Part shown: piece by piece, positions 1-64,000 of the stretch
How positions within the stretch are numbered: the stretch's first letter is position 1
How the letters are laid out: every line of letters starts with the position of its first letter
NCBI GenBank assembly: GCA_036558345.1
Contig: DATBFV010000125.1
Location: forward strand, 10,848 to 74,847
Direction: 5' to 3'
Source: Gemmatimonadales bacterium
Lineage (GTDB): Bacteria > Gemmatimonadota > Gemmatimonadetes > Gemmatimonadales > GWC2-71-9
Length of the DNA: 64,000 nucleotides
Made by a program: the position numbers and the translations under genes
Notes under the pieces: model-generated
What the model saw: only the letters and a program-made list of their open reading frames with translations
The model's database searches: none
What the model was told of the DNA's origin: nothing

Positions 1-1229
1 GTCGCGCCGCGCACGACGAGATGATGGGTCACGCCGTCCTGTGGTTGTTCGCGCGCCGCGTAGATCGGTGCGACAACCACCATGTCCGCCGCCGCGAGCG
101 CCTTGCCCAAAGCCTCACCGTGCAGCGCGGTGCGCGAGAACAGGTGCGGCTGAAACACGGCGATCACGCGCCGTCCCGGAAATGCCTGTCGCGCCGCCGC
201 GAGTGTTGCGGCCACCTCAGTCGGGTGATGCGCATAGTCGTCGACCACCGTGACCCCACCGGCTTCCCCCAGTCGCTCGAAGCGACGTCCCACGCCGCGA
301 AATTCCGACAGCGCGGCCGCGCCCGCTTCCACGTCCGCTCCCAACGCCAGCAACACCCCGAGTGCGGCAGCCGCGTTGCGCACGTTGTGCAATCCCGGCA
401 CCGCGAGCGTCAACTCGACCGTCTGCCCGCTCGGCAACGAGATGTTGGCGCGCGAGCCGCCCGGCTCGAGCCGCACCGCACGAATCCGCAGGTCCGCGCT
501 CGCGCCGTGCCCCACGCGCCACACGGGCACGTCGATTCTCAGGGCGACGCGATCCGCACCCGCATCGTCCGCGCCGATGATCACGCGCTGCGCGCGCGAC
601 GCAAAATCGGCGAACGCATCCTCGAGCGCTTCCATCGAGCCGTAGCACTCGAGGTGATCGGCCTCGACGTTGTTCACTACCGCAACAGTCGGCCGGAGCG
701 ACAGAAACGACCTGTCGTACTCATCCGCCTCGACGACGTACAGCGCGTCGCCGCCGATGTGCGCGTTGCCGCCCCATGCAGCGACACGGCCGCCGGCGAG
801 CCCGGTGGGGTTTCGCCCGGCGGCCGTGAGGGCCTCCGTCACCATGACCGTAGTGGTCGTCTTGCCGTGTGTACCGGCGACCGCTACGACCCCCTCCCTA
901 CCACCGGCAACCAGCTCCCCGAGGGCGTCGGCACGACGCACGATGGGCAGGCCCAGTGCACGCGCCTTGTCCAGCTCGGGATGGTCGCGCGGCACGGCAG
1001 CCGTAACTACAACAGCCCGAGCCCCTTCCAAATGGCTCGGATCGTGGCCCTGCCAAACACGCACTCCCAGGGCGGTCAGGTCGTTGGCCCCGCCTCCGGA
1101 AGTGTCGGAATCACAGCCAGTTATGGCGACTCCCCGGTGCCTGGCAATCATCGCCAAGGCGCTCATCCCCGCCCCGGCTATGCCCATGAAGTGGATGGGT
1201 CGGGGATCCCCGGTTCGAAACAAGGTCAT
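1..1229 (-). CDS. murC: UDP-N-acetylmuramate--L-alanine ligase MurC (C-terminal end lies beyond the window start)
   Basis: Absent from the ORF track because there is no stop in the window. My reverse-strand translation from the ATG at 1229..1227 reads MTLFRTGDPRPIHFMGIAGAGMSALAMIARHRG...VAVAGTHGKTTTTVMVTE, showing the Mur-ligase N-terminal fold and GxxGKT P-loop. It follows murG as in dcw clusters. The + ORF 21..1277 is its antisense artefact. Confidence 0.85.
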   Translation of the reverse strand, partial: MTLFRTGDPRPIHFMGIAGAGMSALAMIARHRGVAITGCDSDTSGGGANDLTALGVRVWQGHDPSHLEGARAVVVTAAVPRDHPELDKARALGLPIVRRADALGELVAGGREGVVAVAGTHGKTTTTVMVTEALTAAGRNPTGLAGGRVAAWGGNAHIGGDALYVVEADEYDRSFLSLRPTVAVVNNVEADHLECYGSMEALEDAFADFASRAQRVIIGADDAGADRVALRIDVPVWRVGHGASADLRIRAVRLEPGGSRANISLPSGQTVELTLAVPGLHNVRNAAAALGVLLALGADVEAGAAALSEFRGVGRRFERLGEAGGVTVVDDYAHHPTEVAATLAAARQAFPGRRVIAVFQPHLFSRTALHGEALGKALAAADMVVVAPIYAAREQPQDGVTHHLVVRGA

Positions 1230-1253
1230 CTGTGGGCAGCTAATATAGGAAAT

Positions 1254-2339
1254 CTACGCAACTTGCGAAAGCTCTAGAACCTTGGCGACGATGGTTCGGG
1301 CAGCGTTCGGGTGCCCCCGGCCCCGGGCACTTCGGGCCATGGCACCCAGCCGCTCGTCGTCGTGGGCGAGCCCGACGACCGAGGTGGAGAAGGACTCCGG
1401 GGTGAATTCCCGCTCGAGCAGGAGCACGCTCGCGCCCGCGTCGGCCAGCGCGCGCGCGTTGAACACCTGATGATCCGCGGCTGCGGTTGGCAATGGAACC
1501 AGGACACTCGGTTTGCCCCACGCGCACAGCTCCGAGACGGTCATCGCGCCTGCGCGCGCGACGACGAGGTCCGCAGCCGCGTACGCGGCGCCGATCGGAT
1601 CGAAAAAGCCGCGTACCGCGATGCGACCCGGAATCGCGAGCGACGCGTACCGCTCGAGGTGCATCGTGCCGGTGCCCCACAACAGATTCACGTCGCCGAG
1701 CATCCGGCGTTGGATCGTGCGCGCCAGGCCCTCGTTGATCGCGCGCGCGCCCTGGCTGCCGCCGAAGACCAGTACGGTGCGACGCTCGGGGGTCAATCCG
1801 AACTCCGCGCGCGCGGCCGCAGCGTCGATCGGCTGCGGAGGCGTGATCGGATTGCCAACGACGAAAACTTGCGTGCGCTTTCCGGGGGACAGGAGCCGGC
1901 GCGCTTCCGGAAATCCCAGGTGCACCTGGTCCGCGCGACGCGCGAGCCAGCGCTGCGTGAGTCCCGGAAATGCGTTCTGCTCCTGCAGCGCGGTCGGAAT
2001 CCGCGCGTTCTGCGCGCGCCACACGACGGGCCCCGCCGCGTACCCGCCGGTACCGATGACGATCGCCGGCCGCTCCTCGCGCAACACCTCTCCCGCCGCA
2101 CGCCACGCGCGCACCGCAATCGCGGGCCAGCGCAGATTGCGCCACCACGCTCGGCGATAAATCGGTTCCATCGGCAACAGATGAAATCGGAACGGATGAT
2201 TGGGAAGAATCTGCGCTTCGATCCCGCGCGCCGCGCCGACCAGGACGACGTCGTGGCCGAGGTCTCGAGCGACACGCGCCAACGCCAGTGCTGGCATGAG
2301 GTGTCCGCCAGTACCACCGCCGGCGATGAGAATCTTCAT
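1254..2339 (-). CDS. murG: Lipid II glycosyltransferase MurG
   Basis: 361 aa. N-terminal MKILIAGGGTGGHLMPALALA G-loop, C-terminal GAMTVSELCAWGKPSVLVPLP. dcw context. Confidence 0.93.
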   Translation of the reverse strand: MKILIAGGGTGGHLMPALALARVARDLGHDVVLVGAARGIEAQILPNHPFRFHLLPMEPIYRRAWWRNLRWPAIAVRAWRAAGEVLREERPAIVIGTGGYAAGPVVWRAQNARIPTALQEQNAFPGLTQRWLARRADQVHLGFPEARRLLSPGKRTQVFVVGNPITPPQPIDAAAARAEFGLTPERRTVLVFGGSQGARAINEGLARTIQRRMLGDVNLLWGTGTMHLERYASLAIPGRIAVRGFFDPIGAAYAAADLVVARAGAMTVSELCAWGKPSVLVPLPTAAADHQVFNARALADAGASVLLLEREFTPESFSTSVVGLAHDDERLGAMARSARGRGHPNAARTIVAKVLELSQVA

Positions 2340-2340
2340 T

Positions 2341-2417
2341 GCGGATTGTCGATTGCGGATTGCGGATTCGATCCGTCAAGCGTCAAACCCGCAATCGTCA
2401 ATCCGCAATCCGCAATC
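2341..2417. repeat. Intergenic inverted repeat built from GATTGCG heptamers (ftsW-murG spacer)
   Basis: GATTGCGGATTGCGGATT (2351..2368) is the perfect reverse complement of AATCCGCAATCCGCAATC (2400..2417). An alternative pairing is 2341..2358 with 2390..2407, with 1 mismatch. Confidence 0.8.
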
Positions 2418-3591
2418 AACTCGGGACTCTCCTAGCCCGACCGACGCTCGCCAAAACGCCGGTCGCAGCCAGGGCAACGATGAGAGATGATCGGCCATAA
2501 GACATGAACGGTAGCGTCACACCAGTCGCGGGAATCACGGCGAGGCTCACACCGATGTGCAGCACCACGCTCAGCCCGATCATGACCGTGATGCCGGCCG
2601 CGAGAAGCTGCCCGAAGGGATCCGGCGCGTTGCGCGCAATGCGAAAGCCGAGCCACACGAACGTGCCGAACAGCAGCACGATCACCAGCACGCCCAGGAA
2701 GCCCCATTCCTCGCCGATCGTAGAAAAAATGAAATCGGAATAGGCGTACGTCAGGTAGCCGAGCTTCTGCTGGCCCTGCCCGAACCCCGTGCCGATGAGC
2801 TCGCCCGCGCCGATGCCGGTCACGGACTGCTGCACCTGCCACGTCGCCTCCGACGGCGCAGCCCCGGGATTCAGGAATGTGAGCACGCGCGCGAGACGAT
2901 ACTGTGCGGTCGCGACGGCCCCGAACAGCAGCGGACCCGCCGCGACGCCGAGCGCAAGAAAGTGCCCGATGCGCGCGCCCGCGGTGAAGAGCACACTGCC
3001 CGCGAGGATCATGACGAGGAGCGCCATCGAGAGGTGTGGCTCGAGGAAGATCAGTCCGATCAGCGGCGCGAGGACGACGAGGAACGGCAAGACACCACGT
3101 TTGAATTCCCGGAGCTGCGTGCCCTTCTTTGCCGCGAGCATCGCGCACCAAACGACCACCGACAACTTGGCGAGCTCGGATGGCTGCAGCGTCAAGACGC
3201 CAAGATTTACCCAGCGCCGCGCGCCGTTGATCGTCGGCGTGATGGGATGCGTGAAAGGCAGCAACGGGATCAACAGCAACAACACCGTGACGCCGAGCAG
3301 CGGCCATGCCCATTCGCGCCAGCGGTGGTAGTCGGTGCGCGCAAAGATGACGGCGAGCAACCCACCCACCGCCGCTCCCACGGCCTGGCGTAGTGCGAAG
3401 GTCGAGCCGACCTGGCCGCCCGTAGTGGTGACCAGGCTCGACGCGCCGTAGACAGCGGCCAGCCCGAACACGACGAGCACCGCGGTGACGACGGCGAGCA
3501 GCCGCCCTTCCCACGTTACCGTGCCTCGACTATGCGCCGGAATGTGGCCCCCCGCTCTTCGTAGTTTTTGAACATGTCGTAGCTCGAGCAC
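2416..3591 (-). CDS. ftsW: SEDS-family peptidoglycan polymerase / cell division protein FtsW
   Basis: 391 aa polytopic membrane protein with PSELAKL and TLPFMSYGRSSL SEDS motifs. The only canonical start upstream of TM1 is the GTG at 3591, which overlaps murD by 76 nt. Confidence 0.88.
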   Translation of the reverse strand: MLELRHVQKLRRAGGHIPAHSRGTVTWEGRLLAVVTAVLVVFGLAAVYGASSLVTTTGGQVGSTFALRQAVGAAVGGLLAVIFARTDYHRWREWAWPLLGVTVLLLLIPLLPFTHPITPTINGARRWVNLGVLTLQPSELAKLSVVVWCAMLAAKKGTQLREFKRGVLPFLVVLAPLIGLIFLEPHLSMALLVMILAGSVLFTAGARIGHFLALGVAAGPLLFGAVATAQYRLARVLTFLNPGAAPSEATWQVQQSVTGIGAGELIGTGFGQGQQKLGYLTYAYSDFIFSTIGEEWGFLGVLVIVLLFGTFVWLGFRIARNAPDPFGQLLAAGITVMIGLSVVLHIGVSLAVIPATGVTLPFMSYGRSSLIVALAATGVLASVGRARRVPS

Positions 3592-4901
3592 GCCGGTGAC
3601 AACAGCACCGCATCGCCCGGCTGCGCGGCCCGTGCCGCGCGCGCCATCACGTCTTCAAACGTCGTACCGCGCTCGAGCGGAACCTTCCCCCCGAGATCCT
3701 GCTCCACGAGCCGGCCGGCTTCGCCATAGGCAATCACCAGGCGGCACCGCGCGGCGAGCAGCGGCGCGAGACTCGTGTACGGCTCGCCCTTGTGGCGCCC
3801 GCCCAGGAGCAAAACGTATGGCCGCTGCATCGCGATCACGGCCACCGTCGTCGCGGCGATGTTGGTCGCCTTGGAATCGTTGATCCACAGTACCCCGTTC
3901 ACCTCGCGCACCGGCTCGAGACGGTGCGGCAGCGCCCGGAAGGAGCGCAGCCCCTTGGCGATCAGCCCCGCCGGAACGCCGGCTTCGCGCACTCCCAGCG
4001 CGGCCGCCAGCGCGTTCGCGACGTTATGATCGCCCAGGAGGTGCAGCTCGTCTCGCTTCAGCAACGTCTCTCCGCCCAGATGCAGGACGCGCTGGTTCGC
4101 GTCGTACCAGGCGTCCGCCGGCTTCAGCAGCGAAAAGTGCACGTGCCGGCCTGGGACACCACGCGCGAGGTCGAGGACGAGTTTGTCGTCACCGTTGAGG
4201 ACCCAGATGTCCTTGCCGCTCGCGTTGCGAAACAGCAGGCGCTTGTCGCCGTAATAGGCCTCCGCCGACGGATAGCGGTCCAGATGATCGGGCGCGAGGT
4301 TCGTCAGGATGCCGATTTCCGGCGCAAAGTTCGGACTGTCGTGCAGCTGGAACGACGAGACCTCGACACTGAGCCATTGATAGCGCTCGCCTGCCAGGGC
4401 GAGATCGGTCACCGGGCGGCCGATGTTGCCGGCAGTGGTGGACGGCAAGCCAGCGGCGCTGAGGAGATGCGCCACCAGCGCCGTAGTCGTCGTCTTACCG
4501 TTCGTTCCGGTGATGGCAATGCTACGAGTGCCGGGCTGGAGCGCGGCGAGCGCGCGGAATCCGAGGTCGAGCTCCGACACGATCTCCACGCCCGCGTGTC
4601 GAGCGGCGGTCAACACCGGCGCGTCCGGCGGCACACCCGGCGAAACGACGACGCCCGCCGCATGCCGAATCTTGGTGAGGTCGTGACGGCCGATTTCGAC
4701 GTCCACCGACGGCACGCTCTTCAAGGCTTCGGCGGCGGCGCCGGCGTACGGATGATCCGATGCGTCGCTGGCGTAGACCCGCACGCCTTCGCGCGCGAGC
4801 AGGCGCGCGGCTGCGACCCCGCTCTTGCCCAGGCCGATGATGGCGACCGTGCTGCCGGGCCGGCGCCAGGTGTCAGGAACGAGTCCCACCCGTTCCTTCA
4901 C
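3516..4901 (-). CDS. murD: UDP-N-acetylmuramoylalanine--D-glutamate ligase MurD
   Basis: AIIGLGKSGVAAARLL Rossmann segment and GTNGKTTTTALVAHLL P-loop. Start placed at the GTG 4901..4899, which overlaps the mraY TGA (GTGA). The track ORF start at 4985 would overlap mraY by 88 nt. Confidence 0.88.
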   Translation of the reverse strand: MKERVGLVPDTWRRPGSTVAIIGLGKSGVAAARLLAREGVRVYASDASDHPYAGAAAEALKSVPSVDVEIGRHDLTKIRHAAGVVVSPGVPPDAPVLTAARHAGVEIVSELDLGFRALAALQPGTRSIAITGTNGKTTTTALVAHLLSAAGLPSTTAGNIGRPVTDLALAGERYQWLSVEVSSFQLHDSPNFAPEIGILTNLAPDHLDRYPSAEAYYGDKRLLFRNASGKDIWVLNGDDKLVLDLARGVPGRHVHFSLLKPADAWYDANQRVLHLGGETLLKRDELHLLGDHNVANALAAALGVREAGVPAGLIAKGLRSFRALPHRLEPVREVNGVLWINDSKATNIAATTVAVIAMQRPYVLLLGGRHKGEPYTSLAPLLAARCRLVIAYGEAGRLVEQDLGGKVPLERGTTFEDVMARAARAAQPGDAVLLSPACSSYDMFKNYEERGATFRRIVEAR

Positions 4902-6019
4902 CGTACCTTGAGCGTCGCCAGAGCGATCATCGCGCTCAACACCCCCAGGATGTAAAACCGCATTACAACCTGTGGCTCGGTCCACCCAAGCTTCTCGAAG
5001 TGGTGATGGAGCGGTGCCATGCGAAACACCTTGTGAGCATCCGCATACTCTTTCCCGTACTTCTTCTTCCGGTACTTATACGTTGTGGTCTGAATCATCA
5101 CCGAGAGCGTCTCCGCGGCGAAGACCGCGCCGGCGATGAGGAGCAGGAATTCGGTTTTGAGCAGGATCGACACGGTACCGAGCGCGCCGCCGATCGCGAG
5201 GGCGCCGGTGTCACCCATGAACACCTGGGCGGGGTACGCGTTGAACCAGAGAAACCCGAGCGACGCACCCATCAGCGCGCCGCAAAAGATCGTCAGCTCC
5301 CCCGCCCCCGGCAGATGCAGGACGCCGAGATAGCGCGCGGCATCGACGCGACCGAAGAGATAACAGAAGATCGCAAACGCGCTCGCGGCGATGACGGTCA
5401 GTCCGGCCGCCAGACCATCGAGTCCGTCGGTCAAGTTCACCGCATTGGAGCTCGCCGTCGTCACGAACGTCACGAACGCGAGGTAGATCGGCCACGGCAG
5501 CACCCAGACGATGTACTTGAACAGCGGCAACTGCGTCGCGTACGGCGCGACGCTGGTGGTCAGCGGGAACAGCAGGATATACGCGCCGAGCGCCACGCCG
5601 AAGAACACTTGTCCGGCGAGCTTCCAGCGGGCGACAAGACCTTGCGACTGTCCGCGAACGATCTTCAGGTAGTCGTCGACAAACCCAATGAGTCCCATCC
5701 ACAGTGTCGCGACAACCGTGACCATCACGTAGCGGCTATCGAGCCGCGCCCAGAGCAGGGTCGGCACAACGGTGGCGAGCAGAATGATGAGGCCACCCAT
5801 CGTCGGCGTGCCGCGCTTGCCCTGATGACTCGCCGGGCCTTCGGCGCGCACGATCTGTCCGATGCGATGCTCGCGGAGCTGGCGAATGACCCAGGGGCCG
5901 GCGATAAAGGCCAGCAGCAGCGCCGTCACCGTCGCGCCCGCGGCGCGGAACGTGATGTAGTTGAAGAGATTGAAAAAAATGTGCTGGCGAGCGAGGGGCG
6001 CGAGCCAATGATAGAGCAT
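4898..6019 (-). CDS. mraY: Phospho-N-acetylmuramoyl-pentapeptide transferase MraY
   Basis: 373 aa multi-TM protein with NAVNLTDGLDGLA and MAPLHHHFE motifs. Confidence 0.95.
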   Translation of the reverse strand: MLYHWLAPLARQHIFFNLFNYITFRAAGATVTALLLAFIAGPWVIRQLREHRIGQIVRAEGPASHQGKRGTPTMGGLIILLATVVPTLLWARLDSRYVMVTVVATLWMGLIGFVDDYLKIVRGQSQGLVARWKLAGQVFFGVALGAYILLFPLTTSVAPYATQLPLFKYIVWVLPWPIYLAFVTFVTTASSNAVNLTDGLDGLAAGLTVIAASAFAIFCYLFGRVDAARYLGVLHLPGAGELTIFCGALMGASLGFLWFNAYPAQVFMGDTGALAIGGALGTVSILLKTEFLLLIAGAVFAAETLSVMIQTTTYKYRKKKYGKEYADAHKVFRMAPLHHHFEKLGWTEPQVVMRFYILGVLSAMIALATLKVR

Positions 6020-7395
6020 CAGGTCAGGTAGTTAAGGACACGTTCCAGGGCGACTCCGCGTGAAGCCTTGAGAAGCACCAACTCGTTCCCTCGTAGCGCG
6101 GACTTCAGCTTGGGACCGAGCGCCGCGGCATCTGCGGCGGTGATCAACCGCCCACCCAGCGCTTCGCGCAGTGATTCGAACGCGTGCGCGAATGTCCCCA
6201 CGGCGGCGACCAGCGCCGGCTTGCGCTGGGCGATATCGCGCGCCGCTTCGGCGTGCAATCTTGCACTTTCCGGTCCTAACTCCAACATCGTCCCCACCAC
6301 CACCACCAAGGGCCGCCGTTGCCGCTTCGCCAGCCAGGCGGCTGTTTGCACCGCCCGCCGCAGCGAAGCGGGATTGGCGTTGTAGGTATCGTCGATCACC
6401 AGCAAGTCGCCGATTTCCCTGACATCGCCGCGGCCTTCCGGCAGGCGCAGCCCCGCGAGCGCCCGCAGGGCCGCGTCGTGGTCCACACCGGCGCACTGTG
6501 CGACCGCCAGCGCGATCTGGGCATTCTCGAGCTGGTGAATGCCGAGCACCGGCAGCGTCACCTTCTCTCCGGAATCCAGCGCCAGTTGCGGGTGCCCGTC
6601 CTGGTCGAGGTAACGGTCGAGCAGCGCGTCATCGGTGCTCTTGCCCGGCAACGCCGCCGGGATCACCTGGGTCCGGCGGCGTGCTTCGGGCCACATGGCG
6701 TCCGGCCCGGAGCCGAGGACCGCGACGGGCGCCCGGTCGAGCAGAGACAGCTTTTCGGCCATCACGCCCTCCAGCGAGCCAAACCCCTCGACGTGCGCGT
6801 AGCCGATGTTGGTGATCACGGCGATCGTGGGTTCGATGATGTCCCGCATGCGGGCGATCTCACCGGGCACGCTCGCGCCGGCCTCCACGACCAGGGCCTG
6901 AGTGTCCTGCGGTGCGCTGAGAATCGTGAGCGGCACGCCGATCAGGTTGTTGAGGTTGGCCGACGTCGCGTGGACATGGTAACGCGCGCCGAGCGCCGCG
7001 CGGATCATCTCCTTGGTACTGGTCTTGCCACTCGAACCGGTGATGGCGACGACAGGCGTGCCCTCCGGAAGCATGCGACGCCGCGCCCGGGCGATCAGCC
7101 CGAGCGCGCTGAGTGTGTCATCGACTTCAAAGAACGGGAGTCCCGGCACCGGCGTGGTGCCACGTCGCACGACGGCGGCCGTGGCACCGCCGGCTTTCGC
7201 CTGGGCGAGGAAGTCGTGCGCGTCGAAGGTCGCCCCTTTCAGAGCGATGAAGAGGGTCTCGGGTCTCAGGTGTCTGGTGTCCGTGGAGATTGCGGCAAAA
7301 CTCAGTTTTGCAGGTGCCGGGACACCCAGCGCGGCGGCGATTTCGTCACTGGTCCATGACCGTCCGGCCGTCAGACCCTCCGTCCGGCCGGCCAT
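6019..7395 (-). CDS. murF: UDP-MurNAc-tripeptide--D-Ala-D-Ala ligase MurF
   Basis: 458 aa. ITGSSGKTSTKEM P-loop, Mur-ligase middle and C-terminal domains. 1-nt overlap with mraY. Confidence 0.9.
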   Translation of the reverse strand: MAGRTEGLTAGRSWTSDEIAAALGVPAPAKLSFAAISTDTRHLRPETLFIALKGATFDAHDFLAQAKAGGATAAVVRRGTTPVPGLPFFEVDDTLSALGLIARARRRMLPEGTPVVAITGSSGKTSTKEMIRAALGARYHVHATSANLNNLIGVPLTILSAPQDTQALVVEAGASVPGEIARMRDIIEPTIAVITNIGYAHVEGFGSLEGVMAEKLSLLDRAPVAVLGSGPDAMWPEARRRTQVIPAALPGKSTDDALLDRYLDQDGHPQLALDSGEKVTLPVLGIHQLENAQIALAVAQCAGVDHDAALRALAGLRLPEGRGDVREIGDLLVIDDTYNANPASLRRAVQTAAWLAKRQRRPLVVVVGTMLELGPESARLHAEAARDIAQRKPALVAAVGTFAHAFESLREALGGRLITAADAAALGPKLKSALRGNELVLLKASRGVALERVLNYLT

Positions 7396-8870
7396 CAGTT
7401 GGCTCCCAGGTTGCGCACCACTTCCCGTTCGTCGAACGGCTCCTTGATCGTCCCGACGACCTGGTAGGTCTCGTGACCCTTCCCCGCCAGGAGAATCGTG
7501 TCGCCTTCCCGCGCCAACTCGAGCGCCTGCCCAATTGCCGCCTTGCGATCCGTGATGCGGTAGTGCTGGCGTGCCGTCATGCCGGCCTCTACGTCGTCCA
7601 GAATCCGCTCCGGGTCCTCGGTGCGCGGATTATCCGACGTCGCGATGGCGATATCGGCGAGCCGTGCGGCGATCTCTCCCATGGGTGCGCGCTTGCCGCG
7701 GTCGCGGTCGCCGCCCGCGCCGAACACGACGATCACGCGCCCGCCCTTGCTCGTCACACCGCGGACCGTCTCGAGCGCGCGCTCCAGGGCGTCGGGGGTG
7801 TGGGCGTAGTCGCGCAACACGACGCACGGATCGGTCGCGATCCGCTCCATGCGACCCGGCACCTGTGGCGCCGTCGCCAGCCGCTCGGCGATGGTGTGCG
7901 TCGGCAGCTCCAGGCCAACCGCGCAGGCAGCGACGCCGAGCGCATTGGCGACATTGAATTGGCCGAGCAGCGGCAGCTTCACCGGTTCGCTGCCCTGCGC
8001 CGTCACCAGCGTGAATCGCGCGCCCCGCGCATCGACGTGCACATCGCGCGCAGTGACGTCGGCAGGATGTGCCGTCGCGGAGAAGGTGATGCGCCGCGGC
8101 GCCGGCGGCAGCCGGGCCCAGGCGGCATCGTCGGCATTGATCACTGCTAATCCTGCATCGGCGAGATGGCCGACGAGCTTCGCCTTGGCGGCGAAGTAGG
8201 CGTCGAAGGTCTGATGGTAATCGAGATGATCGCGGGTCAGGTTCGTAAATATCGCCGCCCGAAACAGCAACCCCTCCACGCGCCCCTGATCGAGACTGTG
8301 CGAGGAGACTTCCATCGCGACGCCGCGCGCGCCGCGCTCCACCATCGCGGCGAGCGTCGCCTGCAGGTCGATGGGGCCGGGGGTGGTGAGGTTTCCGGCT
8401 TCACTGACGACCGGAGCGCCGTTCGGATCGAATGCGCCGAGCGTGCCGATCGCGCCCATGGGCCAAAGCGCACCGAGCACGTGCTGGGCCAGGATGACGG
8501 ATGTCGTCTTTCCATTCGTTCCCGTCACGCCGATCATCTGCAACCGGGCAGCGGGACGGCGGTACCACGCCTCGGCCGCGATCGCCGCGGCCCGGCGGCC
8601 ATTGCGCACGAGAATCTGAGGAATCGCAACGGGCTGACGAGACTCGACCAGCGCCGCAGCCGCGCCGCGCGTCGCCGCGTCCGCAACAAAGGTGTGCCCG
8701 TCGAGAACCGCCCCGCGGACCGCGCAAAACAGCATGCCGGGCGCGACACGCCGAGCATCCACCGTGAGACCGGTGATCTCCGGCCGCGGCGGCTGCCGCG
8801 GATCGGGCGCATCGATCAGGACGCCGGCGCGCGACAGCGCGTCGACGACTTCCTGGAGCGGTCGGCTCAC
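7395..8870 (-). CDS. murE: UDP-MurNAc-L-Ala-D-Glu--2,6-diaminopimelate ligase MurE
   Basis: 491 aa. GVTGTNGKTT P-loop and SDNPRTEDP (DNPR) motif. Confidence 0.9.
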   Translation of the reverse strand: MSRPLQEVVDALSRAGVLIDAPDPRQPPRPEITGLTVDARRVAPGMLFCAVRGAVLDGHTFVADAATRGAAAALVESRQPVAIPQILVRNGRRAAAIAAEAWYRRPAARLQMIGVTGTNGKTTSVILAQHVLGALWPMGAIGTLGAFDPNGAPVVSEAGNLTTPGPIDLQATLAAMVERGARGVAMEVSSHSLDQGRVEGLLFRAAIFTNLTRDHLDYHQTFDAYFAAKAKLVGHLADAGLAVINADDAAWARLPPAPRRITFSATAHPADVTARDVHVDARGARFTLVTAQGSEPVKLPLLGQFNVANALGVAACAVGLELPTHTIAERLATAPQVPGRMERIATDPCVVLRDYAHTPDALERALETVRGVTSKGGRVIVVFGAGGDRDRGKRAPMGEIAARLADIAIATSDNPRTEDPERILDDVEAGMTARQHYRITDRKAAIGQALELAREGDTILLAGKGHETYQVVGTIKEPFDEREVVRNLGAN

Positions 8871-10825
8871 TTGCTCGACAATGAGGTTTCGGCTTCCGCG
8901 AACACGGTGACGGTGCTTCCCGCGGCGGCGCGCTCACCGGCGGCTGGCCAGGTGTGGTGAATCCGGCCCCAGCCTTTGATGACGACGCGGAATCCGCGTT
9001 GGTGCAAGGTGCGGACGCCCTCCCGGAGCGGCCGATCGGACACGTCGGGAATGAGCCGATCCGGCGGTGTCGTGGCGGAATCGGGAACGTAGGGCCACGG
9101 CATCACGTACGGCACGAGTCCTTCGGGCTCCGCGAGCGGTATCCGATCCGTGGAAACCACCATGTTGGTGAGCCGCGCCCGATCGAGCGCGACGGTGCGG
9201 GCGGCGAGGGCCTGTTCCAGCATCGAGCGTGTCACCGGCGCCGCCGTCTCCGCCGCGAAGTAGCTGCCCTTCTGCGGATTGTCGATGATCATCACAACGA
9301 CGAGCTGCGGCTGGTCGGCGGGAAAGAGCGCCGCAAACGAAGCGGTGTACTGACCCGTGGCGTAGCGGCCGCCCACCACGCGGCGCGCGGTCCCGGTCTT
9401 GGCGGCGAGCTGGAAATTGGCGAGCGCCGCTTTTTCTCCGGTCCCACCGGCTTCTACCACTCCGCGCAGCAGCTCGCGCAGCTGGGTCGCGACCTCGGGG
9501 GTCACCACCCGGCGCACCGCCTGCGGGCGATGCCGGTAGCGCACCATGCCATCCGGGCCGCGGATTTCGCGCACGAGCGCGGGCTCGAGCAGCACGCCGT
9601 CGTTCGCGATCGCCCCGTAGGCGGCCGCCAACTGAATCGGCGTGACCGAAAGCTCGTAACCGATCGCGAGACTCGCGGAGCTCGGTCGCGACCAGTCTCG
9701 GGGCGGCCGCAGCAGCCCCGGCGACTCCGCGGGAAACTCGACGCCGGTGGGCGTGCCAAAGCCAAAGCCCCTGAGCACGCCGAACTGCTCCTCCGGCTTG
9801 AGCCGCGCGGCGAATTTCACGACCGCGATGTTGCTCGACACACGAATCGCGTCCGCCAGCGTGAGCGATGCCATCGGATGCTCATCGGTGACGACGCGAT
9901 CGGGCAACCGGTAACGGCCACCCTCCCCCGACACGCGCTCGCCCGGGCGCACGCGATCGAACGCGAGCAGCGCCGCCGCGGCGAAGATCTTGGCCACCGA
10001 CCCCGGCTCGAACGTCTCCGTGAAAGCCGACGGGCGCATGCTGCCATCCGCGCGGCGCGAAGCGACCGCGAGCACTTCGCCCGAGCGGGGGTCGAGCATG
10101 ACGACGTCGCCCCCCTCCGCCGCCATGTTCTCGATCGCGTCGTCGAGCGCGCGCTGCGCGATCTCCTGCAGCTCGGCGTCGAGGGTGAGCACGACGTCAT
10201 TGCCGGGCACCGGATCGGCGATTACGCGCGCCGGAGACTCGTATTCGCGACCGGAGCGGTCTTTCAGGACGACCGCTGCACCCGGCGTTCCCGCGAGCAG
10301 CGTGTCGAGCAGACGCTCGAGCCCGCCCCCGCCGCTCCCCGATCCTCGACCGTCCTCCCCCAACCTCCCGATCACGGCGCGGGCGAAATCGGCCGACGGA
10401 TAGAAGCGCCGCAGCACCGGCTCGAGATGCACGCCGCGCAGCGCGCGCAGCGGCTGTATCTCGGCGCTCGTGAACGGGCCGGCAAACCAGGCATACCGCC
10501 GGCGCAGCCCGCGGTCCACGTCGCTCTGTGCGAGTCGAAGTTGGCGAGCGATGACCGCAGCGTCGCGCGCGGGATTCTGCAGCTCGTTGGGAGCGACGCC
10601 CACGTGGTACGTCTCCTGCGTGAGTGCGAGACCCAGCCCGTGGCGGTCGTACAACGTGCCGCGGCGCGCATCCAGCACGACGTGCTCGGTGCGCTGCGCC
10701 CTGGCCACAGCGGCATATTTGCGCCCCTCGAGCAGCTGCACTTGCGCGGCGCGCGCCAGGAGCGCGAGTAACGCTACACCGAGACCCAGCTCGACGACGC
10801 GTAGCCTGACGACGAGTTTGGCCAT
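8867..10825 (-). CDS. ftsI: Division-specific class B penicillin-binding protein (FtsI/PBP3-like)
   Basis: 652 aa. N-terminal TM anchor; transpeptidase motifs SxxK (GSVAKIF), SSN (RVSSNIA) and KTG (AAKTGTA). Confidence 0.88.
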   Translation of the reverse strand: MAKLVVRLRVVELGLGVALLALLARAAQVQLLEGRKYAAVARAQRTEHVVLDARRGTLYDRHGLGLALTQETYHVGVAPNELQNPARDAAVIARQLRLAQSDVDRGLRRRYAWFAGPFTSAEIQPLRALRGVHLEPVLRRFYPSADFARAVIGRLGEDGRGSGSGGGGLERLLDTLLAGTPGAAVVLKDRSGREYESPARVIADPVPGNDVVLTLDAELQEIAQRALDDAIENMAAEGGDVVMLDPRSGEVLAVASRRADGSMRPSAFTETFEPGSVAKIFAAAALLAFDRVRPGERVSGEGGRYRLPDRVVTDEHPMASLTLADAIRVSSNIAVVKFAARLKPEEQFGVLRGFGFGTPTGVEFPAESPGLLRPPRDWSRPSSASLAIGYELSVTPIQLAAAYGAIANDGVLLEPALVREIRGPDGMVRYRHRPQAVRRVVTPEVATQLRELLRGVVEAGGTGEKAALANFQLAAKTGTARRVVGGRYATGQYTASFAALFPADQPQLVVVMIIDNPQKGSYFAAETAAPVTRSMLEQALAARTVALDRARLTNMVVSTDRIPLAEPEGLVPYVMPWPYVPDSATTPPDRLIPDVSDRPLREGVRTLHQRGFRVVIKGWGRIHHTWPAAGERAAAGSTVTVFAEAETSLSSK

Positions 10826-11136
10826 TACGGCCGGTCTCGCGGTTCAGGAGGTTGGTGAGAGTCTGACGGTGTCGGGATCAGAATGATCTCGGTGTCGGCC
10901 GGCAGGCGCAGGCCAAGCTTCTGCGCGCGCGGCAGCAGCACTGCGCGGCTCTGGCCTGTGCGCACGCGCCGCTCGAGATCGGCCCGGCGGCCCTCCAGCG
11001 CGGCACGCTCTCCACGCAAGTCTGTCAGGGCGCGCGCCGCGTTGAGCGCGGAGGTCTGCCGCGCGATGACGAGCCACAGCGCCCCCAGCAGCGCGACGAG
11101 CCAGACCGCGATCCAGTGACGGCCTCTAAGCTTCAT
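10825..11136 (-). CDS. FtsL-like bitopic cell division protein
   Basis: Start trimmed to the ATG at 11136. MKLRGRHWIAVWLVALLGALWLVIARQ forms a single TM, followed by a coiled-coil-like segment. Its position between rsmH and ftsI is typical for ftsL. No strong sequence signature. Confidence 0.55.
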   Translation of the reverse strand: MKLRGRHWIAVWLVALLGALWLVIARQTSALNAARALTDLRGERAALEGRRADLERRVRTGQSRAVLLPRAQKLGLRLPADTEIILIPTPSDSHQPPEPRDRP

Positions 11137-12067
11137 CGCTGGAGACTTTCTCGAACGCCCGAAACTGCGCCGAGCGGGCGCGCGGGTTCGCCGCGACTTC
11201 TCGGGCCTCGGGCACGATCGCCTTCTTCGTGAGCACTCGTCCCAGCGGCTTGCCGCGGCACGTGCAGACAGGCTGCCGGGGCGGGCAGATGCACGCTCGG
11301 CTCCATTCGCGAAACGCATGCTTCACGATCCGGTCTTCGCCGGAGTGATACGTAATCACACCGAGCCGACCGCCGGGCACGAGGGCATCGCGCAGTGCCG
11401 GCAGAGCGGTCGACAGTGTTTCGAGCTCGTCATTCACCGCAATGCGGAGTGCCTGAAACAGCCGCGCGAAGTCCGCGGGGCCGGACCGCGGGCCGAGCAC
11501 CGCGCGAATGGCGTTCACGAAGTCATCACTGACGCTGAAAGACGCCGAAAGACGCCGGCGGACAATCTCTTTTGCGAGCGCGCGTCCCCGCCGCTCGTCC
11601 GCGTAATCGGTAAACACCGCAGCCAAGCGCTCGACCGGCCACGTATTCAAAATGTCGCGAGCTGTCACCCCGGCTCGGGTCATCCGCATGTCGAGCGGCG
11701 CCCCGGGCCGAAAAGTGAACCCGCGCTCGAGCGTATCGATTTGATGTGAGCTCACGCCGAGGTCGAGCAGAATGCGATCGGGGTGAAAGGCAACAATGGC
11801 GGCAAGGGCGGCAGGGGCGGCAAAGGAGGCTTCGAGATACTGGATGGCGTCGATGCCCAGACGGGATTGGGCCGCCGCAATTGCCGCTGGATCACGATCA
11901 ACACCGAGGACGGCGGCGCCGAGTTCGCGCAGGATCGCGGCGTGACCGCCGCCGCCGAGTGTCCCGTCGACCGCGCGCGTACCCCCGGTCGCCCATTCTC
12001 TGACGGCCTCGGCAAGTACCGGGATGTGATAAGGGGTCGAGGGTGACTCCGACGCGGCCGTGAGCAC
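11126..12067 (-). CDS. rsmH: 16S rRNA (cytosine1402-N4)-methyltransferase RsmH/MraW
   Basis: 313 aa. HIPVL, TLGGGGHA and DLGVSSHQ motifs. GTG start at 12067. Confidence 0.92.
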   Translation of the reverse strand: MLTAASESPSTPYHIPVLAEAVREWATGGTRAVDGTLGGGGHAAILRELGAAVLGVDRDPAAIAAAQSRLGIDAIQYLEASFAAPAALAAIVAFHPDRILLDLGVSSHQIDTLERGFTFRPGAPLDMRMTRAGVTARDILNTWPVERLAAVFTDYADERRGRALAKEIVRRRLSASFSVSDDFVNAIRAVLGPRSGPADFARLFQALRIAVNDELETLSTALPALRDALVPGGRLGVITYHSGEDRIVKHAFREWSRACICPPRQPVCTCRGKPLGRVLTKKAIVPEAREVAANPRARSAQFRAFEKVSSDEA

Positions 12068-12070
12068 TCT

Positions 12071-12110
12071 CCAAAATAAGAAGAACCCCCGCCACTATGG
12101 GCGGGGGTTC
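12071..12110 (-). terminator. Rho-independent terminator downstream of tRNA-Asp
   Basis: On the minus strand, an 11-bp perfect GC stem (12083..12093 / 12100..12110) with a 6-nt loop is followed by TTCTTCTTATTTT. Confidence 0.85.
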
Positions 12111-12130
12111 AAGTCGTCGGGGTACTCAGG

Positions 12131-12204
12131 CGGGGCTGACGGGGCTCGAACCCGCGACCTCCGGTGTGACAGACCGGCGCTCTAACCAGCTGAGCTACAA
12201 CCCC
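12131..12204 (-). tRNA. tRNA-Asp (anticodon GTC)
   Basis: Reverse complement: GGGGTTGTAGCTCAGCTGGTTAGAGCGCCGGTCTGTCACACCGGAGGTCGCGGGTTCGAGCCCCGTCAGCCCCG. Cloverleaf folds; anticodon loop is CTGTCAC; CCA is not encoded. Confidence 0.92.
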
Positions 12205-12262
12205 AAAAGCCCCTCACAGAGCGCCGGAATATAGACCCGGGGTTAGGTCAATTCAACGCCCG

Positions 12263-14074
12263 CTACAGCGCCGGGCTGCACTTGAATGCCGCCTGTACCG
12301 ACGGCTTCGCCTTTTCGTACTGCGCCACGAATCCCAACATCTGGTCCGCCGTCGGCGGGTGGACCCGACGCCCGAGCAGCAGCGCCGCTTTGGTACGCGA
12401 CAGGCGCTCGAACACCGAACGCGCTTGCGGGCACCGTGCAGCGCCTTTCGCCTTCGTCATATCCTGATACGGGCCGTTGAGTGTGAGAACGGACGAGAGA
12501 CCATACCAGAAGCTCCCGTTGATGCGCACCTGGTGCTTCGGTCCCAGGGTATCCGAGGCGGTACGGGGCTGGTAGCCGATGATCGAGAGCAGCGAATCGG
12601 TCCATTGATAGGCCGCGGGATACGCGCCGACCTGCGCGATCTTCGAGCCGGCCGTCAGCATGATTACCGATGCCGCGAGGCGCTGCGTGGAGTCGCTCGA
12701 GGCGAGACCGGGTTTCAGATAGGGTTTCGCCGAATCGATTTTTTGCACAAACGTCGCTCGCAACCGGTTTTGCGCAGCCGTATCGGATTTCGGTATGTGG
12801 TTGATAGCCGCAGTATCCCACACCGCTCGATCCACCAGCGTTTTGGCAACCTGCAGGCTGGTGGCGACGTCGTTCGGCTCGATCGCCAGAGCCTTCTTGT
12901 AGAAGATCAGCGCTGAATCGGTCTTGCCGGCGAGCTCGTACGCGCCTGCGCGCGCTTTGACATAGCTCGCATTGTTCGGGAAATGCTTCACCGCCGCGCC
13001 GGTTATCATCATGAGCGCGGCTGTGTCGGACACCTGCTGTGCCGCTCCAATCGCCGGCTTCAAGAACGTCGTGTCGCCACCGAGCGCGGAGTCATGCTCG
13101 AGTTTTGCGACCCATACGTCGCTCGCGCAGCGGAAGTTCGAGCTCTCGGTGCAAATCGTGAGCTTGTACTCGAGCAGCTGCTGTTCGCCCGGCATCAACT
13201 TCAATCCTTCATCCAGCACGTGCACCGCGCGATCGGTATTGTGGTTCAGCTTGAGCAGCTGCGCGACGCCGAGGCGCTTCTGAACGTTGCGCGGCTCGCC
13301 GCAGAGCTGTTGGACATAGGCATCCATAGCCTTCGCCGTATCGCCCTTCTGTTGATAGCCGCTCGCGAGCTTCTCCAACGCGGTCCCGTTGCAGGAATCG
13401 CCTTTCAGCGCTTGCTGCGACGCGTAGATCACGCTGTCGATCGGCGCGCGCTGCGCCTCGTGGATCGTCGCGATGCAGAGCCACGCGCCCGTGGAGTTGG
13501 GATCGATCTGAAGCGCCTTGTTGGCCGCGGCGCGCGCGCGTGAGAACTGGCCTTTGCGCCGTTCGTCATTGCAATCGCGTACCGGCTCACTGATCCGCAC
13601 CATCTGCGCAATCCGCTGGGCGATGCCCTCGGCCATCGCCGCCGGTGCTCCCGGGGTTCCGTTCGCTGTCGTGAACCGGCCCGCGATTCCCGACGAACCG
13701 ATATCGTACACCTGCACGTCCGCGCCCTGCTTCGCATAATCGCCGTGGACGTAGGAGTGCACCTGGAGGAACCGCGCGAGCTGCTTCGCCTGCTGCTCAT
13801 CGAGCAAGCCGTTGCACGCGAATCCCGACTGGCCGAGCGCCTCGCACAGCTTCGCTTTCGTCACGACCATGACTTTGCTCTTGACGAGCTGATTGACGCG
13901 GTCGCGAACGGCGTCAGACAACGCGATGGCGGCCGCCGAGTCGGCCGGCGTGTTCCACATGAGGGGCAGGATCAGCAATCGTTCGGTCGGCTGTGCCGGC
14001 GCGGCCAGCTGCTGCGCGCGCGCCGTCAGCACAACCCCGAGCGTCAGCCCCACTGCGTATTGAAGCGCTCTCAC
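12263..14074 (-). CDS. Secreted TPR-like repeat protein, Cys-rich
   Basis: 603 aa. Signal peptide MRALQYAVGLTLGVVLTARAQQ. TPR-like helical repeats (ALQIDPNS, ALAIEPND). About ten Cys. Confidence 0.7.
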   Translation of the reverse strand: MRALQYAVGLTLGVVLTARAQQLAAPAQPTERLLILPLMWNTPADSAAAIALSDAVRDRVNQLVKSKVMVVTKAKLCEALGQSGFACNGLLDEQQAKQLARFLQVHSYVHGDYAKQGADVQVYDIGSSGIAGRFTTANGTPGAPAAMAEGIAQRIAQMVRISEPVRDCNDERRKGQFSRARAAANKALQIDPNSTGAWLCIATIHEAQRAPIDSVIYASQQALKGDSCNGTALEKLASGYQQKGDTAKAMDAYVQQLCGEPRNVQKRLGVAQLLKLNHNTDRAVHVLDEGLKLMPGEQQLLEYKLTICTESSNFRCASDVWVAKLEHDSALGGDTTFLKPAIGAAQQVSDTAALMMITGAAVKHFPNNASYVKARAGAYELAGKTDSALIFYKKALAIEPNDVATSLQVAKTLVDRAVWDTAAINHIPKSDTAAQNRLRATFVQKIDSAKPYLKPGLASSDSTQRLAASVIMLTAGSKIAQVGAYPAAYQWTDSLLSIIGYQPRTASDTLGPKHQVRINGSFWYGLSSVLTLNGPYQDMTKAKGAARCPQARSVFERLSRTKAALLLGRRVHPPTADQMLGFVAQYEKAKPSVQAAFKCSPAL

Positions 14075-14109
14075 CGTGTTCGTTCCTCCGTTACGGGCTG
14101 CTACACCAA

Positions 14110-14183
14110 TGGGCGAAGAGGGATTCGAACCCCCGACATCCTGCGTGTAAGGCAGGCGCTCTGAACCGCTGAGCTATTCGCCC
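14110..14183 (-). tRNA. tRNA-Val (anticodon TAC)
   Basis: Reverse complement: GGGCGAATAGCTCAGCGGTTCAGAGCGCCTGCCTTACACGCAGGATGTCGGGGGTTCGAATCCCTCTTCGCCCA. Anticodon loop is CTTACAC. Confidence 0.92.
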
Positions 14184-14205
14184 GTGCCATGGGGGAGCGG
14201 AGGTG

Positions 14206-14391
14206 CTAGAGGGCCAGGCCTACTGGGAACAGAATGCAGTAGCCCAGCACCAGCAGCACCGGCGCGAGCGTCGTGGATCCCTTCGACAGCAACCAATACC
14301 CAAGCGCCAACGAAACGAGTGCGCCACCGAGAGCGATGTAGTTCTTCGGGCCGAAGCGGAGGCGCGAGCGTGTGAGTGTTTGGTCTGGCAT
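14206..14391 (-). CDS. Small two-TM membrane protein (DUF3098-like pattern)
   Basis: 61 aa. FGPKNYIALGGALVSLALGYWLL, then APVLLVLGYCILFPVGLAL. Family assignment is from memory only. Confidence 0.5.
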   Translation of the reverse strand: MPDQTLTRSRLRFGPKNYIALGGALVSLALGYWLLSKGSTTLAPVLLVLGYCILFPVGLAL

Positions 14392-14405
14392 TTAGGGGCT
14401 GGAGT

Positions 14406-15410
14406 CTATTCGGTAATCTCAAGCTCGTCAAGCAGTTGGCTTCCATCCGACTCTCCGGCGGCTTGTTCGAGCGCCGCCCGCTTCCGGCGGTCCCGGCGGC
14501 GCCGCATCACGACGAGTGCGACGAGCAATGCGCCGAGTGCCAGCCAGGAGAAGCCCATCGCCGCCAGCCACGACAGCCAGCCGTAGCGCGACCCGACATC
14601 CTTTTGCCAACGGAGCTCAAAGTCTCCTTCAGTGACGTGATACGTGGCGCGCAGAGCGGCATCGAACGATTCCGCGCTCGGAAGATTGGCCAGCAGCGGC
14701 GTCAGCCCGCGTTCCCCGCCCCAGCGCTGCAGCAGTAGCACAGCCGTCGTCGCAAGGGCGTAGCCGCTCTCCGCGTCGCCACGATCGCCGCGCAATGCGC
14801 GATCAATTTCGTCGAGATCCATATGCACGCCCCGCGCCAGTTGCCAGTTCAGCTGGAGCGCATCCAGGCGATCCCACTCCTGGGCAGCCACGGCCGCATA
14901 TCCCTCCTCGAACCAGAGCGGGACATGCCGTCGCACGTGCCAGCGCAGCGCGAGATGCGCGAGCTCGTGCCGCAGGGCGACGGTTGCACGGTTGGACGGT
15001 TGGACGGTGAGCAGGACGATCGTGCCGGCGTCGGGAAACGCCGCGCCTTCACTCCACAGCGGCAGCCGCCCGCGTGTGAGCGAGTCATAACGCGCGCGCG
15101 TCGGCGCGAGAATGAGGTGAATCGGACGATCACCGGGCATGGGACCGATGCCGGGGAAATTGCCTGCGTCATCGGCGAGCTCCGCCAACGCCGTCGCGAG
15201 GCCCTGCTGGCTCGGCCAGGCGACCGCGGTCACACGCCCAACGGTGACGGCGACGGGGGTGGAAGACGGTGGGGACGACAAGCCCTGCAGCAGCAGAGCG
15301 CAAAGAGCTAGTCTCGCGGCGGCTCCTCGCCCTTGGCGACAAGCTCCAGCATTTCCTGACACCGCTTGCCCCAGGGGTTGAACTTGTTGGCCTTGAATCC
15401 ATCCTGCCAC
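14406..15410 (-). CDS. Putative membrane-anchored HExxH zinc-metallopeptidase-like protein
   Basis: HELAHLAL plus downstream FEEGYA (gluzincin-like third ligand). C-terminal TM WLSWLAAMGFSWLALGALLVALVV, then RRRRDRRKR. The start is uncertain: 15410, or the GTG at 15362. Confidence 0.5.
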   Translation of the reverse strand: MAGWIQGQQVQPLGQAVSGNAGACRQGRGAAARLALCALLLQGLSSPPSSTPVAVTVGRVTAVAWPSQQGLATALAELADDAGNFPGIGPMPGDRPIHLILAPTRARYDSLTRGRLPLWSEGAAFPDAGTIVLLTVQPSNRATVALRHELAHLALRWHVRRHVPLWFEEGYAAVAAQEWDRLDALQLNWQLARGVHMDLDEIDRALRGDRGDAESGYALATTAVLLLQRWGGERGLTPLLANLPSAESFDAALRATYHVTEGDFELRWQKDVGSRYGWLSWLAAMGFSWLALGALLVALVVMRRRRDRRKRAALEQAAGESDGSQLLDELEITE

Positions 15411-16189
15411 GTGGACTTCGCCTTCTCCTGATCGCCCGCGAACCAGTGCGCGCGCCCCAGCTCGTAATACGCTTCGATCAGGTTCGGCCCCAACTTGAGC
15501 GTCTTCTGGAAGAACGTCTCCGCATCCTCGTACATCTCGCGCTGCAAATACACGAGGCCGAGATAGAAGTGCGCGTACAACGTCGCCTTCTTGTCGTTGT
15601 CCAGCCGGATGGCCTTGGAGAGGTGCTCGATCGCCTCGCCGAAGATCTGCTTCTTGAGGCAGATGTAGCCGACGTTGATTCGCGCGAGCGAGTTCGCCGG
15701 CTCTTTCATCAGAACCTTCTGGAACGTGCCGAGCGCATCATCGTAGTCCTCGTGCAGCATCTGCGCCCAGCCCAGCAGCGACTCGGCCTTGGTCTCGCCG
15801 GGTGAGAGTTGCAGCGCCTTGGCAAGCGCCTGAATCGCACCGGCATGATCGCCAAGCGAGATGAGACTCCACCCTTTTTCGATGAACGTGGAAGCGCCGA
15901 TGTGATCGGCGTGCATCGCGGGCCGCTCGCCGGTGAACACCGGCGCCGCGGCCTGCTTGGTATCGGGGGTGAGCTGCTTATACCGATCGACGAGCTGGCG
16001 GATGTCCTCCTTCAACTGCGTCAGCTCACCCAGTTGCCCGTCGACCTTCTTGAAGAACGCGATGATCTCGCGCTTCGTGGCTTCGCGCTCGGCGCTGCCC
16101 CCGGCCGGGCCGGAAGCGGCACCGTCGAGCTTCCTCGCGATGGCGTCGTATTCCCGGCGCAGCGTCTCGACCGGTGATTCGTCCGTCAT
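15308..16189 (-). CDS. TPR repeat protein with N-terminal coiled-coil segment
   Basis: Start trimmed to the ATG at 16189 (ATGA overlap with the cheW stop). MTDESPVETLRREYDAIARKL..., then about 5 TPRs. The 496-aa track ORF carries an Arg-rich artefactual N-terminus. Confidence 0.75.
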   Translation of the reverse strand: MTDESPVETLRREYDAIARKLDGAASGPAGGSAEREATKREIIAFFKKVDGQLGELTQLKEDIRQLVDRYKQLTPDTKQAAAPVFTGERPAMHADHIGASTFIEKGWSLISLGDHAGAIQALAKALQLSPGETKAESLLGWAQMLHEDYDDALGTFQKVLMKEPANSLARINVGYICLKKQIFGEAIEHLSKAIRLDNDKKATLYAHFYLGLVYLQREMYEDAETFFQKTLKLGPNLIEAYYELGRAHWFAGDQEKAKSTWQDGFKANKFNPWGKRCQEMLELVAKGEEPPRD

Positions 16190-16659
16190 GTGGCTCCCTG
16201 CAGGGCCAGTTTCTCTTGCGAGTTGAGCAGCTTGTTCGTATTCAGCACGACAATCGTGCGGCCATTCTGCACGACCAGCCCGGCGATGTATTCTGCCGCG
16301 AGCCCGCGCACGATGCCGGGGGGCGGCGTCACAGCCTGGGCCGCTACCTGCATCACCTCGGTCACCGCATCGACGATCACGCCGATCTTGCCGCCGTCGA
16401 ACTCGAGAATGACCGTCCGAGTGTCCTCGCGGAGCGGCGCGGCCACACCGAAACGCTTGCGCAGATCCACGAGCGGCACGGCGCTTCCCTGGTATTGCAG
16501 CACGCCTTCCAGAAACTCCGGGGCCTTGGGCAGCGGCGCCGGCGCTTCGTACCGCAGAATCCGCTCGACCTGAAAGATGTTGAAGGCGAAATCCTGGCCG
16601 GCCACCTTGAACGTGACCAGTTGGACGTCGTCGCCGCCGGCACTCGAGATCGTGCTCAT
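16186..16659 (-). CDS. cheW: Chemotaxis coupling protein CheW
   Basis: 157 aa. LVTFKVAGQDFAFNIFQVERIL...GVLQYQGSAVPLVDLRKRFG is a typical CheW fold signature. Confidence 0.88.
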   Translation of the reverse strand: MSTISSAGGDDVQLVTFKVAGQDFAFNIFQVERILRYEAPAPLPKAPEFLEGVLQYQGSAVPLVDLRKRFGVAAPLREDTRTVILEFDGGKIGVIVDAVTEVMQVAAQAVTPPPGIVRGLAAEYIAGLVVQNGRTIVVLNTNKLLNSQEKLALQGAT

Positions 16660-17081
16660 GTGATGCGATCACTGAGGGCATCGAGATCGAGGATCGGCAC
16701 CAGCCCGCTCTCCTGCTTGGCGACGCCTGCGGCCCACGGCAGCGATTGCCCGCGCGGCACCGGCAGCGGCTGCTCGCGCACAACGGCATCGGCATCATCC
16801 ACCTCGAATGCGACCTGGCGATTTCGCGCGCCGCTGCCGAGCTCCACGAGCACGACGGTCCGCAAGACCGCCTCCCCGACAGCTGGAGCCTCGCGACCGG
16901 TGAGCAACGCGCCGAGGTGAATGAGCGGCACGAGACGGCCGCGCAGCGGCGTCAGACCGCGAATGGACGGGAGCTTGCGCGGGACCTGCAATACTTCCGT
17001 CGTGTCGCCTACTTCGAGCACGCGAGCGACCGGGAGGCCGTAGGGCTTGCCTTCGGAACGCACGAGCAAGTAGCCCTTCAT
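16656..17081 (-). CDS. Divergent CheW-like protein
   Basis: 141 aa. [21 protein letters not shown]...[18 protein letters not shown] follows the CheW pattern but is more divergent. Confidence 0.65.
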
Positions 17082-18187
17082 CGGATTCCCTTACGCACCA
17101 GCTCGACGGCCACCCGCTCGGCGATTTGCGCGAGCGGTAGCACCGCGTCGACGCCGCCCGCCTGCACCGCGGCCCCCGGCATGCCATGGATCACCGATGT
17201 CTCGCGGTCCTGGGCGAAGCCAGAGCCGCCGGCGTCCTTGATCGCGCGCAGGCCGCCGGCGCCGTCGCGGCCCATGCCGGTGAGCACGACGCCAACACTG
17301 CGAGCGCCGTACACTTCGGCGATCGAGCGAAACAGCGGATCGGCCGCCGGCCGGACACCCCAGAGCGGGGCTGATTGGTCGAGCGCGATTACCGGACCGT
17401 CGGGAGCAGAGCGCACCCGCATATGATAATCGCCCGGGGCCACATATGCCGTGTCGGCCACGATCGGTGCGCCGTCATCCGCCTCGACGACGCGCAGGCG
17501 ACTCATCGAGTCGAGCCGCTCTGCGAGACTGCGCGTGAATCTGGGCGGCATGTGTTGCACGACCAGAACCGCCGCACCGCGGCCGGTGGGCAGGCGCGGC
17601 ACCACATCCGCGAGCGCGCGCGGCCCGCCGGTGGATGCGGCGATTCCGACGGCCAGCAATGCCCGCCGGCGCAGGCCCAGATCGGGCGGGTGGATGACTT
17701 GTGCCGGCGGCCGCGCCAGGACCTTGACGTGAGAGACGTCCGCGGCGAGCGCGCGGCGCAGCGCCGCGATCAGCTCAGGCGCCAGCGCCTCCAACGCGGC
17801 GCGCGGATGCCCAAAGCCCTCGGCCGGCAGCGGCGGCTTCGCGACGATTTCCACCGCGCCGAGCTCGAGCGCGCGGATCGCCGCCTGGGTCCCCGGGCCG
17901 GCGTGCGCGCTCACGACGACGATGGGCCGCGGCGCCTCGGACATGATGTACCCGATGGCGCCCAGCCCATCGAGGTGCGGCATCTCGAGATCGAGTGTGA
18001 CGACGTCGGGCCTGTACTGATGGACCTTCCGAATCGCGTCGATGCCGTCGCGGGCCGTCGCCACCACGTGAAACTCGCCGTTTTGCGCATCACCGCCGCC
18101 GAGGACATCGACGAGCACCCGCCGCATGAGGGCGCTGTCGTCGGCGACCAGAACCGTCGGCCGCTGGGATTCAGATGACGTCGACAT
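17078..18187 (-). CDS. cheB: Chemotaxis response regulator protein-glutamate methylesterase CheB
   Basis: Start trimmed to the ATG at 18187. REC domain ([22 protein letters not shown]) plus methylesterase domain ([26 protein letters not shown]). Confidence 0.9.
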
Positions 18188-18653
18188 TGGTCCCCACCGA
18201 CCGGATCTCGACGCGCCCGTCTCTGACGTGGAATCGGATGCTGCGGCCGCGCTCTCCGCCGACCGATTCCCGGATGATGGGAATGGCGGCCAGGCGCAGT
18301 GCGCTGCGGCACGCGAGCACGTTCCGCTCTCCCATCTGGATGGTGCCGGGTGTGACGAGCTGGCTGAACATGCTCGCGCCGCCTGCCAGCTTGGCGACCA
18401 GCCGCCGCGGGTCCGCGCCCAATCTGGTGAGCCGCTCGATGAGCATCGGTACGGCAGTGTCGGGAAACTTGGCGGGATTACTCGTGTCGCGGGCGAGGCT
18501 GGTGGACGGCAGCAACACGTGCGCCATGCCTCCGGCGCTCGTCGCCGCATCGTGCAGCATGATGGCAACGCACGAGCCGAGTCCGAGCGTCACCAACACT
18601 CCGTCACCCCGCTCCGCGGCCCAGTCGGCAACTCTGACGATGACTTCCTTCAC
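18171..18653 (-). CDS. cheD: Chemoreceptor glutamine deamidase CheD
   Basis: 160 aa from the GTG at 18653 (GTGA overlap with the cheR stop). [15 protein letters not shown]...GGMAHVLLP. Confidence 0.88.
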
Positions 18654-19438
18654 GCGGGCTTCATATAGATCCGCTCGCGCGGATCCACGACCTTGAGGCG
18701 CTGGCGCGCGGGCCCGAACAGCGTCTCGACCTTGCCGAGCAGCAGCACCCCAGCGGGCCGCAGCGCGTCGACAAATACCTGAAACAGCCGCTCCTGCGCC
18801 GATCGCGCGAAGTAGATCACGACATTGCGGCAGACGATCAGGTCGTACGGCGGCTTGGGCGGCGCGTCGCGCGTGAGATCGTGGGGGATCACGTTGACCA
18901 GCTTGCGAACCTCGGGCACCGGCTGGCCATCCAAGAAATAGCGACGCCGCAAGGCCGCGGGCATTTCGGTGAACGCGGTATCGGGATACTTCGCCTCGCG
19001 GGTGCGCTCGAGGCTCAACCGATCGATGTCGGTCGCATCGATGGTGCCCTGCGCCTGCACCTCGGCGAGCAATACCGCGATCGTGTAGGGTTCTTCGCCG
19101 GACGCACAGCCCGCGGACCAGATCCTGAGCGGGCGACGCCTTTCGGTCCAGAGATCCTTGAGAACCGGTCGCAGCGCGTCCCACGTTTCCGGATTGCGAT
19201 AGAATTTCGTGACGTTGATGGTCAGCGCGTCGACCAGCTCTTGATACTCGTGCGGATCGCGGTCGAGGAGTTTGGCGTAGTCGTCGTAGGTGTGGATGCC
19301 GCGCGCCCGCATGCGCACGGCGATGCGGCGTCGCAGGCACTTGTCCTTGTAGGAGCCGCAGCTCATTCCCCGCTCGCGCGAGATCTTCTGCGTCAGCGCT
19401 TCGAAGGCTCGCTCCTGCGGAGCCTCCGCGGGTTTCAC
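18650..19438 (-). CDS. cheR: Chemotaxis protein methyltransferase CheR
   Basis: INVTKFYRNPETW and SAGCASGEEPYTIA (SAM-binding site). Start placed at the GTG 19438, overlapping the upstream TGA. Confidence 0.88.
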   Translation of the reverse strand: MKPAEAPQERAFEALTQKISRERGMSCGSYKDKCLRRRIAVRMRARGIHTYDDYAKLLDRDPHEYQELVDALTINVTKFYRNPETWDALRPVLKDLWTERRRPLRIWSAGCASGEEPYTIAVLLAEVQAQGTIDATDIDRLSLERTREAKYPDTAFTEMPAALRRRYFLDGQPVPEVRKLVNVIPHDLTRDAPPKPPYDLIVCRNVVIYFARSAQERLFQVFVDALRPAGVLLLGKVETLFGPARQRLKVVDPRERIYMKPA

Positions 19439-21051
19439 GAGAGACTGCTCAGCGTGTCCAGATTCGCCCTGACGAGCTCGTGTTTGGGATTGAGCTCCAG
19501 CGCGCGCCGCCACAGCTCGCTCGCGTGCTCGCGGTCGTTTCGCTTATACGCGATGTTGCCGAGCTTGAAGTAGACGTCGTCGCCGAGCTCGGGCGAGAGA
19601 TCGATTGCGCGCTGATACAGATCCCACGCCTCGTCGTAGCGCGAGCTGCGGTAGGCGAGATCGCCGAGATTCTTGGAGAGCTGCGGCAGTGAGGGCTCGT
19701 CCCGCAGTGCCGCGCGCGCCAGCTCCTCCGCTTGCGCCAAGTCTCCGGCCAGTTCGTGCAGGACGGCGAGGTTGTTGCGGAGCACACCATGCTGCGGATG
19801 GGCTTCAACGGCCTGACGCGCCACCTGCTCGGCCGTTTCGAAATCGCCGGCTGCCGCGGCGGACAGCACGCGGGCCCAAAACCAGATCGGCGGCACCTGC
19901 TCGGCGAACAGCTCTTTCGCGCGGTCGAGCCGCCCGGTGGCGCCGGCGTGATCGCCCTGTTTGAGGGCGACGATCCCCCAGCCGAGATAGATACGTGGGT
20001 CGGTTTTTGCCCGCGATGCCGCTTCCGAGTAGGCGGCCTCGGCGTCCTCGAGCCGGCCGAGCTGCTCGTACGCCAGGCCGAGATTGTGGAGCACGGCGGG
20101 GCGCGAGCCGCCCTTTTCGGCGGCGAACCGCAGCGCCTCCATGGCCTCGCGCCAGCGCGCCTGTTTGAGCGCGACGAGACCAATGAAGAAATGCGCGTTC
20201 GCATCCGTCGCGCGCAGCTCCGCCACGCGGCGAAATTCGCGCGCGGCCTCGTCCAGCATCCCCGTCTTGTAGAACGCGATGCCGAGATTGCGGTGCTCCT
20301 CCACGCGCGCATCGGTCATTTTGACGTCTTCGGCGCTGACGGTGCGGCCGGCGCGATGCAGGAATCCCGCGGTGACGAGGCCGTAGAGCGCCTTGCCGAC
20401 TTCGAACTCGCCGAGCCCCGAGTCCTCGATGACCTGATTGACGTCGCGCGAGCCGTCCAGTAGCGAGAGTAGCCGGTCCTGAACCTCGGTCAATTTGGCG
20501 TCGCTGATCGCGAGGCGGTCGCGGTCCACGAGGAATATCAGATCGAACGACGGGATTTTCTTCTCGATCAGCCCCCACTCGTCCACGCGCCGCGCCCCTT
20601 CCAGGAGCAACGACTCGGGATTGATGGAAACGAGGAAGTCCTGCTGCTCCGGACGGACGTCGGCCTCGAAGTTGAACGTGCCCTGCGTCCACGTGAACAA
20701 ATAGTAGACCGACTCCTCGATCTGCATGCGCATGTAGCGCTCGAGCTCCTGCTGCGTGAGCACGTTCTGCACGACGAGGATTTCGCCCAGCTTCTTGTCG
20801 CGCGCCTTGGACTGGCGATGGATCGCGGCGTCGAGCTGCTCCTGCGTGATTTTTTCGTGCTTGACCAGGATGTCGCCGAGACGATCGCGCCGGTTGACGA
20901 TCGAGGCGTACGAGATGCGGCCCTTGTCGAAGTAGATGTAGCCGAAGTTCGAGCGGTCGGCGATCGACAGGCAGCCGGTCTTCTGCCCCAGCGCGAGCAG
21001 CTGCAGCACGTCGGGCAGCGAGGCTTCTTTGAGCGAGCCCTTGATCGCCAT
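19435..21051 (-). CDS. DUF4388 (PATAN)-domain protein with C-terminal TPR array
   Basis: 538 aa. N-terminal MAIKGSLKEASLPDVLQLLALGQKTGCLSI...GYIYFDKGRISYA is a DUF4388 signature. About 7 TPRs from about aa 250. Confidence 0.8.
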   Translation of the reverse strand: MAIKGSLKEASLPDVLQLLALGQKTGCLSIADRSNFGYIYFDKGRISYASIVNRRDRLGDILVKHEKITQEQLDAAIHRQSKARDKKLGEILVVQNVLTQQELERYMRMQIEESVYYLFTWTQGTFNFEADVRPEQQDFLVSINPESLLLEGARRVDEWGLIEKKIPSFDLIFLVDRDRLAISDAKLTEVQDRLLSLLDGSRDVNQVIEDSGLGEFEVGKALYGLVTAGFLHRAGRTVSAEDVKMTDARVEEHRNLGIAFYKTGMLDEAAREFRRVAELRATDANAHFFIGLVALKQARWREAMEALRFAAEKGGSRPAVLHNLGLAYEQLGRLEDAEAAYSEAASRAKTDPRIYLGWGIVALKQGDHAGATGRLDRAKELFAEQVPPIWFWARVLSAAAAGDFETAEQVARQAVEAHPQHGVLRNNLAVLHELAGDLAQAEELARAALRDEPSLPQLSKNLGDLAYRSSRYDEAWDLYQRAIDLSPELGDDVYFKLGNIAYKRNDREHASELWRRALELNPKHELVRANLDTLSSLS

Positions 21052-23006
21052 TAGCGCAGATCCTCGATCACGCGGTCAGCCGCCGTCGGCCAGTCCCAGA
21101 CCATCTTCTCCCGACTGCGCACGCCGCCCGCGCTGGAGACGACGATGCCGCTGGTGCGCAGCCCCGTCGAACGCCGCGGCGCGGGCGTGCCTTCCAAAAC
21201 TTCACGCGCCAAACCCGCCGTCACCGGCGCATCTTGCGCCGCGGCGGCCTCGATGATCCGTTGCACGACGCCGGTCAAATTTCGCACCGAGTCGATCGGC
21301 CGGTCGGCCAGATAGTCGATGAGCGCGGGTTCCAGCGGGACGCGATGCTGCGTGAGCAACCGCTCCAGCATTCCGCGACGCAGCTCCTTGTCCGGCTCCG
21401 CGATCGCCGCCACGAGACCGCCCTCGAGCCGGGAAACGATGCGCTCCTCGATGCCCTCGAGCGTGTTGGGATGGGCGGGAGCCGTGAAGATCAGCTGGCG
21501 ATCGGCGTCCACCAGGTGATTGAACAGGTTGAACAGCTCCTCCTGCGTCCGTTCTTTCCCGGCGAGCAGCTGGATGTCGTCCAGCAGCAACGCGGTCGCG
21601 CGGCGGTAGCGCGCGCGCCACCAGTCCACGCGGTTGCCGTCGATCGCGGCGATCAGTTCGTCGACAAACTGCTGCGTCGACAGGCAGGCGACGACGGCGT
21701 TCTTCTTTTTCGCAAGCTCGAGACCGATCGCATGGAGCAGATGGGTTTTCCCGAGGCCGCTCCGACCCACGATGACGAGCGGATTGTATTTCTTGCCGGG
21801 CTTTGCGATCACGTCGCGAGCCGCGTTCAGCGCGACCTGATTCGATGAACCGGCGCAATATGCGTCGAGGGGGAAGGCTCCCGAAGGCGCGGGTGGCGGC
21901 GCGGCACCGTCCCGCACTTTGGCCGCCGCCGCTTCCGCCGCGTCCATGTGATCCGGATCCCGAAACACCTTCTCGCCGGCAGCCTGCGGATCGAGCACAG
22001 CGACTTCCGCCTCGAGTTCCTTGAGTCGCTCGACGTCCTGCACGTACGCCGCGATCGCTTCGTCCACGGCGGCGGGCGTTTCCTGCTCGAGCAGTTTTTC
22101 GAGCCGGCCGGTCCGGTAGCCTTCGCCTTCCCAGCGCATCACGGCCTCGGCGACGCGGGCGCGCCAGGCTTCGACGGCCTTGCCGACCGTGACGGTCACG
22201 TCGGTCAGAAATTGTGAAAACTCGTCGCCGGAAGACGCCGGCGTCGCCGGAGGGGAGGCACTCGTTCCGCGTCCCTGGTCCCCTTTCCCCGCAATTCCGA
22301 GGACCTTGCGGACATTCTCCTCATTGATCGGCACGTCGTTCACGGCCTGGAACGCAACCAGACGATTCAGCGCGCCCATGAGCTCGCGCACGTTCGGGTA
22401 TTCGACTTTCGCGACCGTTTCGAGGACGCCGGGCTGGAACTTGGTGCCGCGCTCCTCGGCTTTGCGGCGCAGGATCGCGACGCGGGTCTCGTAATCGGGG
22501 ATGCCCATGTCCACGACGAGCCCACCGGAGAAGCGCGAGATCAGTCGCTCGTCCAGATCGGCGATCTCTGCGGGCGGGCGGTCGCTCGCGAGCACGATCT
22601 GATGACCGGATTGCTGTAGTGCTTCAGTCAATCGGAGCAGCTCGGTCTGCATCTCCTTGCGATTCGTGAGGAACTGAACGTCGTCGACGAGCAGCACATC
22701 CACGTTCTGAAACCGACGGCGGAACGCGTCGCCCTGCCCGGCGGCGATCGCCGCATGGAAGGCCTCGACGTATTCATCGAGCGTCAGGTATTCGATATTG
22801 AGCTGCGCGGCGATGATCTTCGCGGCGTGACCGATCGCCATGAGCACGTGGGTCTTTCCGAGTCCAGAGCCACTATAAATGAAGAGGGGGTTGTAGGCGG
22901 AGCCGGGGTTTTCGGCGACCGTACGACCGGCGGTGACCGCCAGCCGATTGGCCGCGCCCACCACGAACGTCTCGAAGGTAAAGCGGGGATTCAACGCGCT
23001 GGTCAT
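21051..23006 (-). CDS. Tandem DnaA-type (domain III) AAA+ ATPase lacking DnaA domains I and IV
   Basis: 651 aa. Module 1 (about aa 5-225): NPRFTFETFVVGAANRLA, SGSGLGKTH, LLVDDVQF, IVLASDRPP, RLISRF, NVRELMGAL. Module 2 (about aa 378-600): GRSGLGKTH, LLLDDIQL, LIFTAP, RIVSRL, SVRNLTG. No DnaA_C helix-turn-helix is present. Confidence 0.85.
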   Translation of the reverse strand: MTSALNPRFTFETFVVGAANRLAVTAGRTVAENPGSAYNPLFIYSGSGLGKTHVLMAIGHAAKIIAAQLNIEYLTLDEYVEAFHAAIAAGQGDAFRRRFQNVDVLLVDDVQFLTNRKEMQTELLRLTEALQQSGHQIVLASDRPPAEIADLDERLISRFSGGLVVDMGIPDYETRVAILRRKAEERGTKFQPGVLETVAKVEYPNVRELMGALNRLVAFQAVNDVPINEENVRKVLGIAGKGDQGRGTSASPPATPASSGDEFSQFLTDVTVTVGKAVEAWRARVAEAVMRWEGEGYRTGRLEKLLEQETPAAVDEAIAAYVQDVERLKELEAEVAVLDPQAAGEKVFRDPDHMDAAEAAAAKVRDGAAPPPAPSGAFPLDAYCAGSSNQVALNAARDVIAKPGKKYNPLVIVGRSGLGKTHLLHAIGLELAKKKNAVVACLSTQQFVDELIAAIDGNRVDWWRARYRRATALLLDDIQLLAGKERTQEELFNLFNHLVDADRQLIFTAPAHPNTLEGIEERIVSRLEGGLVAAIAEPDKELRRGMLERLLTQHRVPLEPALIDYLADRPIDSVRNLTGVVQRIIEAAAAQDAPVTAGLAREVLEGTPAPRRSTGLRTSGIVVSSAGGVRSREKMVWDWPTAADRVIEDLR

Positions 23007-23605
23007 GACGCGGGACTCCCCGCGGCGAGCTTCTTGAGCACCTGCTCCGACACCGACTTCAGCGTTTCGAACACGCCTCTGCCGCGAAGCGCATCGGCCG
23101 GGAAGCTCGGCACGCTGCGAAAGTTGAGCGCGTCGTCGAGCTCGGCAGGCGTCAGGATCAATTCAGGCGGCAGGTCCTGTTTGTTGTACTGCATGACGAG
23201 CGGCATCGTGCGCACATCGACGCCGTGCTCGAGCAGGTTGCTCTGGAGGTTTTGAAGGCTCTCGATATTCTCGTCGAGTTGCCGTGCCTGGCTGTCTCCG
23301 ACGAAAACGACGCCGTCCGCGCCTTGCAGGACGAGCCGTCGCGTCGCGTTGTAGTAGACCTGCCCCGGCACGGTGTAGAGCTGAAATCGCGTCGCGAACC
23401 CGGAGATCTGGCCCAGATCGATCGGCAGAAAGTCGAAGAAGAGCGTGCGGTCGGTTTGCGTAGCGAGTGACACCATGCGCCCGCGCCGCGTCTCCGGCAC
23501 GCGTGCGTAGATGTAATGGAGATTGGTCGTCTTGCCCGATCGTCCCGGTCCGTAGTAGACGATTTTGCACGTGATCTCGCGGGTCGTGAAGTTGACCAGG
23601 GACAC
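23003..23605 (-). CDS. mglA: MglA-type Ras-like small GTPase
   Basis: 200 aa, near-collinear with Myxococcus MglA. KIVYYGPGRSGKTTNL P-loop, TDRTLFFDF (intrinsic Arg/Thr), YTVPGQVYY (catalytic Gln), NKQD. GTG start with a GGGAG Shine-Dalgarno 8 nt upstream. Confidence 0.92.
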   Translation of the reverse strand: MSLVNFTTREITCKIVYYGPGRSGKTTNLHYIYARVPETRRGRMVSLATQTDRTLFFDFLPIDLGQISGFATRFQLYTVPGQVYYNATRRLVLQGADGVVFVGDSQARQLDENIESLQNLQSNLLEHGVDVRTMPLVMQYNKQDLPPELILTPAELDDALNFRSVPSFPADALRGRGVFETLKSVSEQVLKKLAAGSPAS

Positions 23606-23607
23606 GA

Positions 23608-24084
23608 TTATCTCCCAAACAGCGTGTTGAGGCTGTCCGTCAACTCCCGCTCGAAGTCCGCCGCCAGCACCTGCTTTGGTACCGTCCCCTTGGGACTCGC
23701 CGCCTTCAAGTCCGCCGCAAGTTGCTCATAGAATAATTGGACCAGGCCGAGCGATGAAACGTCGAGATCGTAGACGGCGAACACCGCGATGGTGCCGCGG
23801 TCGGTCGTGAACGTGGCGAGGAAGAAGCCGGTCTTGGGTCCTTGATGGCTGAGCGCGCCGAACGGCGGCTGCCGGAGCTGACGCGCCAGCTCACCCGTCG
23901 ATGCGACGATCGCGGCCGCGAGGGCGGCGGCCGACATCACGTCGACTGCCTTCGAAAAGCCCGATTGCGCGAGCACCTGGCCCGATGGCGTGAGCACGAG
24001 CACCAGCCGCGCCGACGCTTCACGCACGAAGTCGGTCAGCGGCTGCAGCGTCCAGTTCTCGACGGCGCGCGTCTGCTGGCTCAT
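23608..24084 (-). CDS. mglB: MglB-like Roadblock/LC7 protein (putative MglA GAP)
   Basis: 158 aa. Roadblock fold pattern with the SSLGLVQL motif (compare MglB SLGLVRL) and a C-terminal LNTLFGR tail resembling the MglB C-terminal helix. Lies immediately upstream of mglA. Confidence 0.85.
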   Translation of the reverse strand: MSQQTRAVENWTLQPLTDFVREASARLVLVLTPSGQVLAQSGFSKAVDVMSAAALAAAIVASTGELARQLRQPPFGALSHQGPKTGFFLATFTTDRGTIAVFAVYDLDVSSLGLVQLFYEQLAADLKAASPKGTVPKQVLAADFERELTDSLNTLFGR

Positions 24085-24428
24085 GCCCCCGCCTCCGCCG
24101 CGCGCAGCAACTCCAGGCGCACCAGCCCAATATTCACGTCGGGCTCGGCGACCGCGACGACCAGGAGATTGCCCGACGCTTCGCCGCCCGGCACGACCAG
24201 CAGGGCCCCCTGTTCGGCCTGCAGGTGCCAGAACACGCTCGACCCCGTTCCTGCCGCCTCCATGGCGCGACGCAACCGGCCGGCAAGGCTCGCGGCGAGT
24301 GCGGCGACAGCGCCGCCCTTGATCCCTTCCATGAGCTGCTCGGCGACGACCAGCCCATCTTCGGCTGAGACGAGCATCGCGCCGCGCACTCCGCGCACCC
24401 GCGTGATCAGATCGAGCGCTTTGCTCAT
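24081..24428 (-). CDS. Roadblock/LC7 domain protein (MglC-like paralogue)
   Basis: 115 aa. VRGAMLVSAEDGLVVAE...NIGLVRLELL. Confidence 0.75.
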   Translation of the reverse strand: MSKALDLITRVRGVRGAMLVSAEDGLVVAEQLMEGIKGGAVAALAASLAGRLRRAMEAAGTGSSVFWHLQAEQGALLVVPGGEASGNLLVVAVAEPDVNIGLVRLELLRAAEAGA

Positions 24429-25261
24429 TGCTGTTCCAACCAGCGGCGCGCCATCAGTGTCGCGCGCTGTGCGACAATCGCGAGCCGGCCGAGCGGGATG
24501 CCGCGATCGCGCACGACGAGCAGCAACGCTTCGGGGGTGGGATGCGCGAGGTGCACGTTGCCGTGCTGCCCTTCCGCCGAGAGGCCGTTCCAGGCGCCGA
24601 GACCGAGGAGCTTGGCAGTCCGCGCCGCTTCCTGCGACACACCGGCCAGGTACGCAGCGACGGAGTCGGTGACGTCCTTTCCCCCGCCGTCCTTCAAGGC
24701 GCCACCCAACACGCGACCAGCACCGTCGATGAGCAGCAGACCTTCGTTGGCACCTTCGAGACCGGCAAAGACGCGAGCTTCGTCGAGGGCGCTGGTGCCG
24801 GCAGTCGCCGAAGGAGCGCCGGCGGATGCCGTAGGGGCGGGAGCCGGTTCTGGCGCAGGCGCGGTGCCGCCGCCGCGGATCATCTCCAACGCCTGATCGA
24901 TGCTGGGGTCATCGGGCTCGACCCTCTTGGCGGCCGCGAGATGCGCTTCTGCCTGCTCCAGATCTCCGACCTTGAAATAAAGGAAGGCGAGGCCCTTCAG
25001 CGCGCCGGTGTGGTGAGGCGCGATGCGCACCGCCATGTCCCACTCGTCGAACGCCTTTTCGTATTCGTGCCTATCCGTCAAGATGCGGGCATAGAGGTCG
25101 TGGGCGTCGGCCAGATGCGGATGGCGCTCCAGGCCGTTCGCCGCCACCCGCTGCGCCGCGTCGAGCTGCCCTTTGCGTCGCAGCGCTTCGCCGAGCCGCA
25201 GGAAGACAAGGCTCTGCGGATCCTGCGCGAGCTGCGCCGACAGCGCCCGGATGTCATCCAT
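24425..25261 (-). CDS. TPR - Roadblock/LC7 fusion protein
   Basis: Start trimmed to the ATG at 25261. About 3 N-terminal TPRs, a Pro/Ala linker, then a C-terminal GLLLIDGAGRVLGG...LLLVVRDRGIPLGRL Roadblock-like domain. Confidence 0.7.
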   Translation of the reverse strand: MDDIRALSAQLAQDPQSLVFLRLGEALRRKGQLDAAQRVAANGLERHPHLADAHDLYARILTDRHEYEKAFDEWDMAVRIAPHHTGALKGLAFLYFKVGDLEQAEAHLAAAKRVEPDDPSIDQALEMIRGGGTAPAPEPAPAPTASAGAPSATAGTSALDEARVFAGLEGANEGLLLIDGAGRVLGGALKDGGGKDVTDSVAAYLAGVSQEAARTAKLLGLGAWNGLSAEGQHGNVHLAHPTPEALLLVVRDRGIPLGRLAIVAQRATLMARRWLEQQ

Positions 25262-26405
25262 GCGCGAATACCCTGGCCGCCTGCCGCGCGCGATCGACAT
25301 CGGCGCGCTGTGCTTCCTCTTCAGGACTGCGGCTTGCCAGCCGGTCCCATTGATCCCAGCTCTGCACCGCTTCGCCGAACCGTCCCATCGCGACGAGCGC
25401 GAATCCAAGCTGGCGATGCGCCGCCGGCAGCAACGGGTCCAGCCGCAGCGCCCGCCGCAGCTCCTCGGCGGCCGCGGACGCGTTGCCCTGCGCCTGGTGA
25501 ATGCGTCCCAGCAACAAGTGGATCGTGGCATCGTGCGGCTGCATGCTGCCGGCTTGTTCGGCCGCGGCGCGCGCCGCGTCGAGATCCTTGGACTGCAGCG
25601 CCCGCTCCGCCTTGGCGACGAGCTCGGCCAAGAGCTCGGCTAGATCGCCGGCCGCACCTGCCCGGGCGCGGCGTGCGGTGCCAGGATCGACCAGCACGAT
25701 CACACCGGCACTCTCGAGCCCAAACAGGGTCTTCGCCACCTCGAAGTCCGACCGGCCGAGCTCCGTCGCCAGCCCGCGCACCGAGCGCTCGCCGTCGATC
25801 AGCGCCAGGACTTCCCACTCCGGCGGGAGCAGATCGAGCTCGCCACCGCCGCCTTCCGGCGGCGGCGCGAGTGACGGCACGACGCCGACGTGGGGAATGC
25901 GGTTCTCGATGCGTGACCACTCGTCGATCCGACGCGCGCCTTCCATCAGCAACGCTTCCACCGGGATCCGGACGGTCAGCTCCGTCGGGACTTTGCTCTC
26001 CGTCTGCTCGGCGAAGGAGAAGTATCCTTCGTTCCAACTCATCACTTCGAAGACGACTTCCTCGATCTGAAACCGCACCTGCCGCTCGACCTCGCGCTGC
26101 GTAATCACGCCGAGCGCGACGAGAATTTCGCCCAGACGCCGCTTGTCGCCTTGACGCTGCTGCATGTCCCGCGCGCGCTCGAGATCCGCCTCGGTGATTC
26201 TGCCCGTGCGCAAGAGCAGCGCCCCCAGCGGATGGGGGTTGGAGCGGATTTCGGCCGAGACGACCACGCCGTTGTCGAAGTAGATCGTCCCCTCGTTGTG
26301 GCGGAGCTCCGACGTCACCTGCAATGCTCCGGTCTTCCGGCTCAGGTCGAGGAGCTGGAAGACGTCGTGGATCCCGAGCTCGCGTAGCGGTCCTTCGATG
26401 GTCAT
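25254..26405 (-). CDS. DUF4388 (PATAN)-domain protein with C-terminal TPRs (paralogue of 19435..21051)
   Basis: 383 aa. MTIEGPLRELGIHDVFQLLDLSRKTGALQV...GTIYFDNGVVVSA; aligns by eye with the other DUF4388 protein over about 230 aa. Confidence 0.8.
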   Translation of the reverse strand: MTIEGPLRELGIHDVFQLLDLSRKTGALQVTSELRHNEGTIYFDNGVVVSAEIRSNPHPLGALLLRTGRITEADLERARDMQQRQGDKRRLGEILVALGVITQREVERQVRFQIEEVVFEVMSWNEGYFSFAEQTESKVPTELTVRIPVEALLMEGARRIDEWSRIENRIPHVGVVPSLAPPPEGGGGELDLLPPEWEVLALIDGERSVRGLATELGRSDFEVAKTLFGLESAGVIVLVDPGTARRARAGAAGDLAELLAELVAKAERALQSKDLDAARAAAEQAGSMQPHDATIHLLLGRIHQAQGNASAAAEELRRALRLDPLLPAAHRQLGFALVAMGRFGEAVQSWDQWDRLASRSPEEEAQRADVDRARQAARVFAHG

Positions 26406-26408
26406 GCG

Positions 26409-29180
26409 CTACGCCGCGTCCGAGGTGGAGAAGATGTGCTGCAGATCGATCGCGGTGCGCGCGTGCAGGCGCGCGCGCTGCGCGAAGGGCCCGCCAGGAT
26501 CGATCCGCGTGACGCGCTCCCAGGCATCCACGGCCTCACCGTAGCGCTGTAGCCGCGCGAGGGTCGCGCCGAGGTAGAACAGCGCCCCGGTATGCTCCGG
26601 ATCGAATTTGAGCGCGCGCCGGAACGCCTCGAGCGCCTCAGCGCCGCGCTTGTCGTCGAGCAGCGTGCGACCCAGCAGCAGCAGCGCATCCAGGTCGTAC
26701 GGGTCCTGCTCCAACATTTCGGCCAGCCGCACGACGGCAGCGCGCAAGCTCCCCATGCGACGCAGTAAGTCGCCCAAGGCCAGCGCCGCTTCGTGGAATG
26801 TCGGCAGCGCATCCAGCGCCGCTTCATACGCCCGCTGTGCGTCTATCCAGGCTTCATCATGCTCATGCAAGCGGCCCAGCTCGAGCCACACCTGCACGAA
26901 TCCCTGGTCCAAGTCGAGCGCGGCACGGTACGCCGCGCGTGCGCCTTGGTTGTCGCCGACTTTGAGAGCGATGTCGCCCTGCAGCTTGTGCAAATCGGCA
27001 CGCGCCGGCGCACGCGTCTGGGCCTGACGCAGCGCCGTCAATGCTCCCGCGGCATCGCCGGTGGCGGCTCGCGCCTTGGCGGCCGCGACCAGCACCTCGA
27101 CATCCTCAGGCGCCTTGACGACCAGGTCTTCCGCGATCGGCAACGCCTCGGCTCCGCGGTGCAGGGCGAGCAGACTCTTCACCTCGCCGAGCGCGGCGGC
27201 GGCGTTCGCCGCGTCCAGCGTGCGCGCTTCGCGGTAGCGCTCCAATGCTTCACCATGGAGCCCGCGGCGCGCGTAGATTTCGCCGATCAGCGTGCCGGCT
27301 TGCCCCTTGTCCGCGCCGCGCTGCACCGCGCGCATCGCCTCCGCGACCGCGAGGTCCATCATTCCCTTGCTCACATAATCACGCGCCAGCGCGAGCGGAT
27401 CGTCCGCTTTCTTGGCCAGACCGGCGGGAGCGGCCTGTGGGGCCGACGCTGCCGGTTGCAGGTCGCGGAAGATGTTGTCGAGCAGGCGCTGATCGAACGC
27501 GAACTCCCCGGCGAGGTTCTCCGCCGCGACGTCGGCCGAGATCTCGGGGACGATCCCGATCGCGACGGTCTCATACTGGAGATCGATCGCCAGCGCGAAC
27601 TTCTGCGACACGTAGTAGGGGTCGAGCTCGAGCGCGCGCTTGGTGGCGCGTAGCGCGCCGTCGTAATCACCCAGATTCGACAGTGTGAAGCTGAGATTGT
27701 AGTGCGCACCGGCATTCTGTGGATCGGATTCCACCGCGCGCACAAACGCATTCCGCGCATCCACAAACCGCTTGAGCTCCACCAGCACGAGGCCTACGCC
27801 GTTCCACGCCGGGGCGGAGTTGGACTGCTCGGCCAGCACCTGGCGATACGCTTCGAGCGCGAGCTGAAAGCGCCGCAGGTGCGTCAGCAGCAACGCGAGG
27901 TTCAGCCGCGCGCCAACGAACTGCGGGGAGAGCTGCAGCGCCTTGCGGAATGCCTCGATGGCCTCGTCCGTGTTGCCTTGATGCGCGAGCACCACACCGA
28001 CGTTGTTCCACGCGAGCGCGTAGCGTGGGTCCACCTCCGTCGCCTGGCGGTACGAGGTCAGCGCCTCGGCGGTCCGGCCGGCCTGATGTAGCACCACGCC
28101 GCGCTCATTCCACAGCTTCGGCGATTCCGGGACTTCGTGGATCAACGATTCGTAGAGCTCCAACGCGTCCGGGAAATCGCGCTTGAGGAGATGGACCTCG
28201 GCCATCGCCTGCCGAACGAGGCGCCGGTCTTCGCCGCGCTCGATCGCGAGCCGGTACTCGCGCAACGCCTCCGTGTAGTAGCCCTTCTGCCGGAACGCGA
28301 GACCCAGGTTGTAGTGGGCCAGCTCGCTGCCTTCGGCGACCTCGGGCGGGGGCTGCTCGCGGAGGCGATGCTCAGCCGACTGGCGCTCGGCGCGATAGCG
28401 CTCGAGCGAGAGGTTGGTTTGCGCGCGGGCGAGCGGCGGATTGAGTTGAATCGCGCGCTTCGAGGCGGCGCGCGCGTCCTGGTGCCGGCCCATGTCGCCC
28501 AGGACGAACGCCATCAGATAATGCGCGTTGGCATTGTCAGGGTTGAGCGCGACCGCGCGCTCCAGCGCGGTGAGCGCCGGCTCGTTCAGCCCGCGATTGT
28601 AGTAGACCTCGCCGAGGTAGAACTGCACGACGGACGAATCCGGCTCTTGCTCGACCGCGCGCACAAACCACTCCGTCGCAACCTCCAGACGGCCGCGCGA
28701 TTTCTCGGCGAGCCCCAGCTGGATGATGGCGGCGACATCGTTCGGCTTGTGGGCGAGCAGCTCCTCGAACTCCGCGACCGCCTCCTCGAATGCGCCGAGG
28801 ATCGCGTAGGTGCGGCCCAGCTCCCAGCGCGCGTCCCGTTCGTCGGGTGCGCCGCGCAACCGCTCCTGCAGCTCCGCGACGCGGTGGTCGTAATAGCCGG
28901 TATTGTGGTAGGCGATCTCGAGGTTGCGTTGCGCGACCTGCATGCGCGGGTCCAGCTCAAGGGCGCGCGTGAACTGCTCAATGGCCTCGGGGACGAGCCC
29001 CTTCTGATAGTAGAGGACCCCGAGATTGTTGTGCGCGCCGGCATCGGACGGATCGATCCGGCGCGCGAACGAGCGAAGGACCGCGAGGTCGCGCTCGGAA
29101 ACCGGACGGGGGGGCGATGGAGAAGCCGGGGCGGGCGCTGTGGGCGAACCCGAGGAGGGCGTCGCGTGAGGCGCCGTCAC
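26409..29180 (-). CDS. Large TPR repeat protein (923 aa)
   Basis: Continuous TPR consensus units (AHNNLGVLYYQKG, AHYNLGLAFRQKGYY, AWNNVGVVLAHQG and others). GTG start at 29180. Confidence 0.85.
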   Translation of the reverse strand: MTAPHATPSSGSPTAPAPASPSPPRPVSERDLAVLRSFARRIDPSDAGAHNNLGVLYYQKGLVPEAIEQFTRALELDPRMQVAQRNLEIAYHNTGYYDHRVAELQERLRGAPDERDARWELGRTYAILGAFEEAVAEFEELLAHKPNDVAAIIQLGLAEKSRGRLEVATEWFVRAVEQEPDSSVVQFYLGEVYYNRGLNEPALTALERAVALNPDNANAHYLMAFVLGDMGRHQDARAASKRAIQLNPPLARAQTNLSLERYRAERQSAEHRLREQPPPEVAEGSELAHYNLGLAFRQKGYYTEALREYRLAIERGEDRRLVRQAMAEVHLLKRDFPDALELYESLIHEVPESPKLWNERGVVLHQAGRTAEALTSYRQATEVDPRYALAWNNVGVVLAHQGNTDEAIEAFRKALQLSPQFVGARLNLALLLTHLRRFQLALEAYRQVLAEQSNSAPAWNGVGLVLVELKRFVDARNAFVRAVESDPQNAGAHYNLSFTLSNLGDYDGALRATKRALELDPYYVSQKFALAIDLQYETVAIGIVPEISADVAAENLAGEFAFDQRLLDNIFRDLQPAASAPQAAPAGLAKKADDPLALARDYVSKGMMDLAVAEAMRAVQRGADKGQAGTLIGEIYARRGLHGEALERYREARTLDAANAAAALGEVKSLLALHRGAEALPIAEDLVVKAPEDVEVLVAAAKARAATGDAAGALTALRQAQTRAPARADLHKLQGDIALKVGDNQGARAAYRAALDLDQGFVQVWLELGRLHEHDEAWIDAQRAYEAALDALPTFHEAALALGDLLRRMGSLRAAVVRLAEMLEQDPYDLDALLLLGRTLLDDKRGAEALEAFRRALKFDPEHTGALFYLGATLARLQRYGEAVDAWERVTRIDPGGPFAQRARLHARTAIDLQHIFSTSDAA

Positions 29181-29183
29181 CGT

Positions 29184-29801
29184 TCAGCTCAACCGGATGG
29201 CGTCGAAAATCGCTTTGAGGGACGCCAGGTCGGGCAACAGCAGGAAGTGACCGCGCAACCCGTCCCGCGCATCGATATTGAATTCCGTCTCGACGCAAAA
29301 CACGAAGTCGCGGTCGTGCCCGAAGTTCAAATACGTCGTCGTCAGGACAGCGGCCGAGAGATCCACGACCAGGCTGGGCACCGAAGGCAGCAGCAACATC
29401 CCCATGAATTCCGACAGCGCGTTCATGTAGGCGCCGGAAAGGATGTTGCCCGCTTCCTTGAGGCACGATTGCTCGAGCGTTTCGAACGTCTTCGTCGTGC
29501 CGAGCGGCCGCTTGAGCAGCATGTCGCATAACTGCCGCCCGACCGTCTCTGGAAACAGCAGCAGGGTGCGGCCCGTGAGGTCGCCGAGCATGTGCATGAG
29601 AACCGCGGTGACCACTTCCTGCGGATCTCCGATCAGCCCCGAGACCTCTTCCAGCCTCGCGATGTTGATCCGGGGCACGGAAATCATGATGCGCCGGTGC
29701 GTGAGCTGCGACAACGCCGTCGCGGCGTGGCCCGCACCGATGTTGGCCACTTCCTTGAGCGCGTCGAGCTGCAGCGCTTTCAGATCACGGACGTCTTCCA
29801 T
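29184..29801 (-). CDS. cheC: CheY-P phosphatase CheC
   Basis: 205 aa. Two ExxN active-site repeats: LKEVANIGAGHAATALS and LKEAGNILSGAYMNALS. Confidence 0.85.
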   Translation of the reverse strand: MEDVRDLKALQLDALKEVANIGAGHAATALSQLTHRRIMISVPRINIARLEEVSGLIGDPQEVVTAVLMHMLGDLTGRTLLLFPETVGRQLCDMLLKRPLGTTKTFETLEQSCLKEAGNILSGAYMNALSEFMGMLLLPSVPSLVVDLSAAVLTTTYLNFGHDRDFVFCVETEFNIDARDGLRGHFLLLPDLASLKAIFDAIRLS

Positions 29802-29808
29802 GAGTCTC

Positions 29809-31731
29809 CTAGACCAGTCCAGCGGCGTCGAGAATCAGAGCGGGCACGCCATCGCCCATGATGGTGGCTCCACTGAACACCGGCAATGTACCCTCGGGGG
29901 CGTCGAATCCCTTCACGACGATCTCCTGCTGGCTCAGCATGCCGTCCACGACGATGCCGGCCCGGCGCTCACCCATCTCGAGAACAATCACGGGTCGCCG
30001 GGGAGGCGGCGCGGGTGCGCCACCATTCGTGCCGAGCAGCTTGCGCAGATCGATGAGCGGCACCACGCGATCACGCAATACGATCGCGTCGCGTCCTTCC
30101 ATCGTGGTGGTCGGCGTCGTGCCGTACTCGACCGTCTCGGCGACATAGGTGAGCGGCAGCGCATAGCGCTCCTGCCCCACCGCCGCGATCAAGGCGCGGA
30201 CGATCGCGAGCGTGACCGGCAGCCGGAGCACGAACGCGGTGCCCTTCCCCGGTTCCGTGCGGATTTCGATCGATCCGCCGAGCGCGCGGATGCGCGTCAT
30301 GGCGACATCGATACCGACGCCTCGACCGGACACGCTCGTGACGGACTCCGCCGTCGAGAACCCGGGCCGCGCCAGCACGCGCAGCAGCTGGTCATCGGAC
30401 AGCGAATCGACCTTCGGACCGACGATGCCTTCGCGCTTCGCCTTCGCGAGGATCTTCACGCGATCGATGCCGCGGCCATCGTCCGAAATACTGATCGCCA
30501 CGCTGGATCGCTCGCGTACCGCCGCCAGGACGACCTCGCCCTCGGGGTTCTTCTTGCGCCGCTTCCGCTCGGCGGGCGGCTCGATGCCGTGATCGACGGC
30601 GTTGCGCAACAGATGCATGAGCGGATCGCCGAGCTCGTCGAGGATTTCGCGATCGAGCTCGATCTCCTTCCCCTCGACCCGAAATGAGACCTGCTTGCCG
30701 AGCTGACGCGCGACGTCGCGCACCAGCCGGGGGAAACGGTCGAATACCTGCCACACCGGCGTCATGCGCGCCTGGATGATTTCGTTTTGCAGATCGGCGG
30801 AGAGCCGCGAGATCTGAATCGCGACTTCGTCGATCTCAGGATCACCGCCTCGACCGATCCAGCGGGCTGCGAGCTCGTTCAGGCGGCCGCGCTCGGTGAC
30901 GAGCTCACCGATCAAGTCCATGAGCGTGTCGAGGCGGCGCAGGTCGACGCGGATGTGCCGGCTGCGTCCGGCGCCGCCCGCGCCCGCGCCGCCCGCCCCA
31001 CCGACCTCTGCCGCGCCGAGCGGACCCTCGTCCACCGCGCTACCCACCGTGACGTGCTCGACGTCCCCAACGGACCGAATCGCCGCCTCGATATCGGCCG
31101 GCGAAGCAGCCGTGTCGAGCTCGAGGACGAAATGCCCATCGAAATCGTCCGACTCAAACGTGGTGGCAGGCGGCTGCACCCGGACGACCGAACCCAGGCC
31201 TTGGGCCTTGCGCAGCGCCAGCATCGCGCGGCCACCTTTGAGCGGCGCTTCGGGGCGAATCTGCACGCTGATGAGCCTCCCAGAGCCAGCCGGGGCCGCG
31301 ATGGCATCGGCGGCGGGAGGCGGCGATGGGGCGGCGGATGCGGAGACGGGCTGCTTGACCGACACCCCATCGATGGCGGCAAGCACGCCGGCGAGATCGG
31401 CTTCGCGCTCACGTCCCGCGACAGCGAGTCCGACGGCTTTCTCGAGCGCATCGGTGGCGCGAAACAGCAGCTGGATGATCTCGTCGCTGGGCGCCTTGCC
31501 GCCGCGCCGGAGGTGGTCGAGCAGGTTCTCCATGCGATGCGCGAGGTCGGCGACGCGGCCGTAACCCATCGTGGCCGCCATGCCCTTGATCGTATGGACG
31601 GCGCGAAACAGCCCGCCGACGGGCTCCAGCGCGGCAGGGTTCCGCTCCCACTCGAGCAACAGCTGATTGCAGGCGCTCAAGTGCTCGCGGCTCTCGGCCA
31701 GGAACAGCTCGGCGTACTGCGACAGATCCAT
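29809..31731 (-). CDS. cheA: Chemotaxis histidine kinase CheA
   Basis: 640 aa. Hpt (FRAVHTIKGMAATMG), dimerisation domain, HATPase (DDGRGID, SGRGVGIDV), C-terminal CheW-like P5. Confidence 0.93.
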   Translation of the reverse strand: MDLSQYAELFLAESREHLSACNQLLLEWERNPAALEPVGGLFRAVHTIKGMAATMGYGRVADLAHRMENLLDHLRRGGKAPSDEIIQLLFRATDALEKAVGLAVAGREREADLAGVLAAIDGVSVKQPVSASAAPSPPPAADAIAAPAGSGRLISVQIRPEAPLKGGRAMLALRKAQGLGSVVRVQPPATTFESDDFDGHFVLELDTAASPADIEAAIRSVGDVEHVTVGSAVDEGPLGAAEVGGAGGAGAGGAGRSRHIRVDLRRLDTLMDLIGELVTERGRLNELAARWIGRGGDPEIDEVAIQISRLSADLQNEIIQARMTPVWQVFDRFPRLVRDVARQLGKQVSFRVEGKEIELDREILDELGDPLMHLLRNAVDHGIEPPAERKRRKKNPEGEVVLAAVRERSSVAISISDDGRGIDRVKILAKAKREGIVGPKVDSLSDDQLLRVLARPGFSTAESVTSVSGRGVGIDVAMTRIRALGGSIEIRTEPGKGTAFVLRLPVTLAIVRALIAAVGQERYALPLTYVAETVEYGTTPTTTMEGRDAIVLRDRVVPLIDLRKLLGTNGGAPAPPPRRPVIVLEMGERRAGIVVDGMLSQQEIVVKGFDAPEGTLPVFSGATIMGDGVPALILDAAGLV

Positions 31732-31734
31732 GGG

Positions 31735-32097
31735 CTAGCCGAGCACGCGCTGGACGGCTTCGAGAACGCGAGAGGGTTGGAACGGCTTTACGACGAAGTC
31801 TTTGGCGCCGGCCTGAATCGCCTCGACGACCAGCGCTTGCTGGCCCATCGCGCTGCACATCAGGATCTTCGCGTCGGGATCCTGCTTCACGATCTCGCGG
31901 ACGGCGTCGATCCCACCCATGTCGGGCATCACGATGTCCATCGTGACGAGGTCGGGCTTGAGCTGACGATACTTCTCGACGGCCTGCGTGCCGGTCTCCG
32001 CTTCGCCGACGACCTCGAATCCTGCTTGCGCCAGGATGTCGGTGATCATCGTACGCATGAAGATGGCATCGTCACAGACGAGAACCGTATGGCTCAC
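31735..32097 (-). CDS. cheY: Single-domain response regulator CheY
   Basis: 120 aa. VLVCDDAIFMR, LVTMDIVMPDMGG, FVVKPF. Confidence 0.9.
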   Translation of the reverse strand: MSHTVLVCDDAIFMRTMITDILAQAGFEVVGEAETGTQAVEKYRQLKPDLVTMDIVMPDMGGIDAVREIVKQDPDAKILMCSAMGQQALVVEAIQAGAKDFVVKPFQPSRVLEAVQRVLG

Positions 32098-32107
32098 AGC
32101 TCGCTCC

Positions 32108-32602
32108 TTAAGTAGTCAGAATCGGCCCCAACAGCGCGGCGACGTCCAGCAGGATAAACAGCTCGCCGTGTCGCCGTCCCACCGCTCGGACAAGAGTCGG
32201 GTCGACGCCGGGCAGACCCTTACCATCCTCCAGCGTCGCCTCGGTGACGGCCAGGACGTCCAGCACCTCGTCCACCGTAAAACCAATCAGCTTTCTGCCG
32301 GCTCCTGCTGCCTCCTTCGACCCGTTTCCCGGTGCGACCTCGAGGAGGAGCGTCGAACCGGCGTCTTCAGACGATGCTGGCTGGGAGGTCTCGGTAGGGG
32401 CAAGCGCACGCAGCCCTTCCACGACCGTCACCAGTGTGCCGCGGACATTCACGAGCCCCGCCACGACCGGGGGCGCGCCCGGGATACGCGTCGTTGGGAG
32501 GCGCGGGAGTATCTCCCGCACTTGATCCACCTCGGCTGCGCACGCCAGTGTCCCGACGCGGAACACCAAGAGGCGAGCGGAAACGAGGCTTCCGTCAGTC
32601 AT
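32108..32602 (-). CDS. CheW-like coupling protein (third copy)
   Basis: Start trimmed to the ATG at 32602. LLVFRVGTLACAAEVDQVREIL...GLVNVRGTLVTVV. Confidence 0.8.
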   Translation of the reverse strand: MTDGSLVSARLLVFRVGTLACAAEVDQVREILPRLPTTRIPGAPPVVAGLVNVRGTLVTVVEGLRALAPTETSQPASSEDAGSTLLLEVAPGNGSKEAAGAGRKLIGFTVDEVLDVLAVTEATLEDGKGLPGVDPTLVRAVGRRHGELFILLDVAALLGPILTT

Positions 32603-33599
32603 CGGATGCGAAGAAGCCAAGATACTGCAAGGGGTTAACCTGAGCAAGCAAATTCGCGTCGCCGGCCGCTTCGGCGAGCGCGGGACGCAAGTCTTCGGGC
32701 CATTCTGACGTGAGGCGCAGCGCCTCGCCCGTCACCGGATGCGCAAATGAGAGCGCGGCGGCGTGCAGGAGCTGCCGCGGCGCGAGCGCCTCGAGCCGCT
32801 CGGCTTCGACCCGCGCCGATGGCGTGACGCGCCGGCTCCCCCCAAACGTGTACTCGCGGTCGCCGACGATCGGACAGCCCACGTGCGCCAGGTGGACGCG
32901 AATCTGATGGGTCCGGCCCGTGCCGAGTCGGACGCGCAACAGGTCGGCGTGCGCGAACCGCGCGACCACGGTCGCGTGCGTCACGGCGTGCCTGCCGCCC
33001 TCTGCGACCGTCATGCGCTTGCGCTCTTTTGGATGCCGGGCAATCGGAGCTTCGATGTCGACCGGACTCTTACGCAGATGGCCCCACACGAGCGCGGCGT
33101 ACACGCGGTTGACTTCGCGCCGCTCGATCGCGCCCGCGAGCCGCCGGTGCGCGAGATCGCTTTTGGCGACGACGAGCAAGCCCGATGTGTCGCGATCGAG
33201 CCGATGGACGATGCCCGGACGACCCTCGCTCGACCCGCTCGACAATTCGGTGCCGCGCCCCACGAGCACGTTGACGAGCGTGTCGTTCCAGTGGCCCGGT
33301 CCCGGATGCACCACCAGCCCGGCAGGCTTGTCGAGCACGGCAAGGTGCTCGTCTTCGTAGACGAAATTCAAAACGGTGTGCGAAGGCGCGTAGCTGCGCG
33401 GGGGGTGCTCGTCAGGGATCGCGACGGTCACCTCCGTCCCCGGCTCGAGCACGGCGGACGCGCGCAGCGCCTTCCCGCGAGCGGTCACGCGCTTGTCGGC
33501 GATGAGGCGTCCTGCTTGGGTACGAGAAAAAGCGAGCTGGTCGGCGAGAAAACGATCGAGGCGTTCGGTCGTGCGAACAACACAAAACGTGATGTTCAA
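32595..33599 (-). CDS. rluD: 23S rRNA pseudouridine synthase, RluA/RluD family
   Basis: S4-like N-terminus, HRLDRDTSGLLVVAK catalytic motif, THQIRVH. Start placed at the TTG 33599 overlapping the lspA TGA; the longer track ORF is an Arg-rich artefact. Confidence 0.85.
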   Translation of the reverse strand: MNITFCVVRTTERLDRFLADQLAFSRTQAGRLIADKRVTARGKALRASAVLEPGTEVTVAIPDEHPPRSYAPSHTVLNFVYEDEHLAVLDKPAGLVVHPGPGHWNDTLVNVLVGRGTELSSGSSEGRPGIVHRLDRDTSGLLVVAKSDLAHRRLAGAIERREVNRVYAALVWGHLRKSPVDIEAPIARHPKERKRMTVAEGGRHAVTHATVVARFAHADLLRVRLGTGRTHQIRVHLAHVGCPIVGDREYTFGGSRRVTPSARVEAERLEALAPRQLLHAAALSFAHPVTGEALRLTSEWPEDLRPALAEAAGDANLLAQVNPLQYLGFFASDD

Positions 33600-34111
33600 G
33601 GTTCGGCGGCGCTCGCCTCCTTCGCCCGTTGCTGCGCGCGGCCTTCCTGCCAGAGCGAGAGACCGAGCGCGATCGCACCGATCGTGATCGCCGAATCGGC
33701 GACGTTGAACGTGGGCCAGCGCCAGGCCCCCACGCCCACGTCGACGAAGTCGACGACGCCCTGCGCGCTGCGGATGCGGTCGATCAGATTGCCCACCGCG
33801 CCTCCGCACACCAGGGCGAGCGCCATCAGCCGGAACCGGTCACCAGGGCGCGTGCCCCGCACCAGGGACGCGAGCACGAACAGCGCGATGACGGCGAGGC
33901 CGAGGAAGATCCAGCGGGAGTTCTCGCCGACGTGCAGACCGAAGGCGGCGCCTTCGTTGTAGACGAGGCGAAACTGCACGGCATCGCCGATCACCGACAG
34001 CGGCAGGCGCCGCGCCAGGAATGACTCGGCGATCAGCTTGGTGACAAAATCGGAAGCGACCACGGCGACGGTCGTTCCCCAGAACAGCCGGCGCTCAGCG
34101 GCGCTTACCAT
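33596..34111 (-). CDS. lspA: Lipoprotein signal peptidase II
   Basis: 171 aa. VYNEGAAFG and FNVADSAITIG motifs; 4 TM segments. Confidence 0.9.
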   Translation of the reverse strand: MVSAAERRLFWGTTVAVVASDFVTKLIAESFLARRLPLSVIGDAVQFRLVYNEGAAFGLHVGENSRWIFLGLAVIALFVLASLVRGTRPGDRFRLMALALVCGGAVGNLIDRIRSAQGVVDFVDVGVGAWRWPTFNVADSAITIGAIALGLSLWQEGRAQQRAKEASAAEP

Positions 34112-34523
34112 CTTCCTCTTTCGCCTTGCACTTGATGCAGAGCCGTGCGTGGGGGAGTGCGTCGAGACGGTCGAACCCGATCATCTCGCCGCACTGCTCG
34201 CAGCGGCCAAATTTTTCCGGCGCCTTGTACAGCCGGCGCAGCGCCTCGTTCACGTGCCAGAGGTAGCGGCCTTCCTGCGACGCGAACAAGAACGCCTTCT
34301 CGCGTTCCATGGCATCGGTGCCCTGATCGGCCATATGAAAGGAGTAACTAGACAGGTCGCCGTCGGAGGCCTGGAGGCTCGAGTTGAACGATTCGCCGTA
34401 GTGCCCCAGCTCTTTGATGACGCGAGCGCGCTCTTCGAGCAGCCGCTTCTCGAGATGGGTCAACTGCTTCTTGTTGAGGCCGGCTGGAGCCTTGGCCTTC
34501 GCCTTGGTCGACTTAGTCGGCAT
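34095..34523 (-). CDS. DksA/TraR-family C4 zinc-finger protein
   Basis: 142 aa. CEQCGEMI...CIKC zinc finger. Sits between ileS and lspA, as ylyA does in Bacillus. Confidence 0.8.
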   Translation of the reverse strand: MPTKSTKAKAKAPAGLNKKQLTHLEKRLLEERARVIKELGHYGESFNSSLQASDGDLSSYSFHMADQGTDAMEREKAFLFASQEGRYLWHVNEALRRLYKAPEKFGRCEQCGEMIGFDRLDALPHARLCIKCKAKEEDGKRR

Positions 34524-37500
34524 TATCGGGTTCCGCCCTTTCTTCCGTCGTGGCGGCGGAGCGCAATCGTGGTCCGCCGTCCCTCGATGTCTACGTCACG
34601 CTGCAAGTCGGGCTCGTCGAGCGCGGTACCGAACACCATCCGCCGCGCGAGCGTCTCGCCTTCGACGAACCCCTGGAACGCGCGAGTCGCGGCGACCACA
34701 TCCTCGGCGCCCGTGATGCTCAATTCGATTCGCGTCGTGTATTCGTAACCCGCCTCTTTGCGGAGGCGTTGCACGCGATTCACCACCTCGCGCGCCAATC
34801 CTTCCTGGACCAGATCGTCGCTCAACGCGGGATCGAGTGCGACGACGTACGGCCCGTCGGCCTGGACCAACCATTCGCTCGCGACTTCGCGCGTGACGGT
34901 CACGTCCTCCGGCCGAAACTCCCACTCGCCCTCGCGCACGGTGCCGCCCTGCTCCAGCGCTTGCAACTTGGTTGCGTCCAGCTGCGCAACTGCCGCGGCA
35001 GCGGCCGGCGTGTCCTTCCCGTAGCGTTTTCCGAGGGTCCGAAAGTTCGCTTTCCCTCGGAGCCGCACCAGATCGTGATCGGACGCGACCACCTGGACGC
35101 TCTTTACGTTGACTTCGGCAGCCAAGATATCTAACAGGTCGGACAAGGCCGGGCCCTGAGCCGCCGCCGGGACGGCCAACTGCATCCGGGCCAGGGGCTG
35201 CCGCACCCGGAGGTTCCGCGATTCCCGCGCCGCCCGGGCCAAAGAGGCCAGTCGCCGGACGGTATCCATGGCGGACAGCAGCTCCGGCTCGCGGTGACCC
35301 CGGTCGGCCGGGAACGGCGCCAGGTGCACCGACGTACCCGTCAGGGCGCGGTGCACCCAATCGGAGATAAAGGGAGCCGCAGGCGCGAGCAGACGCACGG
35401 CCGCTACCATGGCTTCGTGCAATGTCTCGAGCGCGACCGGGTCAGTAGCCCGGTCTGGCGCCCAGAACCTGGGACGGTTGCGCCGGATGTACCAGCGGGA
35501 GAGGTCTTCGCCGACGAAGTCCATGATCGCGCGTACACCCGCGGTGACGTCATACGCCGACCATGCGGCCCGCACGGCCGTAACCACCTCGTCCAGCCGC
35601 GCGAGTAACCAGCGGTCGGCGGCCGGGCGCTCACTCGCCGGTGTCGCATCTGCTTCCGCGGGCGGGTTCCAGTCCTGCGCATAGCGGCGAAAGAAATCGT
35701 AGGTCGAGCGCAGCGTGTTCAGAAATCCGCCGGCCACTTCCGGGATCTGTCGCTCGTCGAACCGCTTCGGCAACCACACCTGGCTCTGGCCGAGCAGATA
35801 GAGTCGCACCGCGTCGGCGCCGTGCTCACCGATCACCTTCCACGGATCGACCACGTTGCCGCGGCTCTTCGACATCTTCTGCCCCTGCACGTCGAGCACG
35901 TGCTCGTTCACGATCACGTGCTTGTAGACGGGGGCATCGAACGCGGCGACGCCGATCGCCAGCAGGGAGTAAAACCAGCCGCGCGTCTGATCCACGCCTT
36001 CGCAGATGTAGTCCGCGGGAAAGTGCGCCTTGAAGTCGGCCTGGTGGTCGAACGGATAATGCCACTGCGCGTACGGCATCGAGCCCGAGTCGAACCAGGC
36101 GTCGATCACTTCCGCGACGCGGCGCATCGTGCCGCTGCAGTCGCGGCACTTCCAGGTGTAGGAGTCGATGTACGGTTTGTGCGGATCGAAATCGCCGGGC
36201 AGCTTCTTGCCCCAGCGCTGCGCCAACTCATCGTAGGAGCCGATCACTTCGCGGTGTTCGCGATCGACGTCGCACTCCCAGACATTGAGTGGCGTGCCCC
36301 AGTAGCGGTCGCGCGACAGCGCCCAGTCGACGTTGTTCTCGAGCCACTCGCCGAAGCGCCCCGTGCCGACCTCGGGTGGATGCCAATCGACCTCGGCATT
36401 GACCTCGAGCATCCGATTTTTTACGGCCGTCGTGCGCACGAACCAGGAGCTGCGGGCGTAGTAGATCAACGGCGAGTCGCAGCGCCAGCAATGCGGATAG
36501 CTGTGCGAGTAGGGCTTGGTCTCGAGCCAGCGCCCCTCGTGCTTGAGGCGCTCGATGATCACCCGGTTCGTTTCCTTGTCGGTGACGAGCTTGCCTTCGA
36601 TCTCGGGCCAGCTCGTGCCGCGGAAGGAGCCGTCGGGCGCGACCGGGTTCACAAAGGCGAGTCCATTTTGCTGGCCCACCTGGTAGTCATCGGCACCGAA
36701 TGCGGGAGCCATGTGGACGAGCCCGGTGCCCTCGTCAGCGCTGACGAAGGACCCCGCGACGACCACCGCGCGCTGACCTTCCGGCGGCAGCGGGACGATG
36801 TCGAGCGGGCGCGCGTACTTCTTGCCGATCAGCTCTCGGCCCGCGAGCGTCTTGACGCGCTCGCCCTCGATGAGCGGCTTTCCGTGCAGATGGACGTCGC
36901 CGGCGCGCGCCACCGCGACGATATAGTTCGTCCTCTTGCCGTCCTCATTGGGCAACGCGTATTCGCCGTACTCGAGGTCGGGATCCACTGCCACCGCGAC
37001 GTTCGACACCAGCGTCCAGGGCGTCGTCGTCCAGATCACCAGCTCGCGCGGCGTGTCGCCTTTTCTGCCCAGCAGCGGGAACGTGACGTAGACCGAGTTG
37101 GTCTGCACGGTCTCGTAACCTTGCGCCACTTCATGCGACGACAACGCCGTGCCGCAGCGCGGGCAGTACGGCAGCACCTTGTGACCGCGGAACAGCAGCG
37201 TCTTCTCGTACAACCGCTTCAGCAGCCACCACACCGTCTCGATGTAGTTGTTGCTGTAGGTGATGTAGGGATGCTCGTAGTCGAGCCAGTACGCGATGCG
37301 GTCCGACAGCGCTTCCCAATCGGTCTTGTACCTGAACACACTCTCGCGGCAGAGCTTGTTGAAGCGCTCGACACCGTACGCTTCGATCTCTCGCTTCCCG
37401 GAAATGTTGAGGGCCTTCTCGACCTCGATTTCGACGGGCAGGCCGTGCGTATCCCACCCCGCGATGCGCGTGACGGCCTGCCCCAACATCGCATGGTAGC

Positions 37501-37711
37501 GGCAGACCAGGTCCTTCAGCGTGCGGGAGAAGACGTGATGGATACCGGGCCGGCCGTTCGCCGTCGGCGGGCCCTCAAAGAAGATGAAAGGCGGACCGTA
37601 GCGTGTGGCTTCGCTGACGCGCGTGAACAGCCGCTCGTGTTTCCACGTCGCGAGCAGGTGTTTCTCCAGCTCGTCGATCGACTGCGTCAGGTCCGAGGGC
37701 GGATACGGCAT
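34523..37711 (-). CDS. ileS: Isoleucine--tRNA ligase
   Basis: 1062 aa. PPTANGRPGIHHV (HIGH region), QKMSKSRGN (KMSKS), editing-domain insertion. Confidence 0.95.
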   Translation of the reverse strand: MPYPPSDLTQSIDELEKHLLATWKHERLFTRVSEATRYGPPFIFFEGPPTANGRPGIHHVFSRTLKDLVCRYHAMLGQAVTRIAGWDTHGLPVEIEVEKALNISGKREIEAYGVERFNKLCRESVFRYKTDWEALSDRIAYWLDYEHPYITYSNNYIETVWWLLKRLYEKTLLFRGHKVLPYCPRCGTALSSHEVAQGYETVQTNSVYVTFPLLGRKGDTPRELVIWTTTPWTLVSNVAVAVDPDLEYGEYALPNEDGKRTNYIVAVARAGDVHLHGKPLIEGERVKTLAGRELIGKKYARPLDIVPLPPEGQRAVVVAGSFVSADEGTGLVHMAPAFGADDYQVGQQNGLAFVNPVAPDGSFRGTSWPEIEGKLVTDKETNRVIIERLKHEGRWLETKPYSHSYPHCWRCDSPLIYYARSSWFVRTTAVKNRMLEVNAEVDWHPPEVGTGRFGEWLENNVDWALSRDRYWGTPLNVWECDVDREHREVIGSYDELAQRWGKKLPGDFDPHKPYIDSYTWKCRDCSGTMRRVAEVIDAWFDSGSMPYAQWHYPFDHQADFKAHFPADYICEGVDQTRGWFYSLLAIGVAAFDAPVYKHVIVNEHVLDVQGQKMSKSRGNVVDPWKVIGEHGADAVRLYLLGQSQVWLPKRFDERQIPEVAGGFLNTLRSTYDFFRRYAQDWNPPAEADATPASERPAADRWLLARLDEVVTAVRAAWSAYDVTAGVRAIMDFVGEDLSRWYIRRNRPRFWAPDRATDPVALETLHEAMVAAVRLLAPAAPFISDWVHRALTGTSVHLAPFPADRGHREPELLSAMDTVRRLASLARAARESRNLRVRQPLARMQLAVPAAAQGPALSDLLDILAAEVNVKSVQVVASDHDLVRLRGKANFRTLGKRYGKDTPAAAAAVAQLDATKLQALEQGGTVREGEWEFRPEDVTVTREVASEWLVQADGPYVVALDPALSDDLVQEGLAREVVNRVQRLRKEAGYEYTTRIELSITGAEDVVAATRAFQGFVEGETLARRMVFGTALDEPDLQRDVDIEGRRTTIALRRHDGRKGGTR

Positions 37712-38532
37712 TACGCCAGGCGCTCCAGGACGCCGCGCACCACGGTCGCGAGCTTCGGTTCGGCGCCGCGTGCCACCGCGATGATCTTTTCCACGGACGT
37801 CGGCTCGAGCGCATCGGGCAGGCAGTTGTCGGTGATGATGGAAAGGCCGAGCACGCGCATGCCCTGATGAACCGCGGTGATCACCTCGGGTACGGTGCTC
37901 ATGCCGACGAGATCGGCACCCATCGCGCGGAGCATCCGGTATTCAGCGCGCGTCTCGAGGTTGGGACCGGGCACAGCGACATAGACGCCTTCGCGCAAGA
38001 CGATCTTGTGCTCGACCGCCACTTCGCGCGCAAGTTGTCGCAGCGCGGGGTCGTAGGCCGCCGACATGTCGGGAAAGCGTGGGCCTTCGGCATCGACGTT
38101 CGGGCCAACCAGGGGATTGTCCCCGAGCAGGTTGATGTGGTCGGAGAGCAGCACGAGATCGCCCGTCGACCAGAGCGGATGCATGCCACCCGAAACATTG
38201 GAGACGATCAGCGTCTTTGCGCCGAGTGCGCGCAGCACGCGCACGGGGAATGTGGCCTGCTGCAACGTGTACCCCTCGTACCGGTGAAACCGACCCTGCA
38301 TGATCGCGACTTGGCGCTTGCCAATGGTCCCGAACAAGAGGCGTCCCGCGTGGGTCTCGACCGTTGGAGTCGGGAATCCGGGGATCTCGGGGTACTGAAT
38401 GGTCGCTTCGGCCTTCAATTCGTCGGCGAGCGCACCGAGTCCCGTTCCCAGAATCACGGCGACCTCTGGAACGATTGCGGTCCGCGACTTGATGGCGCGG
38501 ACCGCCTCGGCGACGGAGACCCCGGCGCTCAT
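37711..38532 (-). CDS. punA: Purine nucleoside phosphorylase (trimeric PNP/MTAP family)
   Basis: 273 aa. ILGTGLG, GRFHRYEGY, GMSTVPE motifs. Confidence 0.88.
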   Translation of the reverse strand: MSAGVSVAEAVRAIKSRTAIVPEVAVILGTGLGALADELKAEATIQYPEIPGFPTPTVETHAGRLLFGTIGKRQVAIMQGRFHRYEGYTLQQATFPVRVLRALGAKTLIVSNVSGGMHPLWSTGDLVLLSDHINLLGDNPLVGPNVDAEGPRFPDMSAAYDPALRQLAREVAVEHKIVLREGVYVAVPGPNLETRAEYRMLRAMGADLVGMSTVPEVITAVHQGMRVLGLSIITDNCLPDALEPTSVEKIIAVARGAEPKLATVVRGVLERLA

Positions 38533-38963
38533 TTCTGTCCGTCGAGAGCGCGCAGCTCCCCTAGATGCCGCTCGAGCAGGGCCCGGAACCCGCCGACATA
38601 TTGCTGGAACTGGCGTTCGGTTTCGGCCATGCGCGCCTGCACCGCGCTGGCTTGCGCTTCCGCCTCACGCACAATCGCCTGTCCCTCTCGTTCCGCAGAC
38701 GCACGCGTCTCCTGGCGCAGCTGTTGCGCGGCGACGAGAGCCTCGTTCATCGCCTTCTCGCGATCGCGAAATACCCGGAGCTGCTCGGTCAGCGCAGCGA
38801 CGCGCTCCTCGAGCACCTGACGATCGCGGATCGCGCGCTCCAGCGCATCCGCCACGCGCATGCGAAAATCGTCGACCCCGAGCGTATCGTAGCCGCGCAG
38901 GTTCTTGCGGAACTCCTGTTTGCGGATATCGAGCGGGGTGAGGGTGAAAGCGGCGTCGGTCAC
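38529..38963 (-). CDS. divIVA: DivIVA-domain protein
   Basis: Start at the GTG 38963 (GTGA overlap with the yggS stop). LTPLDIRKQEFRKNLRGYDTLGVDDF N-terminal DivIVA signature, then coiled coil. Confidence 0.85.
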   Translation of the reverse strand: MTDAAFTLTPLDIRKQEFRKNLRGYDTLGVDDFRMRVADALERAIRDRQVLEERVAALTEQLRVFRDREKAMNEALVAAQQLRQETRASAEREGQAIVREAEAQASAVQARMAETERQFQQYVGGFRALLERHLGELRALDGQK

Positions 38964-39646
38964 ACTTTCTCCTCCCTCGGACCGAACAGGGCGGTACCCA
39001 ACCGGATCACCGTTGCTCCCTCCGCGACCGCTGATGCGTAGTCGCCGGACATCCCCATCGAGAGGGTCTGCAGCCATAGTCCTTCCTCCTCCTTGAGCCT
39101 ATCGCGCAAGACGCGCAGGTCCCGGAATGTCCGGCGCTGCACGGCTTCATCGTCGGTAAATGGAGCCAACGTCATCAAGCCTTCCAGGCGCAGATGCTGG
39201 AGCGCGGCGATCTGTCGCGCGAGCGCCGGTGCGTCTTCCGGCGCGCAACCGCTTTTCTGTTCTTCCCCAGCCACATTCACTTGGAGCAGCACCCGCTGCG
39301 GCGCCGTGGATCTGCGGTCGAGCTCTTGGGCCAGCTCGAGCGAGTCGAGCGAGTGAATTAACTCGAACCGTCCGGGCACGAGCCTTGCCTTGTTGCGCTG
39401 TAAGTGGCCGATCAGGTGCCAACGCACTCGTGGCTCCCCGCTCCCCGCTCCCAGCTCCTCCTGCTTTTTCAGCGCCTCCTGCACGCGGTTCTCACCGATG
39501 TCAGCGATCCCGGCGTCGAGCGCCGCGCGGATCGCGTCCGTCCCAAATCCTTTCGTGACGGCGACAATGGTGACCGGTTGCGCTGCCAGCCGCGCGACCA
39601 CGGCCCTCACCTGCGCCAAACGCTCGGGGAGAGCCGCGAAACTCAT
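38960..39646 (-). CDS. yggS: YggS/PROSC-family pyridoxal-phosphate homeostasis protein
   Basis: 228 aa. TIVAVTKGF (PLP Lys), HLIGHLQRNK, MGMSGDY. Confidence 0.88.
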   Translation of the reverse strand: MSFAALPERLAQVRAVVARLAAQPVTIVAVTKGFGTDAIRAALDAGIADIGENRVQEALKKQEELGAGSGEPRVRWHLIGHLQRNKARLVPGRFELIHSLDSLELAQELDRRSTAPQRVLLQVNVAGEEQKSGCAPEDAPALARQIAALQHLRLEGLMTLAPFTDDEAVQRRTFRDLRVLRDRLKEEEGLWLQTLSMGMSGDYASAVAEGATVIRLGTALFGPREEKV

Positions 39647-39673
39647 AACCTGTGAATATAGAGACTAAGTAAA

Positions 39674-41932
39674 CTACCGGCGAAACAGGCCCTGGACGCC
39701 TTCTGTTTGGAGGCGGCGGAGGATGTTGGCAAGCGCCGGGCTGGGATTCAAATGGTAGGCGCGACGGAAATAGTCCGAGGCCTGCCGTTGGTCGCCGCGC
39801 ACCGCGGCCGCATTGCCCAGCTCGAGGAACGGCACCGCGAATGAATTCGCTACCTGCTGCGCCGCCGGCTCGAGCTCGAGTGAGTCGGGAGTCCTGAACA
39901 TCTTGCCCCACTGAAACACCGAGTCTACCAGCAGTCTCGTGCGGCTCGAGTCCACCATCGGCCCCTGAACGCCGTGGATGTAGCGGCGCGTCGTGTCGGC
40001 GCCGGGTGCGACCTTGAACACGAGTCCCTGAAACACGAGCTGCGGATCGAGGCCCAGCCACGAGCCACGCCCGGACGACACGCCGAACGTCACCGGCCGA
40101 TGATTCGGGAGATTCAGGGCGATCGTGTAGAGAATGACCTGATCCGCCGTCCTGAGCACCTGTCCCTTCCGCACGGCCAGCTCGAACGTCCCGGCGCGGA
40201 AGACCCCGTCGTCGCGCAGCTGGACGGGCCGCATACCGCGGATGTCCTGCTCGGAAAGCGGCAGCGGTGATCCCGCGGGCGGCGGCGGCGGCGCCATCGT
40301 GCGATACAGCGGGGGAGCGCGCGACGGATCGAACGGCCGTGTCGGCCGTTGCGCGAGCTGGCGTAAGTACCAATCGAGATTCGCGAGCGACAGGTTGATG
40401 AGCGTAACGTCCTGGCGCACGCCCTCCACTTCCTGGAGGTACCAGACCGGAAACGTGTCGTTGTCGCCGAATCCGAACAGCACGCCGTACGGCTCGACCG
40501 ACTGCAAGAGGTTGTAGGCGAAATCGCGCGCGGCCGTCGCATCGGCGCCGTGGCGACGCGAGGCAGCCATGAAGTTGGCGCCGAACGGTAGCAGCGTGAG
40601 GGCGAGTCCTCCGGCGATTCCGACTGCGGCGCGTCGCTGCGCCGCGAACCATGCCACGAGGCGCGCGACCGCCAGCGCGGCGAACACTCCCCAGGTCTGG
40701 AAGCTCACCGCATAGAAGTAGTCACGCTCGCGTACCTCGTGCTGCTCCATGGAAGCATAGCGATCCCAGTACAGCGAGAACCCCGCCTTGAAGTTCATGT
40801 ACAGCACGAGTCCCACACCCGTGACGAGCCACAGCACGCCGAGCAGCCAGGCGAGGCCGACGTCGCGGCGGCGCGCGACGTCGAACCCCACGGTGCCGAG
40901 GGACACGAAGACGAGCGCGACGGCTACCATTGGTATCGCCGGCAGCGTGCGCGCCCATTGCCAGGAACAGTACTGGAAGAAATTGACGAACTGCTGCCAA
41001 AAGACCGCGAACGTCCGGACCCCGCCTGGGACCATCGGATTCTCAAACAGCCCGCGGCTGCCGAACTGTTCGCGCCGGATGACGGCGAGCAGGTTGGTCC
41101 AGTTGTCCGGCGCCGCTTCATTGAGGAGCGGCTCGAGTCCGGAACGAATGTAGAGAAAGGCGTAGATCGAAATGCCGGCCACGGCGATGACGGACGCGAG
41201 AATCGGAAACGCCACCGAGCCGCTCGCGAAGCAAAACACCGCTGAGGCGAGCAGCAGCGCGACGCCGACGATCAGCAGCTTGGTGCTGCCAAGCCCCACG
41301 GCGATCAGCACGATCCACAGCGTGGTCACCACGGCCCACTCGGCCCATTCCATCCGCCGCTCGGACGTCCCCGCGGCCCGCGCGGTGCGGAGCGTCTGCG
41401 CGATGAACACCGAGACCGCCGGCCCGGCGAGCAGCGCGAGCAGGTGGTTTCCGATCGACAACGCCGCGATGTACACGACCAGCAGCAGCAAATGGACGGC
41501 GCGCGCGTCTCCGCTCGTCCGGAGGTCGCGCCAGCGCACGACGAGCCACGCCATCGCGGCGATGCTGAACGTCGCGACGGTGTAGACCTCGGTCTCATTG
41601 CTGTTTTGCCAGTGCGTGAACACAAAGGCCGACAGGAACGCCGCGGCGGCCGCGCCACCGGTGCGGAGCCAAGCCGTCTCACCGGCGAGGAGCCGGTGTG
41701 CGACGAGGAAATAGCACCCGGCGCCCGCGGCCGAGAAGCAGGCGCTCATGAAGTTCAAGCGCCACGCGTAGCCGCCGATCCGCAGCGCGCCGGCCCAGAC
41801 GTGGCCGAGCAGGACAAAGAGCGGGGTGCCGGGTGGATGCGGGATGCCGAGCACTTTTGAGGCGGTGATGAATTCGCCGGCGTCCCACAGCGTGACGGTG
41901 GGCGCCAACGTGATCACATAGCCGATGAGCAC
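39674..41932 (-). CDS. DUF2723 (TMEM260-like glycosyltransferase-fold) membrane protein
   Basis: 752 aa. N-terminal APTVTLWDAGEFITASKVLGIPHPPGTPLF signature, many TM segments, soluble C-terminal domain. Confidence 0.75.
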   Translation of the reverse strand: MLIGYVITLAPTVTLWDAGEFITASKVLGIPHPPGTPLFVLLGHVWAGALRIGGYAWRLNFMSACFSAAGAGCYFLVAHRLLAGETAWLRTGGAAAAAFLSAFVFTHWQNSNETEVYTVATFSIAAMAWLVVRWRDLRTSGDARAVHLLLLVVYIAALSIGNHLLALLAGPAVSVFIAQTLRTARAAGTSERRMEWAEWAVVTTLWIVLIAVGLGSTKLLIVGVALLLASAVFCFASGSVAFPILASVIAVAGISIYAFLYIRSGLEPLLNEAAPDNWTNLLAVIRREQFGSRGLFENPMVPGGVRTFAVFWQQFVNFFQYCSWQWARTLPAIPMVAVALVFVSLGTVGFDVARRRDVGLAWLLGVLWLVTGVGLVLYMNFKAGFSLYWDRYASMEQHEVRERDYFYAVSFQTWGVFAALAVARLVAWFAAQRRAAVGIAGGLALTLLPFGANFMAASRRHGADATAARDFAYNLLQSVEPYGVLFGFGDNDTFPVWYLQEVEGVRQDVTLINLSLANLDWYLRQLAQRPTRPFDPSRAPPLYRTMAPPPPPAGSPLPLSEQDIRGMRPVQLRDDGVFRAGTFELAVRKGQVLRTADQVILYTIALNLPNHRPVTFGVSSGRGSWLGLDPQLVFQGLVFKVAPGADTTRRYIHGVQGPMVDSSRTRLLVDSVFQWGKMFRTPDSLELEPAAQQVANSFAVPFLELGNAAAVRGDQRQASDYFRRAYHLNPSPALANILRRLQTEGVQGLFRR

Positions 41933-41969
41933 GAGGAAGGCGACAACCGCCGCCTCCCGATACGCGGGT

Positions 41970-42770
41970 TTAGGTGGCAGGCTGTGTCACCCGCTCGCCG
42001 CCCTCGAGATGCGAGACCGCACCCGACAGCAGGTCGCGCACCTGCTGCGGCGTCAGATGGCGGTAGAGCAGTCCATGACTCGCGACCGAGATCGTGGACG
42101 TTTCTTCCGACACGACGAGCACCGTCGCGTCGGTTTCTTCCGACAGTCCGAGTGCCGCGCGGTGGCGCGTGCCGAGCGATTTGTCGGCGACTTTGAACTG
42201 CGTCAGTGGCAGCACGCAGCCGGCGCCGATGATCTGGTCGCCGCGAATCAGAATCGCGCCGTCATGCAGCGGTGAATAGGGCGTGAAGATCGTGGTCAGG
42301 AGGTCGGCCGAGACCTTGGCCTCCATCGGGACGCCGGTGGTGATGAATTCTTCGAGTCCGATGTCGCCCTCGACCGCGATGATGGCGCCGGTCCCGGCGC
42401 GCGACAGCCGATCCAGCGCCTCCGCGATCTCCTCCGCCACGGACTGCCGATCGCCGCGCGAGAACGCGCGCATAAAGCGGGACTGGCCCAGTCGCGCGAG
42501 CGCGTTGCGCAGCTCGGGCTGGAACACGACGACCGCGGCAAACGCGCCGTAGGTGAACACGACGCCCAGCAGCGTGCTGATCATCGTGAACTTCGCGAAC
42601 ACGGCCACAAAGTAGGTCAGCGAGAGAATCACGAGACCAATCACGATTTGCAGCGCGCGGGTGCCGACGAGAAACAGCAGGAAACGGTAGATGACGAACG
42701 ACACCAGCAGGATCTCGAAGAGATCCGGCCAGAGCCGCGGGGTCAGGAACTTAAAGGCATCTACGTTCAC
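41970..42770 (-). CDS. cdaA: Diadenylate cyclase CdaA/DacA (c-di-AMP synthase)
   Basis: 266 aa. 3 N-terminal TM segments. DAC-domain motifs HDGAILIR, GTRHRAALG, SEETSTIS. Confidence 0.9.
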   Translation of the reverse strand: MNVDAFKFLTPRLWPDLFEILLVSFVIYRFLLFLVGTRALQIVIGLVILSLTYFVAVFAKFTMISTLLGVVFTYGAFAAVVVFQPELRNALARLGQSRFMRAFSRGDRQSVAEEIAEALDRLSRAGTGAIIAVEGDIGLEEFITTGVPMEAKVSADLLTTIFTPYSPLHDGAILIRGDQIIGAGCVLPLTQFKVADKSLGTRHRAALGLSEETDATVLVVSEETSTISVASHGLLYRHLTPQQVRDLLSGAVSHLEGGERVTQPAT

Positions 42771-43933
42771 GGTGGATTTGTCGTCGCGCTCGCCAGTGCC
42801 AGGGCCTCATGCGTCAATCGGACATCGTGCACCCGGAAAGCCCGAGCGCCTCGCTCCCACGCGAGGGCGCAGGCAACGGCCGTCGCGCGATCGCGATCTT
42901 CGAGCGGCCGGCCCGTGGCCGCGCCCAGAAACCGCTTCCGCGACAGGCCGACGGCTACAGGATAGCCGACGGCCACGATCGATGCCAGTTCGTCGAGCAA
43001 CCGGAGGTTCTGCGTGGCCGTTTTGGCGAAGCCGAATCCGGGATCCACGACGATCCGCTCGCGCGCGATGCCCTCTCGTTCGGCCTTTGCCGCTCCGGCC
43101 GCCAGTTCCGCGGACACGTCGACCGCCACGTGATCGTATTTCGCCAGCTCATCCATCGTCTCCGGCGTGCCCCGCATGTGCATCAGGATGACGCCGGCCT
43201 GGGCGTCGCGAATCACGCCCGTCAGGGCCGGATCGAATCGCAGTCCGGAGACGTCGTTGATGACTGCCGCGCCGGCATCCAGCGCCGCGCGCGCGACATC
43301 GGCTTTCCGGGTGTCGACGGAAATGGGCCCGATGCCGCGCTTGACGAGCCCGGCGATGACCGGGACGACGCGAGCGATCTCGTCCTTGGTTGCAACGGGC
43401 GCGGCACCTGGACGTGTGGATTCACCACCGACGTCCAGGAGCCGACTGCCATCAGCCATCAGCTGTTCGCCGTGGCTGATGGCGGCCTCGACGGATGGCA
43501 GACGGCCTCCATCCGAGAAGGAATCCGGTGTCACATTCACGATGCCGATGATGACCGGCTTGTCGAGCGCGACGTCCCCGCCCCGAATCGCCCAGCGCCG
43601 CGCCGGTTCCGCGCGCGCGGCGAGCAGCCGGCCGAGTGACGGCGCGAGTCGCGCGAGCTCAGCCGGGGTCCGGTCATAGCGCGCGAGCGGCGCAATCCGA
43701 CTCGCCGCGCCCGCCACGAGGGCCCAGCCGGTGCCGGTGAGCACGTCGGCGCCCGACTTCGTGCCCCAGTGTACGAGCGCCTCGCGCTCGTCTTCGGTGA
43801 TCTCTTCGATGAGGACGACCAGCGGCTGGATGCCGGTCGCCGCGAACCAGGCAGGCTGGGCCTCCCAGCCGCGAGCCGCGAGCGCCGCGCGCACCGCTTC
43901 CGGGGTGTGCGCGGCGAGCGCGGTGACTTTCAT
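42767..43933 (-). CDS. folP: Dihydropteroate synthase with about 125-aa N-terminal extension
   Basis: 388 aa. Pterin-binding domain begins at GIVNVTPDSFSDGG; DVGGESTRPG is present. The preceding about 125 aa match nothing I recognise. Confidence 0.88.
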   Translation of the reverse strand: MKVTALAAHTPEAVRAALAARGWEAQPAWFAATGIQPLVVLIEEITEDEREALVHWGTKSGADVLTGTGWALVAGAASRIAPLARYDRTPAELARLAPSLGRLLAARAEPARRWAIRGGDVALDKPVIIGIVNVTPDSFSDGGRLPSVEAAISHGEQLMADGSRLLDVGGESTRPGAAPVATKDEIARVVPVIAGLVKRGIGPISVDTRKADVARAALDAGAAVINDVSGLRFDPALTGVIRDAQAGVILMHMRGTPETMDELAKYDHVAVDVSAELAAGAAKAEREGIARERIVVDPGFGFAKTATQNLRLLDELASIVAVGYPVAVGLSRKRFLGAATGRPLEDRDRATAVACALAWERGARAFRVHDVRLTHEALALASATTNPP

Positions 43934-43966
43934 GGAAGTGAGGAGTCGGGAGTCAGGAGCCGGGGA

Positions 43967-45127
43967 TTAACGGAGTGCCTGGATGACCTGCAACCGGGCC
44001 GCTCGCAACGCGGGGAAGAATCCGCCGACCACACCCATGGCGACCGCGAACACGAGCCCGACGAGCAGCAGTGCGGGCGTCACGCGGAAACTGAACGCGA
44101 CTTCGCTGAAGCTCGACCAGTTCGTCGTGCTCGTGACGATGCCGTTGAGCGGCAGCGCGAACAGACAGCCGAGCACCCCGCCGATCACGGCGATGAATGC
44201 CGACTCCGCGAGGAAGCTCACGAGCACGCTCCACGGCCGGAAGCCGAGCGTGAGCAGCACGCCGATCTCGGGCGCGCGCGACGCAATCGCGGCGTACATC
44301 GTGTTGATCGCCCCAAATACGGCACCGACCGCCATGATGCTGGTGATCATGACCGCGAGAAAGCTCAGAATGTTGCTCAGCAGCTGTGACTGCTGGGCGT
44401 AGAAGTCGGACTCGCGATGCACGTCCACGGTCAGGCGTTTGTCCGCCTGGATCGAGCGTTGCGCTTCCGCAAAGGCGCCGGGATCCTTCAGGCGGAACGT
44501 AATCGACTGAAAGACCTCGCCCCGGAACACGGGCATGAACTGCTCGTTCTCACCCCAAATCTCGGACTCGAATGCCGAGCCGGCGGCGGTGAAATTGCAC
44601 GAGACAGTCCAATCGCGCCCGGCAAATCGCAGCGTCTGTCCGACGGCGGTATGTGGGAACCGCTGCGTCAGCCTGCTTCCTACGCACACTTCAGCCCGTC
44701 CCGAAGTCGGGCGCTGTCCCGCCGTGATCTTGACGTTGTTTCGGACGTCCCAGGCCTGGTCGCTGATGCCGCGGGCGACGACGTTCGCGATCTGCGTCGT
44801 ATCGAACGACTTCGCGAGCGGAACTAGGACGTACACCTCGGGTGACACGAGCGCTCGCCCATCAGCGCCGGTGGCGACATGCGGGTCCGCTGCGATCATG
44901 CTGGCGACGTCGCGGCCCAAGCCGCTCGCCAGCTCCGAATCCGCGCCCTTGCGCAGGATCATGGCGTTGGTCGCGGAGCCGGTCCGAGCGAGCGCCGAGC
45001 GAAAGCCGTTGGCGAGCGCGAGCATGCCGATGAAGACGGCGACCACCAAACCGATGCCGAGGGCCGTGAACGCTGTGGAGACGGGCCGCTGCACCACACT
45101 GCGAACGTTGTAGGCGATGGGGATCAT
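43967..45127 (-). CDS. ABC transporter permease, FtsX/MacB type
   Basis: 386 aa. TM1, a large periplasmic domain, and 3 C-terminal TM segments. Ends ...GFFPALRAARLQVIQALR. Confidence 0.85.
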   Translation of the reverse strand: MIPIAYNVRSVVQRPVSTAFTALGIGLVVAVFIGMLALANGFRSALARTGSATNAMILRKGADSELASGLGRDVASMIAADPHVATGADGRALVSPEVYVLVPLAKSFDTTQIANVVARGISDQAWDVRNNVKITAGQRPTSGRAEVCVGSRLTQRFPHTAVGQTLRFAGRDWTVSCNFTAAGSAFESEIWGENEQFMPVFRGEVFQSITFRLKDPGAFAEAQRSIQADKRLTVDVHRESDFYAQQSQLLSNILSFLAVMITSIMAVGAVFGAINTMYAAIASRAPEIGVLLTLGFRPWSVLVSFLAESAFIAVIGGVLGCLFALPLNGIVTSTTNWSSFSEVAFSFRVTPALLLVGLVFAVAMGVVGGFFPALRAARLQVIQALR

Positions 45128-46266
45128 TCGACCTTCCGCAGGGCCTGCACGACCGGCAAGCGCGCCGCCCGCAACGCGGGGACGAGTCCACTCGCCAGCA
45201 TCAGGCCGAGGGCCACCAGCGCGCCGATGATCAGCGTACTGGTCGCCACCTTGAAGCCGGGCAGAAAACCGGCGCCGTTGAATTTGATGGCTGGATAGAG
45301 CAGTTTCGCGCCACCGAGACCGATCGCTGCGCCTGTGAGCGCGAGCGTACCCGCCTCGACCATCACGAGCGCAAACAGCAGTCGATCAGAGAATCCGACC
45401 GTCTTGAGCACGGCGATTTCCCCGGTCCGCTCGCGCGCGCTCATCATCATGGCGTTCGCCGTGATCAGCAGGATCGCGAACACGACGGCCAGGCCGATCG
45501 TGTTCATGAGGAAGCTGACGTTGCCCCACATTGTCGCGAAGCTCGCCTGGAATTCCCGCTCGGTGCCCGTCTTGGTGGGCGAGCTCGAGTTGCGAAACAT
45601 GTCGTCGATCGACTTGGCGATCTGCGGTGCATGCGACGGATCGTCGATTTCGACGATGTACCAGCCCGCGATCCCCGCCCGGCCAATGCGCTCGTCGAAG
45701 TAGTCGTGGTGGAAGATCAGCACGTTGTCGCCGATCGCGGGGTCCGTCGGGTGGTACACCCCGTCGATCTTGAACGTCCAATCACCCTGGAAAATGGTTC
45801 CCTGAAGCGTGACGTTCTGCCCCAGCTTCCAGCCAAAGTCGTGGATCAGGCGGTCGCCGATGATCGCGCCCGTGCGGTCCTGCAAGAACGCCTGTTTCTG
45901 ATCGGCCGGCATCACGATCTCGGGATAGAGGTCGAGATAGGACTGCGCATCGACCGCGAAGTTCGCGAAGAAGTTCTTGCCGTCGCCGTATCGCCCGCCG
46001 AACCAGTTGGCCCAGGAAAGCCCGGTCACGCCGGGCAAGGCCTTGATCCGATTGCCGTACGCCAGGGGCAGCGGAAACACGAGACCGGTCGCATTCAGGG
46101 TCACCAGGCGCCGCGCGCCGCCGAACTGCGCTGCGGCCGCCATCGTCGTGACGACACTCCTGAGCGAGGCGAACAGAAACAGCGCGAGCGCCACGCTCGC
46201 GATCGTCAAGATCGACCGGAGCTTGTGACGGCCGAGGTTGGCGAGAACCAGCCGGAAGTACTTCAC
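45124..46266 (-). CDS. ABC transporter permease, FtsX/MacB type (paralogue)
   Basis: 380 aa with the same architecture. Ends ...GLVPALRAARLPVVQALR. Confidence 0.85.
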   Translation of the reverse strand: MKYFRLVLANLGRHKLRSILTIASVALALFLFASLRSVVTTMAAAAQFGGARRLVTLNATGLVFPLPLAYGNRIKALPGVTGLSWANWFGGRYGDGKNFFANFAVDAQSYLDLYPEIVMPADQKQAFLQDRTGAIIGDRLIHDFGWKLGQNVTLQGTIFQGDWTFKIDGVYHPTDPAIGDNVLIFHHDYFDERIGRAGIAGWYIVEIDDPSHAPQIAKSIDDMFRNSSSPTKTGTEREFQASFATMWGNVSFLMNTIGLAVVFAILLITANAMMMSARERTGEIAVLKTVGFSDRLLFALVMVEAGTLALTGAAIGLGGAKLLYPAIKFNGAGFLPGFKVATSTLIIGALVALGLMLASGLVPALRAARLPVVQALRKVE

Positions 46267-46961
46267 CGGCCGGCCGCGGCCATGCGCGGCTTCTCGATCA
46301 GGTCACCCTTCTCCAGATGCAGGATCGTCTTCGCACGCTCGGCGGCATGGGCGTCGTGCGTGACGATGATGATGGTCTTGTTGAACTCCTTGTTCAGCCG
46401 CTGCAGCAGCGTCAACACTTCCTGCGAGCTCTTGGCGTCGAGCTGCCCGGTCGGCTCGTCGAGCAGCATCACCGTTGGATCGGCGACGATGGCGCGCGCG
46501 ATCGCGGTCCGCTGCTCCTGACCGCCGGAGAGTTGCCGCGGGTAATGATCGGCGCGATCGGCCAATCCAACCACGTCGAGCGCGATCTTGACGCGCTCAG
46601 CGCGTTCTTTGCCCGACAAGCGCGTGAGCAGCAGCGGGAGTTCGACGTTCTGATACGCCGTCAGCACCGGTAACAAGTTGAACGACTGAAAGACGAAACC
46701 GATGTGGCGGGCCCGCCACGCCGCGAGCTGCCCGGCGCTCATCGCGCTCACCACCTCACCGCCGACAGTCACGGTGCCGCGCGTCGGCCTGTCGAGGCCG
46801 GCGATGAGATTGAGCAGCGTGGACTTTCCCGAGCCGGAGGGTCCCATGAGCGCCGTGAAACTGCCGGCGTCAATGTCGAGCGTCAGATCGGTGAAGACGT
46901 CGATCCGTTGTTCGTCGCGCTGGAAGGATTTGTAGACGTCGCGAATCTCGACGAGAGCCAT
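46263..46961 (-). CDS. ABC transporter ATP-binding protein (MacB/LolD-like)
   Basis: 232 aa. GPSGSGKST, LSGGQEQR, VMLLDEPT. Confidence 0.92.
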   Translation of the reverse strand: MALVEIRDVYKSFQRDEQRIDVFTDLTLDIDAGSFTALMGPSGSGKSTLLNLIAGLDRPTRGTVTVGGEVVSAMSAGQLAAWRARHIGFVFQSFNLLPVLTAYQNVELPLLLTRLSGKERAERVKIALDVVGLADRADHYPRQLSGGQEQRTAIARAIVADPTVMLLDEPTGQLDAKSSQEVLTLLQRLNKEFNKTIIIVTHDAHAAERAKTILHLEKGDLIEKPRMAAAGR

Positions 46962-46985
46962 GGGCGAATGTCCAATGAAGAATGT

Positions 46986-47020
46986 TCAATGATCAATGAT
47001 CATCGAACATTGATCATTGA
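46986..47020. repeat. AT-rich perfect 13-bp inverted repeat with GATC cluster at the hlyD stop / ABC spacer
   Basis: TCAATGATCAATG (46986..46998) and CATTGATCATTGA (47008..47020), separated by 9 nt. Each arm contains TGATCA. CAATGA is repeated three times on the plus strand. Confidence 0.8.
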
Positions 47021-48278
47021 TTATTCGGTTTTACGCGCTGACCTTCTCGTGGAGTTTCAACGCCCCCAACCAGCAGCTGTTCCCCACCCGAGAGTCCCGC
47101 ACGAATTTCGCGGAAATTACCGCTCACCGGACCTGCGTCAACGTCACGACCCTGTAAGCGTCCGTCGCGAATGATCCACACCCTATCGCGGCCGTTTTCG
47201 GATCGCACGGCCTCGGCGGGCACAAGGATGCGCGGGCGTTCGACGGGCGGCGTCGCGCCGGCGGTGGCTGAGCGCGCGGGCTGGAGAAACTCGACCTTCG
47301 CGCCCATCTCGGTGAGAATGCGGGGATCGCGGTCGACAATCGAGACCTTCACCTGCACGGTTGCGCGCTGGCGATCGGCGGTGGGCACCACCTGCCGCAC
47401 GGCGCCGCGAAACGTGGTGTCGGGGTAGGCATCGAGCGTGATGCGCGCCTCCTGGCCACTCTGGATCCGAGCGATGTACGCCTCGTTGACATCGACTTCG
47501 ACTTCGAGCGTCGCGAGGTCGGCCATCGTTACGACCGCACCGCGCGTAAGCCCGCCGCCCACCGAGGGCGCCACGACCTCACCCACCTCCGCTTCCTTGC
47601 GGAGTACGGTCCCGCTGAACGGCGCGCGAATGTAGGTGTTCTCGAGGTTCGCTTGCGCCACCCGCAGCGCGGCGTTTGCCGCCTCGACGCGCGCCTGTTG
47701 CGCATCCACGCGAGCATCGCCCTGCCGCGCCTTGCTCTCGGCGCTCTCGACTTCCTGCTGGGACACGAGGTTGGCATTCTGGGCGCGGACGTCGCGCACG
47801 CGGACGAACTCGCGCTGCAGTTGGTCGCGGTCCGACTGCGTTTCGATCAGCGTCGCCTTCGCGCTCGCGACCTGCGCCTCCGCCTGACCGACCGCGGCCG
47901 CGTAGTCGGCATTGTCGAGCCGCGCGATGATGTCGCCCTTATTGACCCGAGAACCTTCGCTGACATTGAGGACCGCGAGGCGGCCGGGGATCTTGGCCGA
48001 GACAGCAGCCTTGGTGCGCGCGACGACATAACCGTTTGCCACAACGGCCACCGCACCGTTACCGCCTCCTCCCGGCCCATTACCACCCGTGGTTGCCGCG
48101 ACAGTGACGACCTGGATTGGCACGGCACCGCCACGACGCCCAATCCACACAACGGCAGCAACGATCAATGCGGCCGCACCCGTAAGCCAAAGCACGCGAC
48201 CCAGCGCCCGCTTTACCGCGGGCGGCGGGTCGTCGCGATTGATCCGAAGTTTGGAAAGGTCTGCGGCTGGTGGTGCGC

Positions 48279-48282
<4 letters not shown>
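47014..48282 (-). CDS. HlyD/MacA-family periplasmic adaptor (membrane fusion protein)
   Basis: 422 aa. N-terminal TM, coiled-coil hairpin, beta-barrel domains. GTG start overlaps the ftsH TGA. Confidence 0.85.
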
Positions 48283-50264
<1,982 letters not shown>

Positions 50265-50819
50265 CTACGTCAGACTCGCGATATAAGGAAGGTGCCGGAA
50301 GTTCTCCGCGTGATCGAGCCCATACCCGACGAGAAACAGCGTCGGCGCATCGAGTCCCACGAATTTCGCGTCCAGCTCCAGGTGATCAGCCACATGTTTG
50401 TGCAACAGCGCACAGATCTCCAGACTGCGCGGCCGCCGCTGCCGGAGCAGCGCGACCAGCTTGTTCAGCGTCTTGCCGGTATCGATGATGTCCTCGACCA
50501 GCAGGATGTGCTTCCCGGCGAGCTCCGTCTCCGGATCATACACCAGTCGTACGTTCCCGCTCGATACCGTTCCTTCGCCGTAGCTCGATGCGACGATGAA
50601 ATCTACCTGCAGCGGCCGGTCGATCCGCCGCACGAGATCGCTCAGGAAGATGAAGCTGCCTTTGAGCAGGCCGAGCACCAGCAGCTCGCCATCGGGATAG
50701 GCCGCCGTGATCTCGCGCCCCAGGCTGGCGACGCGCTCCGCGATCGCGCGCTCGTCGAACACGATCCGCTTGAGCTCACGTCCCCCCGTCTGCTTCGGTC
50801 GAGCGGTGCTCGATAACAT
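50265..50819 (-). CDS. hpt: Hypoxanthine phosphoribosyltransferase
   Basis: 184 aa. [17 protein letters not shown]-binding motif. Overlaps the tilS end by 44 nt. Confidence 0.9.
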
Positions 50820-52146
50820 CCAGCCTCACGGCTCGAGTTCCGGGCGCCGGCACCCCTGCGGCACTGCGACAGATGCCCGGCACCCACAAAATGGTTTCGC
50901 CTCGACTGACCACCGGATACCGCGGTCGCGCGCTGCGCGGCACCCGTGCTTCCATGAACAGCCGCCGCAGCGGCCGATGCCCGACGCCGCCCAGCGGCAC
51001 GAGCGAATCGCCACGCGCCGGCGCGCGGACTTCCCATCCCGCCGGATCCAGCCACGTCGTCCAGGTCGCGCGTTCGATCCTGGCGGGCGCTTTCTCCAGG
51101 GTCCAGCGAACTTCGAACATGCCGAACCGCGCCGAGCCGCGCTCGCCTGCCGGTGTTACGGACGGGAGCACTGCTTGGTTGCTCTCATCCCGGCCGACCT
51201 GCAGACGATCAAAAACAATTTCCGCCGACCACCCGCTACCGAGCGGGAGCCGGCGTCCGGACGGACGTTGCGCGAACTCTACCAGCTTCCGCGCTCTTGC
51301 GGGGCCAAGGATTAAGCCCACGCGCCGGGCCGCGGCTCGCAAGAGCGCGACCGACAATGCGTTATCATAGCCGCACACAGTCGCCCGGGCAACGGCGAAG
51401 CCGTTTTCCTGCAGGACGAGAGCCAAATCTGGAACGAGATCGAGCGCGCGATCCCAGGCCCGCCGCTCGCGCGCCGCGTGCCGGCCCACCAGGAGCAATT
51501 CCCGCTGCACGTCCGGACCCAATCGCTGCGACAGCAACGGCAGCAGCGTCGTGCGAAGCCACGAGCGCAGGTGCCGGGGATCGCGGTTGGCCGGGTCGTC
51601 GTGCACGGGCAAGCCCCGCGCCGTCGCGTACTCGGCAAGCTCAATCCGGGAAAACGGCAGCAACGGTCGCACCAGACCACCACGCGACTTCGCGGCGATG
51701 CCCGCGAGTCCGGCCGGTGCGCTGCCGCGCAGAACTCGCAGCAGGATGGTTTCCACTTGATCGTCGGCGTGATGCGCGGTGACGACGTATTTCGCGCCGC
51801 GCCGGCGCTGGATCTCGCGCAGCCACGCGTAGCGCGCGCGCCGGGCTTCGGTCTCTGTCGTCTCCGGGCCGAGACGCAGTGCGACGGTTTCGAAGGGCAA
51901 GCCGTATCGCGTAACGAGTTTTCTCAGGTTCTCAGCGACTTCGCCACTCCGCCCCTGGATTCCATGGTCAACATGGGCGACCACCAGCGAAAGCCCGAGC
52001 TCGCTCATCAAGCGATGCAACACATCCAGCAACGCCACGGAATCGGCGCCACCCGAGACGGCGACGAGCGCCTCTCCCGCTTCAGGGAAGAGTTTTGCCT
52101 TTCGGATGTGCGCGAGGACGCGCTGCGGCAACGAGTCCAGGGACAT
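50776..52146 (-). CDS. tilS: tRNA(Ile)-lysidine synthase
   Basis: PP-loop LVAVSGGADS. Start trimmed to the ATG at 52146; the track start at 52185 would overlap the divergent gene. Confidence 0.88.
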   Translation of the reverse strand: MSLDSLPQRVLAHIRKAKLFPEAGEALVAVSGGADSVALLDVLHRLMSELGLSLVVAHVDHGIQGRSGEVAENLRKLVTRYGLPFETVALRLGPETTETEARRARYAWLREIQRRRGAKYVVTAHHADDQVETILLRVLRGSAPAGLAGIAAKSRGGLVRPLLPFSRIELAEYATARGLPVHDDPANRDPRHLRSWLRTTLLPLLSQRLGPDVQRELLLVGRHAARERRAWDRALDLVPDLALVLQENGFAVARATVCGYDNALSVALLRAAARRVGLILGPARARKLVEFAQRPSGRRLPLGSGWSAEIVFDRLQVGRDESNQAVLPSVTPAGERGSARFGMFEVRWTLEKAPARIERATWTTWLDPAGWEVRAPARGDSLVPLGGVGHRPLRRLFMEARVPRSARPRYPVVSRGETILWVPGICRSAAGVPAPGTRAVRLDVIEHRSTEADGGT

Positions 52147-52158
52147 GTATCTTGAAGT

Positions 52159-52761
52159 ATGCTCAACCCCGACCTCACCTACCAACTCCTGCGCAATCTC
52201 ACCTCACCCGTCGTGGCGATCACGTCTGACCGGAAAGGCAAGAAAAACGGAATGATCTCCGATGCCGCCGTGCGCGCTTCGATCGTCCCCACCGTGCCGC
52301 GGCTGTCGGTGTACATCCACAAGTTCAACTACAGCCACGACATGATTTTCGAGACCGGACGCTTCGCCATGCATCTCTTGCATACGAGGCAGTTCGATAT
52401 CGTGCACCGGCTCGGCTTCTTCAGTGGACGGGATCACGAGAAGTTGGCCGGGATCCCGCATCACACCGGCACGCTGGGTGTGCCGATCCTCGACGAGTGC
52501 TTTGCCCATTTCGAGTGCCGCGTCGTGAACGCCATGGACACGGGGAGCTCGACCTTGTTTCTCGGCGACGTGATGGCGGTGGGATGCGGCGCGGCCGCGG
52601 GGGGGGGCGAGCCCAAAGGCGAGCTGATGACGGCGGCCTATTTCCGCGCCAACATGCCGGCGGAGTGGCGGATCGAATACGAGGCGAAGCTCAAGGAAGC
52701 GCAGCGCACGGGTGAGGAAATGTCGCGGAACATCAAGCCGCTGGTGTGGAAAATCAAATAG
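52159..52761 (+). CDS. Flavin reductase-like FMN-binding (split-barrel) protein
   Basis: 200 aa. SPVVAITSDRKGKKNGMISDA...LDECFAHFECRVV is a typical flavin-reductase pattern. This is the only plus-strand gene in the window. Confidence 0.75.
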   Translation: MLNPDLTYQLLRNLTSPVVAITSDRKGKKNGMISDAAVRASIVPTVPRLSVYIHKFNYSHDMIFETGRFAMHLLHTRQFDIVHRLGFFSGRDHEKLAGIPHHTGTLGVPILDECFAHFECRVVNAMDTGSSTLFLGDVMAVGCGAAAGGGEPKGELMTAAYFRANMPAEWRIEYEAKLKEAQRTGEEMSRNIKPLVWKIK

Positions 52762-52769
52762 ACATGCTG

Positions 52770-52810
52770 AGCGCCTGAGAACCCCAAGAAGACTTAGGTT
52801 CTCAGGCGCT
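52770..52810. terminator. Hairpin between convergent genes (candidate bidirectional terminator)
   Basis: 14-bp perfect stem AGCGCCTGAGAACC (52770..52783) / GGTTCTCAGGCGCT (52797..52810) with a 13-nt loop. The T tracts on either side are only short. Confidence 0.65.
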
Positions 52811-52822
52811 TTGCGACTCGCC

Positions 52823-53344
52823 TTATCGATTCAACAGCGCGCTAACCCCGATTCCAATCGCCCAGTTGCCGTTGTAGCTGACCGCATAGGACTTGTTCGC
52901 GGCATTCGGCATGAAATCGGTGTGGCCGTCGATCCGCAGCGCGAGCGTTTTGCCGAGCCGCTGGCGCAGTCCTACCTGGCCCGCGATGCCGCTGTCGTCG
53001 GCATCGTAGCTGCCCGAGTAGGAGTTCTTCACATAGCCGATGCCGGCAAACAGCTCGGAGTTGCTCGTCGGCGGAATGTTGTAGTTGAGCCACACGTGCA
53101 GGGGGCTGTGCTTGGCGCCGTTCTTTGAAGCGCTGGCGACATCCACCTCGACCGACAGCCAGGGCATCGCATGGACACCGACCCGCCCACCAAAGCCAAA
53201 CGTGTTGCCAAGCGGGAGAGAGTTGTCGGCGTTCATGTATGCCGTGAACGCACCGACTTCGATCGATCCCTTCTTCTGGGCGTGCAGGGGAACGGCCATG
53301 GTACACGCGGCGCCGGCAAGCGCCAGTAGGACGCGGAACGTCAT
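52823..53344 (-). CDS. Small outer-membrane beta-barrel protein (OmpA-N/OmpW-like)
   Basis: 173 aa. Signal peptide MTFRVLLALAGAACTMAVPLHAQ, followed by alternating amphipathic beta-strands. Confidence 0.6.
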   Translation of the reverse strand: MTFRVLLALAGAACTMAVPLHAQKKGSIEVGAFTAYMNADNSLPLGNTFGFGGRVGVHAMPWLSVEVDVASASKNGAKHSPLHVWLNYNIPPTSNSELFAGIGYVKNSYSGSYDADDSGIAGQVGLRQRLGKTLALRIDGHTDFMPNAANKSYAVSYNGNWAIGIGVSALLNR

Positions 53345-53348
53345 GACG

Positions 53349-53367
53349 GCCTCTTTTAGGAAGAGGC
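53349..53367 (-). promoter_or_regulatory. 5'-UTR hairpin pairing the putative Shine-Dalgarno sequence of the OMP gene
   Basis: On the minus strand GCCTCTT-CCTAA-AAGAGGC forms a hairpin. The 3' arm AAGAGG lies 5 nt upstream of the ATG at 53344. Confidence 0.3.
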
Positions 53368-53430
53368 GTTGAAATAAGGCGTCGAAGGAATGCCGTCAAG
53401 AGAGAAGCGTCGAGCCGAAAACCGCCTATA

Positions 53431-53505
53431 TAGCAGGGGTGGGATTCGAACCCACGACCCCGGCATTATGAGTGCCGTGCTCTCACCAGGCTGAGCTACC
53501 CTGCC
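53431..53505 (-). tRNA. tRNA-Met (anticodon CAT), elongator-like
   Basis: Reverse complement: GGCAGGGTAGCTCAGCCTGGTGAGAGCACGGCACTCATAATGCCGGGGTCGTGGGTTCGAATCCCACCCCTGCTA. The anticodon arm, variable loop and T-arm resemble E. coli elongator tRNA-Met. tRNA-Ile2 (lysidine) is not formally excluded. Confidence 0.85.
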
Positions 53506-53517
53506 ACGTTACGCTCG

Positions 53518-53539
53518 AAAAACCTAGCGACCTCGCTAG
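53518..53539 (-). terminator. Weak candidate intrinsic terminator after the lipoprotein gene
   Basis: On the minus strand CTAGCGA-GG-TCGCTAG is followed by GTTTTTC. The stem is short. Confidence 0.35.
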
Positions 53540-53559
53540 TCCACGCCAACCCTCCACGT

Positions 53560-54795
53560 CTAGAGCTTCGTTCCCCGCAGCCTCGGTGGGGGCTGCAACA
53601 ATTCCCCGGGCCGGACCTGCCACCAGCCAGGCCGACCGGTTGGAAGCGAGCGGTGCGGGCTGAGTGTCGTGGTTGTGTCCACCGAGAAGGTGTACGTGCC
53701 TGTCTGGCCGGCGGCGCTCGTACTGATGATGATGTCATAGACGTTGGACGTGTCCACCGAGAGCTTGATGAACGCGTTCGTGGTTGTTGTAGAGCTGTCG
53801 TCGTTCGAAGCGACGAGGTGACGGGCGTAACCGCTGTCCGGGGCGACCTTGTACACGGCCAGCGAGGGATTGATCGTGCTCGAACGCTCGGCAATCGACA
53901 GCACCGTCGGGGCGAACGCGATGATCCTGGCGACGTCGTAGTAATGGGGCGTGGCCGAGGAATCGGCGCAGTCCGTCGCCGTGACGGAATCGGTAACCGT
54001 GACCCCGCGCATCACCCAGACCTGGCGGCAGCCGTTCATCGCCGCCGTACGGCTGGTGACGCTGAGCGAGTATGTGCCTGTGGCAAAGGGGTCAAACGAG
54101 CTGGCGCCGACGATGTAGGGGCCGCCCGCCAGGATGATGTCGAGTTGCGGATTCTGTTGCTCGCCGAGAATGCTGTCATCATCAAAGGCCGTATAGTCTC
54201 CAGTGCCGCTGCCCAGCCAGAAGTCCAGCCAACCATCGAACGATCCGTGCATCGAAACCCGGATGTTTTGCTGCCCAGCAGCCACGGTGAGCGCATAGAA
54301 GTCGTAGTAGAAGGTGGCACTAATCCCGAGGCTGCGATGGCAATCGGCAGCCGTCAACGTGCCATTGACTGTCTGCCCGAAGGTGTACGGGGCCAGATAG
54401 TTGCAAGGGTCAACCGCGGTCGCATGGTATACCACGTTGGGAGCGCCGTGGACGGCGGCCGTAAGTGTGATGTTCCCCACCGTTCCACCGAGCGTGACGT
54501 TCGTGGAGCTCGACCCGTTGACGTCGGTCGTGTCCGTCGCTGGGCTGAAGGAAGCTGCTCCGCCCGGCGACACGCTCCAGGACACCTGAACGCCCTGCAC
54601 GGGCTGCCCACTTCCGTCGAGTGCAACGAGACTCAGCGGGAACGCGAGGGCCGAACCCGTCGGCCCACTCTGGTTGTCGCCAGCGATGCCGGTGACAGAC
54701 GCCGCTGAAGGACCACCACTCCCCGTGCTATCCCCACTGCAGGCACAGAGGACGCCGGCAAGGGCCACGGACACAAACCGACCAAGCTGCTTCAT
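53560..54795 (-). CDS. Secreted lipoprotein: Ig-like (Big_1-type) domain plus two PPC-like (pre-peptidase C-terminal) domains
   Basis: 411 aa. Signal/lipobox ...ALAGVLCAC. GDNQSG...VSWSV...TDVNG is an invasin-type Ig pattern. Two ~130-aa repeats follow, each with a Cys pair and a ...GTY.L(F)SV... ending. Confidence 0.6.
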   Translation of the reverse strand: MKQLGRFVSVALAGVLCACSGDSTGSGGPSAASVTGIAGDNQSGPTGSALAFPLSLVALDGSGQPVQGVQVSWSVSPGGAASFSPATDTTDVNGSSSTNVTLGGTVGNITLTAAVHGAPNVVYHATAVDPCNYLAPYTFGQTVNGTLTAADCHRSLGISATFYYDFYALTVAAGQQNIRVSMHGSFDGWLDFWLGSGTGDYTAFDDDSILGEQQNPQLDIILAGGPYIVGASSFDPFATGTYSLSVTSRTAAMNGCRQVWVMRGVTVTDSVTATDCADSSATPHYYDVARIIAFAPTVLSIAERSSTINPSLAVYKVAPDSGYARHLVASNDDSSTTTTNAFIKLSVDTSNVYDIIISTSAAGQTGTYTFSVDTTTTLSPHRSLPTGRPGWWQVRPGELLQPPPRLRGTKL

Positions 54796-54804
54796 GCTCC
54801 CTCC

Positions 54805-56369
<1,565 letters not shown>

Positions 56370-57092
56370 CTACCGTGCCTTCGACTGAAGGGCAACCATC
56401 GCCGCCCGCACTTCGTCCCGCAAGCGTTCGCGGTCGCCGGGCTGCAGTCCGGTGGTGGGAATCGGCTCGCCTACGAGCAGCCGAATGGGACGAGAGCGCA
56501 GCCGCCACGCGCCCTTGGGAAGGATCTCAAAGGTGTGATGGACGTAGACGGGCACAATCGGCACCTGCGCGGCAATCGCGAGTCCGAACGGCGCGTTCTT
56601 GAACGGCAACAGCTCGCCGGTGCGACTGCGGGTCCCCTCGGGAAACACCAGGATCGACGAGACACCGGCGCGGATCGTCTGCGCCGCCGCGTCGTAGGCC
56701 TCGAATGCTTTCTTCCGGGCGGCGCGGTCGATGGCAACGTGTCCAGCCGCCCGCATCGCTGACCCGAGCAACGGGATCTTGAACAACTCCTGTTTGGCGA
56801 CGAAGCGGACCGAGCCGGGCAGCGTCGCGAGGATCGCCCAGATGTCGAACATCGACGAGTGGTTCGACGCGTACATGAGCGTGCGGCCCCGCGGAATCTG
56901 CTCGAGGCCCTCGGCCACGACCGGAGTACCGGCGGCCTTCAGCACATCGCGCGCCCAGTCGATGTTCGCCCAGTCGTAGATGCCGCCGACGCGGTTCGGA
57001 ACGCGAAAGATTCCGGCGATGACGGCGCCGAGCGCGTGGACGACAGTTGAGAAGAAGAGAACTACGTAATACCAGAGGGTCCGGACACTCAC
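56370..57092 (-). CDS. plsC: 1-acyl-sn-glycerol-3-phosphate acyltransferase
   Basis: 240 aa. NHSSMFD (HX4D) and FPEGTRS motifs. Confidence 0.88.
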   Translation of the reverse strand: MSVRTLWYYVVLFFSTVVHALGAVIAGIFRVPNRVGGIYDWANIDWARDVLKAAGTPVVAEGLEQIPRGRTLMYASNHSSMFDIWAILATLPGSVRFVAKQELFKIPLLGSAMRAAGHVAIDRAARKKAFEAYDAAAQTIRAGVSSILVFPEGTRSRTGELLPFKNAPFGLAIAAQVPIVPVYVHHTFEILPKGAWRLRSRPIRLLVGEPIPTTGLQPGDRERLRDEVRAAMVALQSKAR

Positions 57093-58048
57093 GCGAAGTG
57101 GTCGTATCCCGCGGGCAATGGAACCGGTTTGCCGTGATCGAGCAGTCGCACGCCACCGCGCCCGGCCGCGCCGCGCAGGCAGGTGCCGATTCTGCTGAGC
57201 TGTAGGCCCGTGTGCGCGCGGAAGGTCGACGCGCTGGCATCACTGAAAGTCGGAGGCATGGTGCAAAGTAGCTCAAACTCCTCGCCGCTGGCGACTGCGG
57301 CCATCGCATCCACGTCTTCCCAGCAGGGGATCTGCTCGAGATTGATCTCGATGCTGACTTCGGAGGCGGCCGCGAGATGCTGGGCATCCGCGGTGAGGCC
57401 GTCGGAGATATCGATCATCGCGCTCGCGCCATGGCTCGCGAGCCAGCGGCCGGCATCGATGCGCGGCTCGGGACACGCGTAGCGATTGCGCAAAGCCGTG
57501 GACATCGGCTTGCCCTCCCGGAATCGTCGCAGCGCGAGGCCGGCGCCACCGAGATGGCCGGTGACCCAGAGCGCATCACCGTCGCGCGCGCCCGAGCGCC
57601 GCACCGGACGCTCCGCGCTACCGAGCACGCAGACATCGACGATGTACTGATCGGCGCGCGTCAGATCTCCACCCAGGACGCGAGCGCCCAGGTTGTTCAC
57701 CATCGTGGCGACGCCCGCCATGATTTCGGCCGCCGGGTCGTGACCGCTCTTACCCGGAGTCGCCGGAACCCCCAACGACACGAGCACGCCGATCGGCTTG
57801 GCGCCTTCCGCGGCGAGATCGGACAGCGCGGAGCCGGCAGCGCGGAAACCGATTTCCTTGAAATCGAGCCAGTCGGTCTTGAAGTGAACGTCTTCGAGCG
57901 AGATGTCGATGCTGACGGCGAGCGTGGTCGAGCCGAGCGGTATGAGCGCGCAGTCGTCGCCGAGCTCAGCCGCGTCACCCGAGATCGCCGCGATCTGGGT
58001 GAGGATGCCGCGTATGCGATCGAATTCCTTGCCCGGCCCGAGTTTCAT
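57089..58048 (-). CDS. thiL: Thiamine-monophosphate kinase
   Basis: Start trimmed to the ATG at 58048 (ATGA overlap with the nnr stop). AIR-synthase-like fold with GDDCALI and DISDGL motifs. Confidence 0.85.
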   Translation of the reverse strand: MKLGPGKEFDRIRGILTQIAAISGDAAELGDDCALIPLGSTTLAVSIDISLEDVHFKTDWLDFKEIGFRAAGSALSDLAAEGAKPIGVLVSLGVPATPGKSGHDPAAEIMAGVATMVNNLGARVLGGDLTRADQYIVDVCVLGSAERPVRRSGARDGDALWVTGHLGGAGLALRRFREGKPMSTALRNRYACPEPRIDAGRWLASHGASAMIDISDGLTADAQHLAAASEVSIEINLEQIPCWEDVDAMAAVASGEEFELLCTMPPTFSDASASTFRAHTGLQLSRIGTCLRGAAGRGGVRLLDHGKPVPLPAGYDHFA

Positions 58049-59586
58049 ACTTCCGGCGCGTCGAGCTCGGTGAGCACGGGAGGCCGCGCCGGTTTCACGT
58101 CTCTCCACGATTTCCACACATCGGGCAGCGCGGCGAGCACGTCGGCCGGACGCAGGCTCCGCGCCGTCCACTGCCGCGCGCCCTGCTCCGCCGCGCGGCC
58201 GAGCGCATGCGCGCCGAGCGCCGCAGCCTCAGCGGCGGCCGTGCCTCGCGCGAGAAATGCGCCGACGAATCCCGCAAGAAGGTCGCCACTGCCCCCCGTC
58301 GCGAGTCCGGGATTGCCGCTCGCGACGACATACTGGGGACCGCGCAAATCGGCGACGACGGTGGGGACGCCTTTCAACAGCACGGTGCACTTGAGCTTTG
58401 CCGCCGCACGCGCCGCGGCCGACCAGCGATCGTTGGCTGCTTCGTCGGCTAACTGATCGCCCGCCAACGCCCTGAACTCCCCGAGATGTGGCGTACAGAC
58501 CAAAGCGCGACTGCCCGCCGCGGGGGACGCGTCGGCACGAAACAGATGCAACGCATCAGCATCGATTACGGTGGGCACTGCACGACGCGAGAGGACTTCA
58601 CGAATGAACTGCTCGCGTGACGTGCGCGGCTCGCGACCGAGGCCGGGACCGAGCACGATCGCGTCGGCCCACTCGAGTCCTTCGGCAACGGCGGGCTCGA
58701 GCGTCTCACCGATTGCGGTCTCGACAGTCAGCACATCCGGCAGGCTCGCTTGCGCCGCCGCGATGGTTTCGCGCGCGGCCACGAGTTTGACGAGTCCCGC
58801 ACCGGCCGCGAGCGCGGCACGGGCGGCGTGCAGCGCGGCGCCCGTCATTCCGTTCGAGCCGCCGACGATGCACACGCGCCCGCGATCGCCCTTGTGCATC
58901 TGCGGCGCGAGTCGCGGCAGCCGTTCGGCCGCCCAGGAATCGGTGACCAGCACCGGCCAACTGGCGTCCGGCGGCGGAAAGCCGATGTCGACGATGACGA
59001 TCTTGCCGCACCACTCGCGCGCCAGCAGATGGCCACGGCGCGGTCCACCGAATGTCACGGTGATGCGCGCATGAAGCGGTCCATGCGCTTCGCCGCTCGT
59101 GAGGTCGAGACCCGTGGGCCCATCGACGGCGAGAATGGGCGCCCCAAACGCGGCGACACGCTCCGCCAGCACCAGCACCTCGCCTTTCGCCGGCCCGACC
59201 GCGCCGGTGCCGAGTAGCGCATCGACGACCAACGCCGCCTGGGGCCACGCCTCTTCGCGACCCAATTCATGCACGCCATCGACCCGCGCGAGCGCGCGAT
59301 TGTCGATCGCGTCGTCAGTCTTGGGATCGACGGACGCCACCCACACCGGCACACCCGCGGCATGCAGCGCACGCGCGATCACCCACCCATCGCCACCGTT
59401 GTTGCCCGCGCCCGCGGTGACCACAACGCCGCCCGTCGTCGCTTCCGGAAACTCGTCGACCAGCACCTGCACGATCGCGCGGCCCGCGGTCTCCATGAGC
59501 ACCCGGCTCGGCACGCGATACTGCGTGCGCGCCGCCGAGTCCCAGGCCGCCGCTTCGGTCGCCGAAAGCACCGGAATCGCGTTCAC
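58045..59586 (-). CDS. nnr: Bifunctional NAD(P)H-hydrate epimerase / ADP-dependent dehydratase (Nnr)
   Basis: Start at the GTG 59586 (GTGA overlap). YjeF_N domain GAGNNGGDG and C-terminal kinase-like GGSGDLLAG. Confidence 0.88.
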   Translation of the reverse strand: MNAIPVLSATEAAAWDSAARTQYRVPSRVLMETAGRAIVQVLVDEFPEATTGGVVVTAGAGNNGGDGWVIARALHAAGVPVWVASVDPKTDDAIDNRALARVDGVHELGREEAWPQAALVVDALLGTGAVGPAKGEVLVLAERVAAFGAPILAVDGPTGLDLTSGEAHGPLHARITVTFGGPRRGHLLAREWCGKIVIVDIGFPPPDASWPVLVTDSWAAERLPRLAPQMHKGDRGRVCIVGGSNGMTGAALHAARAALAAGAGLVKLVAARETIAAAQASLPDVLTVETAIGETLEPAVAEGLEWADAIVLGPGLGREPRTSREQFIREVLSRRAVPTVIDADALHLFRADASPAAGSRALVCTPHLGEFRALAGDQLADEAANDRWSAAARAAAKLKCTVLLKGVPTVVADLRGPQYVVASGNPGLATGGSGDLLAGFVGAFLARGTAAAEAAALGAHALGRAAEQGARQWTARSLRPADVLAALPDVWKSWRDVKPARPPVLTELDAPEV

Positions 59587-60431
59587 GAAATCACCACCCC
59601 CGCATAACCGACCACGCGCGCGTTGTCGCCGGAGATCCACCCGGAGTGGCGATAGTCTACCACCTCGGCGCGCGTCCCGCCCATCCCACGCGTCGCGGCC
59701 AGGATCGTCGCGACCGGCGCGCGCCCGCACATCGAAATCCGCTCGCGCTTGCAACGGGCGAGCAACTCTTCGCCGTCGAGCGCCGTCACCGCTTCCAGCG
59801 CGCGCGCGTCCTTCTGCTCGGAGACCGCGGCCGGCTCGTAATGGTTGAGATCACTCGAGCCAAGGAGTAGCGTCGGCTCACCGACTGCGCCGATGAGTTG
59901 GGCGAGGATCTCTCCCAGACGCCGCGCCGGATCCCAGGCATCCCAGGCAATGACGAGAGGGACGATGCGTACATCGGGCCGCAATACCTGGAGGAATGGC
60001 AGCTCCACTTCAACGGCATGCTCATGCGCATGCGCATCATGGTCCACTGCAACAGTGTTGTCGGAGATGTGTCGCAATGCGGTCGCGGCATCCGCATCGA
60101 CCGGAACGTCGCCGAGCGGAGTTCGGAAGGCCCCCGCTTCCCACAGAGAAATGCCGCTGTCTGCCCTGCAAATCCCCGTGTGATTGGGAGCGAGGATCAC
60201 CACGAGCCCTGGAATGCCGGTGCGGGCAAAAGCCTTGGCCGCGGTCGGGCCTGAGTAGATGTAGCCGGCGTGAGGCACCACAACCGCCCGAGCGTTCCCC
60301 CTCTCCGCTTGCGGAGAGGGGGTCAGGGGGTGAGGACGGCGAGCATCGGCGAGGAGTGTCGCGACTGTCGCCCGCAATTCCGCGGGGTCGTTTGGATAAA
60401 AGCGACCTGCAACCGCGGGCTGTCGGATCAC
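59583..60431 (-). CDS. Memo-like / AmmeMemoRadiSam system protein B
   Basis: 282 aa. AGRFYP, VPHAGYIYSG, APNHTG, EHAVEVELPFL, SSDLNHY. Confidence 0.85.
   Translation of the reverse strand: MIRQPAVAGRFYPNDPAELRATVATLLADARRPHPLTPSPQAERGNARAVVVPHAGYIYSGPTAAKAFARTGIPGLVVILAPNHTGICRADSGISLWEAGAFRTPLGDVPVDADAATALRHISDNTVAVDHDAHAHEHAVEVELPFLQVLRPDVRIVPLVIAWDAWDPARRLGEILAQLIGAVGEPTLLLGSSDLNHYEPAAVSEQKDARALEAVTALDGEELLARCKRERISMCGRAPVATILAATRGMGGTRAEVVDYRHSGWISGDNARVVGYAGVVIS
60297..60322. repeat. Perfect 11-bp GC-rich hairpin inside the Memo-like CDS
   Basis: CCCCCTCTCCG (60297..60307), CTTG loop, CGGAGAGGGGG (60312..60322). It encodes PSPQAERG within the region before the PHAGY motif. Confidence 0.8.
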
Positions 60432-60826
60432 TCCCCGGAGGTGGAAACTCCGGGCCAGCGATAGCCTTGGCCGGGCTTGAAGACCTCGGCGAAGTCGTAC
60501 ACGCGCTCAAAGTCCTCGAGCTTGTCCGTGGGCTGCTGCGCCAGCAAGCCGACGTCGATCAGCCTGAACACGATCTGCCCGAAATCCTCAGTGGACTGAA
60601 CACACCAATGTGAGAGCACCGCGCCGGCGAGCATCCCGAACTGCTCCAGTGCGAAGTCGCGGCACGCCCACGCCAGCTCCATGCCGCTCAAGTGGCGCCG
60701 CTCCGGCAGCCGCGTCTGGGCGAATTCGAGCGCCGCGAGGACGAAGACGTACGCGCGCTCATTGTACTTCCCGTCGCGTCTGCGAATCTCGGCGAGCGCC
60801 GCTTCGAGTGTGGCGACGTCGCTCAT
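60428..60826 (-). CDS. Conserved hypothetical protein (resembles the Minf_1886 family, from memory)
   Basis: 132 aa. RHLSGMELAWACRDFALEQFGMLAGAVLSHWCVQSTEDFGQIVFRLIDVGLL...DFERVYDF. 4-nt overlaps with both neighbours. Confidence 0.5.
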   Translation of the reverse strand: MSDVATLEAALAEIRRRDGKYNERAYVFVLAALEFAQTRLPERRHLSGMELAWACRDFALEQFGMLAGAVLSHWCVQSTEDFGQIVFRLIDVGLLAQQPTDKLEDFERVYDFAEVFKPGQGYRWPGVSTSGE

Positions 60827-63264
60827 CGGCGGACTTCGCCCGGAGGCGGTGGCGGCGGAGTGGTTGGAGGCGCCGACGGTGTCGGCACGACACGGATGCC
60901 CCCGGAACGGCGCTCGCCTCTCCGTTCTTCCGGTGGGACCTCCAACAGGGCTAATTCGAGCACGTCGTCAATCGTTTCCACGAGCTGGATATCGAGCAAC
61001 TTCTGTACCTCTTCCGGCAAGTCAATGAGGTCGTTCTTGTTACGTTCCGGAACCAGCACGCGGGTGACCCCGGCCCGTGCCGCAGCCGTCAGTTTTTCTT
61101 TCAGTCCGCCGATAGGCAGCACCCGGCCCCGCAGGGTCAGCTCGCCGGTCATGGCAACGTCATGGCGTGCGGGTCTGCGACACAATAGTGACGCAAGTGC
61201 CGCGGCAATCGTGATGCCGGCCGACGGCCCGTCCTTGGGCACGGCGCCGGCCGGGACGTGCAGGTGCACGTCCGATTGCGTGAACGCGTCGGGCGGGATG
61301 CCGAGGGCAGCGGCCCGGGCGCGCAACAAGCTCCATGCCGCTTGTGCCGATTCCTTCATTACATCACCCAGCTGCCCGGTGAGGGTGATCTGACCCTTGC
61401 CGGGCATCCGGATCGCCTCGATGAACATGATGTCGCCGCCGACCGGCGTCCAAGCCAGACCGGTGGCCACACCGATCTCCGGCGCGCGCCCCGCGACCTC
61501 GCTTTGGACCTTTGGTTGGCCGGCGTACTTCTCCAGGTTCTTCGAGGAGACCTTGACCGTCTTGGCGCCGGCTTCGACGACTTCCAGGGCCGCTTTCCTC
61601 AGCACGCCCTGAATCTCGCGCTCGAGCTGGCGCACCCCGGCCTCGCGGGTGTATTCGCCGATCAGCCGTTCGACTGCGCCATCGGCGATGTGCGCGCGCT
61701 CGGTCTCCCCGCCGAGCCCCGTTTCCTTCAGCTGGCGCGGCATGAGATAGCGCTTGGCGATCTGCAGCTTTTCCGACGGCGTGTAGCCCACCAGCGTGAG
61801 CTGCTCCATGCGATCGAGCAGCGGATCGGGGATCGGCTGGGTGCTGTTCGCGGTCGCGATGAACATCACTGCCGAGAGGTCGAACGGCACTTCCAGGTAG
61901 TGATCGACGAACGTCGAGTTCTGCGCGGGATCCAGCACCTCGAGTAACGCCGCCGTCGGATCGCCGCGCACATCGGCACCCATCTTGTCCACTTCGTCCA
62001 GCATGAGGACCGGGCTGCGTGTCTCACAGCGTTGCAGGGCGTGGATGATGCGTCCGGGAATCGCCCCGACGTAGGTGCGGCGGTGGCCGCGAATTTCCGC
62101 TTCATCGCGCACGCCGCCGAGCGACACGCGCGTGAACTTGCGGCCCAGCGCCTCGGCGATGCTCTGGCCGAGCGACGTCTTGCCGACGCCGGGCGGCCCG
62201 ACGAAACAGAGGATCGAGCCTCTCGCCTGCGGGTTGAGCGTCCGCACCGCGAGATACTCGAGGATCCGCTCTTTGATCGTCTTGAGATCGTAGTGGTCGC
62301 GGTCGAGAATTTCGCGCGCGGCCTTGAGATCGAGCCGGTCCTGCGTCACGCGACTCCACGGCAACGCAGCGAAGACGTCGAGGTAGGTCCGCGCAACCTG
62401 ATACTCGGCCGATTGCGGCGACATTTGCCGCAACCGCTTCAACTCGCGGTCGGAGACTTTCTTTGCTTCCGGTGAGAGCTGCGCCTCTTCGAGGCGCCGC
62501 GACAGCTCCTCCAACTCGTCGTCGCCTTCGCCTTCGCCCAACTCCTGGCGAATCACTTGCAACTGCTCGCGCAGGACGTACTCACGCTGATTCTGGTCGA
62601 GCCGGTTCTTCACTTTCTCCTGGATCTGCGTGCCGACCTCGAGCACCTGCAGCTCCTGCACCAGGAATTCGCCGAGCCGCTCGAGCCGGTGCGTCACGTC
62701 GTCGATCGCGAGCAGCTCGGCCTTGGCGGGCAGCGCCAGATCGAGGTTCGCGGCGATGAAGTCGGCCAGCTTTCCCGCTTCCGTGATGCCGGCGAGCACC
62801 TCGTGCAGCTCGGAGCCGAGGTACGGAGCGATGTCGATCACCCGCGAGAATTGCGCGATGATCGTCCGCTTCAACGCTTCCGTGCGCGCGTCTTCGAGCG
62901 TGTTCTCCGTCACCGGCGCGAAGTCGGCCATCAGCCACTTCTCGCCCTGCGCGATGTTTTGGAGTCGCGCGCGCTCGAGCCCCTGCACCATGACGCGCAC
63001 CGAGCCGTCGCCGAGCTTGAGCATCCGGACGATCGTGCCGAGCGTGCCAACGTCGTAGAGCTGGTGCGGCAGCGTGTTCATGACCGCGCCCTCGGGCGGC
63101 TCCACACCACCCATCGAGCGCACGACGCCGAGCAGCACGCGCTTCTCGCCCTGGATGATCTCGTCGATCAACTGAACGGCTTTGGGATCTGTGAGGGCCA
63201 ACGGTAAAACGACGTGGGGATAAACGACGAGCTGGCCCAAGGGAAGGACCGGCAGGCGTTCCAT
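60823..63264 (-). CDS. lon: ATP-dependent Lon protease (LonA)
   Basis: 813 aa. LON N-domain, GPPGVGKTS, protease active site PKDGPSAGI. Confidence 0.96.
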   Translation of the reverse strand: MERLPVLPLGQLVVYPHVVLPLALTDPKAVQLIDEIIQGEKRVLLGVVRSMGGVEPPEGAVMNTLPHQLYDVGTLGTIVRMLKLGDGSVRVMVQGLERARLQNIAQGEKWLMADFAPVTENTLEDARTEALKRTIIAQFSRVIDIAPYLGSELHEVLAGITEAGKLADFIAANLDLALPAKAELLAIDDVTHRLERLGEFLVQELQVLEVGTQIQEKVKNRLDQNQREYVLREQLQVIRQELGEGEGDDELEELSRRLEEAQLSPEAKKVSDRELKRLRQMSPQSAEYQVARTYLDVFAALPWSRVTQDRLDLKAAREILDRDHYDLKTIKERILEYLAVRTLNPQARGSILCFVGPPGVGKTSLGQSIAEALGRKFTRVSLGGVRDEAEIRGHRRTYVGAIPGRIIHALQRCETRSPVLMLDEVDKMGADVRGDPTAALLEVLDPAQNSTFVDHYLEVPFDLSAVMFIATANSTQPIPDPLLDRMEQLTLVGYTPSEKLQIAKRYLMPRQLKETGLGGETERAHIADGAVERLIGEYTREAGVRQLEREIQGVLRKAALEVVEAGAKTVKVSSKNLEKYAGQPKVQSEVAGRAPEIGVATGLAWTPVGGDIMFIEAIRMPGKGQITLTGQLGDVMKESAQAAWSLLRARAAALGIPPDAFTQSDVHLHVPAGAVPKDGPSAGITIAAALASLLCRRPARHDVAMTGELTLRGRVLPIGGLKEKLTAAARAGVTRVLVPERNKNDLIDLPEEVQKLLDIQLVETIDDVLELALLEVPPEERRGERRSGGIRVVPTPSAPPTTPPPPPPGEVRR

Positions 63265-63776
63265 TAGGTCACCCGCACGGATTGCGCCCCCGACGCCCGC
63301 GGCGGCTGTTTCGCGAGCCGGATCTCGAGGAAACCGTGCTCGTACGTGGCGCGGATGGATGCCGGATCGACCACGACGGGCAGCCGGAACCGGCGCTCGA
63401 ACGGTCCGATCTGCACTTCCATCGCGTGGTAGTGGCGCTTGCCGCTGCCCGGCTGCCGGGTGGTGCGCTCACCGGAGATCTTCAGGATTCCTTCGTCCAG
63501 CTCGACGTGGAAATCCTCGGCCCGCATCCCGGCGATATCCATGTGCACGATGAGCTCCTCGTCGGTCTCGTAGACGTCCGTGCGAGGCTTCCACTTGGGC
63601 GAGGCGACGAATCCGACCGGCCTGCCGTGGGCGACCTCATTGAAGTAGACGTCGAGCTCATCGGCGAGATGCACAGTCAGCGATCCCGAACCACGAGACG
63701 GACGGCCGGGAGGCGAGGGAGGAGCGAAGTCCGAGTCAGCCATGAAGGGACTAAGATAATGCCCGGAAGGCCCCAT
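63264..63776 (-). CDS. Hsp20/alpha-crystallin small heat-shock protein
   Basis: PRTDVYETDEELIVHMDIAGM...GFLEIRLAK alpha-crystallin domain. An alternative start is the ATG at 63743. Confidence 0.85.
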   Translation of the reverse strand: MGPSGHYLSPFMADSDFAPPSPPGRPSRGSGSLTVHLADELDVYFNEVAHGRPVGFVASPKWKPRTDVYETDEELIVHMDIAGMRAEDFHVELDEGILKISGERTTRQPGSGKRHYHAMEVQIGPFERRFRLPVVVDPASIRATYEHGFLEIRLAKQPPRASGAQSVRVT

Positions 63777-63798
63777 GGTGGGGCTTAGATCACGGCAT

Positions 63799-64000
63799 CT
63801 ACCTCACGTACTTTGTCCAGATCAGAACGACACCGCACCCGGTGGACACCTCCTGGTACTGCAAGGGCACGCTCGCGGGCCGGGGGTACACCTCGACGCC
63901 CACAAGGTCCTTGGGCCTCATGGTCTGAACCTGCTCCCAATCGCCGGGGGCACCGTCGATGTACAACCCGGGGACACACCACCCATTGCCCCCCGCACTC
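63799..64000 (-). CDS. C-terminal end of a protein with a TonB-dependent-receptor plug-like domain (N-terminus outside the window)
   Basis: Not in the track. My translation of the minus frame ending at the TAG 63801..63799 reads ...GLYIDGAPGDWEQVQTMRPKDLVGVEVYPRPASVPLQYQEVSTGCGVVLIWTKYVR*, matching the plug-domain C-terminal pattern (..iesIEVl.g.sa..YG...nGVI.I.TK). The listed ORF 63785..63982 is in another frame and is Arg-rich. Confidence 0.5.
   Translation of the reverse strand, partial: SAGGNGWCVPGLYIDGAPGDWEQVQTMRPKDLVGVEVYPRPASVPLQYQEVSTGCGVVLIWTKYVR

Follow-up and report, generated by a model that had tools for sequence, protein, structure and literature searches.

The window, the whole 64,000-nt stretch of Gemmatimonadales DNA that was analyzed, harbors 19 minus-strand genes between a start at 32602 and a stop at 14406; ORF listing and translation recover them where the initial annotation had placed them. 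A 20th gene, a conserved ORF for a small membrane protein, lies 14 nt past the HExxH gene, and a tRNA-Val gene at 14110-14183 bounds the gene block. At the opposite end, the end of rluD overlaps the ATG of cheW1 by 8 nt. Read along the minus strand, the genes encode:

32108..32602, minus strand: CheW1, 164 aa (Pfam CheW, E 4.7e-22)
31735..32097, minus strand: CheY, a single-domain response regulator, 120 aa (Pfam Response_reg, E 2e-31)
29809..31731, minus strand: CheA histidine kinase, P1-P2-P3-P4-P5, 640 aa (Pfam Hpt, P2, H-kinase_dim, HATPase_c, CheW)
29184..29801, minus strand: CheC-type CheY-P phosphatase, 205 aa (Pfam CheC, E 2.9e-22)
26409..29180, minus strand: TPR scaffold protein, 923 aa (Pfam TPR families)
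25254..26405, minus strand: PATAN1, PATAN then TPR repeats, 383 aa (Pfam DUF4388, E 5.8e-33)
24425..25261, minus strand: TPR-Roadblock fusion, 278 aa (Pfam TPR families and Robl_LC7, E 1.5e-4)
24081..24428, minus strand: stand-alone Roadblock/LC7 protein, 115 aa (Pfam Robl_LC7, E 1.6e-9)
23608..24084, minus strand: MglB-like Roadblock protein, 158 aa (closest solved structures: M. xanthus MglB, E 1.8e-8, and Thermus MglB)
23003..23605, minus strand: MglA, a Ras-like GTPase, 200 aa (M. xanthus MglA, E 5.5e-72)
21051..23006, minus strand: tandem DnaA-domain-III AAA+ ATPase, 651 aa (Pfam Bac_DnaA twice, 344 bits)
19435..21051, minus strand: PATAN2, PATAN then TPR repeats, 538 aa (Pfam DUF4388, E 8e-39)
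18650..19438, minus strand: CheR methyltransferase, 262 aa (Pfam CheR_N, CheR)
18171..18653, minus strand: CheD deamidase, 160 aa (Pfam CheD, E 2e-29)
17078..18187, minus strand: CheB methylesterase with a receiver domain, 369 aa (Pfam Response_reg, CheB_methylest)
16656..17081, minus strand: CheW2, 141 aa (Pfam CheW, E 1.9e-16)
16186..16659, minus strand: CheW3, 157 aa (Pfam CheW, E 1.2e-33)
15308..16189, minus strand: TPR protein with a non-TPR N-terminal region, 293 aa (Pfam TPR families)
14406..15281, minus strand: HExxH Peptidase_MA_2 protein (Pfam Peptidase_MA_2, E 4.9e-9)
14206..14391, minus strand: small protein with two predicted membrane helices and the motif LLVLGYC, 61 aa (tblastn)

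The intergenic gaps within the block measure 10, 3, 7, 3, 3, and 2 nt and the overlaps 8, 4, 4, 4, 1, 4, 4, 17, 4, 4, and 4 nt; 17 of the 18 junctions of the 19-gene set are overlaps or gaps of at most 10 nt. Recomputation agrees with the distances given earlier, and only the junction between the 293-aa TPR gene and the HExxH gene depends on the choice of start codon. Candidate starts of the latter are 15281 (TTG), 15233, 15362 (GTG), and 15410 (GTG): the TTG leaves a gap of 26 nt, whereas either GTG creates an overlap. The arrangement supports one translationally coupled block of about 20 genes that joins Che, MglA/MglB, PATAN/TPR, and DnaA-like ATPase components, with operon status predicted from gene spacing alone. 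The domains assigned initially are all recovered by Pfam; the non-TPR stretch at the N-terminus of the 293-aa TPR protein, labelled a coiled coil in the initial annotation, is a putative one.

The Che core, first described as complete, does contain CheA, CheW, CheY, CheC, CheD, CheR, and CheB, but it lacks a receptor; as had been claimed, no MCP signaling domain is found in the block by Pfam, and a motif scan of the window, translated in all six frames, is also negative. CheY shares 78 of 117 residues (67%, E 1.5e-51) with T. maritima CheY (1tmy), and its orthologs are 92-100% identical among Gemmatimonadales loci. Residues 82-118, which we take to be the alpha4-beta5-alpha5 region of the CheY fold, are nearly invariant relative to this flagellar CheY; archaeal CheY proteins also match (E 1e-44). 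CheA has no receiver domain, and its closest solved structure is T. maritima CheA (E 1e-90). The top NCBIfam models for the Che set are haloarchaeal and Thermotogales ones, the Thermotogales CheC model being hit by CheC with a score under the model cut-off. The set appears to resemble the F1 type rather than the Frz type with which it was first compared; it combines CheC with CheD, and its CheY is close to that of Thermotoga.

MglA is identical to M. xanthus MglA at 111 of 195 residues (57%). A P-loop (GPGRSGKT), the intrinsic arginine (in TDRTLFFDF), and TVPGQ can be read in its sequence, and the protein carries every hallmark of the characterized polarity GTPase. The MglB-like protein, which is presumed to be the GAP for MglA, reaches 22.4 bits against Pfam Robl_LC7, slightly under the cut-off of 23. 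The 115-aa protein matches PDB 7f8m, a Roadblock-domain protein (E 1.5e-6).

The ATPase consists of two modules, 33% identical to each other and both with intact Walker A and Walker B motifs. They are joined by a family-specific helical linker, and the family alignment reveals a C-terminal motif, REKMVWxWP. In module 1, Walker A, Walker B, the box VII arginine, and sensor II are readable. The first half is 44% identical to domain III of B. subtilis DnaA, on which an AF2 model (pLDDT 87) superposes with an rmsd of 1.2-1.3 A. DnaA domains I and IV are absent: matches span model positions 101-335 of 437, and Pfam finds no Bac_DnaA_C. Judged from the names that the sources give, only Gemmatimonadota and one Cloacimonetes-labelled lineage have the family; a double ATPase of DnaA type was previously undescribed. 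Its most constant neighbor is the 923-aa TPR protein. The two invariably co-occur, and in loci L082, L083, and L089 the TPR homologs adjoin the ATPase or stand one gene away.

Both PATAN proteins exceed the cut-off of NCBIfam NF053729 (38 bits), PATAN1 with 41.5 and PATAN2 with 51 bits. In alignment, the PATAN domain of PATAN1 contains a degenerate MshEN-like insertion. PATAN2 has a tandem MshEN-type c-di-GMP-binding motif (as defined in PMC5013675), which is kept in all seven orthologs compared. The initial annotation had included neither these MshEN-type motifs nor the 20th gene and the tRNA boundary. Two further products may be membrane-linked. A HELAH motif and a C-terminal hydrophobic stretch, a putative anchor, can be read in the HExxH protein, and the 61-aa protein is 44-90% identical (tblastn) to small ORFs of the related loci L001, L084, L085, L087, L088, and L090.

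To assess conservation, 80 species-level related genome loci were retrieved. The block is colinear and on a single strand in all 80, an arrangement far beyond chance, and CheA, MglA, the ATPase, and CheB occur all together in 38 of them. Gene order is maintained in divergent lineages (L084-L088) at protein identities of 35-55%, and L084 keeps the block with a different downstream flank. The juxtaposition is thus not confined to the source genome, as the initial annotation had allowed it might be. The variants reveal a layered block, in which three components accompany the Che genes without exception: the 923-aa TPR protein, a PATAN protein, and the tandem DnaA-like ATPase. Two genomes of the Cloacimonetes-labelled lineage carry CheW-CheY-CheA-(AAA_22-CheW')-CheC-TPR-PATAN-ATPase without MglA/MglB and Roadblock genes, and their downstream flanks are unlike one another and unlike those of Gemmatimonadota. 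In Gemmatimonas, only 83 nt separate a PATAN gene from the GTPase gene, with no space for MglB/Roadblock genes between them. One Gemmatimonadota lineage retains the block without CheR, CheD, CheB, and two CheW genes, and the three adaptation enzymes therefore seem dispensable there. The 293-aa TPR protein is kept in all Gemmatimonadota variants but L084, and some variants have an additional ATPase and a long CheW-domain protein.

With moderate confidence, we read the block as a vertically inherited, single functional unit of Gemmatimonadota in which an F1-like Che pathway acts on a cytoplasmic polarity or localization apparatus, instead of or besides the flagellar motor. We infer its protein-protein steps and direction as follows. 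Receptors encoded elsewhere and coupled via the three CheW proteins would control CheA, which would phosphorylate the stand-alone CheY; CheC would reset CheY, and CheR, CheD, and CheB would adapt the receptors. CheY-P and the PATAN-TPR proteins may constitute a "split" form of the cyanobacterial PatA-type (PATAN-REC) regulators and, via TPR scaffolds, may alter how the ATPase and its 923-aa TPR partner are assembled. In Gemmatimonadota, the MglB, Roadblock, and TPR-Roadblock set would also change where MglA is located or which nucleotide it carries. The MshEN-type motif of PATAN2 may provide a c-di-GMP input, and the HExxH protein and the small two-helix protein may link the system to the membrane. 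MglA had originally been proposed as the output of the Che pathway. The union of both modules in one conserved block gives this partial support, but comparison across the variants points away from it: MglA and MglB are absent from the Cloacimonetes-labelled variant and Gemmatimonas has no room for MglB/Roadblock genes at that position, so MglA is not a universal output.

Rather than flagella, the likeliest target would be the polarity of the cell or the activity of its polar type IV pili, with the surface movement based on them. A survey reports that no more than one or two soil MAGs of Gemmatimonadota carry flagellar genes and that type IV pilus genes occur in Gemmatimonadota of all environments except marine ones (PMC10581226). 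Because flagellar genes are nearly absent in soil members and pilus genes widespread, a polarity or pilus controller is favored; many of the 80 block loci are from soil MAGs, judged from record titles. Type IV pilus genes occur neither in the window nor in any of the relatives' flanks examined.

Ordinary F1 flagellar chemotaxis is an unlikely alternative. Here, CheY-P would bind FliM, and the Mgl, Roadblock, PATAN, TPR, and ATPase proteins would position the array and/or the polar flagellum like ParC/ParP or FlhF/FlhG, so that the Mgl part would act on, and not downstream of, the Che machinery. The complement of CheA (with P2), CheW, CheY, CheC, CheD, CheR, and CheB and its top NCBIfam models fit this type, and CheY could bind FliM because of its identity to T. 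maritima CheY and the nearly unchanged residues 82-118. However, F1 CheY is highly conserved in archaea too, where the target is not FliM. A single polar flagellum is found in cultured Gemmatimonas species, and G. phototrophica carries the locus, but another CheA, encoded elsewhere in that genome, is the one that its authors mention together with flagellar genes. The additional ATPase and long CheW-domain protein of some variants recall array-positioning pairs; on the other hand, the lineage without CheR, CheD, CheB, and two CheW genes keeps the rest of the block, and soil MAGs hold it complete; if the survey result extends to them, they would mostly lack flagellar genes.

Control of the division site or timing, or of budding or growth-zone polarity, is more doubtful still. 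The ATPase and its TPR partner would then form a spatial or cell-cycle switch that depends on ATP and takes its setting from the Che kinase, c-di-GMP, and MglA. Gemmatimonas aurantiaca has been reported to divide by budding as well, the ATPase modules are closely related to the DnaA/Hda nucleotide switch, and in L083 two bactofilin genes are found about 5 kb away from the TPR-ATPase pair. Furthermore, the Gemmatimonadales block is always directly upstream of rsmH-ftsL-ftsI-mur (the dcw cluster). This adjacency may be plain synteny, however: tRNA-Val, an exported-looking TPR protein, and tRNA-Asp stand between the block and rsmH, the L084 and Cloacimonetes-labelled variants are not beside dcw, and the block encodes no division protein.

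It is very improbable that the Che, Mgl, and ATPase genes are functionally uncoupled and merely share a conserved stretch of core chromosome. The window has nearly all its genes on the minus strand, and conservation within the order is partly general synteny because the housekeeping flanks are syntenic too (ileS, dksA, and rluD at one end; rsmH and dcw at the other). But the Mgl/ATPase genes have Che genes to either side, interleaved with them through stop and start codons that overlap, the order outlasts both the changed flank of L084 and a drop in protein identities to 30-50%, and the recurrence of Che-TPR-PATAN-ATPase in a distant lineage with differing downstream flanks makes this coupling independent of local synteny.

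The block, kept by a major soil phylum, unites a Che pathway, a Ras-like polarity switch, scaffolds, and a new ATPase. As first asserted, literature searches find no characterized system of such composition, nor any study of the block. As an earlier record, they yield only one line of a table, "PATAN>MglA>-PATAN>", given for Gemmatimonas aurantiaca, and MglA/MglB genes neighboring PATAN genes were already noted (PMC4316618).

Several known systems share parts of the design. DnaA and Hda, the initiator-clade AAA+ nucleotide switches, are related in that each half of the ATPase is a DnaA domain III, but the block protein has two modules per chain with its own helical linker, lacks domain I and the DNA-binding domain IV, and occurs in a signaling rather than a replication context. 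The actinobacterial conservons CvnA-D (PMC4316618) likewise gather four components in one conserved operon: a histidine kinase, an MglA-like GTPase, a Roadblock protein, and an unknown protein. However, their GTPase belongs to group 2 and that of the block to group 1, their kinase is a membrane sensor kinase rather than CheA, and they lack the Che adaptation enzymes, PATAN, TPR, and AAA+ proteins, all of which the block has. In Bdellovibrio, the TPR effector Bd2492 is reportedly paired with MglA. MglA of M. xanthus works via a polar TPR partner, SgmX, and stimulates type IV pilus formation (PMC7519303). Both effectors lie outside any Che operon; what they share with the block TPR proteins is the TPR repeats.

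Cyanobacterial Tax/Pix systems with PatA-type (PATAN-REC) regulators likewise have a Che-like kinase pathway encoded beside PATAN proteins, in which the PATAN domain bears an alpha-helical (MshEN-like) insertion. In Synechocystis, PATAN is an output domain of chemosensory systems that binds PilB1 and PilC (bioRxiv 10.1101/2021.06.11.447907). These regulators act on the type IV pilus motor, whereas the block has no pilus genes nearby, fuses PATAN to TPR rather than to a receiver, uses a separate CheY as the receiver, and also has MglA/MglB and the AAA+ ATPase.

The M. xanthus Frz pathway with MglA/MglB(/RomR-RomX/MglC) likewise puts Che-type signaling and a group-1 MglA, paired with a Roadblock GAP, in the service of one task. 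The block MglA keeps the P-loop, intrinsic arginine, and TVPGQ switch, and the extra Roadblock paralogs recall MglC. Pfam reveals no FrzCD-like receptor, FrzZ-like double receiver, or RomR-like receiver protein among the block proteins, in line with the initial claim that RomR/RomX-like proteins are missing. In contrast to Frz, the Gemmatimonadota Che and Mgl genes form a single translationally coupled block, CheA has no fused receiver, the Che set, which includes CheC and CheD, is F1-like, and PATAN-TPR proteins, a TPR-Roadblock fusion, and the tandem DnaA-type ATPase are added.

The run of Che, MglA/MglB, PATAN, TPR and ATPase genes on the minus strand between 32602 and 14206 is, with high probability, one functional unit: gene order survives deep divergence, Che genes lie on both sides of the other modules, stop and start codons overlap, and the Che-TPR-PATAN-ATPase arrangement recurs in two genomes of one distant lineage. 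The initial annotation had described 19 genes from 32602 to 14406 without interruption, which agrees with the ORF listing and the translation. When the junctions were recomputed, the gaps (10, 3, 7, 3, 3, and 2 nt) came out as first given; overlaps measure 8, 4, 4, 4, 1, 4, 4, 17, 4, 4, and 4 nt, rluD and cheW1 overlap by 8 nt, and the start of the HExxH gene is the sole uncertain junction point among the block genes. Every domain assignment made at that stage is borne out by Pfam, as listed here from 32602 downwards.

From 32602, minus strand: CheW1, CheY (31735-32097), CheA (Hpt-P2-dimerisation-HATPase-CheW) and CheC
26409-29180, minus strand: TPR protein of 923 aa
25254-26405, minus strand: PATAN1, a PATAN (DUF4388) domain with TPR repeats
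Within the block, minus strand: TPR+Roadblock protein, Roadblock protein, MglB-like Roadblock protein and small GTPase (MglA)
21051-23006, minus strand: protein of 651 aa with two Bac_DnaA ATPase domains (tandem ATPase)
19435-21051, minus strand: PATAN2, the second PATAN+TPR protein
Within the block, minus strand: CheR, CheD, CheB, CheW2 and CheW3
Within the block, minus strand: TPR protein with a non-TPR N-terminal region
Ending at 14406, minus strand: Peptidase_MA_2 (HExxH) protein with a hydrophobic stretch at the C-terminus

Two elements at the 3′ boundary, a small ORF and tRNA-Val, had been overlooked. The ORF is matched at 44-90% identity by annotated small ORFs in the corresponding position of six related loci (L001, L084, L085, L087, L088, and L090) and is probably the last gene of the unit.

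14206-14391, minus strand: ORF of 61 aa with two predicted membrane helices (MPDQTL...LLVLGYCILFPVGLAL), 14 nt past the HExxH gene
14110-14183, minus strand: tRNA-Val, marking the 3′ end of the unit
12263-14074: TPR protein of 603 aa with a signal-peptide-like N-terminus, bracketed by the two tRNA genes
12129-12204, minus strand: tRNA-Asp
1254-12067, minus strand: dcw cluster (rsmH, ftsI, mur genes, ftsW and others), assigned by size, order and the annotation of relatives

The two tRNA genes and the exported-looking 603-aa TPR protein thus stand between the block and rsmH with the other dcw genes. On the opposite side, the rest of the window is housekeeping (lon, enolase, ftsH, ileS, dksA, and rluD). 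An ordinary DisA_N (DAC) diadenylate-cyclase-domain protein (41970-42770, minus strand) with no relation to the block is also encoded among these upstream genes. The window has a G+C content of 64-70%. A search with Rfam returns three tRNAs and nothing more, hence no riboswitch by Rfam within the window. Scans for promoters and terminators over 14100-34000 give sites no more numerous than in shuffled sequence and are therefore uninformative on operon structure.

Gemmatimonadota are among the commonest soil bacteria and have barely been studied experimentally. In public metagenomes, the tandem ATPase forms more than 120 protein clusters at ≥88% identity, and the clusters with a source name are Gemmatimonadetes or Gemmatimonadales MAGs. 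Representatives at 50% identity include dozens of full-length family members, which are 33-55% identical. A genome scan relied on the linker signature of the family. Conservation in an alignment of 27 ATPase linker sequences (A2) was too low for the search, and a 7-sequence subset (A3) was used; relatives were confirmed in 267 species-level genomes. The best 80 of the 267 confirmed matches (loci L002-L081) were examined by tblastn with 22 window proteins. All but two of these 80 (one Myxococcales, one 'uncultured bacterium') are labelled Gemmatimonadota and, going by record names, many are from soil. The Myxococcales-labelled locus (L053, DASWGQ010000203.1) has the complete architecture, with proteins 70-89% identical to those of the window, and is most likely a mis-binned Gemmatimonadales contig.

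The juxtaposition of modules is conserved and not peculiar to the window, a point on which the initial annotation had made its reading depend. In 80/80 loci, the part of the block covered by each contig is colinear and on a single strand, and CheA, MglA, the ATPase and CheB occur together in 38 of these best 80. Median identities are 98% for CheY and 90% for MglA; those of the remaining proteins fall at ~66-88%, except for CheW1, whose gene is often clipped at the locus edge. The architecture also persists in more divergent loci (L084-L086), where identities drop to 35-55% (68-79% for MglA), and in L087 and L088 the block occupies the same chromosomal position as in the window, rluD ... rsmH-ftsL-ftsI. 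The order rluD-block-TPR-rsmH-ftsL-ftsI is retained in L001, L087, L088, and L090, while in L084 the block is kept despite a different downstream flank. The block is part of the conserved core genome of Gemmatimonadota.

Several natural variants differ in gene content from the window.

L087 and L088: full block minus CheW2 and CheW3
L084: no CheD and a single long CheW
L090 (GCA_040384245.1, Gemmatimonadota MAG), 2802-15589: CheR, CheD, CheB and CheW2/3 lost, the rest kept, at the same chromosomal site
L082 ('Ca. Cloacimonetes bacterium 4572_55') and L089 (GCA_964404765.1): CheW-CheY (67% identical)-CheA-AAA_22-long CheW-CheC-TPR-PATAN-ATPase
L083 (GCA_003697105.1, divergent Gemmatimonadota MAG): TPR protein (867 aa, E 1e-99 against the 923-aa protein) adjoining the ATPase, with no Che or Mgl gene within 10 kb

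The L090 CheA is cut down to 500 aa and has no recorded match to the P2 or dimerisation domain; the TPR protein, too, is shortened, to 380 aa. No MglA, MglB, Roadblock or CheR/D/B gene lies near the L082 and L089 loci, whose downstream flanks differ from each other. Two additional genes sit within the Che part of some variants, seen in L082 (3743-5493), L085 (7074-8902), and L089 (4339-6011): one for an AAA_22-type ATPase (~270 aa) and, after it, one for a long CheW-domain protein (284-343 aa). The window lacks this pair, which recalls array-positioning ATPase/CheW-like pairs. In L083 (3765-4667, 7373-12094), two bactofilin genes lie ~5 kb upstream of the TPR-ATPase genes. Judged from the gene content of the natural variants, the constant core is the big TPR protein with the tandem ATPase, and the next layer is PATAN with CheW, CheY, CheA, and CheC. 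The same comparison assigns two sets to later or dispensable layers: MglA/MglB with their Roadblock partners, and the adaptation enzymes. These natural 'deletion variants' already suggest which parts of the block depend on which.

The core ATPase consists of two modules of the DnaA domain-III type, with 33% identity between them and intact Walker A and B motifs in both; in a structure alignment, the first half is 44% identical to domain III of B. subtilis DnaA. The AF2 model (pLDDT 87, pTM 0.50) contains two DnaA-III folds (rmsd 1.3 Å on 8bv3) joined by a helical linker at approximately residues 266-367, the low pTM meaning that the placement of the modules relative to each other is not predicted. 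In a structure search with this model, all matches are to DnaA domain III or to double-ring AAA+ proteins (p97, for example), with none for the linker. Alignment of the family yields a linker signature (DEFGxFLS...WRxRV.EAILRWEGEGxRT.RLE.LL...FRDPD) and a C-terminal motif (REKMVWxWP..DRLIEE).

Identity with DnaA or Hda was considered and rejected, since the protein lacks domains I and IV and stands in a signalling context. Pfam gives no DnaA_N or Bac_DnaA_C match, whereas true DnaA proteins from the same searches do carry PF11638 and PF08299. The DnaA model TIGR00362 covers the protein only over model positions 101-335 of 437, and the summed score (512 bits) exceeds the cut-off (344) solely because domain III is present in two copies. 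With the Hda model TIGR03420 the score is 181 bits (cut-off 194.8), and the two modules are unlike single-domain Hda. In practice, annotation pipelines mislabel the protein, which JGI records list as 'chromosomal replication initiator protein DnaA'. By domain composition the tandem ATPase is not DnaA, and the name is a systematic mis-annotation hazard. The family is one component family of the block without a described function.

The Che part holds the F1-type gene complement by Pfam (CheA with P2, CheW, CheY, CheB, CheR, CheC, CheD) and resembles a set of class F1. Its CheY shares 67% of residues with T. maritima CheY (E 1.5e-51), and T. maritima CheA is the closest solved CheA. The best NCBIfam models are those of haloarchaeal CheA and CheY and Thermotogales CheC, all below their cut-offs. 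The reported lack of an MCP in the block holds by Pfam; a crude motif scan finds none in the window, and the 10-kb flanks of relatives contain none either. Receptor genes may lie at other sites in the genome. Across the Gemmatimonadales loci L002-L081, CheY identity is 92-100%, where neighboring proteins reach ~60-90%, and it is still 67% in the Cloacimonetes-labelled lineage. Constraint this strong is unusual and suggests several binding partners.

The GTPase aligns over its full length with MglA of M. xanthus (E 5.5e-72, 111/195 identical) and of T. thermophilus (E 2.9e-68). The P-loop GPGRSGKT, the intrinsic-Arg motif TDRTLFFDF and YTVPGQ (Thr for Asp in the switch II TxxGQ) align with M. 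xanthus MglA, and by these motifs the protein is a true group-1 MglA. The adjoining MglB-like gene ends 2 nt upstream of mglA. The closest solved structures to its product are MglB (E 1.8e-8); it scores 22.4 bits with Pfam Robl_LC7 (cut-off 23) and 28.6 bits with the NCBIfam MglB model (cut-off 200), and is a putative GAP towards MglA. The 115-aa Roadblock protein matches only the generic Roadblock entry. The receivers found by Pfam in the block are those of CheY and CheB, with no third, RomR-type receiver protein; genes of the RomR or RomX type may be located at another place in the genome.

Both PATAN proteins combine the domain with TPR repeats and have no receiver domain by Pfam. They exceed the cut-off (38) of NCBIfam NF053729, an MshE-related c-di-GMP-binding motif, with 51 bits for PATAN2 and 41.5 bits for PATAN1. 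The MshEN motif is a tandem pair of 24 residues each, RLGxx(L/V/I)(L/V/I)xxG(L/V/I)(L/V/I)xxxxLxxxLxxQ, with a short spacer (PMC5013675). In PATAN2, both tandem motifs keep RLG, LV and Q in 7/7 orthologues compared, with the turn Gly replaced, so that this protein stands as an MshEN-type candidate c-di-GMP receptor. PATAN1 has a degenerate version of the motif, which L090 has lost by deletion of the insertion.

The locus is also present in cultured Gemmatimonas strains, which makes the hypotheses directly testable. In G. phototrophica AP64, the syntenic locus spans NZ_CP011454.1 1873383-1889101 (RS07755-RS07820), within a stretch of the order hpt-ftsH-DUF2723-yggS ... CheW (RS07755), response regulator (RS07760), ... 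DUF4388 (RS07780), 'GTPase domain-containing protein' (RS07785), ... CheB (RS07805) (supplement, PMC9862903). From the spacing of these genes, we infer that CheA and the ATPase are present. The CheA named in the same paper, GEMMAAP_RS15835 (PMC9862903), was rejected as orthologue of the block CheA: it belongs to a different locus, because its neighbors are glutamate synthase, a HEAT-repeat protein and GGDEF/EAL proteins. In G. aurantiaca T-27, the context of GAU_1409 is given as 'PATAN>MglA>-PATAN>', with a separate MglB>MglA pair at GAU_1115 (Wuichet and Sogaard-Andersen, Table S2, PMC4316618). In Gemmatimonas the GTPase gene starts 83 nt after the PATAN gene, a gap too short for MglB or Roadblock genes.

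The reading we favor is that the Che pathway acts on a cytoplasmic polarity apparatus, with every protein-protein step and the cellular target being what we infer. CheY-P and the PATAN-TPR proteins would form a split version of PatA-type regulators. In Synechocystis, PATAN is the output module, binding PilB1 and PilC (bioRxiv 10.1101/2021.06.11.447907). In Gemmatimonadota, the pathway would switch the TPR/ATPase assembly as well as MglA and its Roadblock partners, and c-di-GMP input may enter via PATAN2.

The main rival is a flagellar target for the pathway. The CheY is very near a flagellar CheY and Gemmatimonas is polarly flagellated, but among >400 Gemmatimonadota MAGs only one or two soil genomes have flagellar genes, while type IV pilus genes occur in all environments but marine (PMC10581226), and soil MAGs retain the full block nonetheless. 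Furthermore, G. phototrophica has a second CheA elsewhere, and the L090 lineage has dropped the adaptation enzymes. A second rival, that the block steers division or budding polarity, is suggested by its constant position beside the dcw genes and by the DnaA/Hda-type switch modules; however, three genes separate it from rsmH, two of them for tRNAs, and the dcw adjacency is lost in L084, L082, and L089.

A further reading, which we consider rather unlikely, makes the tandem ATPase and its large TPR partner the true output device of the Che pathway, MglA/MglB having been wired in later in Gemmatimonadota (cell polarity, pilus pole or budding site). The replication-initiator fold would then be re-used as an ATP-dependent assembly or scaffold under CheY-P, PATAN and c-di-GMP. 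If true, this would amount to a new chemosensory output class and a new non-replicative role of the DnaA fold across a major soil phylum.

Literature searches returned no description of the block or of the tandem-ATPase family, and neither a published Geobacter che comparison nor a Frz evolution paper mentions clusters of this kind. The one earlier record found for the block is the GAU_1409 table entry (PMC4316618), in which the Che genes and the ATPase are unmentioned. Like the Frz-MglA system of Myxococcus, the block pairs a Che pathway with an MglA polarity switch. A pure Frz-like system is rejected because the defining components, namely the CheA-receiver fusion (FrzE), the FrzCD receptor and the double-receiver FrzZ, are absent by Pfam. 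The combination of Che and PATAN resembles the cyanobacterial Tax/Pix systems, but the block PATAN proteins differ from PatA-type regulators in having no fused receiver domain. The operon logic of kinase, Roadblock and GTPase is that of the actinobacterial conservons, except that the block has CheA for its kinase and a GTPase of group 1. By its predicted protein content, the block is a member of none of the Frz-MglA, Tax/Pix or conservon systems. To our knowledge, a link from a Che pathway to the MglA polarity switch is known for Myxococcus only, via separately encoded response regulators. In the present case, the proteins that could form the link (PATAN-TPR, TPR-Roadblock, the big TPR scaffold and the double AAA+ ATPase) sit in one block with the kinase and the GTPase, and this phylum-wide, unstudied block of culturable strains bears on how chemosensory pathways are linked to small-GTPase polarity switches.

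Follow-up and report, generated by a model that had tools for sequence, protein, structure and literature searches.

A DnaA-Like Gene within a Polarity and Chemosensory Operon

The window, a 64,000-nucleotide stretch of DNA from a Gemmatimonadales bacterium (GCA_036558345.1, DATBFV010000125.1:10848-74847), carries a 16-kb operon with the gene order CheY-CheA-CheC-TPR-PATAN/TPR-TPR/Roadblock-Roadblock-MglB-MglA-tDnaA-PATAN/TPR-CheR-CheD-CheB-CheW-CheW, in which tDnaA denotes a protein with two DnaA-type modules in one chain (Table 1). An earlier interpretation made from the DNA alone (the sequence-only reading) had placed this gene between mglA and a PATAN-TPR gene, and both assignments proved correct: the upstream product aligns with Myxococcus xanthus MglA (5YMX) over residues 1–197 with LYTVPGQ conserved, which assigns it to group 1 MglA, and the downstream product contains DUF4388/PATAN and TPR domains according to Pfam. 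The overlaps described at either end of the gene are evident from the sequence itself, as its ATG overlaps the mglA stop codon (ATGA) and its TAA shares one base with the PATAN-TPR start (TAATG). Group 1 MglA in Gemmatimonadetes and occasional PATAN neighbours have been noted previously (Wuichet and Sogaard-Andersen, 2014, PMC4316618). In loci L088 and L089, the equivalents of the TPR/Roadblock protein carry PF03259.

The operon occupies a fixed chromosomal place amid housekeeping genes; in the window, as in L084 and L088, it sits immediately upstream of the dcw division cluster, with mraW-ftsI-mur genes adjoining. Replication genes were found neither in the window nor in ~90 related loci, and the window contains no pilus genes. 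No defence-system signature emerged from PADLOC: the tDnaA match was no larger than a P-loop, and two neighbours gave short, partial matches, mostly in TPR regions.

Table 1. Features of the tDnaA operon in the window
Feature	Position	Strand	Evidence
cheY	31735-32097	-	Pfam; synteny
cheA	29809-31731	-	Pfam; synteny
cheC	29184-29801	-	Pfam; synteny
Large TPR protein, 923 aa	26409..29180	-	TPR Pfams; homologues beside tDnaA in other loci
Upstream PATAN (DUF4388)-TPR protein, 383 aa	25254..26405	-	PF14332 E=5.8e-33
TPR protein, probable C-terminal Roadblock-like half	24425..25255, approximate start (listed ORF to 25531)	-	TPR Pfams; syntenic in 62 loci
Second Roadblock/LC7 protein, 115 aa	24081..24428	-	PF03259 E=1.6e-9
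mglB-like Roadblock/LC7 protein, 158 aa	23608..24084	-	Robl_LC7 (Pfam); MglB 6h5b E=1.8e-8
mglA, 200 aa	23003..23605	-	M. xanthus MglA 5YMX E=5.5e-72, full length
tDnaA, whole CDS including stop	21051..23006	-	ORF of 651 aa with ATG start; PF00308 x2; full-length homologues 645-655 aa
Module 1, DnaA-type AAA+ with lid, aa 2-236	22299..23003	-	TIGR00362 280 bits (positions 101-335); 8bv3; Foldseek; motif mapping vs E. coli DnaA
Pro/Ser-rich disordered spacer, aa ~237-265	22212..22298	-	AF2 pLDDT <50; poorly aligned, gappy family columns
Family-specific helical domain, aa 266-367	21906..22211	-	AF2 of region alone; invariant residues
Module 2, second DnaA-type AAA+ with lid, aa 377-605	21192..21878	-	TIGR00362 236 bits vs Hda 98; motif mapping
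C-terminal tail motif, aa 632-651: REKMVWDWPTAADRVIEDLR	21054..21113	-	Conserved E633, K634, W639, P640
Downstream PATAN (DUF4388)-TPR protein, 538 aa	19435..21051	-	PF14332 E=8e-39 + TPR
cheR	18650-19513	-	Pfam; synteny
cheD	~18171-18660	-	Pfam; synteny
cheB	17078-~18160	-	Pfam; synteny
cheW	16656-17081	-	Pfam; synteny
Second cheW	16186-16659	-	Pfam; synteny

Domain Architecture of tDnaA

The sequence-only reading described a 651-residue protein with two DnaA-type AAA+ modules, and profile searches agree: PF00308 (Bac_DnaA) matches twice (E=1.7e-103), and the NCBIfam DnaA profile TIGR00362 aligns with residues 2–236 and 377–605 at profile positions ~101–337. All 11 motif strings tested lie where they had been placed, and the translation also shows the other strings quoted. 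Module 1 contains SGSGLGKTH (45–53), LLVDDVQF (105–112), IVLASDRPP (137–145), RLISRF (154–159) and NVRELMGAL (205–213); their counterparts in module 2 are GRSGLGKTH (414–422), LLLDDIQL (473–480), LIFTAP (505–510), RIVSRL (522–527) and SVRNLTG (573–579), and KMVWDWP is located in the tail.

The proposed absence of domains I and IV also held, in that the whole protein shows no Pfam match to DnaA_N (domain I) or Bac_DnaA_C (domain IV), and the tail alone matches neither at E≤10. Only four residues precede the domain III entry motif, with no PF11638 (domain I), and the domain IV helix-turn-helix (PF08299) is absent; the same scan detects it in canonical DnaA proteins. Since both domains are absent, DnaA-box binding is not expected of tDnaA.

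Between the modules, the ~140-residue helical and Pro-rich linker of the sequence-only reading is present and can be refined into a disordered Pro/Ser stretch (AF2 pLDDT <50 over residues 239–271) and then a folded helical domain (266–367). Modelled by itself, the helical region reached a pLDDT of 88.7 and a pTM of 0.72; G296 and L302 are invariant in the family alignment, and the motifs DEFxxFL, WRxRVxEAxxRWEGEGYRTxRLExLL and FRDPD recur. It matched no Pfam or NCBIfam family, and its best PDB fold match was not below E=4.4. Residues 611–633, just before the tail motif, are disordered in the AF2 model. The tail itself has the family consensus EKMVWxWP...IEE, in which the four positions listed in Table 1 are each at least 90% conserved and occur in nearly all tail-bearing members among 75 representatives. 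The monomer model gave a pLDDT of 87 and a pTM of 0.50, a value at which the inter-module geometry is not reliable.

Relationship to DnaA, Hda, and Other AAA+ Proteins

Scored separately against TIGR00362, the modules gave 280 and 236 bits, each below the 343.9 cut-off, whereas the Hda profile TIGR03420 gave only 89 and 98 bits (cut-off 194.8) and HdaA models at most 60 bits, which bears out the earlier assignment of both modules to the DnaA type. The whole protein scores 512 bits, and this summing of module scores is what produces the spurious automatic annotation as "replication initiator DnaA" (JGI: "chromosomal replication initiator protein DnaA"). Module 1 matches domain III of Bacillus subtilis DnaA (8bv3) in a PDB sequence search (E=1e-57) and superimposes on it in Foldseek with an rmsd of 1.2–1.3 Å at 44% identity, and its identity to genuine DnaA domain III is 39–50%. 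PDB entries 3r8f and 8btg are among the Foldseek matches of tDnaA.

With DnaA (8bv3/8btg, 2z4r, 1l8q/2hcb/3r8f) the tDnaA modules share the initiator-clade fold, the lid and the versions of Walker A/B, box VII and sensor II. Unlike DnaA, tDnaA has two modules per chain, lacks domains I, II and IV, and carries a helical domain of its own plus a C-terminal tail; its module 1 has altered ssDNA-contact residues, its operon has no origin or dnaN context, and it evolves faster. Hda/HdaA, the RIDA inactivator, is also a DnaA-like AAA+ protein that lacks a DNA-binding domain, but consists of a single module of ~230–250 residues with an N-terminal β-clamp motif and has other partners; inspection of the tDnaA N terminus (MTSALNPRFTF) and of the family consensus revealed no such QL[SP]LPL-like motif. 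DnaC, DnaI and IstB belong to the same initiator/loader super-clade and give weak profile matches, with scores far below those of DnaA, a single module and other N-terminal domains. The type II proteins p97, NSF and ClpB also have two modules per chain, one with a more degenerate site, but they are of the classic rather than the initiator clade and their module arrangement is not comparable: p97 spans both tDnaA modules in Foldseek at E~1e-14, with 14–17% identity and an rmsd above 17 Å. No sign of stacked hexameric rings was found for tDnaA.

ATP Sites and ssDNA-Contact Residues

In the window's tDnaA, both modules retain the Walker A Lys, the Walker B Asp-Asp, the sensor II Arg and the box VII Arg finger of predicted ATP sites (K51, D108/D109, R207 and R154/R158 in module 1, together with sensor I D142; K420, D476/D477, R575 and R522/R526 in module 2). 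The only catalytic motif that is not intact is sensor I of module 2, where the position is Pro510. Across 91 cluster representatives, only the module 1 site is near-universal (Walker A Lys in 91/91, Walker B Asp in 90/91, sensor II Arg in 85/91); the module 2 site is intact in 76, and the Arg fingers are kept in 61 (module 1) and 79 (module 2). These losses of fingers and of the module 2 site fall in various subclades, several of which have lost both fingers or the entire module 2 site, and the association between ATP sites and Arg fingers is weak and confounded by phylogeny. A near-universal module 1 site combined with such losses is easier to reconcile with a switch driven by binding than with an engine that must hydrolyse ATP.

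The residues corresponding to ssDNA contacts differ between the modules. Module 1 carries His/Arg at the position of E. coli V211 and Glu/Asp at that of R245 (acidic in 64/91), a charge reversal. Module 2 of the window's protein keeps the equivalents Ile452, Lys484 and Arg486, in a near-canonical "LAGKERTQEE". Family-wide, only roughly half to two-thirds of the representatives retain the module 2 contacts (Arg486 in 60/91, Ile452 in 43/91).

A Conserved Family with Constant Neighbours

By sequence comparison, tDnaA belongs to a conserved, uncharacterised family of ~650 residues whose members diverge to as little as 31% identity. The named ones all come from Gemmatimonadota except for one lineage labelled "Cloacimonetes 4572_55". 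The constant length and the invariant linker and tail residues at this level of identity indicate that the added parts are under selection. tDnaA diverges in step with its TPR/PATAN partners, with identities of 31–45% where MglA shows 68–75% and CheY 68–88%, and much faster than domain III of canonical DnaA, for which the mean identity across phyla is 60%. The literature searched contained no description of a tDnaA-like protein, in line with the sequence-only reading, which could match the tandem protein to no described function.

Gene order in the operon is strictly conserved across 80 Gemmatimonadota genomes; mglA and tDnaA overlap by ATGA (-4 nt) in 73/75 loci, and tDnaA and the PATAN-TPR gene are separated by -1 to +1 nt in 75/76. 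Such strict synteny with tight gene overlaps is an arrangement typical of subunits of one complex. The linkage of orthologues to mglA, whose lack the sequence-only reading would have counted as a refutation, holds in the main Gemmatimonadota clade, but it breaks down in the deep "Cloacimonetes 4572_55"-type lineage and GCA_003697105.1, where MglA and MglB are both absent near tDnaA. What persists there is the large TPR protein, along with a PATAN protein except in GCA_003697105.1; in these distant lineages tDnaA directly follows TPR-PATAN in a CheW-CheY-CheA-CheC cluster, or TPR alone. The large TPR protein accompanies tDnaA in every context with upstream DNA (L081, L084–L088, L090), and in L086 it is the only neighbour in common.

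The polarity system of M. xanthus (MglA-MglB-(MglC/RomR-RomX)-SgmX with Frz) resembles the tDnaA operon in combining a close MglA, MglB-like/Roadblock proteins, a large TPR protein and a Che-type pathway. The papers retrieved on the M. xanthus systems mention no component of AAA+ or DnaA-like type, and PATAN-TPR fusions and tDnaA are specific to the present operon. DUF4388/PATAN, which is encoded beside tDnaA in nearly all contexts, is also found in PatA and in cyanobacterial PixG/PixE-type response regulators, where it is fused to a receiver domain; in tDnaA operons it is instead fused to TPR or stands alone. Binding of PATAN regulators to the type IV pilus motor has been reported (bioRxiv 10.1101/2021.06.11.447907).

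Possible Functions of tDnaA

We propose, as a reading that falls just short of probable, that DnaA was exapted in tDnaA to form a switch or scaffold that depends on ATP and acts together with TPR and PATAN proteins in a polarity/Che module. On this view tDnaA would no longer act at the replication origin: it kept two copies of domain III, dropped domain I, which recruits the helicase, and domain IV, which binds DnaA boxes, and gained the inter-module helical domain and the acidic, Trp-rich tail. Within a polarity/chemosensory signalling complex it could serve as a switch or assembly platform, in which ATP at the always-intact module 1 site, and at the module 2 site that is also intact in the window, would set its conformation or its head-to-tail oligomeric state, as in DnaA. 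This state might be read or set by the co-translated large TPR and PATAN-TPR proteins, which in Gemmatimonadales MglA-GTP, MglB and the Roadblock proteins, controlled by CheA/CheY, would join; the cellular output could be a motility apparatus, polar growth or division. In favour of a switch or scaffold are the missing domains I and IV, the selection on the added linker and tail, the conserved operon with its gene overlaps, the persistence of TPR and mostly PATAN neighbours in lineages without MglA, the altered ssDNA contacts, a rate of divergence like that of the TPR/PATAN partners, the near-universal module 1 site and the lack of a defence-system signature. The architecture, motif states, family, synteny and overlaps are shown by the data; from there we infer that tDnaA associates physically with the TPR, PATAN and MglA proteins, oligomerises in an ATP-dependent manner and has no origin or ssDNA function. 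Speaking against a switch or scaffold, a cell-cycle role accounts no less well for the adjacency to the dcw cluster, the identity of module 1 to DnaA domain III makes co-assembly with DnaA possible, and the contact residues retained by module 2 in the window leave DNA binding possible.

The main rival, which we consider unlikely, is that tDnaA regulates DnaA or the cell cycle, its AAA+ faces docking on genuine DnaA so that initiation is gated by polarity or chemosensory state, either by capping or poisoning the DnaA filament or by supplying an Hda-like Arg finger that stimulates hydrolysis of DnaA-bound ATP. Precedents are Hda/HdaA, as well as Soj and YabA, which act on domain III. Both modules are of the DnaA clade, module 1 being 39–50% identical to DnaA domain III, with both Arg fingers and both ATP sites intact in the window; the operon is fixed beside mraW-ftsI-mur genes, and a partner would be at hand, as a canonical dnaA occurs in what appears to be one MAG with family member P0132. 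Yet neither protein nor consensus shows an Hda-like clamp motif, Hda profile scores fall well short of the cut-off, the family's evolution outpaces that of DnaA by far, several subclades lack both Arg fingers or the whole module 2 site, and none of the ~90 loci includes a replication gene.

Decidedly unlikely, in our view, is a broader version in which the DnaA ATPase core was exapted phylum-wide as a nucleotide-dependent signalling hub for the small Ras-like GTPase MglA and a chemotaxis-type kinase pathway, and may talk back to DnaA or dcw genes. If true, such a hub would directly couple cell polarity or behaviour to the chromosome cycle in Gemmatimonadota, a phylum whose cultured members have been described with budding-like division.

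It is very unlikely that module 2 binds ssDNA or RNA through its DnaA H/B-motif residues and thereby tethers the complex of TPR, PATAN and MglA proteins to the nucleoid to provide a positional cue. The near-canonical motif of the window's protein and its partial retention among the representatives would suit such an anchor, but these contacts are not conserved family-wide, their charge is reversed in module 1, and domain IV is missing; DnaA holds ssDNA by a multi-protomer filament that domain IV nucleates on dsDNA. Scarcely credible is a dead structural relic, a pseudo-ATPase acting only as a passive spacer, for which the loss of Arg fingers and module 2 sites in some subclades might be cited, but against which stand the near-invariant Walker A, Walker B and sensor II of module 1 and the retention of every catalytic motif except module 2 sensor I in the window.

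The identity of tDnaA as the chromosomal replication initiator, as named by JGI and some pipelines, is effectively refuted: the whole-protein score exceeds the cut-off only by adding two sub-threshold modules, domains I and IV and any dnaN/recF/gyrB context are lacking, and a separate canonical DnaA of 455 residues is encoded with dnaN-recF-gyrB in the same ENA record (ERZ25039495) as P0132. The existence of a canonical dnaA elsewhere, a point raised by the sequence-only reading, is thereby established at the level of that record, and the two contigs probably belong to one MAG; the dnaA-dnaN-recF-gyrB contig matches the P0132 contig in composition (GC 0.70, tetranucleotide r=0.97).

Two DnaA-Type Modules without Domains I and IV

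tDnaA, the tandem DnaA-domain-III AAA+ protein of this high-GC window (GC 0.61-0.70), had been read from sequence alone as two DnaA-type AAA+ modules in a 651-aa ORF, and profile searches confirmed this architecture. The DnaA ATPase domain PF00308 matched twice in Pfam (E=1.7e-103), and aa 2-236 (module 1) and aa 377-605 (module 2) each aligned to approximately positions 101-337 of the NCBIfam model TIGR00362 (437 positions). All 11 motif strings tested were found where the sequence-only reading had placed them, and the remaining strings it quoted are visible in the translation. Profiled separately, as that reading had suggested, module 1 gave 280 bits against DnaA versus 89 against Hda and module 2 gave 236 versus 98, placing both halves in the DnaA clade and not in the Hda, DnaC or IstB clades. 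Module 1 matched domain III of Bacillus subtilis DnaA in sequence (E=1e-57), and its AlphaFold model superposed on that domain at 1.2-1.3 Å with 44% identity; no tandem DnaA structure was present among the PDB matches listed. Neither DnaA_N nor Bac_DnaA_C was matched in tDnaA by Pfam, in agreement with the proposal that domains I and IV are missing.

Neither module score reaches the TIGR00362 cut-off of 343.9 bits, whereas the whole protein scores 512 bits. The name "chromosomal replication initiator protein DnaA", given by JGI and some other sources, is therefore an annotation artefact which arises because two sub-cut-off scores are summed, and genes mislabelled in this way can introduce errors into the prediction of origins and the counting of core genes for Gemmatimonadota MAGs.

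We searched for a canonical dnaA-dnaN locus elsewhere, as had been proposed. The window contains no canonical dnaA, and its cumulative GC skew falls monotonically, thus placing no origin or terminus within it. In ENA record ERZ25039495, a 773-kb contig encodes a 455-aa DnaA (DnaA_N, domain III and DnaA_C) followed by dnaN, recF and gyrB, and a 348-kb contig of the same record encodes a tDnaA family member (P0132). GC contents of 0.70 and 0.69, a tetranucleotide correlation of 0.97 and the listing of both contigs under NCBI genomes make it most probable that the record represents a single MAG, in which a canonical locus would accompany a tandem gene. This DnaA is only 34-39% identical to module 1, therefore the tandem protein was not copied recently from the resident initiator. 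A DnaA_N plus domain III fragment (P0267), 58% identical to module 1, was rejected as a Gemmatimonadota DnaA as its named relatives are Alphaproteobacteria; its best relative (P0433) and a tDnaA contig occur in one ENA record, which is suggestive but no proof.

A Private Helical Domain and a Conserved Tail

The AlphaFold2 monomer, predicted from a 30-sequence family alignment, has a pLDDT of 87 and a pTM of 0.50, so that the domains are confident and their mutual arrangement is not. Of the helical, Pro-rich linker of ~140 aa described from sequence, the helices stood, forming a domain at aa 266-367 which folds confidently by itself (pLDDT 88.7, pTM 0.72); the linker is not one unit, with aa 239-271 predicted to be disordered, as are aa 611-633. 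The helical domain matched no Pfam or NCBIfam family and gave no significant PDB fold match in Foldseek (best E=4.4). HPt proteins, among the top Foldseek matches, were rejected as models for the linker (E of at least 4.4, TM 0.22-0.25, conserved His missing). A conserved motif, REKMVWDWPTAADRVIEDLR, makes up the final 20 residues, and E633, K634, W639 and P640 are each conserved in at least 90% of the family. With five TPR proteins encoded nearby, it is tempting to speculate that the acidic C-terminus (...IEE-x-x-COOH) is a TPR-docking peptide.

Nucleotide and ssDNA-Contact Residues

Residues were mapped onto Escherichia coli DnaA, with the numbering confirmed by script. Both modules retain the Walker A Lys (K51/K420), Walker B (D108-D109/D476-D477), box VII (R154-R158/R522-R526) and sensor II (R207/R575), and the protein of the window lacks a single catalytic element, sensor I of module 2, where Pro510 takes its place. 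At the equivalents of V211 and R245, the ssDNA-contact positions of E. coli DnaA, module 1 carries His84 and Glu118 and module 2 carries Ile452 and Arg486, in a near-canonical LAGKERTQEE.

Conservation was counted over 91 representatives of 600-720 aa. In module 1 the Walker A Lys is invariant (91/91), and the Walker B Asp and sensor II Arg are present in 90/91 and 85/91, respectively; the Walker A Lys of module 2 is kept in 82/91. The Arg finger occurs in 61/91 first and 79/91 second modules, and the R245 equivalent is acidic in module 1 of 64/91 and Arg in module 2 of 60/91. In one subclade the ATP site of module 2 is fully degenerate and the two box VII motifs persist; in another, both P-loops remain and the two Arg fingers are gone. 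Nucleotide binding by module 1 is therefore the only universal catalytic feature. A correlated degeneration of the Arg finger of module 1 and the ATP site of module 2 was not supported (association test p=0.37): of the 15 members whose second site is degenerate, 12 keep R158.

tDnaA Lies in an MglA-Che Operon

Every gene between 12.2 and 32.1 kb of the window is on the minus strand, in the order cheY, cheA, cheC, TPR (923 aa), PATAN-TPR, TPR(-Roadblock), Roadblock, mglB, mglA, tDnaA, PATAN-TPR, cheR, cheD, cheB, cheW, cheW, TPR, Peptidase_MA_2 and TPR. The gene upstream of tDnaA encodes a bona fide MglA (full-length match to Myxococcus xanthus MglA, E=5.5e-72, TVPGQ conserved) and is preceded by genes for an MglB-like protein and another Roadblock protein; the three consecutive Roadblock/LC7-type proteins ahead of it resemble an MglB/MglC-type set. 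The downstream gene encodes a PATAN (DUF4388) and TPR protein. The overlaps noted earlier, ATGA with the mglA stop and TAATG with the downstream start, are directly legible in the sequence. No methyl-accepting chemoreceptor gene was found in the operon block (16186-32097, minus strand), so the substrate of CheR, CheB and CheD is not encoded locally.

The operon is flanked upstream by ileS, a dksA-like (zinc-finger) gene and lspA, and downstream, in the same orientation, by the dcw cluster with mraW, ftsI and probable mur/fts and further cell-wall genes, the ORFs having been scanned down to position 8867; the gene beyond ftsI is probably murE, by analogy with a counterpart in a related locus (L084) that has Mur-ligase domains. 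This position is fixed in Gemmatimonadales chromosomes, as seen in the window and in two related loci (L084 and L088). The rest of the window holds housekeeping genes, nearly all on the minus strand.

Positions of the features in the window and in related loci
Feature	Location	Position	Strand	Remark
tDnaA ORF	window	21051..23006	minus	ATG start, 651 aa
First Roadblock/LC7-type protein	window	24425-25255	minus	TPR fusion; L088 and L089 equivalents carry PF03259
Second Roadblock/LC7-type protein	window	24081-24428	minus	
Third Roadblock/LC7-type protein	window	23608-24084	minus	
Operon surroundings	window	1254-14074, 33596-37711		
DAC-domain (c-di-AMP synthase) protein, folP, FtsH, enolase, Lon	window	41970-42770, 48279-50264, 60823-63264	minus	
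AAA_22/AAA_16 P-loop protein	L081	4035-4853		
AAA_22/AAA_16 P-loop protein	L090	3743-4561		
AAA_22/AAA_16 P-loop protein	L088	15934-16731		
Two bactofilin genes	L086	3765-4667		
tDnaA as two genes	L089	7552-10244		410 aa + 300 aa; mglA only 150 aa

The Operon Is Conserved and the Large TPR Protein Is the Constant Neighbour

In tblastn searches the gene order was conserved in 80 genome loci wherever the contig was long enough, with identities of 58-92% for tDnaA and 79-96% for MglA. Across all related loci the mglA stop and tDnaA start overlap by 4 nt in 73/75, and the distance from the tDnaA stop to the PATAN-TPR start is -1 to +1 nt in 75/76. The co-occurrence with mglA, which had been proposed as a check, thus held in these relatives, but did not extend to the deepest ones. 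At 35% identity, L084 retains CheY-CheC-TPR-PATAN/TPR-TPR-Roadblock-MglB-MglA-tDnaA-PATAN/TPR at the same chromosomal position and has no CheA, CheR, CheB or CheW. At 31% identity, two loci of the "4572_55" lineage (L081, with a GC of 0.49, and L090) read CheW-CheY-CheA-P-loop protein-CheW-CheC-TPR-PATAN-tDnaA, without MglA, MglB or Roadblock, and in L086 (GCA_003697105.1) the large TPR protein alone has a homologue ahead of tDnaA. Of the neighbours of tDnaA, the large TPR protein is thus constant and PATAN nearly so, and linkage to MglA, MglB and Roadblock is restricted to the main Gemmatimonadota clade. In these more distant loci tDnaA shows 31-45% identity, like the TPR and PATAN proteins; MglA shows 68-75% and CheY 68-88%.

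The AAA_22/AAA_16 P-loop protein (265-272 aa) lies inside the Che cluster of some relatives, those of the MglA-less lineage included, and is absent from the window. The bactofilin genes of L086 lie ~5-6 kb upstream of the TPR-tDnaA pair, possibly by coincidence. A natural split of tDnaA in L089, a long-read contig, was rejected in favour of probable indel errors because mglA is likewise truncated there.

Searched exhaustively and without a profile, a set of 1.84 billion cluster representatives yielded many full-length matches of ~650 aa with identities down to 31%, and a word-indexed search returned thousands at ~90%. All organism-named members are labelled Gemmatimonadales, Gemmatimonadota or Gemmatimonadetes, with the exception of P0301 from "Candidatus Cloacimonetes bacterium 4572_55". 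When one genome per GTDB species was scanned with a linker motif built on a 9-sequence alignment, 250 species representatives matched, and the best 80 of these 250 are Gemmatimonadota MAGs bar three, labelled Myxococcales, Thermoleophilaceae and "uncultured bacterium"; the first two genomes look mis-binned because their synteny is identical. The family thus occurs in the main Gemmatimonadota lineages sampled, and it is under clear purifying selection. Neighbour-joining grouped the module-2 sequences into a single clade and placed those of module 1 closer to canonical DnaA, with mean identities of 37% (module 1-DnaA), 30% (module 2-DnaA) and 28% (module 1-module 2); the canonical DnaAs sampled average 60%. 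Tree and identities therefore indicate a single origin of a fast-evolving tandem architecture.

A Candidate Switch Derived from an Initiator ATPase

We tentatively favour a reading in which tDnaA would have been exapted from DnaA to act as an ATP-dependent switch or assembly platform. That it may belong, as a subunit, to a complex for signalling or polarity is suggested by the conservation of its private linker domain and tail, by co-translation with its TPR, PATAN and MglA neighbours, by an evolutionary rate matching that of the scaffold proteins, by the charge reversal at the ssDNA-contact positions of module 1 and by the patchy loss of the Arg fingers and the module-2 site. The invariant property of tDnaA in such a complex would be nucleotide binding by module 1. 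The small-GTPase polarity systems of prokaryotes would then gain an AAA+ element, and tDnaA would be an example of a re-used initiator ATPase.

The main rival, which we consider unlikely, is a regulator docking on DnaA and coupling polarity/Che signalling to initiation; the residual similarity to DnaA, both Arg fingers being intact in the protein of the window and the conserved operon position beside the dcw cluster speak for it, and replication control would then be reached from environmental or polarity sensing by a new route. A nucleic-acid anchor appears distinctly improbable. We regard a dead relic as highly unlikely. A true replication initiator is barely credible: going by established DnaA biology, tDnaA is not expected to recognise DnaA boxes without domain IV and, as domain I is the DnaB- and regulator-binding platform, would lack that platform too. 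A defence system was rejected, with no PADLOC signature at the locus.

To our knowledge, the described roles of DnaA-type AAA+ modules are the initiation of replication and the control of that step (DnaA, Hda), and helicase loading or transposition (DnaC, DnaI, IstB). Compared with DnaA/Hda-family AAA+ proteins, tDnaA appears to be new in its architecture, in its accessory domains and in a context outside replication, putting two modules without any DNA- or helicase-binding domain into an MglA/MglB/PATAN/TPR/Che operon. Neither a protein with tandem DnaA domains nor a DnaA-like protein partnering MglA or PATAN is described in the papers searched. A survey of prokaryotic small GTPases reports group 1 MglA in Gemmatimonadetes with occasional PATAN neighbours, and none of its AAA/ATPase passages deals with a partner of this kind (PMC4316618).

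A DnaA-type AAA+ module is also carried by very large proteins of 897-1990 aa and by an 839-aa zinc-ribbon fusion (P0212, P0215, P0223, P0185 and P0327), and the module may thus have been recruited into further non-initiator architectures.
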